From positions 1,426,001 to 1,490,000 of the forward strand of contig NIVC01000012.1 of NCBI GenBank assembly GCA_002269645.1: a stretch of DNA of 64,000 bases, read 5' to 3'. The stretch is from Macrostomum lignano (taxonomy: Eukaryota). Position 1 is the first letter of the stretch, and every line of letters starts with the position of its first letter. Below, piece after piece: positions 1-64,000 of the stretch. The notes beneath the pieces are model-generated. The model was not told the DNA's origin. It did no database searches and saw nothing but the letters and a program-made list of their open reading frames with translations. Made by a program: the position numbers and the translations under genes.

Positions 1-118
1 ACTGAACAGCCGTACGCAGCCTTCAGATGCGCCGCGCAATAGCAGCGGCTGAGCTGTCGGTTGCACATCTGCCTAGTAGGGCAGGTGTAATCAAATATTG
101 GCAGCTATTTTTTATTAC
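1..118 (+). mobile_element. 3' tail of a tRNA/CORE-type SINE (truncated by window start)
   Basis: CCTTCAGATGCGCCGCGCAATAGCAGCGGCTGAGCTGTCGGTTG...GCAGGTGTAATCAA aligns by eye with the reverse complement of ~16470-16590, the 3' part of the SINE at 16463-16770. Confidence 0.7.
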
Positions 119-169
119 TAATTACAGTATATTAGGTAGTATAGGTAGTAAATATTAGGTAAAACTCAC

Positions 170-464
170 TCGCGCTAGCTGGTGGATTCTTGGAATTTTT
201 GCACACGTTGCACACCGGCTGGTCCTCGAAGATTGCAAAGGTGTCGTCCTCGATCATCTTGTGACAGACGACGCACTTGAAGTGATCAGGGTGCCATTCC
301 TTCTCCATGGCGCACAGCTTGTTGCCGAATATTGGTTTACCGCAGCCTCCGCACTTGCTAGAGGCCAGAATCTTGTAACAGCTCGGGCAATAAACTCGGC
401 CTCGTTTAACAGCGTATCGGTCGGATTTTTTTAGCAACTTTTTGCACACTTGACATTTTTCCAT
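170..464 (-). CDS. LIM-domain protein, first coding exon (half-LIM finger + one complete LIM domain)
   Basis: CQVC-x18-CPSC followed by CGGC-x16-H-x2-H-x2-C-x2-C-x17-C-x2-C (LIM consensus). ATG at 464 has an in-frame TAA directly upstream. Donor A|GTGAGT at 169; the downstream exon is not resolved. Confidence 0.85.
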
Positions 465-717
465 TTATGGCGAGTCTTTATCGTTTTGATTGCCGCATTT
501 CCTATCCTTTCGGTTAGGGCTGGCCGGCTTGGGTGTTGGAGTTGTGTTTCTCACCTTCAATCCTGCTGCAGCAATACTCAGCTGGCTTCCAACTGTCTAT
601 GGCTGAACTCTAAGGGCTCTAACGCGTCTGAGTTTCCAGCCCGGTCACGTGCTGCGATAATTGTCCTTGGGCTTGTCCTGAAATTTGCGTCCATGAGAAT
701 GCCAGAGTTAACCACCA

Positions 718-1066
718 GACCCTCAGATCCTCAGCTGCAGGGCCCGCCTCCCAGATCCTCAGTTGCTGGGCCAGCCTCCCAGATCCTCAGTTGCTGGGTC
801 AGCCTCCCAGATCCTCAGTTGCTGGGCCAGCCTCCCAGATTCTCAGTTGCTGGGCCAGCCTCCCAGATTCTCAGTTGCTGGGCCAGCCTCCCAGAGTGTC
901 AGTTGCAGGGCCTGCCTCCCAGATCCTCAGTTGCTGGGCCAGCCTCCCAGATCCTCAGTTGCTGGGCCAGCCTCCCAGATTCTCAGTTGCTGGGCCAGCC
1001 TCCCAGATTCTCAGTTGCTGGGCCAGCCTCCCAGATTCTCAGTTGCTGGGCCAGCCTTCCAGATCC
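718..1066 (+). repeat. 28-bp minisatellite (CCCAGATCCTCAGTTGCTGGGCCAGCCT)n, locus 1 of 3
   Basis: About 12 tandem units; the same unit occurs at 17484-18180 and, inverted, at 50818-52395. Confidence 0.97.
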
Positions 1067-1103
1067 TTAAAACGAGCGTTGCTCATTTAGAACTCGTTTT
1101 GGA

Positions 1104-1570
1104 GTCATAAGAGTCAGTCTATAGGGTCATAAGAGTCAGTCCAGGGTCATAAGACTCCAGTCTAGGCGTCATAAGAGTCATTCCAGGGTCAAGAAGAGAA
1201 AATAAAAAGAAAGGAGAGATAAAAGAGATAGAGAAAAGAGGAGAGAGAAATAGAAAGATAAGAGTCAGTCCAGGGGTCGTAAGAGTCAGTCCAGGGTCAT
1301 AAGAGTCAGTCCAGGGTCATAAGAGTCAGTCCAGGGTCATAAGAGTTAGTCCAGGGTCATAAGAGTTAGTCCAGGGTCATAAGAGTCAGTCCAGGGTCAT
1401 AAGAGTCAGTCCAGGGTCATAAGAGTCAGTCCAGGGTCATAAGAGTCAGTCCAGGGTCATAAGAGTCAGTCCAGGGTCATAAGAGTCAGTCCAGGGTCAT
1501 AAGAGTCAGTCCAGGGTCATAAGAGTCAGTCCAGGGTCATAAGAGTCAGTCCAGGGGTCATAAGAGTTAG
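1104..1570 (+). repeat. 20-bp minisatellite (GTCATAAGAGTCAGTCCAGG)n, interrupted by a purine tract at ~1190-1260
   Basis: Exact 20-bp period visible at 1281-1560. Confidence 0.97.
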
Positions 1571-2049
1571 CTTAGCGGTCAGAACTATAACACATTGGCA
1601 TATTGGATAATAATATATGTTTATTTCTCTTGTAGTCTGTTTTTAAGTTGCTGCGTCAGTTTGGGGTCACAAGGTCAATCGGGGTCAGAGAGTCAGACAG
1701 TCAACCCCTTCCCCAAACAATAAACTATTAAATATATTATCCATGCAATTTTGCACTACTCAAGACTTGTCTACCTTCTAGATTTAATCCGCTACCACAA
1801 AGCGCGCAAAAAAATGATTTGGCTAATTAATTGGCATTATAAATCATATCTATCAATTATGAATGCTCGTAACTGCTGCGTATTACGAGTATTTGAAGAA
1901 TAGAGAAGGGAGTTAAAGCTATGTGTAGCCTCACTCCCACTGACTCAGACTGGGCGGGTTGAAGGCTTTGGGTGGGCTTGGCCAAGGACGTCTTAAACAT
2001 GAAACTGGATTAGAGACTTTTGGCTGCAAATTTTTCTCAGTTTTGAGTG

Positions 2050-2645
2050 CATGAATGGGCGAATGAATGATTGAATGAATGAATGAGTGAATGAATGAAT
2101 AAATGAATGAATCAGTGAGTGAATTAATGAATGAATTAATGAATTAATGAATGAATGGATGAATGAATGAATGGATGAATGAATGGATGGATGAATGAAT
2201 GAATGAGTGAATGAATTAATGAATTAATGAATTAATGAATTAATAAATTAATGGATTAATGAATGAATGAATAAATGAATGAAGGAATGAATGAATAAAT
2301 GAATGAATGAGTGAGTGAATGAAAAAAGAATGAATAAATGAATGAAGGAATGAATGAGTGAGTGAGTGAATGAAGGAATAAATGAATGAATGAGTGAGTG
2401 AATGAATGAATGAATGAATGAATGAATGAATGAATGAATGGGTGAATGAATGAATGAATGAATAAATAAATGGATTAATGAGTGAGTGAATGAATGAATA
2501 AATGAACGAATGAGTGAAAGAATGAACATATGAATGTATGAATGAATGGATGAATGAATGAGTGAGTGAGTGAATGAATGAATGAATGAATGAATGAATG
2601 AATGAATGAATGAATGAATGAATGAATGAATGAATGAATGAATGA
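2050..2645 (+). repeat. (GAAT)n microsatellite, partly degenerate
   Basis: Directly visible; it explains the IHSF-repeat ORF 2248-2724. Confidence 0.97.
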
Positions 2646-3671
2646 GGAACAAAGGCGAGATTTGCCTATCCAAGTTCCAGTTAGAGCTCTCCATGGCCTG
2701 TCGCTGAGGTGGGGCTTTGCCCATCGCGTCTTCCTAAAGTATTAACACAATTGCCCTGAGAACGCAGTACAGTGCGTGTTGGCAATTATTGGGAAAAAAA
2801 TACAGCCAGTGGTCCTGAGATCCGCTCCCCCTTCCCCACTCCCCTCTTTCTGCTCTCTCCCTGTCTTCCCATTCTCCCCTACCCCGCCTGCCCCTCCCAG
2901 TTCCCCATTATTTCAACCTTTGTGTAAGGCTTTGAGTCATCCTCTTTCCCAAAAAGCCCTCTTCCCCTTCTAAGCTGTGAAACCTCTATCCCTGTGAATA
3001 GACGGGGCAGCAGTTGAGCATAGTGAGCATATAGTCTAGCTAAGCCGTGTCCCCAGAATTACTTTAATGTACAGTAAGTTAGATTGGGTTACTATTAGAA
3101 GCATTTTTTTACTCGTTCTCACATACCCGTTGTATAGGTTTTTTTAACCAGCTCAAAAAAAACACATGCGGAACTGCTTCAGACTCAAAATAGACAAAAT
3201 TTCTTAGCTTAGTATCAGCGACTTAATGTTGTAACTATAATTCATTGTGCTCCGCGTGTTGTGGCTCTGTATCTGTGGGGTGCAATGGCTTTTGTATGCA
3301 AACTTTACCGCATCCGACAGATCTGCACGCACCTGTCTTGTGACTTACTGATCTACAAATTCTGCTTTTAGCAAGCCTAGTCGTTCAAAACCAGCCGTTT
3401 TCAAAGCCGAAACGAAAAACTTCAGAGAAACTTTAAAAACACTTTACTTCTCAAAAGAAGGCACTGGATCCTTCACACGAATTAAAACTTTGATAACTTT
3501 ATTTTATAATTTTTCACTTGACTTGACAGCTTCTTTTAATTTCCGCTAAAGCCAAGAAGAGTAGGAAAATAGTCCCCATAAGCTATCAATATAAACTCCC
3601 GTTAAATGAAAATTATTAAATTAAATTATTATGAACCAAAGTATTCGTGAGTTTACACCGTATGCACACAA

Positions 3672-4600
<929 letters not shown>

Positions 4601-5005
4601 AAACAAACTGACTTGAACTCTAGTTTCTAAGCCTGGTATCTATCTATAGGCGTCCATGGCCAAGTTATATAGTTCATTTTTTTATAATGGTCTTTTTCTT
4701 CTTTTAGCAGAAGAAGAATTATTTCTACTTTTTCTCGCCGGGTCAAGGCAATTTTCAAGACCAGAGTGTGGTGGGTGGCGCTCGAGAGAGCAGTGCCGGA
4801 GTGAGAGTGCGTCCCCGCATGCTGGGCAATTATTAACTGTGCCCCCTGCCCTGTGCCTGGCGCACAATGGCCCTTAGCTAGCTAGTTAGAATTAATTTTA
4901 TATTGTCCATAAGATGTGCGATTTTTGGCTACCATAGATACTATATAACATAGCATAGATACTATATTTATATAGTATCTGTGTTGGCTGACATATATTT
5001 ATCGA

Positions 5006-6160
5006 ATTCTAGATATTACCCAATTCTAGATATTACCCAATTCTAGATATTACCCAATTCTTGATGTTACCCAATTCTAGATATTACCCAATTATATATA
5101 TTACCCAATTCTAGATATTACCCAATTCTAGATATTACCCAATTCTAGATATTACCCAATTCTTGATGTTACCCAATTCTAGATATTACCCAATTATATA
5201 TATTACCCAATTCTAGGTATTACCCAATTCTAGATATTACCCAATTCTAGATATTACCCAATTCTTGATGTTACCCAATTCTAGATATTACCCAATTCTA
5301 GATATTACCCAATTCTAGATATTACCCAATTCTATATATTACCCAATTCTTGATGTTACCCAATTCTAGATATTACCCAATTATATATATTACCCAATTC
5401 TAGATATTACCCAATTCTAGATATTACCCAATTCTAGATATTACCCAATACTAGATATTACCCAATTCTAGATATTACCCAATTCTAGATATTACCCAAT
5501 TCTAGATATTACCCAATTCTAGATATTACCCAATTCTAGATATTACCCAATTCTAGATATTACCCAATTCTAGATATTACCCAATTCTAGATATTACCCA
5601 ATTCTAGATATTACCCAATTCTAGATATTACCCAATTCTAGATATTACCCAATTCTAGATATTACCCAATTCTAGATATTACCCAATTCTTGATGTTACC
5701 CAATTCTAGATATTACCCAATTATATATATTACCCAATTCTAGATATTACCCAATTCTAGATATTACCCAATTCTAGATATTACCCAATTCTAGATATTA
5801 CCCGATTCTAGATATTACCCAATTCTAGATATTACCCAATTCTAGATATTACCCAATTCTATATATTACCCAATTCTTGATGTTACCCAATTCTAGATAT
5901 TACCCAATTATATATATTACCCAATTCTAGATATTACCCAATTCTAGATATTACCCAATTCTAGATATTACCCAATTCTAGATATTACCCAATTCTAGAT
6001 ATTACCCAATTCTAGATATTACCCAATTCTAGATATTACCCAATTCTAGATATTACCCAATACTAGATATTACCCAATTCTAGATATTACCCAATTCTAG
6101 ATATTACCCAATACTAGATATTACCCAATTCTAGATATTACCCAATTCTAGATATTACCC
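5006..6160 (+). repeat. 17-bp minisatellite (AATTCTAGATATTACCC)n
   Basis: About 68 units, with recurrent variants TTCTTGATGTT and TTATATATATT. Confidence 0.98.
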
Positions 6161-6702
6161 ATAAGCAAACGCATGGCCGCAGTAACCAGATGTATTGAAT
6201 TCACTTTCACTTCCATTCACTTTGGTGCTATATAAGAGAATCCTATATTTAGAATGCAATACTGCAGGTATTAGTAAGTGACAGTGGGTCAGGAAATGAA
6301 ATCTGACTGACTGACACAAGAATCTAGCGATCCGCATGACTTGGCATTAATAATTTTAAACCAAGTCTCATTTCTCTCATTTCGCTATACATGCATAGCG
6401 TAAAGATTTGCTGCTTTGAGAAAGTCATGAGGAACTTAGAATTTACGGACTGTCGCTAATTTTTCTGAGATTCTCCATTAGATTGCACCACTGTCTTCGA
6501 GCAGATAAAGTTGGCAGAGAGACTTATAAAAGTATCGTTTCACTTCAATGCATGTGGCGAGTGGCCTCAGCTGTATTTTGGAGCCGCGAAAGTGTAGCAT
6601 TTTATTCGAAACTCCTGTGCAGTGCGCAATTTTATCATTAGCAGCTCATCTCTGGCTTCAACTGCTGAGCTGCTCTTTGCTTTCTGCCTAATTTTAGCTG
6701 CT

Positions 6703-6930
6703 GTCTCTCCCTGTCTCTCTCCCTGTCTCTCTCCCTGTCTCTCCCTGTCTCTCCCAGTCTCTCCCTGTCTCTCTCCCTGTCTCTCCCTGTCTCTCCCTGT
6801 CTCTTCCAGTCTCTCTCCCTGTCTCTCCCTGTCTCTCTCCCTGTCTCTCCCTGTCTCTCCCTGTCTCTCCCTGTCTCTCCCTGTCTCTCCCTGTCTCTCC
6901 CTGTCTCTCCCTGTCTCTCCCTGTCTCTCC
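6703..6930 (+). repeat. 10/12-bp pyrimidine repeat (CCCTGTCTCT)n
   Basis: Directly visible. Confidence 0.95.
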
Positions 6931-7732
6931 TTGCCCCTCCTTTCCCTCGCACTTGGCATGCACTTGCAAGTTAAAAATTAAGCGCCATGTGTTCTTTATA
7001 CTTCAAATTTTGCTGCTTTCAAACATGGTCAGAAAAAATCAATACTTCTAAGTAGGAAGCGTGGCAGAGTTTTTGGCTCGTGTCGTTGTAAGCACCGAAT
7101 TTTATATCCTTGTCGGCAAAACTAAAAAAAATACTTGAAAGAATCGTGTCCCTGATTGCACTGAGCGGCATGCTTTGCCTTTTCTTTTTGTTTAGACAGG
7201 TGAAGTTGGTTCCGTGCCTATTTTTAGCTGTACAGCGGGCAGCAAGTATAAATTTTCCTATACGTGTAGCTTCAATACCGAACGGTCTGTTCACAGACCA
7301 CAATCTTTTATGACGTAATCTCTTCATATAATCCCTACCTGCCAGATGAATGCAAGCTCCCTGCTCGCTGCTTTCTGTGGCTAGGATGCATGGCCTGACT
7401 TTCATAGGTGGTGACTCAGACTCTCTTGTCTACCCCCAGTACATGAGGATTTCAGTAATTCTGTACCTGTCCGACCGCATAATGACAGTATCTGTATTCA
7501 GTGTTAGAGAATGACACTGAAACACAATAATCGATCATTCCATTCTTTCTAAATTTGATTTTTTGCGTGACAATGCATACGAAAAAAGGGAACTAATTAT
7601 GAGAGCACGTTAGTTTGCATAAAATCATAAAAAAGCTTAAATTTTATCTAAAATATTCGAATAACCTACTAAAAGTAGGCAAGCTTTGAAAATTGACACT
7701 ATTTAACTGGATTTTTTCTCGCCGCAATACAG

Positions 7733-9131
<1,399 letters not shown>

Positions 9132-9790
9132 GTTCTGTTTATGGATCATTGAAATGAGGATGTAATGCTTGAAAATTTATTGGAAATGCATTGACGCGAT
9201 GGAGTTTACATTTTCCTAGAAACGAACTTGTTTCCAAGAAAAACTGGAAACTTCCTATTTCGGTAAGGCTTGGATTGTGAAACATCAAAACGAGGCGTTT
9301 AAACAAATTTAGACGAATTTTTATTGAAGTGTTGCAATCTTCTATATGCATCTACATTCCTTGATGATTTCATTTATCAATAATATTTGAAAATTCAATG
9401 AAACTCAAAATGTGCAATGAATAAACAATTCAGCTACTCTACACATGCTCACTATACTCGTATTGTTACATATTCGTATCGTCGCTGTACATGTATTTTA
9501 ACCTGCTTATATGTGTCTATTTATTTACCTGTCATGTCACGTCTATCGCTCACTTGGCTGTCATTCAATTTTGATGGACTATATATAGCTATTAATTATA
9601 AATGTAATTATAATTCAATAGCAATTCCTTCGCGTAGGGTTTATTAGTAGCGAATGCAATAATACATAAATAAAACACACGTGTGTATGACTTTGCCGTC
9701 GTCTTCAACCTTTGCTTATCATCAATTTTGGTTAAAATTTAAAACATTCCGCTAATTTTTATGGCATAATTTCGATCCTGTACAATAGGC

Positions 9791-9920
9791 TCAGGGGTTG
9801 GCCCACACGGCTGTTAATTGCGCGGGCTGAGACTCCAATTTATGGCCCCAAAATTTGTGACTGCACTTAGAAATCGAGCCTTTGGCCGCTGGCACATCAG
9901 AGCGCACCGCGCTAGACCTC
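9791..9920 (-). mobile_element. tRNA-derived SINE, family B, partial copy
   Basis: Reverse complement GGTCTAGCGCGGTGCGCTCTGATGTGCCAGCGGCCAAAGGCTCGATTTC...GTGCAGTCAC matches 18573-18710. Confidence 0.75.
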
Positions 9921-11159
9921 CATATTCGGCCCCTCCAATAGAAATACTGGTTATACCTTGGAGTTGGATGAGCGGTATTGATGACCCATTTTGTTATGAA
10001 AGTGCAGTGCACGTAGCCATTAACAGAGCCAACTTTTAATTTTGAAACTCATTATACCAAAAACTGCCACTTTAGGGGCGCAAGAAGAGAACATTACTCT
10101 AATACCAGTCAAAGATAACTCGTATCCACTAAAGCTGCAGTTGGTCTAGATTTTATGAGCCATCTCATCGCTTGCTAAATTAGGCTTACAAGGGAATGGT
10201 AGTGCCACAGAGCAGAGAGAATATTTACGAATAGCTATAGAAGACGAAACCTGAAGATTTTAGAAATTAGAATGCGTACGAGCAGAGAGCATTCGTCAGG
10301 GATAGAGAAGAATCTATGGTGTCTGCAGCAGTTTGAGGCGAGAAAGAAGTAAATGAAAAACAGATGAAACAGCTAGAGAGACAGAGAGAGAAAGAGACGA
10401 GAGTTACCTGGCCAAGTCGAACCGAGAGTCGAATTTGAGCACAGTACGTACATGGACTGCGCGGCCTTTCGTCACTGAAATTTGTCATGGAAAGTTTTCT
10501 GGCGCTAAACAACAGACCAACTTGCCCACGTCATTCGAGCAGTTGTACTCAGGTTTTCTTTCTCTCAGTTTCGCTCCTCCACTCAGCGTAAACGAACTCA
10601 GAAATCTAGATCTGCAATATAACCCTACACTCTGCGCTAATACGGTAAATAGAGCGCGTACCGATAACAATTCCTTCAACGGGCTTCAATTTTCGACAAT
10701 AAATTCAGCAGGAAAACACTACTGACTAACTATATGGTAAGCCTGTCGATAAACTTCCTGTGTCCCATGTGAAAATTGTTTCTTTTCCTATTGAGAGGCG
10801 GCCTAACTACAAATTAGTTGTGAAGTACACCTTAGTCTTGTCTGAAAACGCACTCACACAGGGATGATGTCACAGAGGTCACAGTGCCAGTACGAGTATA
10901 CAGAAGCCCTGACTTTCTAAATATACAGTGCACACACGCAGTGATATTGTAGGTTAGGCCGCATGGTTGTGAAATCGGACACGACAAAAAGCTCCAGCTG
11001 GACTCAAAATCTGTTGATTACTCGTTGCTTTAAAAAAAACACTTACACTAGCAAATACTCATCCGTCAGTCTCAGGGTCGCAAAAATCAGGGACCGCAGC
11101 CGCCTGGGCCGCCGGCGCCGCAACCAACCGGGCCGTTCCCGGAGCAGCCGCCGTCCTAC

Positions 11160-12778
11160 ATGGAGGCTACTAGTGGCGTTTGGGGCGCTCCGCCTTCTGC
11201 GCCGCCTCCGTCAGCGTCGCAGCTGTACCAGCAGCTGTACCAGCAGCCACAGCCGTATCCACAGCAACATCCGCAGTACCCATATCAGCCTCAGCCGAAC
11301 CCACAGGCCCCTCAGCAGTATATGCAGCCACAGATGCAGCCCTATCAGCCACAGCAGCCGCCCTATCAGCCACAGCAGCATCAGTCATCAGACGACGACA
11401 TCAGCGTCTGGTTCTACGCCGTAGACGAGGACGGCAATGGGCACATTACTGCCGAAGAATTGCAGCAGGCTCTGCTAGATGAAAACTATCAACCGTTCAG
11501 TTCTAAGACTTGTAAGACTCTGGTAAGCTCGATTCTAGCCGATTAATCATATTGCACTAATAAGGTTTTATGACTTGGATCGGCATCTTAGCGGTTATTG
11601 AGGGTTGATAATGGGTAACAGTCTTGAAAACGTTAGGCGACTTTAACAAGAGGTAATTAAGGATGATTTTTCAACCGGACTCAACGGAGGAATTTGTCAC
11701 CATTCTCAGAATATCATATCAGAATATCAGAAAATTAGTTTTTTGGCATTATCGCAAATCACATGCGACAGCTGATAGCGAGGAGGCTAGCAAGTGCAGA
11801 TGTCCGTTGTACTACTCGTAATGGATGAGGGGCAGGCACGCGCTCACGCAGGTTGTACAGAAGCCGACCTTCTGATTTTCAGTCAATTTGCCACACTATG
11901 TGCTTCAAATATGGGTTTGGTCGATCCTCATGGGCGCGAATGGCACAAATTTTCGTTCGTCAAGCGCGCACAGTTGCGAGAGTATCACATATGTTTACCG
12001 CCGGATTTGAATGAGCCGTAGATGGTACTGGACTTACTATTGGGATCAATTAGGTCTATTAAAAGACATTAAATCTTCAGTATACTTCACTAAAATGCCA
12101 AAATAGCTATTGCAGTTTCGGACAGTATACTTCAGGAATAATTGACGCACCTAAAAGTTGTCCTGGAGCGTGTGCTATTCTCGCCCCATGAGGGCCAACC
12201 CGCAAGGCACGGGTGTACATGTACATGTTTACGTATCAGAAGATGAGAAACTCACTGCATGGTTACTGACCCACTGTCATCTTGATTCGGAGCACCGTCC
12301 CAACGTGCTCACTAGGAAAAAACTACCTGTAACTATATAGCTAATAACAAACTAATCTATCGAAACTTAAAACACAAGAAAAAAGTTTTAACTGAAGCCC
12401 TCTCATTCAATCCCTCAGGTAAACATGTTCGACGACAATGCCAACGGCGAAATCGAACTCTCCGAATTTGTCCAGCTCTATCATTATGTTCGAAGGTGGC
12501 GCGAAATTTTCCTACGCCACGACGCCGACAACAGCGGCACCATCGAGCTGGACGAGTTGCTCGACTCGCTCAACACAGTGCACGCTCCGTTGCGATTCTC
12601 GCGCGGCTTCTGCGAGCAGATGCTCCGCCGGTTTGGCAGGCGCGTCAGCGGTCAGCACTGCCTCAGTCTGGACCAGTTCATCGCCTTGAACGCTGGCTTG
12701 AGTCGTCTAGCGAATGGCTACACTGGCCGACCAAATGACATTGAGAACTATCTGCTCAAGCGACTACGCGACAGTTAA
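11160..12778 (+). CDS. Penta-EF-hand family Ca2+-binding protein (peflin/PDCD6/sorcin-like)
   Basis: Exons 11160-11522 (CTG|GTAAGC) and 12419-12778 (CTCAG|GTA). Pro/Gln/Tyr-rich N-terminus; EF loops DEDGNGHITAEE, DDNANGEIELSE and DADNSGTIELDE; ..TCKTLVNMFD.. matches the PEF-family pattern. Confidence 0.9.
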
Positions 12779-12786
12779 GTCCGTGC

Positions 12787-13376
12787 TTAGGGCTTTATAG
12801 AGGGCGTTTTTAGTCGGCATGTGTGTAGAGGGAGAGCGTAGCCACTTGCGAACCGTGTGTTTGCTACCAAACATTTACTATGGAAATGCAACAACAAGTG
12901 CTGCTGCAGTGAATTCCGAGAATGTGTTATATACTGCATAGAGAGTGAAAGTTGTAACACTCAGAGATAATAGATGATAATAATAGGTTAAGAAGTTTTA
13001 CAGGTAAAACGTAATTAATTCTGCTAATTTTACTTGCTTGTCTGCCCCAAAAGTTTTTATCCTGAGGATGCTGTGCTGATGCTTTTACCTCTGGTTTGGA
13101 TGTAAAGTACAAAATAATATCTGCTCTTATAGTTACTGCAGTGTCGAAATGATAATATAGCCATCAGTTATTGGTCACTATTAATGATTCGCAATCCAAA
13201 TACGTTCTCACATTGATAGCGCTCTCTTGAGTCGAGTTAAAAATTCAATTAGCTACATACATAATGCATGTGTTTTTATCCTTTTTTATGTTGCTTCATT
13301 CACAGATTCATTTGGCCATATCGATTGACAATTTAGAATAAAAGTGTATTTTATATGAGACGTTTGGAATTTCCAC
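12787..13376 (+). repeat. 590-bp segment duplicated at 24902-25491
   Basis: Read side by side, the two copies differ at about five positions. This copy begins 9 nt after the PEF stop codon. Confidence 0.95.
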
Positions 13377-14232
13377 TGCAGATTTGCCTGAAATGCTTCT
13401 GCAGAATCTTTCAATATTTCCCTTACAGTTTATGCAACAATTTATCAGCACATTATTTATATTTGTTAGTTTTATCCAGATAAATTCGCCGAATTGAAGC
13501 CCCTGAAATCTGATCACTTTTTTAACTTCAAGTGAATGGTGTCAACTGCCTTGGAAGTATATTTTTTATTTGTCATATGTTAATAATATAGCATTCGTCT
13601 GTTCGCTTCCCCATTGTTTAAAGATTCATTACATACTTGCCGGTTGTCGTGTGAGTATTGTTAAATATACATTGACAGGATAAGCTATAGCTATATAGTT
13701 TTGATTTTCATCAAGGTAACTATACGCGAGCTATAAAATGCTGGCGTTCGAGTCAGTTTCTGTAAAGACCGCGCATTTAGAAAGAAACTGCCATTAATTT
13801 GTGCCGTAGCAAATCAGCTTGGACACGAATGCAATGCCAATTGCCAAATGCAATAACTGCTCTGGGAAATGCAAGTTAACAAAAAGTAATATGTACGGTA
13901 TACTTACTGAATTGTTCGATACATTCGAAACATTCTAACACAAGTTGCCTCAATGGCTGGTTTAGCACACACAAAATCAATAGCGGGCTTATTCAATAGA
14001 TTAACTAAAAACGAAGTCTAAAAAGATTAATTTTATTCCTACTTTTATACTTCTAAAAGCACGCTTGAAAAAATATTCTATTATTAGAGTTTAATCTTTG
14101 CATTAATAGATGTTTCATGCTTTTATTGACGGTCTAATTAAACCTCACTTAGCAAATTACCCCTTCAGCAATCCGACGTTCGATCCTAACGTCTGTCGAC
14201 GTCAATGACAAACGTGTATATACTGATACATT

Positions 14233-14679
14233 CAGGGGCGTCGCCATGGATTTTATGGTGGGGGACAAAGCCAAGAATTCAACATGTACATGTACATGAA
14301 TAAATTCCTACATTTCAATTATTTTGAGAATCGTGTTGTCAACCCTCATTTTGGCGCTGCAGGTAGGTACTCATTTTAGCGCCGCAGGCACTCATTTTGC
14401 CGCCGCAGGCATTACTTGTGTGGCGCCGCCGCAGGCATTACTTGTGGCGCCGCCGCAGGCATTACTTGAATGGCGCCGCAGGCACTCCTTTTGGCGCCCC
14501 AGGCATTACTTTTGGCGCCGCAGGCACTCATTTTGGCGCCCCAGGCACTCATTTTAGCGCCGTAAGCTCTATATTTTGGCGCCCTGAATAAAAACTATTG
14601 ATTTACCACAACGAGTCTGCACAAGGTGGGGTGGGGACAAGCATGGCATGTCCCCCCATCCCCGGTGGCGACGCGCTTG
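14233..14679. mobile_element. hAT-type MITE with internal 21-bp minisatellite
   Basis: TIR CAGGGGCGTCGCCA / CAAGCGCGTCGCCA (12/14); perfect 8-bp TSD GATACATT (14225-32, 14680-87); internal TTTTGGCGCCGCAGGCACTCA repeats. Confidence 0.9.
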
Positions 14680-16462
14680 GATACATTACATGCACCGACG
14701 TTCACCTATGTAGGGCGTCGTTATACGTTGTTGATGCAGTGTAAAGCACAGACGTCGCAGTGAAAACTATGTAATAATTTTACATTCACCGACTTCAGCC
14801 AAGTATAGTTAGCCGTCGATGTAAATCTAAAAGTAAAATTACTTACTTTTAGGGACGTAGATCGACGTCGAGAACGTCGGTCGTAGCTAAATCGATGGAC
14901 ACGTTGAGTTCATATAGCGAGTATTGTATACCTGGGAAACCGACGACATGTAACGAGAAAATATCACAGAGTTCATATGCTGCATATTACAGCTGTCTCA
15001 GTGTGATCGTTTAATTACATTGGCTTCCGATGACAAGTTACATGTGCAAGCTAGTATATGTACAATATGTAGAAGCATCAGGCAAACAGAGAGCATTACC
15101 AAAAACATGTCATAGTTAAGTTGTTTGTTGCTGGGTAATAATCGTACAGAAAATGTTGCTATTTAGGACAATCGAGTAGATTCACTTTGCATTTGTGTCA
15201 AGATTTTTTGCGAATTCGACAAAATGAGAGGAATTAAGCTTCAGCTGCTGGTTTAGCAGTGAAATTTACTGTATAAATAAAATTTATTCTCACCTGCCAG
15301 TAAATTTAAAATCACGTTACTTATGTTATTCTAAGGATCTCATGTCTTACATGTACATGTGCAAATTTAACCCAAATAAATAAATACAGTACATATATAG
15401 TTCCATGTAACTGTACAGGTACAACGTACATGTATGTACAAATTTATGCATGTGGGGTAGTTTAAGTTGAATTACGGAGCCTTGGGCCCGTTAAGGAAGC
15501 CCAGTGCTCCATTTAATCATACTTTGCATACTCAGAATCTACAACATTCTTATAGTTATACGCATGCGACAATTGAATAACATAGCCAGTTTGACATTCG
15601 ATGTATAGTTACGGCAAACTATGCATGATGCTATTATTAATTAGGCGTCCTTTTCACTAGTGTGAATTGGAATAGATGTCAAAGTATTATTTAGTAAAGC
15701 CACCTGTTACGCAACTAAAATCTAATAAAATTATGTGTTGAAAACGCCTGCTGAAACCTGCTGGAAAGTTAAATTGTTATAACGTTGTAATAAACAAGCT
15801 GAACACGTGTTCACTTTCAGTTTAGTATGAAAACATAATTTATTCACAAATGGATTGTATGGATGGATTAGTTATTGGACGCTAACTGTCTGTGTCTGTA
15901 ACTATGAGAAAGATAGGCCTAGCTTTATCAGCTTTTAGCTAAGCCCCAGTTTTAGCTTTGACTTTGTTTTCTTGCCCTATAGGCAGCTAAACATTTAGCA
16001 ATGTAGCTACAAGGACGACTTAAGTCAGTGACTTAAGTCAGTGACAGTGACTTAAGCCATCTGTAGCTATTGAATGAATCGCTATCGCTAGCCTTTGTTT
16101 TTTCATAGCCTGTTCTTCCATCTAAAAGCATCTATTTATAATTAGGCCTTAGACAAACTCCTAATTGTTATGCTTGATCGCTTTTTATATTTAGAATTTT
16201 TTTATATTTATTATTTATTTCGCTACAATGTTCTTATTACACTTAGGGCATACTGAATATATTTTACTTCAATTGAAAATAAAAATGTATCATTTGATCA
16301 CCATGATGCAGGCAATTTATGCCACATGCTGCCATCTAGGTCTATAAAATTGTTATATATAAAAAAAATAACTTCCTAAATAAAAATTTTAATTGAAAAA
16401 CTAAATGATGAATAAAATTTTGGAGATATTTCTAATATTCCTTGCTTTGATGCTAGTTTTTT

Positions 16463-16770
16463 TAATAATAATAGGCCTAATGTAGTAATTGATTACACCT
16501 GTCCCAATTGGGCCAGATTTACAACCAACAACTCAGCTGCAGCTATTGTGTGGCACATCTGAAGGTTGTAGCTGGCTATTTAGTCCAAGGACTAGGCTAT
16601 TACCAGGCATAGGCATAGCTAATGCTGGCACCTATTTTATAGCTGGATAAACTAAAGTAATACAGAGTTAAGTGTATTACTCAAAGACTTAAATTATTTT
16701 GAGTGGATTGAGAATCAAACTTCCAACCTTCAAGTTGTGAGTTCAATGCTCTTACCATTAGGCTATAACC
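16463..16770 (-). mobile_element. CORE-type tRNA-derived SINE, heavily C>T/G>A mutated copy
   Basis: Minus strand: A-box-like TAGCCTAATGG, degenerate B box AGTTTGATTCT, CORE-like ...TCCAGCTATAAAATAGGTGCCAGCATTAGC, and a tail matching positions 1-118. Confidence 0.75.
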
Positions 16771-17006
16771 CCTTAGTTCTTTAATTTACATATTTATATT
16801 TTTATAGGTATAGATTAAAAAAACTAGGCTTGAACTAATTTTTTTATCTAGAACCTTACCTCAGAAATTCTTTACAGTTTTTAAGTCTGTATAATAAATG
16901 ATAAACATCCTAATAACTTTTATCTTAACTTCCTTATTTCAGAAACAAAAATTCATTGGAAAGAACAAAATCGATTCTATCAATCTAGTGAAACGTTTTA
17001 CCCATA

Positions 17007-18319
17007 ATGAGCAATAGCTTAAAACATGTAAGTACCCTTTCTATTGAATCAATTATCTTTTACCATAATTCAATGGAAGAGTAGGTTCATATGGCACACA
17101 TTTTAGATGTGCCTATGGCTTAACATTTTTTGTTATGCTGGTATATACTATGTCGTACTATGAGTAGCCATTACTGTTTTATGCTCAATATGCATCCATT
17201 TTCAGTTTATTTTAAAGGCAGAAACTCGCCAGCTTTACCGGTCGCTGCTGCGAACTGCAGGCAAAGTGGCCGATTCAAACCAGCGAAGGGAGCTGCGTCA
17301 GTGGATTCGAGCTGAGTTCGAGCTGCACCGAGCCGACACTGACCTTGTGAGCAGCTCTCCCAGTAGCCGAGGCTGATTCTTGGCTTGGGCTGCAAGATGA
17401 ACTTTTGGATAGGCTAGCCTAGGTTTTCTGTTGCTGAGCCACAGACACAGCTCACAGGTTCTCAGCTTCTGAGCCACCATCGCCCTCCCAGATCCCCAGT
17501 TGCTGGATCAGCCTCCCAGATCCCCAGTTGCTGGATCAGCCTCCCAGTGTGTCAGTTGCTGTGCCAGCCTCCCAGTGTGTCAGTTGCTGTGCCAGCCTCC
17601 CAGATCCGCAGTTGCCGTGTCAGCCTCCCAGATCCCCAGTTGCCCTGCCAGCCTCTCACATCCCCAGTTGCTGGGCCAGCCTCCCAAATCCTCAGTTGCT
17701 GTGTCAGCCTCCCAGATCCTTAGTTGCTGGGCCAGCCTCCCAGATCTTCAGTTGCTGGGCTAGCCTCCCAGATCCCCAGTTGCTGGGCCAGCCTCCCAGT
17801 CCCAGATCCTCAATTGCTGGGCCAGCCTCCCAGAGTGTCAGTTACTGGGCCAGCCTCCCAGAGTGTCAGTTACTGGGCCAGCCTCCCAGAGTGTCAGTTA
17901 CTGGGCCAGCCTCCCAGAGTGTCAGTTGCTGGGCCAGCCTCCCAGATCCCCAGTTGCTGGGCCAGCCTCCCAGATCCCCAGTTGCTGGGCCAGCCTCCCA
18001 GATCCCCAGTTGCTGGGCCAGCCTCCCAGATCCCCAGTTGCTGGGCCAGCCTCCCAGATTCTCAGTTGCTGGGCCAGCCTCCCAGATTCTCAGTTGCTGG
18101 GCCAGCCTCCCAGTTGCTGGGCCAGCCTCCCAGATCTTCAGTTGCTGGGCCAGCCTCCCAGATCCTCAGTTGCTGGGCCATCTAAAACTCTCATACGTGT
18201 TTATATAAGCATTAAAACCTGTCCAATTTAAACTGTTTCAGGACTCTATCAAAGCGGCATTAGCAAATGGAAAGCAGGCAAAATCAAAATTGGAACAGAT
18301 GATATCGTCGTCTACATAA
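17007..18319 (+). CDS. LYRM2: LYR motif-containing protein 2 (mitochondrial, 79 aa)
   Basis: Exons 17007-17027, 17206-17346 and 18242-18319, all phase 0 with canonical sites, give MSNSLKHFILKAETRQLYRSLLRTAGKVADSNQRRELRQWIRAEFELHRADTDLDSIKAALANGKQAKSKLEQMISSST*. It has the LYR motif, the W..EF motif and the LYRM2-like LK.F...Q.L/LYR spacing. Confidence 0.85.
17484..18180 (+). repeat. 28-bp minisatellite, locus 2 (LYRM2 intron 2)
   Basis: Same unit as 718-1066; more divergent at its 5' end. Confidence 0.97.
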
Positions 18320-18553
18320 TTATACTCTTAATTCAATCAATGCTAGCTTGATTTGTGCATGCTATTTGGCTACGAAGTCGCATTCATTTTATACATATAT
18401 GTTCATGCCGACTGTTTCTCATTATAATTAAGCTTAGCAGTTATATTTGTGTTCTTAAGCAGCATTTTTCCTCAGCTTGAGAGGATCTATGAAGTGAAAT
18501 TTCGGTTTTCAGTAATTAAATCTGCATTATTTATATTTTCCTATATTTATAAA

Positions 18554-18745
18554 GCCGCGTAGCCTAGCTAGCGGTCTAGCGCGGGCGCTCTGATGTGCCA
18601 GCGGCCCAGGCTCGATTCCCAGTGCAGTCACAATAATTTGGGCCTAAAATTGGGCCCTCTCGGCTTGGCTCTGCTCGTGAAATTAACGGCCTTGAGGGCC
18701 AACCCTGTCACAGTGAAGTGTGTAATGACTAACGGTGAATAAAGT
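18554..18745 (+). mobile_element. tRNA-derived SINE, family B
   Basis: GCCGCGTAGCCTAGCTAGCGGTCTAGCGCG (A box) ... GGCTCGATTCCC (B box), followed by a non-tRNA body; a second copy lies at 9791-9920. Confidence 0.75.
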
Positions 18746-19289
18746 TAGGGCCGCTGTACACTGCTGTGTTCAGAGTGTGCGCCTGTGCGTAAGACTGCAT
18801 GCGTACGTATCCGCGCGCTTGTGTGCCTGCTCAGGGGAGTCGGCGGAATGGGCAGCCAATGTGTGACAATGGTTGTGTGACAATTTCGGGCAGAGTATAT
18901 TACAGCTTGCTTGAACAATTCAGTATAGCTCTGTATAGTTATGTACGTCGTAGTTACTGCAGTCGACCCACGAGCAGCCAGCAAGGGAGGCAAATACATG
19001 TACATGTACATTACATGTAGTCATGTCCCCATACCGATGATTCGTGATGACTCCACACCAAGTGTGTACAGCAGTGGTGCTATCATCTTTAGGCCTTAAG
19101 CCTCGGAGGTTATGGCTCTAGAGCTCATGATGTATGCATGCATTATTTACAGGTCACGTAGTGAGTCTGCTGGTGTGTTAATGCACTGCTCAATTACTAC
19201 TGCACATGCGGTACATAGATACACGATCTGTACATGTACAATATGTATGTCTACACTTGCAACTTCGATTGTATATAAATGTACATGTA

Positions 19290-19559
19290 TACTCAGCAAC
19301 ATTGAAAGGTCACAGTGAGCAATTTCTCTTGGACTGTTTTGAAATAAAAGCTACGAGAAAACTGATCGGGGTAGCTTTTTAATCCGTCCAACCCTCGCAC
19401 ACCGCGCCTCCACTTCATTCCTCAACCTAAATCTGCCGCGTGGCGTAGCTGAGTTGCGTCACTGGCAATAAAGATTGGGAGACTTTACAGCTGCACTCTC
19501 AAAAGTGGCGACCACAGACGGAATCTTCTGTGATGGCGACTTTTCGATGTTGCTGAGTG
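19290..19559. mobile_element. Putative Tc1/mariner-type MITE
   Basis: Inverted ends TACTCAGCAACATTGAAAGGTCAC / CACTCAGCAACATCGAAAAGTCGC, each flanked by TA. Confidence 0.55.
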
Positions 19560-20186
19560 TATTTGACTGACATGTATTTGACTGAAGGGCGAAAATTTTG
19601 AATTGTAATTTAGCGCTAAAAAAGCCCTCATGTGCATGTACTCGTAATGCAGAGCAGTGTGAGTTCTGCATCACTAAGTCGGAGTAGAATTGCTATAGCA
19701 AAACTAGCTATTTATCCCTATTATCCTGAATTTATGAAATGATTTCTTTGCAGGAAAGGAGGATTTATGGTGTGAATTATAAATTCCGCCCCATGAAATG
19801 AATTTACCATCGCATCTGTTGCTTAGCAACTAAGTACACTCGGCAGTTTTCCATTTACATTTTAGAGCTGTACTGCATGGGGCGGTCCTGTTTGCTTATT
19901 GGAATTCTGAAGGCTGGATGTATTTATCAATGCAGATGGCAGGGTTGATAATGAGAAATAAACTGCGAATGTTATTGACTTATTCCTGCGCAGGTTCATA
20001 TTGACATTTTTAGTTCTTGTTTCAGCTGTCTATTTTCGCATGCAGCCTGACGACTCGGGTTTTCTACTGCTTCAGCTGCAGGATGAATAAAAAGTTGCTC
20101 AAATTTGAGCAAAGCATACGAAAAGTCAATTCAAGTGTCGGTTTTTTCAGCCATGTCCGTCTACATGTAACTGATTATAACTTTCC

Positions 20187-20398
<212 letters not shown>

Positions 20399-20409
20399 AG
20401 CCTAGCCTC

Positions 20410-22092
20410 TCACTTCCTAACCCACAGCAGTCCCGGCACTCTAGACAGAGCCTCTGGCACAGCGGCAAACCGCAGCAGGTGGCAGCAGTCCCGCCAGCCG
20501 GCTCCATAGAAGGCCGCCTGACACCAGACGGTGGTCTGGCACTCCAGGACACAGCCCAGTTGATCCTGCGAGCTGCTCAGTTGATCAATTTCGAAGGCGT
20601 ACGCGTAATTTGTGCTGACGCTGACGACGGGCACCGATACATTCGAGGTGGTGATGTTCATTGACAGTGTCATGCAGCGATTGTCTGGAATGTTATTGCT
20701 CTTGATACTCGTAGATTCGCACTGAAGCATCAGGGAGGGAGGGGGGTTGTGGCAGGGAGGGAATCAGTGAGTTTTGGGTTTAGAAGTCTATATGCAAAAA
20801 GCATCACGGAGGTGAAGGGGTTGGCAGTCCACAGGGTCAAGCATCATGGAGGGGTTGGCAGCCGAAGGAATCCAGCATCATAAAGCGGTTGGCAACCCAC
20901 AGAATCCAGCAGCATCATGGAGGGGCTGGCAGTCCACAGAATCAAGCATCATGGAGGGGTTGGCAGTCCACAGAATCCAGCATCATGGAGGGGTTGGCAG
21001 TCCACAGAATCAAGCATCATGGAAGGGTTGGCAGTCCACGGAATCAAGCATCATGGAGGGGTTGGCAGTCCACGGAATCAAGCATCATGGAGGGGTTGGC
21101 AGTCCACAGAATCAAGCATCATGGAGGGGCTGGCAGTCCACAGAATCAAGCATCATGGAGGGGTTGGCAGTCCACAGAATCCAGCATCATGGAGGGGTTG
21201 GCAGTTCACAGAATCCAGCATCATGGAGGGGTTGGCAGTTCACAGAATCAAGCATCATGGAGGGGTTGGCAGTCCACGGAATCAAGCATCATGGAGGGGT
21301 TGGCAGTTCACAGAATCCAGCATCATGGAGGGGTTGGCAGTTCACAGAATCCAGCATCATGGAGGGGTTGGCAGTCCACGGAATCAAGCATCATGGAGGG
21401 GTTGGCAGTCCACAGAATCCAGCATCATGGAGGGGTTGGCAGTCCACGGAATCAAGCATCATGGAGGGGTTGGCAGTTCACAGAATCCAGCATCATGGAG
21501 GGGTTGGCAGTCCACGGAATCAAGCATCATGGAGGGGTTGGCAGTCCACAGAATCAAGCATCATGGAGGGGTTGGCAGTCCACGGAACCCAGCATCATGG
21601 AGGGGTTGGCAGTCCACGGAATCAAGCACAATGGAGTGGTTTAGCTGTCCACACGACAACCAAACAGTTCTTACTCAAATAGGAGACATGGTACATCGAG
21701 TTCCGGTAACTATTGCCACACTTCTGAGTGGCATTCCCAACGCAGGGCTGGGAGCAGTCAGACTCGCTGGCTCGTCCGAAAGAACCGAAGGTGTTATCGC
21801 AGGAGCAGTAGGAACCATATTGCACGCCAAAGTACTCGAAACCGCCCAGAGAGCACACTTTGCTGCACATGTCGATAGTCATTCCAGCTAAGGAGGTCAG
21901 GCCTTCGCGCGGACTGCTCACCTTGTATGGACCAACTTGAAGAAGTCCTTTCAATCCGACGAGATCGCGATCTGCTGGCACACTTTCAATGTAGCAGCCC
22001 ATGTAGCGATAGGCCAGTTGACGACTGCCAAGCACAGAAGCTGCAATCAGCGACTGCAGAATGATGATAGTTGTTAAGCATGAAGTCGTCAT
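20410..22092 (-). CDS. Secreted WSC-domain protein with a C-terminal PAN/apple-like Cys domain (~230 aa)
   Basis: Exon 22092-21675 has a hydrophobic signal peptide and a WSC pattern (YMGCY...[10 protein letters not shown]...[12 protein letters not shown]...[23 protein letters not shown]), with donor TTGA|GTAAGA in phase 1. Exon 20684-20410 follows acceptor TTCCAG|AC and carries C-x3-C-x5-C-x2-AFY..CC.L. Confidence 0.8.
20812..21630 (+). repeat. 34-bp minisatellite (GCAGTCCACAGAATCAAGCATCATGGAGGGGTTG)n in the WSC gene intron
   Basis: About 24 units; it explains ORFs 20846-21891. Confidence 0.97.
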
Positions 22093-22459
22093 TAAAACAA
22101 TAGTCAAGGTCTATCTGTGTACCTTACAGCTCATTTTCTAGCGAAGAATGACGGATGCGATTTAATATACAGCTGGCTACCTAGAATCTCAAGACGACTG
22201 TGATGAAGCTGTTTGATTGGTCAGCTGGTATGATAGAACAGACTGAGTGTCCCACGAAACGCACAGCTGACACCCATTTCAATTGGTTTCTGTTGGTCTG
22301 TTCCAGCGAACAAGGGAAATGCATGTCATGCAGTCTGGACGAAATTCTGGTTTTGCTATTCCGCGATTATCAAAACTTTTGTGCAGATTCTACAGACTCG
22401 CAAAACCGTGTAAATTTGGCTATGATGACCTGATCTTCAAAGTGATGCACGATAGATGC

Positions 22460-23240
22460 CAGGGACGTCGCTATGGATTTATGGTGGGGGGACAAAGCCA
22501 AGAGTTGTGTAAATGACTAAATTCCTAAATGTACATAATTTTTAGAATCGGTGTTGACAGTGCTCATTTTAGCGCGGCAGGCAGTCATTTTGGCGCCGCA
22601 GGCACCACATTATGGCGCCGCAGGCACTCATTTTAGCGCCGCAGTCACTCATTTTAGCGCCGCAGGCACTCATTTTGGTGCCGCAGTCACTCATTTTGGT
22701 GCCGCAGTCACTCATTTTGGTGCCGCAGTCACTCATTTTAGCGCCGCAGGCACTCATTTTGGTGCCGCAGTCACTCATTTTGGTGCTTTTGGTGCCGCAG
22801 GCACTCATTTTGGTGCCGCAGTCACTCATTGTGGCGCCGCTGGCATTACTTTTGGCGCCGCCGCAGGTATTACTTTTGGCACCGCAGGCACTCTTTTTAG
22901 CGCCGCAGTCACTCATTTTAGCACCCCAGGCACTCATTTTAGCGCCGCAGTCACTCATTTTAGCACCCCAGGCACTCATTTTAGCGCCGCAGTCACTCAT
23001 TTTAGCACCCCAGGCACTCATTTTGGTGCCGCAGGCACTCATTTTGGTGCCGCAGGCGCTCATTTTGGTGCCGCAGGCGCTCATTTTGGTGCCGCAGGCA
23101 CTATATTTTGTCGCCCTGAAGCAAAATTATTGAGTTCCATAATGGGGCACAAGGTGGGGTGGGGGCCGGGGGACAAAACAATGGCATGTCCCCCATAGCT
23201 TTTACTTGGGGGGGGGCATATTCTCCTATGTGCACCCCTG
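22460..23240. mobile_element. hAT-type MITE related to 14233-14679, with an expanded 21-bp array and a different right end
   Basis: The left end CAGGGACGTCGCTATGGATTTATGGTGGGGGGACAAAGCCAAGA and the body match 14233; the right end is ...ATGTGCACCCCTG; TSD ATAGATGC / ATCGATGC (7/8). Confidence 0.85.
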
Positions 23241-23539
23241 ATCGATGCACAAAAGTAGTCATTCCTACTTTTACAAGACAATCAAATTCACCGTTAAAGC
23301 TTCATGCATACGCATATGAAAAGTATAGTGCGAGGGCTTTAGTGCTTTACAGACGGCTTTGCGGTGTCTCACTTATTTTTTCCCCTCAACGGGAGGCCTT
23401 TTCAGACTGCTCTCAATTGCCGAATTCTGGTAGATTGCCCCCCGACTAGCGCATCTGTAATACGCCTGAGTCCGCCATGTCTTTCCCACCTCTTCTGCAC
23501 ACATGCAGATTCGCACGCTGATGCAACAGCGGTAACCTT

Positions 23540-24009
23540 TGCCCCAAGTTAGTTCCGCGATCGAGTTTCTCGGCCAATATAGCTTGCGTAGGATATCTTT
23601 GTTCGAAAGTCCAAATATAAACTGGTCACGAAGACGGTCCTTGACGATGTCGTTGAACTGGCAGTCGTCGGCCAGTTGCTTCAGTCTATGACTGTACGAC
23701 AAAGTGCGAATCCTCGTTGGGCTCCTGCCTCATGCTGTGAAACTCGTATCGGTAGGCGATTACAGATTTATGTTATTTTGGCTCTTCACTCAGCAAGGTC
23801 TTCAGGTAATTGTATAAGACTACTTCTCAATATCGTCTGGAAGGGCTGAACATGCGCTTGCCAATAAGCGCCAGAAATGCGTCTTTCTGCTTTTCCTCCT
23901 TAAAGTAGTAAAGTTTGCAGTGCATTTTGAATCTTTGAACCCACGTACCTTTCGGATCTTCACCATCTTCTAGTGGGTCCAGCGAGGAAATTGCCTCATG
24001 CATCGTCAT
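23540..24009 (-). pseudogene. Frameshifted Gypsy/Ty3-type gag fragment
   Basis: Pieces ..GTWVQRFKMHC..EEKQKDAFLALIG.., AYRYEFHSMRQEPNE and RLKQLADDCQF..DRLRDQFIFGL..DILRKL in different frames follow the invertebrate Gypsy gag pattern. Confidence 0.7.
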
Positions 24010-24754
24010 TGTTAGCTTTCTTCTTAAGTTTTAGCATGAACTGCTAACGTAGTCTCAATTTTTATTTCCCCTCTCTTGGACATCCTCTGGTTGTAGCTCA
24101 GCTTTTAGAACGCAGCACTACATGCATCACAAATATCTGAGACGAAATTAGATCGTTAGATCATTTAGACACAACTAAACCCTCGCACTACAGTAACTAC
24201 AGTTACCGTATATACCTTTTGCGTTCTATCTGGTGTCAACTGCATTCAATTTGGTAGGACACACGCAGCGACAACGAGCCAAGCCGAAAGACGGTTTGCC
24301 AATAGACATGCGCAGAAAACTAGCAACCAATTTGGTCTAAGCTGCGTTCTATTTGGGCTCTCACGGTCCACCAAGCTGATTTTGAAATAAGGGCGTCTAT
24401 ACTGACGAATTCGCACCAAATTTAACGCAGATTTCACAAAATCGAGCGCAAAAAGGTGTACTTTGAATGCTTCCAATGCTTGAAAGATCTGTCGCGGCTT
24501 TTGGAAACCGCGGTCTCCCTGACGCATTCCCACTGTTGGACCTGGCAGTCTCTTCTTTACACATCGCTCATTCGATGGAGAAAACAAACATTTTGATGAG
24601 GCCCTCCCGATTTCTGAGTTGCATTTGGATGTAAACGAGCGAATTAAAACGGCCATCTTTACATGATTAAAATCTGCGACAAGCCATTAAAAATTCTTCT
24701 TGCGATTTGTTAATCTATTTTTGTGTAAAACCCGGCAGTTTTTTTTAATAACAG

Positions 24755-25676
24755 CGATTCATTCTAATTGAAAAAATTAATTAAATAAAATGATTTTTGT
24801 ATGTGGCATATACAGTTCATTTGTTTGTCCCAGAAAGGGATTTTCAATCTGAGCTTCGCTCCTACGAGAGTAGGCCAGCAACTTCAATTTGTTTAATTTG
24901 TTTAGGGCTTTATAGAGGTCGTTTTTAGTCGGCATGTGTGCAGAGGGAGAGCGTAGCCACTTGCGAACCGTGTGTTTGCTACCTAACATTTACTATGGAA
25001 ATGCAACAACAAGTGCTGCTGCAGTGAATTCCGAGAATGTGTTATATACTGCATAGAGAGTGAAAGTTGTAACACTCAGAGATAATAGATGATAATAATA
25101 GGTTAAGAAGTTTTACAGGTAAAACGTAATTAATTCTGCTAATTTTACTTGCTTGTCTGCCCCAAAAGTTTTTATCCTGAGGATGCTGTGCTGATGCTTT
25201 TACCTCTGGTTTGGATGTAAAGTACAAAATAATATCTGTTCTTATAGTTACTGCAGTGTCGAAATGATAATATAGCCATCAGTTATTGGTCACTATTAAT
25301 GATTCGCACTCCAAATACGTTCTCACATTGATAGCGCTCTCTTGAGTCGAGTTAAAAATTCAATTAGCTACATACATAATGCATGTGTTTTTATCCTTTT
25401 TTATGTTGCTTCATTCACAGATTCATTTGGCCATATCGATTGACAATTTAGAATAAAAGTGTATTTTATATGAGACGTTTGGAATTTCCACATCGCTAAT
25501 AAAAACGTTTTAATAAAACGTTTTAATAAAAACGATTCATTCTAATTGAAAAATTTAATTAAATAAAATAATTTTTGTATGTAGCATATACAGTTCATTT
25601 GTTTGTCCCAGAAAGGGATTTTCAATCTGAGCTTCGCTCCTACGAGAGGAGGCCAGCAACTTCAATTTGTTTAATT
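24755..25676 (+). repeat. A-B-A structure: 144-bp direct repeats (24755-24898, 25533-25676) around the 590-bp copy of 12787-13376 plus an A-rich spacer
   Basis: The repeats were read directly and have near-identical sequence and equal lengths. Confidence 0.93.
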
Positions 25677-26694
25677 AAAAGTTAATCAGCACATGTGACT
25701 TCTGCAGCGGCTTTTTAATAACAAAAACAAAAAGAATCTTGCTGAAAAACGCGGTTACGGGCTTAATTAAATTTTATTTTTTGTTTCCCAAAATTTGGAG
25801 TAAATCAACCGAAATGCATATGACAAAAATAACAAAACTGTTTAGACCTGCAGTAATGTCACGTGCTAATACAATTTTGTCACTTTTTATGTTAATAATC
25901 ATATAAATAATCTGGATATTCTACTAACTAAAGTAGCACTAACTAACTAAGTAGAGGAGTTAGTGTCGTTTCGACCTAAACATGACGATAAACATTTTTA
26001 ACTGGTGTTAAAAAACAAGATTTAAGTCTAGAGCTATGCAACGTAGAACACGTTCAAGAAGTGCGTTTCCGAATTTCGACCATGACATGATACACTGTAC
26101 TTTGTTGGTAAGAAGGTAATCTAAGGATATAGTAGCTACGAGTATATCGATCAAAGATTTCGCAGCTAACGAGAAGCTCTCTATAGATCACACCAGCTAT
26201 TGAATTTCTCTATAAAGTCTAAACTTAAAAACCTGTGAAGTTTCTATTGAACAAGTCTGCTTCCTTCCTACTTTTGCCTTTGTCTCTCTATCTGGCTGCA
26301 GTGAGTATCTTTAGTCTATCCGGTCCGTCGTCCTCCTAAGAGAGTAATTATGATGCACTGTCGGATGTGGTAAAAGAAAACTAGCCAGCTCATAAAACTT
26401 ACTGCTCATTACGAGTTAATTATCAGCTAGTAAGTCATGTTGGCCAACCTGTAGCTGAGTTCGTTCGTTTTCTCTATCTCTGTCGGAAATGATAGTATTG
26501 GGGGCAATATTGTGGCTCGTAACGATAGCAATTATCTTTGTAAGCATGCGCTGAGTGCATTTTCTAGTTTTGTTCTTGCTTCTGAGACGTCAGGTCTTTG
26601 AGCTCAGGCTCATCCCAACGCTACCCTGATGTGGTCCAAGACACTCTCGTAATTCAATGCATTCCTCTCTATTCGCTCTTCTAGAATAGATTTC

Positions 26695-27062
26695 CTTCTT
26701 TCTCCTCTCCTCTCCTGTCCTCTCCTCTTCTCTCCTGTAGTCTCCTCTCCTCTCTTCCTGTCCTCTTTTCTCCTCTCCTCCTCTCTCCTCTTCTCTCTTC
26801 TCTCCTCCCCTCTCCTCTTGTCTCTTCTCTCCTCTCCTTTCCTCTTCTCTCCTCTCATCTCCTTTCCTCTTCTCTCCTCTCATCTCCTTTCCTATTCTCT
26901 CCTCTCCTCTCATCTTCTCTCATCTCCTCTCATCTTCTCTTCTCTTCTCTCCTCTCCTCTCCTCTCCTCTCCTCTCCTCTCCTCTCCTCTCTTCTCCTCT
27001 CCTCTTCTCTCCTCTCCTCTCCTCTCATCTTCTCTCCTCTTCTCTCCTCTCCTCTCCTTTCC
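26695..27062 (+). repeat. (CTCCT/CTCTT)n pyrimidine tract
   Basis: Directly visible. Confidence 0.95.
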
Positions 27063-29302
27063 TCTGCTGTCTTGTCCTTCGCATGAGTCAACTTTGAACA
27101 ATGGTAGATTGTATAGTATACAAGTGCATTGTATTTATACTTTCACTCAACGCGCAGTCATTATTCCACACTTTTGTCGCTGTAATTATCACAGAACTGT
27201 GGTCATTATTCCACAATTTTTCATCACGCTTCAATTGGCTGTTTTAAGAGTTATTTTACCCATAGACAACTGAGTTGTGTGTCTTAGTTTGACCATAGAC
27301 ACACTGTGATGAGTGCTGATTTTGCTTGCGTCTTGCGAGTAGGAAAGCGAGTAGTGAGAGAAAAAGCTATTTGTCTTGTCAAACAACCATGGCTGGTGCA
27401 TCTCGTCAAACAGCCGCGCTTATTAATTGGAAAAATCTTCTTGTCGACGACTGAACGAACCTTGCGGCGCTACCTAGGAAGAAAACGCGACCATGCAGTA
27501 CAAATCAAAACTGTGTAATAATGGCCAAAATATTTTGTTATTGCGTCTGGGTAAAAGTATAATTACAATGGATCTTCAAGACCTCCATATGCACATACAC
27601 ATTTGCATGTCATATCTCTCAACACAAGATAAATTTCATGCAAATTACTTCGGACAGAGACTTAGGCAAACTAGACGAATGCTCCGAAAAAAGTTGAAAG
27701 CAGTTTCATCAAAAGACTGGAGATCGTGCGATAAATGTTGAATACATAAATTTGCATATTCTCTCAATGGAAAAATTACTAAACTTGAGACAATTCTAGC
27801 CTGTACTAAATCTACTAAAGAGTTGGTTCTTTGCAGTTGAAAAACTTTCTCAGCCTTCATTAACCCGATTCTGTCTCCCAACTGGCTTTAGCCCCTCAAT
27901 CGGTCTCTGTCGCCTACTACTTTTTTTTGTCCACGCTTGTCTCGGCCTGTTTCCCTTCCCTCTCCCGCGTGCCGTGACTTCAGTCTGCCAGCCACCCCGA
28001 TGCCAGAGGGCACGTCCGGCCTTCTGCTGTAGGGTTTTTTTGTGCACGGCCCGCACTGGTGGTTGAAGGCTGTGGACACAAAAAGACATTTGCCATGCCT
28101 ACTCCTGCCCACCTGCCGACCTTGTTAACCTGCTGAGGTTGGTCCTAGCTATATTATATGCTTAATACATGTGGTAGCACTGCGAGGCAGCTGTGTGTGT
28201 GAGGGAGAGAACACAGAAAGGGAAGGAAAAGATTGCGGAGCTGGAACATCTATCTGCGCTAAAGTAGGTTTCCCCAACTGTACAGTGTCCTTCGCCTTCC
28301 CTATTGCTCTTCCCCTCATCCCCTCTCCCCCTTCTCTCTCGCTCCCTAATCCTGGTATTAGTCGCCTCTCCGGTATTTATCTGCGCTGCATGTCCCTCCC
28401 AATGCTGTCTATTTTTTCTAGTGTACTGACGAATGCCTTCTCTCTCTCTCCCTCCTCTCCTCCCTCTCCTTCTTCGTAGCTCAACAACAAGGCCTTAGTC
28501 GGCGCATTCTATAAAATATCCATTTTTAGTCGCCCAACCCGACTGAGAGGGACAGACAGGGAATGGGAGGTCCAGCCTCCCCCTTAGTCAGTCGGGCAGC
28601 CCCTCCGTCCTTCTGCCCAGTTTTCACTGCATCCATTCAGCTGATCAGCAAGAGGGTAGCCGCGCGAGGGTTAGAAAATCTCGGACTGAACGGAAGGGTA
28701 GGAGGGTTCGAAGGGTGAGGGGGAGACCTGAGATACGCATATATGGCGTCAACCCCCTCTCCTCAACGCCCACACTCATCCTGCAGCCTCCGTCATCGCC
28801 AAAGCCACACTCCAACAGCCTCCACAAAAGGCCTAAGTCTGGTTTGGTCAGCGCGTCTCTCCCTTCCTCTTTCTCGCTCTTCCCTACTCCTCAGCAGAGC
28901 TCAGCCCCCACCCCAGGCCCAGCAGCCCTTCATCATTGCCAGCGCCGCACTCTCTTGCTAAGTCGACTCACTCAAGCCGCTTCATCCCGCCATCTATGCT
29001 GCCCTCGTTAGCTCAGCAGCCCACCGCAGAGCTTCTTTTTTCTAGTCTAACTTTCTCACCCCTTCCTTTTTTTGCCCACCTCAGTCTATCAAACCCCCAC
29101 CTTACAGCCTTGTAGGCTGCTCCCGTCTTCTGCTTCTGCGCTAGCATTACTGAACAATTTCGCCTTCTCTACCGAGTTAGCTGGTTCTCAGTTCTCAGTT
29201 CTCAATTCTCAGTCAGAGTCAGCTTGCGTAGTAAAGTTTTCTTAAAAATTCCCCGACAAAATAAGTCTAGAAGCAGCCAAGAAGACAGTCCAGAATTCAA
29301 TC

Positions 29303-29411
29303 ATGGACATGGCCTCGTTTGCACGCGCCTGCGTGGACTTCTCGCACAACATCCGCAATCTGCGCATCAGTGGTAGCAGCAAAAGCGCCACCAGCGCCAA
29401 CAACTCAACTG

Positions 29412-29450
<39 letters not shown>

Positions 29451-32400
29451 CTCATCAGTCGTCAGATGGCAAGCTGAATGGCCAGTCAGGAACTCCCGGT
29501 AGTCCTCTGATATCTCGCTCGGGCAATGGCAGCAGCAGCAGCGGAGGCGGCAGCAGCGGCGGCGGTGCAACAGTGGCCGCCATCAAGCAGCGCCTGTTCA
29601 ATCAGGGCCTGAAGATCGACTTGACGCCAAGGCGACGCCGGACTCGCTACCGGGACTACATGCGGGCCAAGCTGGCCACCAAGGGGCCGCCAATACCAGC
29701 CGGAGAGCTGCTCCACGCTGCTTGGTTCGTTAGACTCATCGCCCGCTACCTAAGCCCCTACGAGGCCAGCCGCGTTTGCTCAGTGTGCTCAGTATGGCGC
29801 GATGTTCTCTACGACCTGCCGTTCTGGCGCGAGCTCCGCCTCTGCCTGCCGATCCGACAGTTGAAGGAGGACGTCCCGCTGCTCAGCCGATGCTGCGACA
29901 GCCTCGCGCAGCGCTGCATCGACTCTGTGAAGTTGGTCAATTTCTCGGACGACTGTTTGAGCACCTTTCTAATTCAGATTGCCAGCGTTGAGAAGCGAGT
30001 TGCCGAGCTGTCTTTGCACAATTGCACCATCACCGACAAGGGACTGGAGACTCTGATTGATTCGTTTTCTAATCTGACCTCCCTCTGCTTGGTCGGCTGC
30101 AACGATCTGTCTGAGGTCGGCCTGTGGTCGTCGCTGTCGCCCAAGCTGACCAACCTCACGGTCACCGATTGCATCAACGTGTCGGACGAAAGCGTAGCAG
30201 CGATCACTCAGCTGTTGCCGAATCTGACCTGCCTTGAGCTGCAGGGCTACCACGTGACTGACAATGCCATGACTCTGTTTAGCAGCAAGCAGGCAGCCGC
30301 TATTGCGAAGCTGACGCTTAACAGCTGCTGGGAGCTGACTAACCAGGGCGTGCTTAATTTGGCTAGCAGCATGCCTCACCTGCAGGAGCTGTCACTCAGC
30401 GGCTGCTCAAAGATCACCGACGATGCTGTTGACTGCATTACTGAGCACATGAAACAGCTGCGCTCTCTGGATCTCAGCTGGTGTCAGAAGCTTACGGACG
30501 TGTCGCTAGAGTGCATTGCCTGCGATCTGGGCCTGTTGGAGAGGCTGCAACTCGACAGGTAGGTCATAAATCAGGGGTCCGCAAACTTTTTGCCTCAAGG
30601 GGCAGATAGAGAACCTAGGGCATGACTGCAGGCCTGAGGAAGGGACAAAGAAGAGGAAATTACGAAGAGAAATAGGAGAAAGGAGGAGAGGGAATAAAGG
30701 AGACGAGAGGAGAGAAGAGAAGGAGAGGAGAGGAGAGGAGAGGAGAGGAGAGGAGAGGAGAGGAGAGGAGAGGAGAGGAGAGGAGAGGAGAGGAGAGGAG
30801 AGGAGAGGAGAGGAGAGGAGAGGAGAGGAGAGGAGAGGAGAGGAGAGGAGAGGAGAGGAGAGGAGAGGAGAGGAGAGGAGAGGAGAGGAGAGGAGAGGAG
30901 AGGAGAGGAGAGGAGAGGAGAGGAGAGGAGAGAGGAGAGGAGAGGATAGGAGAGGAGAGGAGAACAGAGAAGTGACAGAAGAGAGCTGAGCAGAGACACA
31001 AACCCTGAGCGGGCCGCGTTGCCATGGTGAAGCTCCAAAGGACCCGAGGGCCGGATAGAGAGGCTTCGCGGGCCGCAAGGCCACACAGGCCGGAGTTTGC
31101 CGACCTCTGTCATAAGTGAAGAACACACGTCACGTCAAATCGATGCCGGATAGACATTTTAAGCAGTCAAATCAGTTCATTCGACAGTAAGCTGTCGCAT
31201 GGCAGTCTTTCTTCCCGGATCCAATTGCGTTGTTCCAGTTTGATAGCAATTTCTTTAGACTATGGTGAGGTATAGGCTATGCATGGTGACCAAATAGATA
31301 AGAGAAAGTCGATAAATACTCTCAAGGCTCTCAACTCCACCAAGCTACATGTAAAGGTCAGTTCACACAAATTTTACATGAAAAGTTAAATTCAAAACAA
31401 AACAAAATATTGTTTTGATTATCTCTGCATTATTTACTCGTAGAATCTCTATAGAGTTTGCTGCAAACACGCATTTTAAAGTTCCATATAAACATACGGT
31501 ACAATCTTAGGGTTTGGTTTGAAATTTGTAACTCCCACGAAGGTCCCGCATGACATCGTCAAAACAGGGCTGCTACTGAAAGCTTCGGAGGTGCAGGTCT
31601 GCCCCTGATCGAGATAAGGAAGCTGGGAGAATCGCCTAGCTTTAATTTATGGTTATAGATTTTGGCGCCGAAATCTTTTTTTTATGATTTTTCAACGCCA
31701 CGTCGTCCTGATTCTTTCTGTAGCAATGAAGCAGCGTGTCAGAAATTCGGTACAGTTCGTGTCGCCGAAATTTCCCCTGACTCTCTGGGATCCGTCCGCG
31801 CTGCTACAATAATTCAAATGATTGCCAACAGTCGAAAATGTATAAATTTCTATCCTGCCCACAGGTGCACAACCATATCAGATATCGGAGTTGGATACTT
31901 GTCTACAATGCCGAGGCTGCGCGTACTGTGTCTGCGCTGGTGTTCCTCGCTCAGCGACACTTCGCTACGACATATTCTGAACATTCGGACGCTTGGCTTT
32001 CTATCTATTGCTGGTGAGTGAAATTCTGTTTTCTGGGAATTAAAGCAAGAGATCTACAGTGAGCTTGTGTTTAACTACACATGAGACAGGGATGGCTGCA
32101 CAAGTTGGGGTGGTTGGGGCAAGGGAGTGAGGTGGCTGCACAAGTTGTGGTGGTTGGGGCAAGGGATTGAGGTGGCTGCACAAGTTGGGGTGGTTGGGGC
32201 AAGGGACTGAGGTGGCTGCACAAGTTGGGGTGGTTGGGGCAAGGGATTGAGGTGGCTGCACAAGTTGGGGTGGTTGGGGCAAGGGAGTGAGGTGGCTGCA
32301 CAATTTAGGCTGGTTGGGGCAAGGGAGTGAGGTGGCTGCACAATTTAGGCTGGTTGGGGCAAGGGAGTGAGGTGGCTGCACAATTTAGGCTGGTTGGGGC

Positions 32401-32776
32401 AAGGGATTGAGGGGGCTGCACAAGTTGGGGTGGTTGGGGCAAGGGAGTGAGGTGGCTGCACAAGTTGGGGTGGTTGGGGCAAGGGAGTGAGGTGGCTGCA
32501 CAAGTTGGGGTGGTTGGGGCAAGGGAGTGAGGTGGCTGCACAAGTTGGGGTGGTTGGGGCAAGGGATTGAGGTGGCTGCAAAATCTTACGTAAGACCTGC
32601 ACAACGTTGCTCCCCCCGCTCCAACAGGCGTGAGCAGAATGACAGGCGACGGCCTGTGCAATTTGATTCGCCTACAGCAGCTGCACAATCTGGAGGTAAC
32701 TAATTGCCCTGCCGCCACCTGCCAGGTGCGAGGATTCCTAAGCATGAACATGCCGCAGTGCCGCGTTATTCACTGA
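29303..32776 (+). CDS. FBXL16: F-box/LRR-repeat protein 16 (517 aa)
   Basis: Exons 29303-30558, 31865-32013 and 32628-32776 (phases 2 and 1). GCNDLSEVGLWSSL..DCINVSD..AITQLLPNL..YHVTD..SCWELTNQGV..LSGCSKITDD..LDLSWC..IACDL..LDR|C..LRWC..TNCP..CRVI is recognisably FBXL16. Confidence 0.95.
30572..31109. mobile_element. hAT/Charlie-like MITE containing a (GGAGA)n expansion, in FBXL16 intron 1
   Basis: TIR CAGGGGTCCGCAAACT / CAGAGGTCGGCAAACT (14/16); TSD TCATAAAT / TCATAAGT. Confidence 0.85.
32090..32580 (+). repeat. 40-bp G-rich minisatellite in FBXL16 intron 2
   Basis: (CAAGTTGGGGTGGTTGGGGCAAGGGAGTGAGGTGGCTGCA) x about 12. Confidence 0.97.
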
Positions 32777-34571
32777 TGATGGAATCCAACTCCTAGGAGA
32801 AGCAAAAAATGGCAGATTAGCTGCCATTAATAATTCTGCGCCTACAAAACAATCTTAATTAGCTCTACGAAAGCGGAGACGATAAAAACAAAACAATAAA
32901 ATTCCGCGATATTTTGTCCAACCCAGTGTTCAATCCCTGGATCGTATCTCACACTGTTGAATTCCGGTCTTGAATACGAGTAGGTTTGCCATCTAGTCGT
33001 TTTATTGTCCACTTTGTCTGTTTATTGTTTGTTTGTTGCCTTGGTTGCAAATTTCTTTTGGATAGGTATTACTCGGGCAGCTCAAGCGGAAAGTTGAAGA
33101 CACCCGACACCGTCAATGGAGCATTTTTGCAGATAAATTCGAACGATTTTCGAGTGCAGATCAGTCCTTTCTGCTTTAGCTGCTCGAGTAAACCACGTGC
33201 ATTCTGTTCTTTGAAATAAAAGTACATACAGACTCAATTTGCTCATGTGGCACTTACTATCCTACTAAGTCGCTTGGTTACAAAAATCAGATGCACCAAT
33301 GGCATTTCACTCAATTTCACAGAAGTTAAAATTACCAATCAATTATTGTGATTCTTGCACTTTTTTCGCGTAAAAAAGCAAAGTGGCAAAGTGGCTATTA
33401 ATGAAAGCTTCGTTGGAATTTTAAATTTGCAGTGCATACTTTTAACTCTTGTGCCACCTTTTGATTGAAATTTTATTGATTCTACCTGAGTAAATTGTCC
33501 GTCAGCGTGAAGTCTCTATTGTTCAACTGTCATTTGTCTGTATCCTGGACTGCTCCATAGACCATAGAAACATTTAAATTCTGAAAAATTCAGTAAAATT
33601 ACTCTAGTTTCAACTTTGCTGACGTATACTACTAAAATAGTAGTGCAATGTTTTTATTGGTTTGGTCAGTTGTGCGGAACCTGTTTAAAAATAATTCCTT
33701 CTACCGTTTATTTCCAACGTCAGTTTATCTGTGTACCTCTCCTTGTTAATTACTTGTTGCACTTAATCTCTTTGCTCGCTCACGCTCTGTCTGCAACATG
33801 TGTTCTGCTGCTTTGTCGAGCATGCTCAGATGTCACTCCGTGTTGTGTACATAAGTAGTATATGACGACTTTTTCTGGCGATGACACGAAAAAAGTTGTC
33901 CATGTGTTAAAATAAAATACTTTGAAAGTATATCCAATATTTCCTTCGTGGGGTACGGTATATCTCTGTTGGGACTGTTACATGTAGTTTTGAGGATCCC
34001 ATTAATGGTTTTCATTTTGGTACCGCGGCTCAATAGACATTTGCAGCACACCGGAAATTTCTGCAGTGTCCTTCCCTCCGAATACCCTGCTGTCATTCAG
34101 GATAATACCGAAGTGGCTGGACATTTCCCGCTTCCAGGAGTTCGCGGAGGAGGCCGCGGAGCCCCCTGCAGCTATAAATCCGCCCCTACTGACTCTACAT
34201 GTGTACACCGTCAACAACAAGGAATAGAAAAGTCAGTTAGTCGGCTTTAGAAGCTTGTTCAAAGTTGGAAATGAATTCTTACATATTTTTAAAGCCTTCC
34301 TCTGAGAGTTCCAACGCTGCTGACCACCAGCTAGGTACGTTAATCCAAAAAAATAAAACTGTTGCAACTGAACGTGATAAGCTGTCATCTTTGGTGGATT
34401 TTTCACCATATGCAAGTGCACAGCAGCAAGGGGTAAAGAGAGCAATGCGCAACTCACACGCATTAATGTAAACTCTTTAAGTACGCAATAAATTATTGTT
34501 ATAATTAAATGCCATGATTACCCCTGCTGAAATAATCTGTCTAAATACCTCGACTTCGCACAACACTCCTT

Positions 34572-35103
34572 ACCTGTCTCTTCGTGGGGCGCCCCTGTCT
34601 CTTCGTGGGGTGCCCCTGTCTCTTCGTGGGGTGCCCCTGTCTCTTCGTGGGGTGCCCCTGTCTCTTCGTTGGCCCCCTGTCTCTTGGTGGGTGCCCCTGT
34701 CTCTTGGTGGGTGCTCCCGACTCTTGGTGGGCACCCCTGTCTCTTGGTGGCGCCCCTGTCTCTTCGTTGGCCCCCTGTCTCTTGGTGGGTGCTCCCGACT
34801 CTTGGTGGGCACCCCTGTCTCTTGGTAGGCACCCCTGTCTCTTGGTAGGCACCCCTGTCTCTTGGTAGGCACCCCTGTCTCTTGGTGGGCGCCCCTGTCT
34901 CTTGGTGGACGCCCCTGTCTCTTGGTGGGTGCTCCCGACTCTTGGTGGGCGCCCCTGTTTCTCGATGGGCGTCCCTGTCTCTTCGTTGGCGCCCCTGTTT
35001 CTCAGTGGGCGCCCGTCTCCTGGTCTCTTGGTAGGCAACCCTGTCTCTTGGTACCCCTGTCTCTTGTTGGTAGGCGCCCCTGTCTCTTGGTGGGCGGCCC
35101 TGT
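34572..35103 (+). repeat. 20-21-bp minisatellite (GCCCCTGTCTCTTGGTGGGC-like)
   Basis: Directly visible; it explains the ORFs at 34514-35192. Confidence 0.95.
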
Positions 35104-35327
35104 CTCGATCTATACATGTGAATGCCCTGTACGAGATGTGGTTTAAAAATGGACATCGAGGCAGCTGGTCCTTTATTTAAGCTTATATCCATTCGATCAC
35201 AAAACTAGCCTATTATTTAATAAAAGTCTATTTTGCTTTCCGCTTAAATTTTATCAATCAATGATGAAAATAATTAGATCCATGATGGGACTTATGATGG
35301 AATGAGGAATATCATGGTGGATATGAT

Positions 35328-35968
35328 CAGGGGCGTAGCCAGGAATTTTGATTGGGGGGGGGGCCCGTGAGTTAGGGGGCGCCAGCTTCTTATAGGGGGG
35401 GGCGCCAGTTTCTTTTAGAGGGGGGGCGCCAGTTTCTTTTAGGGGGCGCCAGTTTCTTATAGGAGGCGCCAGTTTCTTTTAGGAGGGGGGGCGCCAGTTT
35501 CTTTTAGGGGGGGGGCGCCAGTTTCTTTTAGGGGGCGCCAGTTTCTTATAGGGGGCGCCAGTTTCTTTTAGGAGGGGGGGCGCCAGTTTCTTTTACCGGG
35601 GGGGGGCGCTAGTTTCTTTTAGAGGGGGGCGCCAGTTTCTTTTAGGGGGAGCGCCAGTTTCTTTTAGGGGGGCGCCAGTTTCTTTTAGGGGGCGCCAGTT
35701 TCTTATAGGGGGCGCCAGTTTCTTTTAGGAGGGGGGGCGCCAGTTTCTTTTAGGGGGGGGGGGCGCCAGTTTCTTTTAGGGGGGCGCCAGTTTCTTATAG
35801 GGGGCGCCAGTTTCTTTTAGGAGGGGGGGCGCCAGTTTCTTTTACCGGGGGGGGGCGCTAGTTTCTTTTAGGGGGGCGCCAGTTTCTTTTAGGGGGGGCG
35901 CCAAGGCCAGAGTTGGTGATTAAGGGGGGGCCACGGCCCCCCTTGCCCCCCCTCTGGCTACGCCCCTG
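35328..35968. mobile_element. hAT-type MITE with an internal G-run minisatellite
   Basis: Perfect 15-bp TIR CAGGGGCGTAGCCAG / CTGGCTACGCCCCTG; perfect TSD GATATGAT; internal (G)nCGCCAGTTTCTTTTAG repeats. Confidence 0.93.
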
Positions 35969-36962
35969 GATATGATAGAAACCCTGATGGAAATAATAGA
36001 ACACCATGGAGGAAATAATTAACTGAATTAAATACACTTACTTGCCCCTACACACTTTTTGCGCCCCCCAGCTTAAATTGCAGGCGCCCCTTATACTCAT
36101 GTTGGCGCCCCAAACTTGGACCGCCCCCCCACAGAAATGAAACTCTAGATTTGCCTCTGTGTAGAGGCTAGTGCACCTGTCTGTACCGATCCAGCTATTT
36201 TTTACCATCAATACTTTTTAAATGCGGCCAAGGACTTAAGAAGTTCAACGAAGTAATTATTCGGCAGGATTATTCGGGAAATAATTCAGCAGAAAAAATA
36301 TCCCTGGCGCTGTCGAGCGATGTGCAAGCATTTGGTCAACTGCCAACTGGTGTGACAAACTATAATAATATAAAAGCTGCCGCCGTAAAATATAACACAT
36401 GGGACTTAGATGTCAATTCTTAAAGCGGCAATGTGGTAAAACAAACCGATTAATAAAGTTTTTAGTGTCTTAAGTTGTAAACTGAGCACGTTGGCAAAGT
36501 ATGTTTTATAATGTATTTGTTCAAAGTCACAATTTAAAATCAAAACCTTGAAAACATTCATTTAATTACCAATACAAATACGGCTTGCAAGTACTACTTT
36601 AGTACTATGCGTTTCTTGGAAAATTTTAGGAGGCAACTTGGTCTTAACGAAAAATAACAGTACGGAGACAGGATGTTTTATTTTTCAGCACAAAAATGGT
36701 CATTTATCTTGATAGAAATGACTCAAATGGGACCCAGTGTTCATCTTTTGATATTTTAATTATCATATAAAGCTTTTCGTTTAGAAAATTAGTATTCTAT
36801 CAATCTATCTTATGCTAGGCCTATGTACAATCATAATCATATAGGCATAGCTAGGCCTATAGGTGTTGTGTATGATGTAGGTACTGTCCTATGCCTAAAA
36901 TAATTAAAATAGCACAGCTGGACTCTTTAGTTTCAGAAACCTATTTTATAATTCTGTTACAT

Positions 36963-37635
36963 CAGGAGTTAGCAAACTTTTTTGCCTCAATGGCTGGATA
37001 AATAATCTCTAAGGGTAGTGGGTAGGCTAGTGCATTGCATTGCATTGTGCTGTGCATGTGCATGGCATGACTGTGGGCCAGAGGAGGGGGAGAGGAGATG
37101 GTCAAAGGAAATAAAGAAGATAAGGCCTAGGCTACTACCCTACTAGGTAGAAAAGATAGAAGAAGAAAGGCAAGGGAATATAGAAAAAGAATGATAAAGA
37201 AAAGAGAGAAGAAAAAAAGATGGGAAAGGAAAGGATGAAAATAATTGAAAAAATTGTATATAAATTTCTAGTTGGCTATAAACTAAGAAGTTATATATGA
37301 TTAATAATTAGGGCCTAATAACTCTCCTAGCCTTTTGCTAGTCATCTTTATTAACATACATGCGCAACCCCCCCCCCTGATTTACACTGGCCATGTGACT
37401 TACTTTTTGACCAAAAATGCAACTTACCTATGAAAAAACCCTAAAGCAAAATTAACACAATTTTGGGTAAACATCAGAAGTAACTATAACTGTTTTATAA
37501 AGGCTAAATGCCTTGTCATCTAATTAGTACTATATCTGTATCTGTATTCTTTGGGATGGGCATTTTTGCAACTTACCCCTGGTCTACCACAATTTACGGT
37601 GGCTGGATCGGCCAGTTCGGCCAGCAGTTGCGCAT
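36963..37635. mobile_element. Diverged copy of the Charlie-like MITE at 30572
   Basis: CAGGAGTTAGCAAACTTTTTTGCCTCAA resembles CAGGGGTCCGCAAACTTTTTGCCTCAA and has a purine-rich interior; the right end is only weakly recognisable. Confidence 0.45.
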
Positions 37636-38014
37636 ATACAAGCTATGTTTATTAAGGCAAACATATTAATAGGCCTAGTTCAATATATTATATTTGGTGT
37701 AAGACCAAGATGGCCACACACCAAGATGGCCACAGCTGGGGTGGGGGTCACGGAAAATGACAGCTGGTTTACTATTGGATAGCTTTGGGTGGGGAGATGT
37801 GGGGTTGCAATGGGGGGGTTTAGACAGGCAGTCAAAAATGGTCACGAGTCTTAATTTCCTACTTATAGTAAGGCCCTAAGAGGTATAAACGTATTTTGCA
37901 TTAAACAAATCTCTTCTTCATATAAAATCTGGTGTAGCTTTTTTCCATTTCTCTTATTGGTTGAGATAAATACATTTTCTCAGTCCTATAATCTTTAATG
38001 GCATGACACGGCCT

Positions 38015-38218
38015 TCACACATGGGGGCTCCAAGGCCTCCACGCTCCTTCCAGTGATTTTTTAGAATAGTCTTTGGCTCTTAGCAAAGACAGCGCACTGC
38101 CCCCATCCACCAGAAGGTGGGTGGGCACATTCTCAATTGGATATTCTACAACAATATCTCTCCCGCGTTGCCTTCTAGCTGGCCTCAGCTGGTACAAGTC
38201 GGGCACTTTTTCAAACAT
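38015..38218 (-). pseudogene. Retropepsin-like aspartic protease fragment (LTR-element relic)
   Basis: IVVEYPIENVPTHLLVDGGSALSLL resembles the V.I.G...LVD[TS]GS..S motif; it is isolated and short. Confidence 0.45.
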
Positions 38219-38559
38219 AGGCTTCTTTCCTATGTTTGCTATCTATCTTTCCTATCTTTCCTTCTTTCCTAAGGGGAGAGAGTGGAGACCAGAGATAAAT
38301 GAGAAGAGAGAGCAAAGATGAAAGAGAAGAGAGGTGAGGGAAGATCGACAAGAGAAGATGGGAGAGAGGAGATAAGAAAGAAGAGAAGAGAAGAGAGAGA
38401 GAGAAGAGAGAGAGGAAACAAAAGAGAAGATAGAAGTTTCAAAGGATCCAAGGGACATAGAGAGACAGCAGGCCAGAGATTTTGCCAATACATGTTTTCG
38501 AAAGACAAGTTTTTGTTCGAGTATGATTTCAGATTTTAGAACTAGATATAAGCTGAGCT

Positions 38560-38820
38560 GAGAGAGAAGATGAAAGTAGAGGCTGAGAGTAGAGAGAGGC
38601 TGAGAGCAGAGAGGGGCTGAGAGCAGAGAGGGGCTGAGAGTAGAGAGGGGCTGAGAGCAGAGAGGGGCTGAGAGTAGAGAGAGGCTGAGAGCAGAGAGGG
38701 GCTGAGAGCAGAGAGGGGCTGAGAGTAGAGAGGGGCTGGGGATAGAGGTTGAGAGTGGATAGAGGCTGAGAGTAGAGAGAGGCTGAGAATAGAGAGGTTG
38801 AGAGTAGATAGAGGCTGAGA
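38560..38820 (+). repeat. 17-bp GA-rich minisatellite (GAGAGCAGAGAGGGGCT)n
   Basis: Directly visible; an AG-rich tract also lies at 38250-38460. Confidence 0.9.
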
Positions 38821-40054
38821 GTATTTTTTGTAATTTTTGTATTTAGGCTATGCATACCAAACACAATTAATTATATATTAGGCCCAGTGAACAATGCAAA
38901 TCACAGCACTTAACAAATCTGCATGCTACTATACTAGTAGACAAAAATTGTCAAAATTGCAAAAAATTAGATGAAAAATGGTGTAATAATTATGCAATTC
39001 TTACAGTTTATTGTAGTCCAATAAAATGTAATTTTGTCAATTTTGATTAATTTAATTATAATTTTCATAATTTGCTTTCTGTAAGAAATTTTAATTTTTA
39101 CAATTCATGTAATTTATTGTAATCCAAAATTTAACTATAATGTACTTTAGAACTACAAGTATAAAGCCCAAATTTCTAAACATCAGTACATATAGTAAAT
39201 AGTTAAGTGAGAATTTATATTAATCTTAATTTCAAAACACTGATTGAGTTAACATTAAAGAAGTAACATAGGAGACATTATGCAGTACAATGCAAGTACG
39301 TTTTACTGCAATCGATTTTCTACCATTAAGATGGTACTACGCACTAGATATTATTATTATCATTAATATTATTAGGAACAGAACTAGCAATAATGCCCCC
39401 TTTGGGGCAGCCACTTTAAAACAACCTTCAAAGAAACTTTTAAAGCTTTAGTTAAAAGCATTCTTTACTAAAATAATAATTGATTGGAAAGTTACAAATT
39501 TAGTTACAAAAGTTACAAACTTAATAAAGTTACTGCAAATGGTAAAATTTTCGCAGTGGCTAACATATTGCATAGAGAACAAAAAACCTACAATCATGTT
39601 TACATAGAAAAAGCTAGCTTGCTCAATTAGTATGCCAGTATCTCAAAATGAAATGATATCGCACCAGCCAATAATTTGATATTGCATTACAGGCTTGCAG
39701 TTGCAATAACCCTAATTCTGGTTTGCAATAATTCCCCAGTTAGATTGTCAATAATTATGTGCTGATTCAAGAGAATTTGTAATCAAATAGTGCATTGCTA
39801 AAATCAATCCCACAGACATTTCACTTTTAGTATAGTTGATTGATAGTAGGAAAAAAAAAAGCAAATCAAAGTAAAGAAAAAACAAAAGCAGACAATGTAT
39901 GTTAGGGAAATGAAAAACATGTCACATCTGCAAGAAAGAAACCTAGTGGTACTTAGCAAAAAAGTCCACAGGTGAGACAACTGTATAACTTTTGTTCAAA
40001 AAGGTAGAGATAAAGTCACACATGGGCAAATTAAAGCAGAAACATTAATTAGAG

Positions 40055-41405
40055 TAATTTCATTGTTTAACAGTACTACTGTGTGTTGAAGCCTCAGAAA
40101 TAGATTCATCTTCAAATAAATCTTTGGCAATAGACTCAAGCACTAAGCTCAGATCAGAAACCTCATCCTTAGACATCACAAATTGTAAGCTGAAATTGTG
40201 AATTTTAGCTAACATTATTTTTACCGTAATGATACAAAATTAATAGCCACAAAATAAGGAATTGTAATTTTCGCTTAGTGGAACTTAAAAACAGAAATAA
40301 TATGCAAACAATGCAAGTCATGACACAGTTATAAAGAACAAAGAATAAGAATAAAAAGTTATGCAGCCATAAAAAATTACTTAAATTTAGTAAGAACTGG
40401 GGCTGTGTTTCGACCAAAAGAACTAAAGAACCTAAAAAGATGACATTTTGAAAAGTCTAGGATCATACAAGCGTATAGTCTGTAAAATCTATTTCAAATC
40501 ACAAAACATCTGGTTTAATGAGCTCTTCACCAAACGCCAGCTGTAGTTAGTGGCCTAGAAGTTGTCTAGTGCTGTGATTATTTCCTCTTTTGCAGCATCA
40601 TGCAGCTTCACCCGCTTCAATGTCTTATTAAGGTCAATTATTTTGTCTGTGAAGTGCCCAGATTTTGAAGCAATTGATTCATTTCTTCAATCAACTTGGC
40701 CAACTTCTTTAGTAGAGAAGTCTGCAGCCTAGATTCAAGCAAGACCTAGAGAGTGGCTTGGTCAGACTTACTCAGCGTTGATGATGATGCTTGCCTTGGC
40801 AGATTTTCCTGACCAGCACAAACATAATGACTTACACTAGGTGAACTAGGAAAATGGCTATTGCCCTATGCTGATGGTGCTGACTGAATAATTTGTCTTC
40901 TATGATCAGCATTCTTGCTGCCCAGATGATAAGAATGGTCAGTTTGAGGCTTTTTCCTTGCTGGCTGTGAATGTAAAGCAGATGCAAAAGCCCTCTTGCA
41001 CAATTGCAGCTTTTGCATCTCATTGCGCAACATAGTAGAGCTAAAAGACGATGATTGAGGCGTTAGTTCAAATCCAGGATTTGCTTCAGCCACCTCAGCT
41101 TCCTCACTAAAGGCAGATTCACTGCTTTTACCACTTGCAATTTCTTCTTCATATTCTTCAGCATCAATATCAGGGTCCCAATCAGCTATGTCCGAAAGTT
41201 GGGCGCGGCTCTCTTGTTTATCAAGCTTATTTTGTATGGCATTGGTATCATTGCCATGCTCAACAAGATCTTTAATAGAAATACTGGCCTTCCCACACAA
41301 GTCAATCAAGCCATGATGCATGACTACACATTCTACTTGGCTTTTACCTTCTTTAACTTTGAGTGAGTTGCCTTTTTGGAGCAAAGATTTTTCATGGTCA
41401 TTCAA
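40055..41405 (-). pseudogene. Decayed coding sequence of unknown family (acidic/helical), probably transposon cargo
   Basis: The 179-aa ORF 40866-41405 is followed by further protein-like frames broken by TAG stops and a frameshift, and by a candidate last exon LQFVMSKDEVSDLSLVLESIAKDLFEDE..* at ~40185-40055. Confidence 0.4.
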
Positions 41406-42865
41406 ATGCTTGAATACAGAGGAGCCAATATAAAGAGGCTGTGAGTATAAGTTGTTGCTTCTATACTATAATACTAGCCACTCACCCAGTGCTTTACTTA
41501 ATTCCATACCAAAGCAGCTTATTCCTTGTTTTTTTACAAGAAGACATCTGAAGTGAGTGTTGGAGAATTGCTAAGCAAAGTTCCAAGCAATGCATGGAAT
41601 ATGCAAAGTTCATGTGGCGCCATCTGTTCCTAGGCAACCAATTAGGGAATATACTCTATTGGATTTTCCATTACTATCTTGTGTGAAAACTCTTAGGTTG
41701 ATCCCTATATTTTGACTTTACCAAGTAGGCCTATTGTGACACATTTTTATCAGTGAAAAAATTGAGTGGAAAACTGGAACATTGCCTTTCTATGCCCTAT
41801 CCTAGCTTATACTACAAAATTGTTTCTGTTGACCTATGCATATCTAGGGAAAGACTAACCACTTAGCACTAAGCCTACCATGACTATCTTAAACCTAACT
41901 AGTTTATATTATTGAATATATATAGGTTAGGGCCTAGTAGGCCTAGTGAACTGAGAGTTTGAAATAATAGCAAACTTAAAGTAAATTTAGTAGATAGGGC
42001 CTATATAATTTATAAAGAATAAATTTCAAACTATTGTAATATTTACGACAAGTTTTCCTTTATATCAAAACCTTTTTGGCTTCAAAATGTTCATATTAAA
42101 TAATAATACACTATTTATCTATACTTAGAATCTTAGAATCCTAGACTTTCCTTATTTATATATTACATATATATAAAATAACTTACTCTTAGACCTAGGC
42201 CTAGATTAGATAGGGTTAAATCCATGTTTCATAAAAGACATGTTTCATAATAGAGTAAAAAGACTTTTAAGGTAGCTTGTATTTGCCTTACACAATGCCA
42301 TAATTAAACACTTGTGACTAATAAAATATAGCTATTTATAACTGCTATGTATATTAGGGCCTACACTTAACCATGCTTTGTTTACATTCCTAGGCCTAAC
42401 CTAAGTTAACCTAGGTCTTAATCTAGTCTTAATCCTAATCTTAACAGATAAAGAGGCTTCATATATGGCATGTGGTTTATGCTGGAGTTTGTCAATTCTA
42501 GTGTTGTACATTTTGTTGCATAATCATTAAGCTAAGAATGAACTTCTATAGAATTTTCTAGAATTTTATATTAAATAATATTTATCAAGCATTTTTAGGC
42601 TTTTTATAGGCCTAACCAATATATTGATAGGCCTATGTCAGTGTAATAGAAATTTAGAATATTTTGAATTTTAATTAGAATATAATAATTTGGCTGGTTG
42701 ATTATTATTTTTGGGTATTAGTGCTAAAGATACTTGCTTAGATAATTCTTCTATATTTATAATTGCTATATGTGTATGTACTCACGTGCACAAATATTAA
42801 TGTATTACTTGCTCTAAATATTCCAGAATTTAACCTCAAGAGTCATCTGATAAAAAAACTAGATT

Positions 42866-43294
42866 ATGTCATTGCCACCAAAGCGCACATTGTCTGACAA
42901 TGTTGCTCCTGATAATGGCTTTAAAACAGATGAAAACCTTTCTAAAAAGCCTAGAGTACAAATTGATATTGCAATAATTGGTGATGATAATGATGGTAGA
43001 GATGAGATATCTGACAGCAATGGTGGCAATGGAGTTGCTAAATGGCGCTCAAACCCTAATAATGATGCTGAATTCACCCCTGGAGCAATATTTGCTGCCA
43101 CTCGAGCTGAAGGGGCAAAGTCAGCATCAGCTGGTTCTATTGGCACAGAGTGTGGGCCTTCATCAACTGACTGCACTAGTGGTATGCTGTTCAAGATAAA
43201 TAACTCATGACAATCTGTTATGTGGAATTTTCCATGCTTAGAATGAAAATCCCTTACAATTTGTTAAAATAACGTCTGTCTGTCTGTCTGTCTT

Positions 43295-43389
<95 letters not shown>

Positions 43390-43392
43390 TAG

Positions 43393-43441
<49 letters not shown>

Positions 43442-43494
43442 TAGTGTCTGTCTTAGTATCTGTCTGTCTGTCTGTCTGCCTGTCTTTCTGTCTC

Positions 43495-43560
<66 letters not shown>

Positions 43561-44384
43561 CATCTGTCTGTCTGTCAGTCTAGATACAATATCATTCACA
43601 TAGATTACATAGCCCACAAACTTGTTAATTTAAAGCAGGCAACAAAGACCCTGAGCCGAGCAAGACCAGTAGTGCTAGCACGCTGCCAAAGGCTCACCCC
43701 CTGCCAGGCGTGATCAAAGTGGCCGCCCAGCAGCTCCAGCAGGAGCAGAAGGACCAGCAGCAGCAGCAGCAGTTGCAGCAGCAGAGAATACTAGTTAACA
43801 ATCGGCAGCGCGGCAATCCTCTGCTGCCGTTCATTCGCTCGGTGCCCTGGGAGTATTCGGATTTAGCAGATCCGGCCGATTTCGTCCTTGGCCGGACAGC
43901 CTGCGCTCTGTTTCTGTCCGTTCGCTACCACTGCCTGCACCCGGACTATGTGCACCGCCGGCTCAAACAGCTTGGCCCTAAAGATTACGACTTGCGCATT
44001 CTATTACTGTTAGTAGACACGCAGGAATATTCCGATTCTGTTAGAGAATTAAATCGGATCTGTTTGCTAGCCGGCTCAACTCTGATACTGGCTTGGAGCA
44101 ACGAAGAGGCTGCTCGTTATTTGGAGAGTTTCAAATCTTTAGAGAAGAAACCGGCCGATAGTTTGATGGAACGCTCGGCCGAGGACTGGCCGGGACAGCT
44201 CAGAGACGTCTTGGGATGCGTCCGAGGCGTCAGCCGGACAGACGCGGCCTGTTTGGCTGCCAATTTCGGCACCTTCGAGGCCATGGTTGGAGCCAGCAGC
44301 GCCGAGCTGGAGCGGTGCCCCGGCCTGGGCCCGAAGAAGGCCGCCAGGCTCACCGCTGTGTTCGGGCAGAACTTCGCTGACTGA
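42866..44384 (+). CDS. ERCC1: DNA excision repair protein ERCC1 (~353 aa)
   Basis: Exon 43639-44384 carries [58 protein letters not shown] and the C-terminal HhH2 (CPGLGPKKA). Exon 42866-43181 (AGT G|GTATGC) joins in phase 1 to AAAGCAG|GC; exon 1 is less certain. Confidence 0.93.
43275..43577 (+). repeat. (TGTC)n microsatellite in the ERCC1 intron
   Basis: Directly visible; contains GTCTTAGTGTCT interruptions. Confidence 0.97.
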
Positions 44385-45044
44385 AGGCTGATGGTCTGGG
44401 TCTGGGATTAGTCTCCTCATTGTTCCCGATCTCATCCGTATCTCACTCACCCTGTCTTCTCATCCATGTTTCTCACCCTTATCTCACCCATATCTCATCG
44501 ATCTCATCCCTATCTTACCCCATCTCACCCCCATCCACCGATATCTCATCCCTATCTAACCTTTATCTCACCCATCTAACCCCTATCTCATTTTCTTACC
44601 TTCATCTCACCCTTACCCATCCCTATCTCACGCATACATGTAGCTCGCTCCTATCTCACCCTTTTACTTCAACCATATCTCACACTATCTCATCTACATT
44701 TCACCCCTTTTTTCGTCCTTATCTCAATTCTTATCTCACGATAAGTCTCACAAATGCCGCTATTAGTCTCTAATTATTGATAGGTATCAGCCACTAACCT
44801 CCTGAGCACTCTTCTCACTTTTATTCCTTCATAAATGTATTTTGTTCCGAGAAACCATTACCTAGAAACCGGAGAAAATATTTTGCATCTTCGCAACCTA
44901 ATTTTGAACTATACATGTAACTTCTGCCTGTTTTCTGCAACTTGCGCACTGCATTTTTGTGTATATCAAAATAATAAACTGTTTTTCTATTCAATTAATG
45001 TCTTTATCGGTGTTTGTTAACGCTTCAAATTTGTGTTTTGTGTC

Positions 45045-45965
45045 AATCTACCCCGAGAATCGCCCTTAATCTACCCTGAGAATCGCCATCAATCTACCCT
45101 GAGATTTGCCCTCAATCTACCCTTAGATTCGCCCTCAATCTACCCCGAGAATCGCCCTCAATCTACCCCGAGAATCGCCCTTAATCTACCCTTGAGAATC
45201 GCCCTCAATCTACCCTGAGAATCGCCCTCAATCTACCCTGAGATCTGAGAATCGCCATCAATCTACCCTGAGATTTGCCCTCAATCTACCCCGAGAATCG
45301 CCTCAATCTACCCTGAGAATCGCCCTCAATCTACCCTGAGATCTGAGAATCGCCATCAATCTACCCTGAGATTTGCCCTCAATCTACCCTGAGAATCGCC
45401 CTCAATCTACCCCGAGAATCGCCCTTAATCTACCCTGAGAATCGCCCTCAATCTACCCTGAGATCTGAGAATCGCCATCAATCTACCCTGAGATTTGTCC
45501 TGAATCTACCCTGAGATTCGCCCTCAATCTACCCCGAGAATCGTCCTCAATCTACCCTGAGATTTGTCCTCAATCTACCCTGAGATTCGCCCTCAATCTA
45601 CCCCGAGAATCGCCCTCAATCTACCCCGAGAATCGCCCTTAATCTACCCTTGAGAATCGCCCTCAATCTACCCTGAGAATCGCCCTCAATCTACCCTTGA
45701 GAACCGCCCTCAATCTACCCTGAGAATCGCCCTTAATCTACTCTTAAGAACCGCCCTCAATCTACCCTGAGAATCGCCCTCAGTCCACCCTTGAGAATCG
45801 CCCTCAATCTACCCTGAGATTCGCCCTCAATCTACCCCAAGAATCGCCCTCGATCTACCCTAAGAATCGCCCTCAATCTACCCCAAGAATCGCCCTCGAT
45901 CTACCCTGAGAATCGCCCTCAATCTACCCCAAGAATCGCCCTCGACCTACCCTGAGATTCGCCCT
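45045..45965 (+). repeat. 23-bp minisatellite (CAATCTACCCTGAGAATCGCCCT)n, intergenic
   Basis: About 40 units; its reverse complement is related to the array at 61318-61908. Confidence 0.95.
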
Positions 45966-46057
45966 TGATCATTTCTGAATCGCTCATAACAAGCAACTGA
46001 AGAGAATCTTTTTTCATTCCAATTTCATGGTAAATTTTCAGTTTTTACTAGCAGCGA

Positions 46058-49000
46058 ATGGCATCAACTTCTCATGAAAAACGCGCTGTCGGAAGTACAA
46101 AACGACAAAGTGCATCAGCTAAGCAGCAGTCCATCGGAGTCAAACGTGCCCGTTTAAATATTCGTAACAATTTCTTTTCTCGGTCAAAGGCGCTGCCAAT
46201 TATTAGAACTAACATTGTTCGCCTAGATGAGCCCAGCTTAGCCACTCAAGTGGTGGCTATTGATTGCGAATTTGTTGGCACCGGGCCAAGAGGCAGCGTT
46301 AGCGCTCTGGGCAGAGCTAGCGTGCTCAACGAGAGAGGAGATGTAAGACTTTTTTTGAATGGGTTAATGCCTATATTTTATAGTACTTTGGTTAGTTAAT
46401 GGCACAGGTGATAACAGGTGTGTAGATGAACAGAAGGTAGATTGATCCTTATGGTTATGAAATAGATCCTTTGTCGTTTTTGGTAGACCATGGATTGGGG
46501 ATAGATAGTTATGGTAGATCATGGATTGGGGATAGATAGTTATGGTAGATCATGGATTGGGGATAGATAGTTATGGTAGATCATGGATTGGGGATAGATA
46601 GTTATGGTAGATCATGGATTGGGGATAGATAGTTATGGTAGATCATGGATTGGGGATAGATAGTTATGGTAGATCATGGATTGGGGTAGATAGTTATGGT
46701 AGATCATGGATTGGGGATAGATAGTTATGGTAGATCATGGATTGGGGTAGATAGTTATGGTAGATCATGGATTGGGGATAGATAGTTATGGTAGATCATG
46801 GATTGGGGATAGATAGTTATGGTAGATCATGGATTGGGGATAGATAGTTATGGTAGATCATGGATTGGGGATAGATAGTTATGGTAGATCATGGATTGGG
46901 GATAGATAGTTATGGTAGATCATGGATTGGGGATAGATAGTTATGGTAGATCATGGATTGGGGTAGATAGTTATGGTAGATCATGGATTGGGGATAGATA
47001 GTTATGGTAGATCATGGATTGGGGGTAGATAGTTATGGTAAATCAGGGTTGGGGTAGACTGTAGATCATGGATTGGGGTAGACTGTAGATCATGGATTGG
47101 GGTAGACTGTAGATCATGGATTGGGGTAGACTGTAGATCATGGATTGGGGTAGACTGTAGATCATGGATTGGGGTAGACTGTAGATCATGGATTGGGGTA
47201 GACTGTAGATCATGGATTGGGGTAGACTGTAGATCATGGATTGGGGTAGACTGTAGATCATGGATTGGGGTAGACGGTAGATCATGGATTGGGGTAGACG
47301 GTAGATCATGGATTGGGGTAGACTGTAGATCATGGATTGGGGTAGACTGTAGATCATGGATTGGGGTAGACGGTAGATAATGGATTGGGGTAGACTGTAG
47401 ATCATGGATTGGGGTAGATAAGGTATGGTAGCCGGTGCAGAAGCTCATTAATCTGTCTCCCAATCCACCTGTCAGGTGCTGCTAGATGTGATGTGCCTGC
47501 CAGACGAGCCAGTAACGGATTACCGAACCAGATGGAGCGGCATTCGAGCTGCCGACCTCTCACGCGGCCTTCCATTCGACGCCGTTCAGGATCTGGTCCG
47601 TCGGGCTGTACGGGGTCGAGTTTTAGTTGGTCACGCATTGCATAACGATTTGAGAGTGCTGCGGTTGCACCATCCGGAGGGTCTGGTTCGGGACACTAGC
47701 AAGTGTGTTCTGCTGCAGGTGAGCCTTCTGGACTGCCCGAGTGTTCTCATCCCTTTCTCACCCATATCACACCCTTATCTCCCGTCTCACCCCTATCTCA
47801 CTCTCATCTTACCTATACCTCACAGTCCCTGTTTCACCCCTATCTCACACCATCTCACCTAATCTCCCTCCTATCTCGCACCTGTCTCACACCTATCCCA
47901 CTCTCACCCCTATCTTACCTATATCTCACCCTTGTCTCACCCCTATCTCCCCCTATCTCACCTAATCTCACTCCTGTCTCGCACCTGTCTCACACCTATC
48001 TCACTCTCACCCCTACTTACCTAAGTCTCACCCCTACTTACCTAAGTCTCACCCCTGTCTCACCCCTATCTCACCCCTGTCTCACCCCTATCTCACCCCT
48101 GTCTCACCCCTATCTCACCCCTGTCTCACCCCTATCTCACCCCTGTCTCACCCCTATCTCACCCCTGTCTCACCCCTATCTCACCCCTATCTCACCCCTG
48201 TCTCAACTTATGCACCATCCGTTATCTCACGCCCAGAGCCTTACAGTTTTCAAGACAACAGTTATCGCCCAATCACCCCGATACCCCACCCACCCCACGC
48301 CAAGGCCAAGGCTGGCATGCCACCCCAGGGCAAGCGGCCGGCCAGTCTGCGCAGTCTCTCCCTCGCTCTGCTCAATCTGAGAATCCAGCAGCGCGAGCAC
48401 GACTCAGTTGAAGACGCCGACGCTTGCCTGAAATTGTATCGTCTGGTTGCCGAGGAGTGGGAGTCTCAGCTGGCCGTGCGAGCTCCCGAGCTGGGCAAGG
48501 AGTCTGACGATGAGTCTGATCAGGTGAGCAGGCTAGATATTAGTGCCACAGGCTAGATTTCAGCGCCACAGGCTAGATTTTAGCGCAAACAGACTAGATT
48601 TCAGCGCTACTGGCTAGATTTTGACGCCACAGGCTCGAGTTTAGTGCCACAGACTAGATTTTAGCGCCACAGACTAGATTTTAGCGCCACAGGCCAGATT
48701 TTGGCGCCACAGACTAGATTTTAGTGCCACAGGCTCCATTTTAGCGCCACAGACTAGATTTTAGCGCCACAGACTTGATTTTAGCGCAAACAGACTAGAT
48801 TTTAGTACCACTGGCTAGATTTCAGCGCCACAAGCTAGATTTTAGCGTCACAGACTAGATTTTAGTGCCACAGACTGGATTTTAGCGCCACAGACTGGAT
48901 TTTAGTGCCACAGACTGGATTTTAGCGCCACAGACTGGATTTTAGCGCCACAGACTGGTTTTTAGCGCCACAGACTGGATTTTAGCGCCACAGACTGGAT

Positions 49001-50105
49001 TTTAGTGCCACAGACTGGATTTTAGCGCCACAGACTGGATTTTAGCGCCACAGACTGGATTTTAGCGCCACAGACTGGATTTTAGTGCCACAGACTGGAT
49101 TTTAGCGCCACAGACTGGATTTTAGCGCCACAGACTGGATTTTAGTGCCACAGACTGGATTTTAGCGCCACAGACTGGATTTTAGCGCCACAGACTGGAT
49201 TTTAGTGCCACAGACTGGATTTTAGTGCCACAGACTGGATTTTAGCGCCACAGGCTAGATTTTAGCGCCACAGGCTAGATATTAGCGCCACAGGCTAGAT
49301 ATTAGCGCCACAGGCTAGATATTAGCGCCACAGGCTAGATATTAGCGCCACAGACAAGATATTAGCGCCACAGACTAGATTTTAGTGCCACAGACTGGAT
49401 TTTAGTGCCACAGACTGGATTTTAGTGCCACAGACTGGATTTTAGTGCCACAGACTGGATTTTAGTACCACTGGCTAGATTTAAGCGCCACAAGCTAGAT
49501 TTTAGCGTCACAGACTGGATTTTAGTGCCACAGACTGGATTTTAGTGCCACAGGCTAGATATTAGCGCCACAGACTAGATATTAGCGCCACAGGCTAGAT
49601 ATTAGCGCCACAGGCTAGATATTAGCGCCACAGGCTAGATATTAGCGCCACAGGCTAGATTTTAGCGCCACAGGCTAGATTTTAGCGCAAACAGACTAGA
49701 TTTTAGTACCACTGGCTAGATTTCAGCGCCACAAGCTAGATTTTAGCGTCACAGACTAGATTTTAGTGCCACCGACTAGATATTAGCGCCACAGGCTAGA
49801 TATTAGCGCCACAGACTAGATTTTAGCGCCACAGGCTAGATATTAGCGCCACAGGCTAGATATTAGCGCCACAGGCAGGATTTTAGCGCCAATCGCTCTA
49901 AAACCATTTTACGCAGGCAAGCAATGGCGACAAAGCAGCTGCATCAGTTAAAGGGCGCCAGAGAGCACGCCTACATGAATTATCCTACTCAAATCCCGAA
50001 TCAACAGCCAAGTTGACAGCCAGACGACAAGTGAGGCCTGGCTTTGTTGGCACCTGGCAGACTGGAGATGCCGACAATTTGCTAGTCGATGACAAATACT
50101 GGTGA
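46058..50105 (+). CDS. DEDDh 3'-5' exonuclease, AEN/ISG20L2/REXO4 family (~311 aa)
   Basis: Exons 46058-46342, 47476-47718, ~48305-48523 and 49917-50105. Motifs AIDCEFVG (ExoI), VGHALHND (ExoII) and HDSVEDA (ExoIII); [10 protein letters not shown] and the C-terminal DDKYW resemble AEN/ISG20L2. The exon 3 acceptor is approximate. Confidence 0.88.
46487..47420 (+). repeat. Compound 31-bp then 24-bp minisatellite in exonuclease intron 1
   Basis: (AGATCATGGATTGGGGATAGATAGTTATGGT)n to ~47040, then (AGATCATGGATTGGGGTAGACTGT)n. Confidence 0.97.
47750..48210 (+). repeat. 11/22-bp C-rich repeat (CTCACCCCTATCTCACCCCTGT)n in exonuclease intron 2
   Basis: Directly visible; a degenerate relative follows the ERCC1 stop (~44415-44750). 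Confidence 0.9.
48528..49890 (+). repeat. 20-bp minisatellite (TTTTAGCGCCACAGACTGGA)n in exonuclease intron 3
   Basis: About 68 units, starting within ~10 nt of the donor. Confidence 0.98.
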
Positions 50106-50681
50106 CTGGCGCGCTTAATACTGCGCCTACTATAAGCAGTCTTTAGAGAGTTATTTTCCTATTAAAAATAAATAGACTGGATTAAAAAAACTACAAGCCA
50201 ACCAGACAAATTCTGTACAAAAAACTGTTTTAGAATAAAACCCCTCTGTGATCGTTTATTATTTTTGTTGTAATAAAGTGTTTTTTAATTTTATTTTTTT
50301 CTCCCTTATGTTGATGCACGTTTACACTACTTATAAGTAGTTTCATTATATAGACGGATAGGTATGTGGATGAAGCTAAGGAGCCAAGGCGAATAAGAAT
50401 CCTATTTATGGTATTATAATTGATAGGCAAATCTTCGTTTGCCTGGCAACCGCCCTTCCCAATTAACGTTTGTGCCAAATTGTTTGTTTTCTTGGGAAAA
50501 TATTTCTAACTCAAAAGAAATCTGTAAATAGCTGACATGACTCTATATTTAGTAGTCATTATTATTATATAGATTGCCCATTTTTTCTGAGCTTCCCAAT
50601 TGGATGTAACTTGGAATTAGATTAATATATAAATAGAACTACGGTAGAGCATTTTGTAAACACATCCTGCAAAGACTGGAC

Positions 50682-53600
50682 ATGGACTACTACAGCAGAG
50701 CCAACACTTGGTCGGAGAAGAAGTCTTCCGAATTTCAATTGCTTAAGCGTGAGACTGGTCACAGGTGCGTGCTTTGCTTTTGAGTATTGTCGCTTATTGC
50801 TTGACGATGAAGGGTGATGGCCCAGCAACTGAGGATCTGGGAGGCTGGCCCAGCAACTGAGGATCTGGGAGGCTGGCCCAGCAACCGACACTCTGGGAGG
50901 CTGGCCCAGCAACCGACACTCTGGGAGGCTGGCCCAGCAACTGACACTCTGGGAGGCTGGCCCAGCAACTAAGGATCTGGGAGGCTGGCCCAGCAACTAA
51001 GGATCTGGGAGGCTGGCCCAGCAACCGACACTCTGGGAGGCTGGCCCAGCAACCGACACTCTGGGAGGCTGGCCCAGCAACCGACACTCTGGGAGGCTGG
51101 CCCAGCAACTGAAACTCTGGGAGGCTGGCCCAGCAACTAAGGATCTGGGAGGCTGGCCCAGCAACTAAGGATCTGGGAGGCTGGCCCAGCAACTGAGGAT
51201 CTGGGAGGCTGGCCCAGCAACCGACACTCTGGGAGGCTGGCCCAGCAACTGACACTCTGGGAGGCTAGCCCAGCAACTAAGGATCTGGGAGGCTGGCCCA
51301 GCAACTAAGGATCTGGGAGGCTGGCTCAGTAACTGAGGATCTGGGAGACTGGCCCAGCAACTGATTATCTGGGAGGCTGGCACAGCAACTGGGGATCTGG
51401 GAGGCTGGCCCAGCAACTGGGGATCTGGGAGGCTGGCCCAGCAACTAAGGATCTGGGAGGCTGGCCCAGCAACCGACACTCTGGGAGGCTGGCCCAGCAA
51501 CCGACACTCTGGGAGGCTGGCCCAGCAACCGACACTCTGGGAGGCTGGCCCAGCAACTGACACTCTGGGAGGCTGGCCCAGCAACTAAGGATCTGGGAGG
51601 CTGGCCCAGCAACTAAGGATCTGGGAGGCTGGCCCAGCAACCGACACTCTGGGAGGCTGGCCCAGCAACCGACACTCTGGGAGGCTGGCCCAGCAACTGA
51701 CACTCTGGGAGGCTGGCCCAGCAACTAAGGATCTGGGAGGCTGGCCCAGCAACTAAGGATCTGGGAGGCTGGCCCAGCAACCGACACTCTGGGAGGCTGG
51801 CCCAGCAACCGACACTCTGGGAGGCTGGCCCAGCAACCGACACTCTGGGAGGCTGGCCCAGCAACTGACACTCTGGGAGGCTGGCCCAGCAACTAAGGAT
51901 CTGGGAGGCTGGCCCAGCAACTAAGGATCTGGGAGGCTGGCCCAGCAACCGACACTCTGGGAGGCTGGCCCAGCAACCGACACTCTGGGAGGCTGGCCCA
52001 GCAACTGACACTCTGGGAGGCTGGCCCAGCAACTAAGGATCTGGGAGGCTGGCCCAGCAACTAAGGATCTGGGAGGCTGGCTCAGTAACTGAGGATCTGG
52101 GAGACTGGCCCAGCAACTGGGGATCTGGGAGGCTGGCACAGCAACTGGGGATCTGGGAGGCTGGCCCAGCAACTGGGGATCTGGGAGGCTGGCCCAGTAA
52201 CTGACACTCTGGGAGGCTGGCCCATCAACTGAGGATCTGGGAGGCTGGCCCATCAACTGAGGATCTAGGAGGCTGGCCCAGCAACTGAGGATCTGAGAGG
52301 CTGGCCCAGCAACTGAGGATCTGGGAGGCTGGCCCAGCAACTGAGGATCTGAGAGGCTGGCCCAGCAACTAAGGAACTGGGAGGCTGGCCCAGCCAAAGT
52401 ACTTTAAGTTGTTTAGCCTACAAAGATCCCTCACCAGTGCCCACCTCCCCCACTGACCTCTGCCCAGAATATTCGTGAACCGCAGTCTGCAGCTGGACCG
52501 CATCAAGTTCTACGGATTCGACATGGACTACACCCTTGCCCAGTACAAATCACCCAGCTACGAATCTGCAGCCTTCCGTTTAATGCTCAACCGCCTGGTT
52601 GACATTGGCTACCCCAGCGAGATACTCAAATTCCAATACGATCACACATTCCCTATCAGAGGCTTGTGGTTTGACAAAGATCGCGGCTGCCTACTTAAAG
52701 TGGATTCGTTTGGCAATTTATTAAGCTGCTTATTTGGCCTAACAGTAGTGCCGTCCGCTGAGCTTCACTCCTGGTACGAGAATAAGTTTGTACAGCTGAG
52801 CGACAGGTTTTATGTGTACGATACTCTGTTTAATTTGCCGGAGATCTACTGCATGGCCTCCATCATTGAGTTCTTCAAGGCCCTGCCGCAGGCTTCGGTG
52901 GAACGGAACGGCATTGTGTACAAGGTCTGTTTGAGGGCACTATGATTCTTTCTGCTTTCCCCGTTCTCACCCTATCTCACCGTTATTGTGTGCTGTCCCT
53001 CCAATCCCCCAGGAGCTCAACATCTCGTACCGCTCCCTATTCAACGACGTTCGAGGCGCGGCGGACGCAATTCACAACGACGACTCGTTGAAACGTCTCA
53101 CCGTTGAACAGATCGACGAGTTTGTTCACACCGACTCGGACCTGTTGGATCTACTGGAGCAGTTGAAGGCTACGGGTGCGAAGGTGTTTCTACTGACTAA
53201 TTCCGAGTATTGGTACACTGACGCTCTCATGTCCTACCTGTTGGGCCCCAACTGGGTGGGCATGTTCAACTACGTATTAGTTAGCGCCTGCAAGCCGAAG
53301 TTCTTCGCCGAGGGTAGCCTACTGCGCGTGGTTGATCGCTCTAGCGGCAAGCTCAAGCTGGGTACTCACATGGGCCCGCTGCAGTCTGGCGTGGTCTATT
53401 CAGGTGGTGAGTGGCTTCAATTGAAACAAAGTTTAACTTTATTAAGTCTATATAGAAGTCCGCTTTGAAAAGTATTTTGCGCTACATATCGGCAATGTAT
53501 GTGCATTTTTAATACAGCTATATTGAGGGTATCTATTTTTATGACGTATGGGTAGGTGAATTAAGCTGATTTGAGTTTCAGTGTTTCAATTTGGAAATTA

Positions 53601-56600
53601 AAGTGCACCAACTTTTTATGTCAATTTAGAATTTTGCTTTGTAAAGTATTTTACGCAACATATCGGCTACACATGTAAATCTATTAGAGCTATTAGGGAT
53701 ATCGATTTTTTATAACTGACTCTCCCTTCTCAATGCGATCTCTCCCTTCTCGATGAGATCTCTCCCTTCTCGATTAAATCTCTCCCTTCTCAATGAGATC
53801 TCTCCCTAACACCTCACCTAGCAAGATATCACAGAACGAATTAGAAAGCCTTATTAAATGAAGTTGCACAGGTTAATTAAAAAAATCAATTATCACCCTC
53901 AATAGCACAGCTGAATGACGCCCCAAGGAGCTTACAGAAACATTCCCCATCACATTCCGCAGGCTCCTGCGCCGAGTTCTCCCGCCTAATCGGCTGCCGC
54001 GGCAAAGACGTGCTGTACGCAGGCGATCACATCTTCGGCGACATCATCAAGTCCAAGAAGGTCGGCTGGCGCACCCTGCTCATTGTGCCTGAGCTGGCGA
54101 ACGAGCTATTCGTGTGGAAGCAGGACCAGCAGCTGTTCGAGAGGCTGCAACGCTTGGAAGCCGAGATGGGCCGAATGTACCTTCACTGCACTCTAGCTGG
54201 CAGCGATTCGAACCCGGGACCGCCGGCTAGCGAGGTCCAACGCATTCGCGCCGATATTCGCGACGTTGTCCGCCAGATGGACACCGCCTACGGCTTCTTG
54301 GGCTCGCTGTTCCGATCCGGGGGCCGCCTGACCAGCTTCGCCTACCAGCTGGAGCGCTACGCCGATATCTACGCCCAGCGTGTCACCAACCTGCGGCACT
54401 ACCCTAGCAACTACCTGTTCAGATCGCCGCAACGACTCATGCCGCACGAGTCCACCGTGACTCGGTCGGCGACGACCGCGTTCGCCAATCCTTCTGGTGG
54501 CGCCGAGGGCGACGTGTCTGGAGACGCGGCTGCGAGGCAGGACGGCTCTCCGGTGGAGGCCATCGCTGCCACCGCCAGGCTGGCCATGCGGGCCAACTCC
54601 ATTGTTGAGCGGGGACGCGAGCGTGAGTGCCTGTCTGTCTGTCTGCCTGTGTGTCTGTCTGTATGTCTGTCTGCCTGTCTCTTAGTGTCTGTTTGTCTGT
54701 CTGAGAGAGGGTTGGAAGAGGGGGATCGAGGGGAGAGAGGGTTGCAAGAGGGGATCAAGGGGAGAGAGGGTTGCAAGAGGGGATCGAGGGGAGACAGGGT
54801 TGCAAGAGGGGATCGAGGGGAGAGAGGGTTGCAAGAGGTTGATCGAGGGGAGAGAGGGTTGCAAGAGGGGATCGAGGGGAGAGAGGGTTGCAAGAGGGGA
54901 TCGAGGGGAGAGAGGGTTGCAAGAGGGGATCGAGGGGAGAGAGGGTTGCAAGAGGGGATCGAGGGGAGAGAGGGTTGCAAGAGGGGATCGAGGGGAGAGA
55001 GGGTTGCAAGAGGGGATCGAGGGGAGAGAGGGTTGCAAGAGGGGATCGAGGAGGGGAGAGAGGGTTGCAAGAGGGGATCGAGGGGAGAGAGGGTTGCAAG
55101 AGGTTGATCGAGGGGAGAGAGGGTTGCAAGAGGGGATCGAGGGGAGAGAGGGTTGCAAGAGGTTGATCGAGGGGAGAGAGGGTTGCAAGAGGGGATCGAG
55201 GGGAGAGAGGGTTGCAAGAGGGGATCGAGGGGAGAGAGGGTTGCAAGAGGGGATCAAGGGGAGAGAGGGTTGCAAGAGGGGATCGAGGGGAGACAGGGTT
55301 GCAAGAGGGGATCGAGGGGAGAGAGGGTTGCAAGAGGTTGATCGAGGGGAGAGAGTGTTGCAAGAGGGGATCGAGGGGAGAGAGGGTTGCAAGAGGGGAT
55401 CGAGGGGAGAGAGGGTTGCAAGAGGGGATCGAGGGGAGAGAGGGTTGCAAGAGGGGGATCGAGGGGAGAGAGGGTTGCAAGAGGGGATCAAGGGGAGAGA
55501 GGGTTGCAAGAGGTTGATCGAGGGGAGAGAGGGTTGCAAGAGGGGATCGAGGGGAGAGAGGGTTGCAAGAGGGGATCGAGGGGAGAGAGGGTTGCAAGAG
55601 GGGGATCGAGGGGAGAGAGGGTTGCAAGAGGGGATCGAGGGGAGAGAGGGTTGCAAGAGGGGATCGAGGGGAGAGAGGGTTGCAAGAGGGGATCGAGGGG
55701 AGAGAGGGTTGCAAGAGGGGATCGAGGGGAGAGAGGGTTGCAAGAGGGGATCGAGGGGAGAGAGGGTTGCAAGAGGGGATCGAGGGGAGAGAGGGTTGCA
55801 AGAGGGGATCGAGGGGAGAGAGGGTTGCAAGAGGTTGATCGAGGGGAGAGAGGGTTGCAAGAGGGGATCGAGGGGAGAGAGGGTTGCAAGAGGGGATCAA
55901 GGGGAGAGAGGGTTGCAAGAGGGGATCGAGGGGAGACAGGGTTGCAAGAGGGGATCGAGGGGAGAGAGGGTTGCAAGAGGTTGATCGAGGGGAGAGAGGG
56001 TTGCAAGAGGGGATCGAGGGGAGAGAGGGTTGCAAGAGGGGATCGAGGGGAGAGAGGGTTGCAAGAGGGGATCGAGGGGAGAGAGGGTTGCAAGAGGGGG
56101 ATCGAGGGGAGAGAGGGTTGCAAGAGGGGATCGAGGGGAGAGAGGGTTGCAAGAGGTTGATCGAGGGGAGAGAGGGTTGCAAGAGGGGATCGAGGGGAGA
56201 GAGGGTTGCAAGAGGGGATCGAGGGGAGAGAGGGTTGCAAGAGGGGGATCGAGGAGAGAGAGGGTTGCAAGAGGGGATCGAGGGGAGAGAGGGTTGCAAG
56301 AGGGGATCGAGGGGAGAGAGGGTTGCAAGAGGGGATCGAGGGGAGAGAGGGTTGCAAGAGGGGATCGAGGGGAGAGAGGGTTGCAAGAGGGGATCGAGGG
56401 GAGAGAGGGTTGCAAGAGGGGATCGAGGGGAGAGAGGGTTGCAAGAGGGGATCGAGGTCTTGTCTGCCTGTCTGTCTGTCTGTCTGTCTTAGTGTCTGTC
56501 TGTCTGCCTGTCTGTATGTCATGTCTGTCTGCCTGTCTGGAAAGAAATGGTAGAGTAGACAGACCTAGGTAGGTGAGGGTAGGTGTCCCCAAGCTAAACC

Positions 56601-56714
56601 GAATCGAATGCAATTCTTTCCAATTGTTCCGCAGGTCGCACAAGCGCGCCCTCAGTTGAGGAGGTGCACCTGGCTGCATCGATGGTATCTTGCGAAGAAT
56701 CAGAATCTGATTGA
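50682..56714 (+). CDS. NT5C2: Cytosolic purine 5'-nucleotidase (557 aa)
   Basis: Exons 50682-50764, 52468-52924, 53013-53406, 53963-54622 and 56635-56714. KRETGHR|IFVNRSL..GFDMDYTL (HAD motif I), LLTNS..YT, ACKPKFF, LYAGDHIFGDI.KSKK..WRT and an acidic C-terminus. Confidence 0.96.
50818..52395 (-). repeat. 28-bp minisatellite, locus 3 (inverted), NT5C2 intron 1
   Basis: About 56 units, reverse complement of the 718/17484 unit, with higher-order variant periodicity. Confidence 0.98.
53720..53808 (+). repeat. Short 20-bp tandem (TCTCCCTTCTCAATGAGATC) x about 4 in NT5C2 intron 3
   Basis: Directly visible. Confidence 0.85.
54703..56457 (+). repeat. 29-bp G-rich minisatellite (GTTGCAAGAGGGGATCGAGGGGAGAGAGG)n flanked by (TGTC)n, NT5C2 intron 4
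   Basis: About 60 units; it explains all the 300-540 aa ORFs here. Confidence 0.98.
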
Positions 56715-57224
56715 ACTGGATTGCCTCATGAAGAGCGGCAGTCTTCTTCCGCTCTAAAGATGATCTCCAAAGCCAAGTCTCCATTTTTGTGGCATGTGAT
56801 GAACTTTATAAAAACACTGCACTCCTCCAATACTTTTTAATGATTTATCGGCACAAGCAGCTTTGCTAATCAATTTTTAGCTTTTGCAGCGTGTGATGAT
56901 TTGCATGCGCATTTCTGCCTACTTATTGAACAGCAGTAGTAGTAGTAGTAGTTTTTTCAGCTTGTTTTATTCGGCCATTTTGCTTGAAATCATTTCAGTA
57001 ATCTGATTACTTCCAATTCCCTCACGATAGACGCAGATAAACAAAAATAAACAATAGAAACTATTATTAGAATTGTTTCTTTCTCCATCAAGCAGCAATT
57101 GATTGCTATCGAAATTTGAGTCTCGCAACGATAAACTTCTTTAATTTTATTATCTTAACGGGTTACTGGGATTTATTGTTACTCAATCAACTATCAGTTT
57201 AGTTCATGAATTATTAATGGAGGC

Positions 57225-60200
57225 CTACATAGCGGCGGTGCGGTCCAGGCAGACGGGCACTCGCTGCCACTGCTTCTTGGCCAGCCGGTCCACAATCTGC
57301 TGCACCGAGTCGCGCATTGCCGGCTCCAGGCGGTCCAGACAGCTGGCTGTCAATCGCTCGGCTCGGTAGAGCCGGCAGGCATCGGCCAGGGCCTGCTCGC
57401 TGGCCGCCTTTACTCCGATGTTTTTCTCTCTGGTGCCGTTGGCCAGCATTGGCAGCAGCGGCTTGGCGAGGCAGTTCAACAGCTGATCGTCTGGCAGGGC
57501 TTCGATGGCGAAGGAGGCGGCCTGGCTGGCCAGCAGTTTCACGTCGCTGTTCTCGTGCTTCTGCGCCTTCACCAGGCCGGCTACGAGGCGCTCCGACTGA
57601 GGCGCCTTGGCCAGCGCCAGTCCGATGCAGCGAACGCCCGCGTCTACAACCTGAGAAGAAAAAGTTTTTAGACAAGATATAAGCTTATATTTCTACTGAC
57701 AGTAGCATAGTTGGGTTTATAAAATTAAATTTGTGCATTTAGAAGAAATTATAGCAATTTGCTTCGTTGACTAGCCGATATGTGTCGAAACTTTACATAA
57801 CTGAAAGGAAAGGAATCGAAGCTACACATCTAAGCCGATATGTATCGAAAGTACACATAACTGATAGGAATCGAAGCTACACAGCTAAGCTGATATGTAT
57901 CGAAAGTACACATAACTGATAGGAATCGAAGCTACACAGCTAAGCTGATATGTATCGAAAGTACACATAACTGATAAGAATCGAAGCTACACAGCTACGC
58001 CGATATGTATTGAAAAAAACTCTACAAGGCTAATACTAACCTGAGGCCGATCACTGCCAACAGCGGCCAGCACAGCTATCTCAATGTCGCCCAGTCTCTC
58101 CTTGACGCTGTCGGCCGGCGCCGCCCCCAGATAAGCGGCCAGCCCGGCCAGTCTGGCCTGCCACTCCTGCCAGGCGGCCGAGTCGCTGGCCCCGCTGGGT
58201 GGCGCCGTCAGCAAGAACTGGCCGAGTGCGGTGTCGGTCACGGCCGAACAGGCCGCCGCTAGCAGACCGGCGCAGGCGCCGGCGCAGGCGCGCGCCGTTT
58301 CTTCGTCGGCTCCGGCGCCGCACAGTTTGTTAGATTTAACGGCGTTCAGCACGGATTCGCAGGCGGCCGGCGACAAGGAGCGGCCAGCTAGGAGGCACCA
58401 CTGGCGCAGGGCCGACAGCAGGGTGGTCTGGTAGGCGTCGGGCTTGGCCAGAGCCGACAGCAGCTCGGCGGCCATCTGGTCCGGCTTGGCGTGCACGCTG
58501 GCCAACTGGCCAATGGCCAAAGCTGCCCTGGATCGCAGAGTTTGAGCCGGGTCTGCCAGAGCTTTGAACAGAGTCAGCTGCAGCTGGGGCAGGAAGGCCT
58601 TCATGCCCGGGCCGCACCGGCCCAGCAGGGCTGTGAGGGCGTCGATCACGGCGCACTTCAGCTGGGCGGAGAATCGGTCGCCGAGTACACGGATTAGCGG
58701 GCCAGTGATGGCTACCACCTGCGGCAGTTGACGGGTGGTTAGGTGGTCAGCGGGTATATACCTGGTATTTAACTGGGTATCTTATTGGGTATCTGACTGG
58801 GAATCGCATCGGGTATCTAACTGGGTATCGCATCGGGTATCTAACTGGGTAACGCATCGGGTATCTAACTGGGTATCGCATCGGGTATCTGACAGGGGAT
58901 CGCATCGGTTATCTGACAGGGTATCGCATCGGGTATCTGACTGGTTATCGCATCGGGTATCGCATCGGGTATCTGACTGGGTATCGCATCGGGTATCTGA
59001 CTGGGTATCGCATCGGGTATCTGACTGGTTATCGCATCGGGTATCGCATCGGGTATCTGACAGGGTATCGAATCGGGTGTCTAATTGTATCGCATCGGGT
59101 ATCTGACTGGGTATCGCATCGGGCATCGTATCGGGTATCTAACTGGGTATCACATAGGGCATCTGACTGGGTATCGCATCGAATAGCTAGCTAGGTATCG
59201 CATCGCGTCGGGTATCTAATTGGGTATCGCATCGGGAATCTAACTGGGTATCGCATCGGGAATCTAACTGGGTATCGCATCGGGTATCTAACTGGGTATC
59301 GCATCGGGAATCTAACTGGGTATCGCATCGGGTATCTAACTGGGTATCGCATCGGGTATCTAACTGGGTATCGCATCGGTATCTGACTGGGTATCGCATC
59401 GGTTATCTGACTGGGTATCGCATCGGGTATCTAACTGGGTATCGCATCGGGTATCTGACTGGGTATCGCATCGGGAATCTAACTGGGTATCGCATCGGGT
59501 ATCTAACTGGGTATCGCATCGGGAATCTAACTGGGTATCGCATCGGGTATCTAACTGGGTATCGCATCGGGTATCTAACTGGGTATCGCATCGGTATCTG
59601 ACTGGGTATCGCATCGGTTATCTGACTGGGTATCGCATCGGTATCTGACTGGGTATCGCATCGGTATCTGACTGGGTATCGCATCGGTATCTGACTGGGT
59701 ATCGCATCGGGTATCTGACTGGGTATCGCATCGGTATCTGACTGGGTATCGCATCGGGTATCTTACCGACGACTTCAAAGCGTCAGGCGAGGTCCGTTCA
59801 ATCAGCTCCTTGAGTCCGAGGGCGGCGGCCTCTTTCTGCTCAACCTGGCCGCTGAGCAAGCCCTCCCTGTAGACGTTGAGCAGCGGCTGGATGCCGCGAG
59901 GCTGCAGCGAGCAGAAGCCCGGCACCAGAGTGACGGTAGCCCGGTGCTGCGGCTCGCTGAGCACGTGACGGACTGCGGTTCGAATCGGCGCGACAAGTTC
60001 AGACGGGGTGGGGCAGCGGGACACCAGGCCGGCCAGGCAGTCGTGGGCAGCGGCGATGACCCTGGGGTCCTGGATGCAGTAGCTGCGCAGACAGGCTCGC
60101 AGGACGGCCTCGGTGTGCTCAGCGAGCATCTCAGCTGAGTCGTCGCGCTGGGTGAGGCTGTGCAACAGGCGGGCGGCGCCCAAGCGGTAGTTTAGGGGCT

Positions 60201-63200
60201 GGTTGGACAGCTCTGAGCTGGTGAGATGCCGGATGGTGAGCTGCGGGAGAGGCGGGAGGTAATAGTGTCTGTAATTGTCTGTAGCTGTCTGTCATAGTGT
60301 CTGTAATTGCCTGTAGCTGTCTGTCATAGTGTCTGTAATTGCCTGTAGCTGTCTGTCATAGTGTCTGTAATTGCCTGTAGCTGTCTGTCATAGTTTCTGT
60401 AATTGCCTGTAGCTGTCTGTCATAGTTTCTGTAATTGCCTGTAGCTGTCTGTCATAGTGTCTGTAATTGCCTGTAGCTGTCTGTCATAGTGTCTGTAATT
60501 GCCTGTAGCTGTCTGTCATAGTGTCTGTAATTGCTTGTAGCTGTCTGTCTGTCAAAGTGTCTGTAGCGGTCTGTCTGTCAAAGTGTCTGTAGCGGTCTGT
60601 CTGTCAAAGTGTCTGTAGCGGTCTGTCTGTCAAAGTGTCTGTTACAGTCTGTCAATGCCCGCAAGTCCGCTATCACCTGCACGCCGGCATCGTCCCGAAC
60701 GCTGTGCATGACAGTCCTGCACTGGTCCATCTGATCCTCAGAGTCGGGATCCAGAGCGCCAAGCAGGGCTGGCAGAATCCTACTCAGATGCGGGGTCAGG
60801 GCTCCGCCAGCTACAGAGGCAAGAATAGCCAGAGTTCGCGTGTTAACGGGCTCCTGTGTGAGCCGGGGCACCAGATACGGCAAAGCGACTTCGCTTCTCG
60901 CGGCTACCGCCTGTTTCAAGCCGTCTAGCGCGGCGTCGGGATCGTCAACATTGCCGGCTTCAAGGTCGGACTGCAGTTTGATAACGATATCGTCCAGTGC
61001 GCGCTGGCCCAGTACAGTGTACAGCTGGTCGAAGGTGCGCGATGCGGCGACGCGGACGCTTGGCAGCGGATCGGCAAGGGCCCGGCGAACCGTGGGGACC
61101 AGCTGGTCCGCGTAGGACTGCAGTGGTTATCGGGGTGGTTCATGAATCCACTTTTTGAGGTTATTGTTTCAAGGAATAGATTGAACTTTGTGAAGCGATT
61201 CTGTGGGGGATTTAAAGGCGATTCTATCGGGAAATTAAGGGCGATTATATTGGGGAAGTAAGGGCGGTTCCATGAGGGAATTGAGGCTGGTTCTATCGGG
61301 GAATTAAGGTCTAAGGGGGAAATCAAGGGCGATTCTCTCATGAGATCAAGGGCGATTCTCTCATGAGATCAAGGGCGATTCTCTCATGAGATCAAGGGCG
61401 ATTCTCTCATGAGATCAAGGGCGATTCTCTCATGAGATCAAGGGCGATTCTCTCATGAGATCAAGGGCGATTCTCTCATGAGATCAAGGGCGATTCTCAC
61501 ATGAGATCGAAGGTGATTCTCACATGAGATCGAGGGCGATTCTCACATGAGATCGAAGGTGATTCTCACATGAGATCGAAGGTGATTCTCACATGAGATC
61601 GAAGGTGATTCTCCCATGAGATCGAAGGTGATTCTCACATGAGATCGAAGGTGATTCTCACATGAGATCGAGGGCGATTCTCACATGAGATCGAGGGTGA
61701 TTCTCACAATGAGATCAAGGGCGATTCTCACATGAGATCGAAGGTGATTCTCCCATGAGATCGAAGGTGATTCTCACATGAGATCGAAGGTGATTCTCAC
61801 ATGAGATCGAGGGCGATTCTCTCATGAGATCGAAGGTGATTCTCACATAAGATCGAAGGTGATTCTCACATGAGATTGAAGGTGATTCTCACATGAGATC
61901 GAGGGCAACTCTTGAAGATTATGGGGCAGTTATTCAAATAATAGCATCATAGCCTAACACTAATAAACAATGCTCACCTGCATATGATCCTTCGGCATGC
62001 TCCGCATGATCTCAGACAGAGCCAGACAGACACCCTCCCTCTGCTTGGCGTCAGTACTATCCAAGCCAGTCTGCAGCATCTGCATCATATGCTGCAACAC
62101 TCGTTCGCCCAATTTTTTAACAATATCGCCAAGCGTCTTGGCCGACACCTCGCGCATGTCGGAGCTGGCGCTGGCTAGGTTGCCTAGCAGCATTGGCAGC
62201 AGTGTGGGCAGTATGGCCTGCAGAGTGCGAGGCGTGTGCGGCACAACCACCTTCCAGACATGGCAGGAGGCCTGGCGGACTAGCAGAGCTGAGTCTGAAC
62301 GGCTCACGTAGCTGGGTAGGTTTATAAAGTATATTTGGATGATAGATGTGCGTATGTACTACTTGAATGATAATAATAATTGATTGGGACAGGGACTGAG
62401 ACTGGGGGGTCGCCACTCACACCCTCAATTACCCCAGCTAATGCTGGCACCCATTTTACAGCTGGGTGAACTGAAGCAATGCAGAGTTTAGTAACTTGCT
62501 CAAGGACACAAATTGTTACGAGTGGGTCAAGAATCGAACCCCCGACCTCTCAGTCGTGTAGTACATCCCAGTAAGTAGTACATATAAATACTATGTAAAT
62601 ATTCTTAGTAGTATTATATTATAATTGCTAACCTTCGTACTATTATGAGTAAGTAGTATGCAAATCTTGACTCAGTAGTATATACAGAACCAGTAGCATA
62701 ATCAGCACAGAGCAAGAGCTTACAGTCCGGCTAGCACTCGATTGCGCCTCTCCTGACCCAGCTGATCGCCAATCCGAGCAAACTCATTGCTTGATCCCAT
62801 TGTGTCGTCGTCATTGGCGCTGACTGTGGTGCCTTTGCCCGAGGCGCCGCTCAGTTTGTAGAGCAGGTCGCCGAGCAGTTGGACGCTGCTGTACCGGATG
62901 CGCCAGTTCTCATCGAATAGGCCGACCTGCGGGGATGTGGTTATGATTTTCCTGCAAACCCCGGTGATGCCTGTCTGTCCTGGTGACACTTGTGTGACTG
63001 TTCTGGTGATACCTGTGTGACTGTCCTGATGATAACTGTGTGACTGTCTTGGTGATACCTGTGTGACTGTCCTGGTGATACCCGTGTCACTGTCCTGGTG
63101 ATACCTGTGGGACTGTCCTGGTGATACCTGTGTGACTGTCCTGGTGATACCTGTGACCATTATGGTGATACTTGTATGACTGTTCTGGTGATACCTGTGT

Positions 63201-63892
63201 GACTGTCCTGATGATAACTGTGTGACTGTCTTGGTGATACCTGTGTGATTGTCCTGGTGATACCCGTGTCACTGTCCTGGTGATACCTGTGGGACTGTCC
63301 TGGTGATACCTGTGTGACTGTCCTGGTGATACCTGTGACCATTATGGTGATACCTGTGTGACTGTTCTGGTGATACCTGTGACCATTATGGTGATACTTG
63401 TATGACTGTTCTGGTGATACCTGTGTGACACCATGATACAGGTCTATGATAATGATTATCCCAGACGATAATCTGCGTGCTAAGACTTATTCACTGGCGT
63501 CAGCCGCTCACCTCCAGCTCGGGCAGCAACAGGGAGATAGCCATCTTAGAATACTGCTGCACCAGAGTCTGCCCAGCCTTCAAAGCGGTCTCCCTAACAA
63601 ACTCAATCTCGTTAGCCAGGCCGCTCAATATCGCAGGCAGGGTGGCGCTGACGTACTGCGAGAAATCCGTTTGAAACACTCTTGGCAAGAAGACGAACAT
63701 TAGTAAATAGCCGTCCCGAACGTGCGGTGCAATGTCCGGCTGTTTAGCGGTGTTGATGAGCTCGGGCATTAGGCTCTCGAGTTTGGCACTGCCCATACCG
63801 CCAATCATCTCGGAGAGGCCCTGCGCCGCGCCGGCCCTGTTGATTGGACTGTCCTCCGACACCAGGGTTTGCATCAGCCAGGGGAACAGGTC
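57225..63892 (-). CDS. GCN1: eIF2-alpha kinase activator GCN1, last 7 exons (978 aa; gene continues beyond the window)
   Basis: Exons 63892-63512, 62926-62724, 62311-61978, 61117-60677, 60240-59767, 58718-58041 and 57650-57225 join in frame. HEAT-repeat signatures GAAQGLSE, LANEIEFVRETALKAGQ, NWRIRYSSVQLLGDLLY, RNRVLAGLY..RSD, VRQASCHVWK, ITGPLIRVLGDRF. Confidence 0.96.
57773..58010 (+). repeat. 55-bp tandem repeat x about 4 in the last GCN1 intron
   Basis: TGTATCGAAA recurs at 57841, 57896, 57951 and 58006. Confidence 0.92.
58770..59762 (+). repeat. 24-bp minisatellite (GGGTATCGCATCGGGTATCTAACT)n in a GCN1 intron
   Basis: Directly visible; it reaches to ~5 nt from the donor at 59766. Confidence 0.97.
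60265..60650 (+). repeat. 32-bp minisatellite plus a ~23-bp variant in a GCN1 intron
   Basis: (CTGTAATTGCCTGTAGCTGTCTGTCATAGTGT)n, then (CTGTCTGTCAAAGTGTCTGTAGCGG)-like units. Confidence 0.95.
61318..61908 (+). repeat. 23-bp minisatellite (GAGATCAAGGGCGATTCTCTCAT)n in a GCN1 intron
   Basis: Directly visible; related to the reverse complement of 45045-45965. Confidence 0.96.
62370..62570 (-). mobile_element. CORE-type tRNA-derived SINE in a GCN1 intron
   Basis: Minus strand: B box GGTTCGATTC, then GTGTCCTTGAGCAAGTTACTAAACTCTGCATTGCTTCAGTTCACCCAGCTGTAAAATGGG, which resembles the MIR CORE domain. Confidence 0.8.
62975..63430 (+). repeat. 23-bp minisatellite (CTGTCCTGGTGATACCTGTGTGA)n in a GCN1 intron
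   Basis: Directly visible. Confidence 0.95.
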
Positions 63893-64000
63893 CTGCGGCG
63901 GTTTTAGGAGGGGAGGGGGGTGCAGGGTGCTTGATGCTTTCTTATATCTATGTGCTATATGCTGTCGCATTCTTTGATATCTATTCTAATTTGCCCAAAT

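Follow-up and report, generated by a model that had tools for sequence, protein, structure and literature searches.

Minisatellites of the Jeffreys type have G+C-rich units of tens of base pairs, lie in intronic or intergenic arrays, vary greatly in copy number and can be described by maps of their internal variants. Members of such a family have nothing but a core of 10-15 bp in common, and each is believed to have originated separately around that core. In the simulans clade of Drosophila, the Rsp-like and 1.688 satellites occupy the X chromosome as short arrays at many gene-rich loci, and the routes proposed for their spread are interlocus conversion, microhomology-mediated repair and extrachromosomal circular DNA (eccDNA) (Sproul et al. 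2020, PMC7403614). Cast1-Cast9 of Tribolium castaneum are abundant families found throughout gene-rich euchromatin; one of them is tied to a transposon, most have no such tie, and transposition and insertion of eccDNA have been proposed to coexist in this one genome (Volaric et al. 2024, PMC11610590). Satellites associated with Helitrons or Helentrons are described in Crassostrea gigas, as are tandem-repeat MITEs in bivalves (review, PMC10048060).

Three arrays of one 28-bp unit

The 28-bp unit CCTCCCAGATCCTCAGTTGCTGGGCCAG builds three tandem arrays, A1, A2 and A3 (Table 1), in the window that we analysed, a 64,000-nucleotide stretch of contig NIVC01000012.1 of Macrostomum lignano (Mlig_3_7). 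With up to three mismatches allowed, the full unit has 66 matches, every one of them within these arrays, against 0.00 expected (100 shuffles). TRF and this count bear out the first-pass annotation, which had placed the same unit at three loci in both orientations; its start for A1, 718, is corrected to ~724, and the loci that it called unlinked are physically linked, all within 52 kb of one contig. Solo or partial units are absent from the ~200 kb searched, 28-mer arrays are absent from another 25.6-kb locus, and a search of the translated array against 5.8 billion proteins, which depends on annotation, returned only one further gene model, the ARL3-like P0121. Folded as a single strand, the unit shows nothing unusual (z = -1.3 and +0.4), a point against the copying route favoured below.

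Table 1. Positions in the window of the 28-bp family, its host introns and the elements compared with it
Feature	Position	Strand	Remarks
Array A1, 28-mer family	724..1067	+	~12 units (TRF: 12.3 copies, 94% matches); both edges sharp
hAT-like MITE a	14233..14679	+	carries 21-bp minisatellite (CTCATTTTGGCGCCGCAGGCA); TIR+TSD scan, positive control
LYRM2 intron 2, host of A2	17347..18241	+	895 nt, ~130 nt without array
Degenerate proto-units (n = 2)	17417..17483	+	33-34 nt each; 5' edge of A2
Array A2, 28-mer family	17484..18180	+	~25 units (TRF: 25 copies, 87% matches)
MITE b, second copy of MITE a family	22460..23196	+	shared flanks with copy a
hAT-like MITE c	35328..35968	+	carries 20-21-bp minisatellite (GGGGGCGCCAGTTTCTTATAG); TIR+TSD scan
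NT5C2 intron 1, host of A3	50765..52467	+	1703 nt, 126 nt without array
Array A3, 28-mer family	50818..52394	-	~56 units (TRF: 56.3 copies, 92% matches); both edges sharp
29-bp minisatellite array, carrier-free	54703..56457	+	60 units; inside (CTGT)n microsatellite, last NT5C2 intron

A1 lies inside the annotated range of an uncharacterised gene of 1161 aa (+), 260 bp from a LIM-domain exon (-). The LYRM2 and NT5C2 introns named as hosts in the first-pass annotation are confirmed: the spliced LYRM2 model (17007-17027, 17206-17346, 18242-18319) corresponds exactly to NCBI PAA94337.1/PAA54408.1 and its product carries Pfam Complex1_LYR (PF05347), and the boundaries of NT5C2 intron 1 are backed by protein P0124 (Pfam PF05761), which reads ...KRETGHR up to the intron and IFVNRS after it. 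A2 takes up 765 nt of its host intron in sense orientation; A3 takes up 1577 nt of its own, antisense, with its nearer edge 53 nt in from the splice donor.

The arrays share much more than the consensus. A variant with three substitutions, AGTGTC, is common to all three; ATTCTC is common to A1 and A2; and ATCCCC, ATCCTT, AGTGTC combined with TTACTGGG, and GCTGTGCC are common to A2 and A3. Arrays also share an ordered block in which AGTGTC.TTACTGGG is followed by ATCCCC units, and the last unit is identical in A2 and A3, which have 93 non-consensus 20-mers in common, as compared with 80-90 for A3 and its own homeologs. Since the compound variants and the last unit of A2 and A3 are shared, the three arrays descend from one multi-unit array; their common descent as multi-unit blocks, as opposed to independent origins, is shown, and the earlier argument that a 28-mer would not arise three times stands. 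The evidence for later exchange between the arrays is ambiguous, as a three-copy tree cannot polarise it. A2 is the richest of the three in variants, and its 5' edge is the sole fuzzy edge in the family: the proto-units there match the 28-mer at 18/28 and 20/28 positions when shifted out of register, and are probably the oldest part of the family and possibly its birthplace. Most of the interior of A3 is a higher-order repeat of 5-6 units (ATCCTT x2, AGTGTCAG, AGTGTCGG x2-3).

Junctions, homeologous copies and neighbouring elements

A1 ends ...CCTTCCAGATCCT and is followed by TAAAAC; A2 ends ...GCTGGGCCA, followed by TC and then TAAAAC; and A3, which starts GCTGGGCCAG, ends GCTGGGCCA, followed by TC and then ACCC. 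Alignment of the junctions upholds the common end register noted earlier for two arrays, in that A2 and A3 both finish ...CAGTTGCTGGGCCATC and their flanks diverge directly after it, but the register of A1 differs and no flanks are shared. The similarity of A2 and A3 drops to zero immediately past ...GCTGGGCCATC, and so the copied tract stopped no more than 2 nt beyond the array edge; this common end fits a defined 3' terminus of an element and a copy running 2 nt into the donor flank equally well. The TAAAAC that follows A1 and A2 could be the relic of a common tail. In each array the first and last 9-12 nt are the same part of the unit, and the excess over n x 28 nt is 9 nt in A3, ~9 nt in A1 and ~12 nt in A2.

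The flanks of the three arrays are unrelated (BLAST at word size 7 and E<=10; masked self-BLAST), and no flanking inverted repeats and no TSD were found at any of them, as the first-pass annotation had reported; TIR, TSD and shared flank are absent from their homeologs as well. A systematic TIR+TSD scan that covered 24 arrays found only two hAT-like MITEs, a and c, which serve as positive controls. No transposon carrier is therefore detectable around the 28-mer arrays, as claimed earlier, and a short-ended or decayed carrier is possible; the lack of a carrier is no general rule, however, as other minisatellites of the window travel in hAT-type MITEs.

The homeologous contigs, which are 94-97% identical, have all three arrays at the same sites and with identical junctions; the arrays differ there only in copy number and internal variants. 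The homeolog of A1 (L008 886-1173) shares its site and 3' junction; that of A2 (L005 10475-11249) has 27.9 units and the same junctions, and the proto-units have identical sequence in L005 and L009; and the homeologs of A3 have 27.3 units in L003 and 53.3 in L004, with identical junctions in these and in L010/L011. Dispersal of the family is thus older than the homeolog split. None of the homeologous contigs gave an empty site for a 28-mer array, so that the insertion event itself is not observed, and no current mobility is seen; the earlier notion of arrays that move finds no counterpart on the timescale sampled, and what is shown is turnover of the arrays in place.

The 20-21-bp minisatellites with a GGCGCC core are internal parts of MITEs a, b and c. 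MITE a has TIRs CAGGGGCGTCGCCA / TGGCGACGCGCTTG and a perfect 8-bp TSD, GATACATT; it is shared by all homeologs (L008 and L009) and so is no younger than the 28-mer arrays, but can still be recognised. Copy b, present in L005, has flanks in common with a at 77-78% identity, ~110 bp on the 5' side and ~80 bp on the 3' side; its 3' TIR can no longer be made out. MITE c has a perfect 14-bp TIR, CAGGGGCGTAGCCA, and an 8-bp TSD, GATATGAT; in the homeologous contig its site is cleanly empty. MITE c proves transposon-borne dispersal of a minisatellite in this window, which raises the prior for a carrier of the 28-mer. The 29-bp array is missing from the homeologs L003 and L004 and lies in a (CTGT)n tract, which is fragile; it is near-integral, at 60 units minus 1 nt, and shares variants with an older array of its family, which lies in an intron of GCN1, 8.8 kb farther downstream, and is present in all three copies. 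Three carrier-free families of the window other than the 28-mer recur within 3-16 kb.

Routes of dispersal

The reading that we tentatively favour, and would place somewhat short of probable, is that segments of arrays were copied between nearby loci from a DNA template and without a carrier, and that the arrays then turned over in place. The family would have been born or first expanded in the LYRM2 intron, A2 being the putative source because it has the sole degenerate edge and the broadest range of variants. From an array like A2, stretches of several units would have entered breaks in short introns close by as naked DNA copies, giving A1 at a distance of 16 kb upstream and A3, inverted, at 33 kb downstream. 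The mechanism would have been ectopic repair from a DNA template (synthesis-dependent strand annealing, template switching or polymerase-theta-type templated insertion), in which no transposon took part. All copying would have been complete before the region's three homeologous copies diverged; the arrays would then have been fixed in place, with interiors turning over by slippage and unequal exchange to give higher-order repeats, local variant sweeps and copy numbers up to ~twofold apart. We infer the repair-copy route, the role of A2 as source and a bias to nearby sites on the same chromosome from several observations. Both orientations and the varying 5' registers match the expectation for repair copying, for which it also counts that MITE a, of comparable age, keeps its termini and the 28-mer arrays have none. 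The clustering of the three arrays within 52 kb, as seen in small samples and an annotation-dependent protein search, counts for local copying, as does the close recurrence of the three other carrier-free families, and the like pattern of the 29-mer family, with its presence/absence difference, counts for carrier-free spread. Such spread has precedent, by interlocus conversion, microhomology-mediated repair or eccDNA (PMC7403614; PMC11610590).

It is rather unlikely, though the idea deserves weight, that the arrays instead belong to a non-autonomous transposon as its tandem-repeat portion, with ends outside the repeat that are here very short, truncated or decayed. The element could be Helitron/Helentron-like, a repeat-tailed retroposon or SINE that loses its 5' part on insertion, or a MITE of the hAT type such as those nearby. 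The same 3' end with different 5' starts in A2 and A3 is the classic 3'-anchored, 5'-truncated pattern, the AAAA of TAAAAC could be a tail relic, three minisatellite-bearing hAT-like MITE copies lie in the window, one with an empty site in a homeolog, and Helitrons or MITEs are reported to carry the majority of scattered short arrays in oysters and many other species (PMC10048060). Moreover, dispersal predates the homeolog split, so that short carrier ends could have decayed. However, neither the three loci nor their homeologs retain a TIR, TSD or shared flank, although MITE a, whose minimum age is no lower, retains its own; none of the 3' ends is CTRR, nor is there a common subterminal hairpin; A1 does not share the terminus of A2 and A3, whose similarity ends within 2 nt and leaves no room for a 3' terminal structure; and ~200 kb holds no solo units or partial copies of an element. 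Extrachromosomal circles, which the first-pass annotation had suggested, seem improbable. They would form by exchange within an array, perhaps undergo rolling-circle amplification and reintegrate at breaks in introns, and would explain insertions that are carrier-free and in either orientation; satellite eccDNA and its reintegration are documented or proposed in Drosophila and Tribolium (PMC7403614; PMC11610590), and the near-integral 29-mer array shows the signature that this route predicts, partial repeats at the two ends that add up to one monomer. The 28-mer arrays lack that signature, as the partial units of none of the three sum to one monomer. As a circle holds no flank, the TC common to the ends of A2 and A3 would need to be a shared unit variant, and circles give no cause for clustering on one chromosome segment.

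Parallel growth in place, in which an ancient dispersed sequence of ~1.3 units (an old transposon fragment, for example) expanded independently at each locus and was homogenised by later exchange, is more improbable still. Growth by slippage from a seed with a short direct repeat at its borders leaves the same part of the unit at both ends, and the 9-12 nt found at both ends of the arrays are such a footprint; A2 has degenerate proto-units, and the arrays clearly turn over in place. Independent expansions should not, however, share compound variants and ordered blocks unless conversion, which is unproven, was extensive, and the flanks hold no trace of the old element postulated. Hardly credible is that intron RNA was reverse-transcribed and inserted elsewhere, as also suggested earlier, or that the shared arrays are an artefact of assembly. 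A1 and A2 are sense-oriented in transcribed introns, but A3 is antisense to NT5C2 and carries at most 2 nt of the LYRM2 intron flank of A2, A1 shares only the TAAAAC hexamer with that flank, and the arrays have no poly(A) and no TSD; the junction sequences effectively refute the RNA route. The M. lignano genome is hard to assemble (PMC5730564), but five other independently assembled contigs have the same junctions with different copy numbers and variants, which excludes the artefact.

Relation to known satellite systems

The 28-mer is an ordinary, well-documented case of a dispersed satellite-DNA family, a minisatellite in short arrays. It resembles the Drosophila Rsp-like and 1.688 satellites in its unrelated flanks, the lack of a transposon, growth in place by unequal exchange and higher-order repeats (PMC7403614). 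The Drosophila arrays, however, are recent and species-specific, with empty sites and junction microhomology, whereas the 28-mer predates the homeolog split and has no empty site; their units are about 160-360 bp long and they enter existing arrays of another satellite, whereas the hosts of the 28-mer are short introns (PMC7403614). The 29-mer array inside (CTGT)n is the closer analogue of the Drosophila case. As with the Cast families, the window holds arrays borne by hAT-MITEs and carrier-free arrays side by side, but Cast monomers are longer and spread in recent bursts with interchromosomal exchange (PMC11610590), whereas the 28-mer is positionally stable and, as sampled, locally clustered. 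The landscape of many short scattered arrays, as opposed to large blocks, and the MITE-borne minisatellites of the window recall Crassostrea gigas and other bivalves; the 28-mer differs from their elements in missing every defining terminal feature, although neighbours that are about as old still display such features. With Jeffreys-type minisatellites the 28-mer has in common a G+C-rich unit, intronic or intergenic arrays, variability in copy number and internal variant maps. Unlike them, its arrays share the whole 28-bp unit, compound variants and a terminal unit, which implies descent by copying.

A 28-bp unit in three related arrays

We find that a 28-bp unit, CCTCCCAGATCCTCAGTTGCTGGGCCAG, forms head-to-tail arrays at three separate places in the window (A1, A2 and A3; Tandem Repeats Finder), and that all 66 matches to the full unit at up to three mismatches lie within these arrays, against none in 100 shuffles. 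The first-pass annotation, which had placed the same unit at three sites in both orientations, was right as to coordinates and strands, with small corrections at the edges; the loci are not, however, "unlinked" as it described them, since all three lie within 52 kb on one contig. Its assignment of two of the arrays to introns of LYRM2 and NT5C2 was also right. Indeed, hand-spliced LYRM2 (exons 17007-17027, 17206-17346 and 18242-18319) equals the NCBI protein PAA94337.1 exactly and carries the Pfam domain Complex1_LYR, the exons on either side of A3 are 100% and 98.6% identical to an M. lignano NT5C2-like protein, and the protein P0124 reads ...KRETGHR/IFVNRS... over the junction (slash) of NT5C2 intron 1 (50765-52467). 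A2 and its degenerate edge take up 765 of the 895 nt of LYRM2 intron 2, and A3 takes up 1577 of the 1703 nt of NT5C2 intron 1; minus the arrays, some 126-130 nt of each confirmed intron would be left. A1 falls within the span annotated for an uncharacterised 1161-aa gene (+), and a LIM-domain exon (-) is 260 bp away.

Arrays of the 28-bp unit, hAT-like MITEs and a 29-bp array, in the window and in retrieved homeologous loci (L003 to L005 and L008 to L011); a slash marks an array junction
Feature	Locus	Position	Strand	Size	Remarks
A1	window	724-1067	+	12.3 copies	94% matches (Tandem Repeats Finder)
A2	window	17484-18180	+	25 copies	87% matches (Tandem Repeats Finder)
A3	window	50818-52394	-	56.3 copies	92% matches (Tandem Repeats Finder)
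A1	L008			10.3 units	same ...AGATCCT/TAAAACGAGCG junction
A2	L005			27.9 units	GCTGGGCTATC/TAAAAC
A2	L009			first ~8 units	then broken by foreign sequence
A3	L003			27.3 units	...CTTTG/GCTGGaCCAG and GCTGGGCCATC/ACCCTTC
A3	L004			53.3 units	junctions as in L003
A3	L010/L011				junctions as in L003
MITE a	window	14233-14679			TIRs CAGGGGCGTCGCCA and TGGCGACGCGCTTG; TSD GATACATT
MITE b	window	22460-23196			partly decayed; aligns to MITE a at 77-78% (head, ~110 bp; tail, ~80 bp)
MITE c	window	35328-35968			perfect TIR CAGGGGCGTAGCCA; TSD GATATGAT
29-bp array	window	54703-56457		1.75 kb, 60 units	last NT5C2 intron, mid (CTGT)n tract

Among 5.8 billion proteins compared with the translated array, one other gene model carries it: P0121 (UniProt A0A1I8J1R5), an M. 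lignano ARL3-like gene model whose C-terminus is the translated array with the variant ATGCTC. The ARL part of P0121 has no match in the window, and this gene model implies a fourth locus for the 28-mer. Its array C-terminus is an annotation artefact; the unit is free of stop codons in all three forward frames (in unit orientation), so that arrays read as long open reading frames, and annotators should be warned that such frames get pulled into gene models. We detected no 28-mer arrays in another 25.6-kb locus, and about 200 kb of the window and related loci contains neither solo nor partial units. A conserved 24-mer of the unit had no exact-pattern match in metagenome, viral and prokaryote collections, the only match to the unit in full-text literature is an unrelated primer, and seven poorly conserved window peptides joined into one chimeric query matched no protein.

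The claim that a 28-mer had not arisen three times independently is upheld by unit-by-unit maps of the arrays. These place the three-substitution variant AGTGTC in A1, A2 and A3, the variant ATTCTC in A1 and A2, and the variants ATCCCC, ATCCTT, GCTGTGCC and the double variant AGTGTC+TTACTGGG in A2 and A3. A2 and A3 have 93 distinct non-consensus 20-mers in common, a number close to the 80-90 common to A3 and its own homeologs, and A1 and A2 of the window have 31-36. The last unit of A2 and of A3 is identical (CCTCCCAGATCCTCAGTTGCTGGGCCA, then TC), past which their flanks are wholly different (TAAAACTC versus ACCCTTCA). Comparison of the array junctions thus upholds a common end for these two arrays, but reveals no common flank and a different register for A1. 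The shared compound variants rule out an independent origin; the seeds were blocks of several units, or else sequence passed between the arrays later. We infer that A2 is the closest to the source of the family, because it has the broadest range of variants and is the only array with a degenerate edge, formed by two proto-units of 33-34 nt. In its A3 the window has an A2-type block that A3 of the homeologs L003 and L004 lacks. Either conversion between arrays along the window lineage or the sorting of ancestral variants could account for the A2-like units seen in the window's A1 and A3, and a tree of the shape (window,(two sister copies)) does not discriminate between the two.

Homeologous copies and the turnover of arrays

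Most M. lignano loci exist in three homeologous versions (PMC10733133). We retrieved homeologs by exact look-up of hand-spliced proteins, then by contig look-up of cluster members; four loci (L003, L004, L010 and L011) cover ERCC1-REXO4-NT5C2-GCN1 and three (L005, L008 and L009) cover LIM-PEF1-LYRM2, while L002 belongs to contig NIVC01000012.1 itself and matches window 40682-64000 at 100% identity over 23,319 bp. L006 and L007 put the remainder of the window on this contig of the Mlig_3_7 assembly (GCA_002269645.1). Unique sequence of the homeologs is 94.1-97.3% identical to the window (L003 versus L004, 98.35%). A1, A2 and A3 occupy the same sites with the same junctions in the homeologs, so the dispersal of the 28-mer is older than the homeolog split, and neither gain nor loss of a 28-mer array was seen in the seven homeologous loci (~19-22 kb each, partly overlapping).

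Copy number differs between window and homeologs at identical junctions (A3, 56/27/53; A2, 25/28; A1, 12/10), and interior variants are specific to each copy while edge units are conserved. A3 of the window has a 5-6-unit higher-order repeat, the AGTGTCGG higher-order repeat being limited to this array, and A1 of L008 comprises only CAGCTG-type units in a two-unit higher-order repeat, with one non-consensus 20-mer in common with A1 of the window. The family thus shows homogenisation within arrays, higher-order repeats and, at fixed sites, changing copy number. We also note that A2 of L009 is broken after ~8 units, from ~20121 (after CCTCCCAA), by the unrelated sequence ACAGTGTTGCTACAGGCTGCGTTTTT..., probably a transposon that landed in A2; L009 stops short of the far junction.

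The M. lignano genome is 15% simple and tandem repeats (PMC5730564); tandem repeat makes up 32% of the gene-dense window, with 46 arrays of period at least 9. In window 1-28 kb and 40-64 kb, nearly all arrays are matched by one at the same position in the homeologs, and the copy numbers of such arrays are up to about eight-fold apart between homeologs that are 94-97% identical: a 17-mer (5005-6161) is repeated 68 times in the window versus 9 in L008, and a 23-mer array (45043-45965) is 923 bp long in the window but 331 bp, inside a 363-bp gap, in L003. Most intronic minisatellites of M. lignano are, on this evidence, long-lived and fixed in site, with copy number and internal variants that change fast.

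The search for a carrier and the routes of spread

The flanks of the arrays had been described as unrelated and lacking any TIR or TSD, and this description withstood each of our checks. No similarity adjoins the arrays among the flanks of A1, A2 and A3 (blastn, word size 7, E<=10; masked self-BLAST), the sole match, of 83 bp (17-97 versus 16486-16568), lying 627 bp off A1 and 916 bp off A2 and adjoining neither. The three arrays are flanked by no inverted repeats and by no direct repeats of at least 6 bp, and flank BLAST and masked self-BLAST revealed no non-repeat head or tail common to them. When the 24 larger arrays of the window were scanned systematically, out to 250 bp, for a TIR (12 bp or longer) together with a TSD (6 bp or longer), exactly two elements were recovered, MITE a and MITE c, both hAT-like and both with an interior of 20-21-bp minisatellite with a GGCGCC core. 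With MITE b they make up a hAT-like family of three copies with the TIR CAGGGGCGT(C/A)GCCA, 8-bp TSDs and differing internal minisatellite units. MITE c is missing from L010, which reads ...GGTGGATATGATAGAAAC... with a single copy of the TSD (L010 1421-1428); it is a post-split insertion, and a genuine case of transposon-borne minisatellite movement.

Since these three MITEs were found, carriers exist in the M. lignano genome and are visible where present. MITE a and MITE b are also present in the homeologs, so MITE a is at least as old as the 28-mer arrays, and its TIRs and perfect TSD are still intact. MITE a is the strongest argument that the 28-mer arrays, had they a comparable carrier, would reveal it today; a hAT-type carrier is rejected, as the arrays have no TIR, no TSD and no shared head or tail although the controls were detected. 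The proposal of the first-pass annotation that the array spreads with no carrier is plausible and survives this controlled test, but it is unproven, and the spread is ancient rather than ongoing.

We tentatively favour carrier-free, DNA-templated copying, by which pieces of an array would pass from one locus to others nearby. Where a short intron breaks, ectopic repair synthesis or template switching may copy in an array segment from a nearby locus, after which the array would grow and turn over in place. Consistent with such copying are the lack of a carrier despite valid controls, the two orientations and varying 5' registers of the arrays, the end of the copied tract no more than 2 nt past the donor array edge in A2 and A3, the presence of three arrays in 52 kb as against a single gene model elsewhere, and the recurrence of other carrier-free families within 3-16 kb in the window; there is also published precedent (PMC7403614; PMC11610590). 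Against it counts the lack of an empty site for any 28-mer array in the retrieved homeologous loci, which leaves the insertion junctions unreadable for microhomology or a TSD, as do three features of the arrays themselves. TAAAAC directly follows the ends of both A1 and A2 (chance ~1e-3, uncorrected), all three arrays open and close with the same 9-12 nt of the unit (P ~0.02 for random ends), and the single-strand fold of the unit is not unusual (DNA folding z-scores -1.3 and +0.4), which also leads us to reject hairpin-driven instability.

A short-ended or decayed transposon is a less likely carrier, but one to be taken seriously, since a common 3' end with variable 5' starts, as in A2 and A3, is the signature of a 3'-anchored element too; MITE a, at least as old as the 28-mer arrays, nevertheless keeps the TIRs and perfect TSD that they lack. 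The ends of A2 and A3 (...GGGCCATC) and of A1 (...AGATCCT) have neither the CTRR of a Helitron or Helentron nor a common hairpin. Such elements run from 5'-TC to 3'-CTRR with a subterminal 3' hairpin and go in between A and T (or T and T) with no TSD, so the missing TSD is compatible with them; as a 5' end could be truncated, the exclusion is partial. Copies of a non-LTR retroposon or SINE are expected to have a common 3' end with variable 5' truncation; A2 and A3 end alike and start differently, and A1 has another 3' end. In place of the TSD and A-rich or microsatellite tail of a retroposon we find no TSD, 4 nt of AAAA after A1 and A2, and nothing after A3. Reintegration of eccDNA is improbable: reinsertion is expected to leave first and last truncated repeats that make up one monomer (Sproul et al. 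2020, PMC7403614), and in none of the three arrays do they do so, the excess being 9 nt in A3 (10 + 27 nt), ~9 nt in A1 and ~12 nt in A2. That both ends have the same 9-12 nt is better explained by growth through slippage from a short seed than by simple circle reintegration, and this agrees with parallel expansion of an old dispersed seed, which we hold to be still less probable. Hardly any weight can be given to an RNA route or an artefact, as no intron flank was carried along, which rejects retroposed intron RNA, and the same junctions recur in five other contigs, which rejects faulty assembly. The circle and intron-RNA routes put forward in the first reading thus draw no support from the array ends.

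Neighbouring repeats and known systems

At the site of the 29-bp array, L003 (11472-11545) and L004 (11402-11703) have microsatellite only, and the array is present only in the window copy. All three copies have, in a GCN1 intron 8.8 kb downstream, an older array of the same family that shares its variants (L002 24490-25395). A gain in the window lineage is as parsimonious as a loss in the sister lineage. No TIR surrounds the 29-bp array, and a long TSD made by microsatellite duplication is rejected, the microsatellite of L004 being already complex. Its length, 60 units minus 1 nt, nearly makes the monomer sum expected of eccDNA; the family is unrelated to the 28-mer.

Several other repeats recur in the region. 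Among them are further carrier-free minisatellites: related 23-mers, ~83% alike, lie inverted and 15 kb apart (45043-45965, -; 61195-61906, +), an 11-mer, TCTCACCCCTA, occurs twice 3 kb apart (44477-44630 and 47745-48205), and a 21-mer with a CATTTTGGCGCC core is found at the unrelated locus L001 (22142-22590). A 7.6-kb element with a TIR of ~24 bp (GGCGCATGACCAAGACCGCCACAC) containing a tandem 16-mer, and with the 8-bp TSD TTTCTAAT, is present in sister homeologs (L005 ~1781-9423; L008, on the same contig, from ~15552 to the locus end) and, as a 3.3-kb internally deleted version, in L009 (15534-18866); it is missing from the window, where the empty site is 16429-16436, and a related 16-mer, ACCAAGATGGCCACAC, has 1.9 copies at window 37704-37734. 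A 593-bp duplicate at 99% identity, 12 kb apart (12784-13376 and 24899-25491), with its second copy bracketed by 142-bp direct repeats at 97% identity (24757-24898 and 25535-25676), looks like a small LTR-type or terminal-repeat element and a partial copy. Short dispersed repeats at 76-80% identity pair 18573-18705 with 9795-9918 (inverted), 16617-16729 with 62436-62548, and 17-97 with 16486-16568; the first pair looks tRNA-derived and SINE-like, with no tRNA called in it by ARAGORN, and none of these repeats adjoins a 28-mer array.

Two dispersal routes thus coexist within 64 kb, hAT-type MITEs with a clean empty site and carrier-free arrays, and the three homeologous copies of each locus offer built-in comparisons by which to date such events. 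It is conceivable, if rather unlikely, that M. lignano has near-site-biased carrier-free array copying, in which templated repair at fragile short introns or microsatellites would seed minisatellites from neighbouring arrays beside hAT-MITE transport, and that this is a main reason for the tandem-repeat load of genome and window. If so, the three homeologous subgenomes would be natural replicates for rates of seeding, growth and loss.

We found no paper describing minisatellite families in Macrostomum. Transposon-free spread of tandem repeats through gene-rich DNA is known in flies and beetles, so the 28-mer calls for no new category. Satellite DNAs can occur as short, highly dispersed arrays, part transposon-associated and part standalone (PMC10048060), and the M. 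lignano pattern is like these arrays, the closest studied cases being the Rsp-like and 1.688 families of Drosophila and the Cast families of Tribolium (PMC7403614, PMC11610590).
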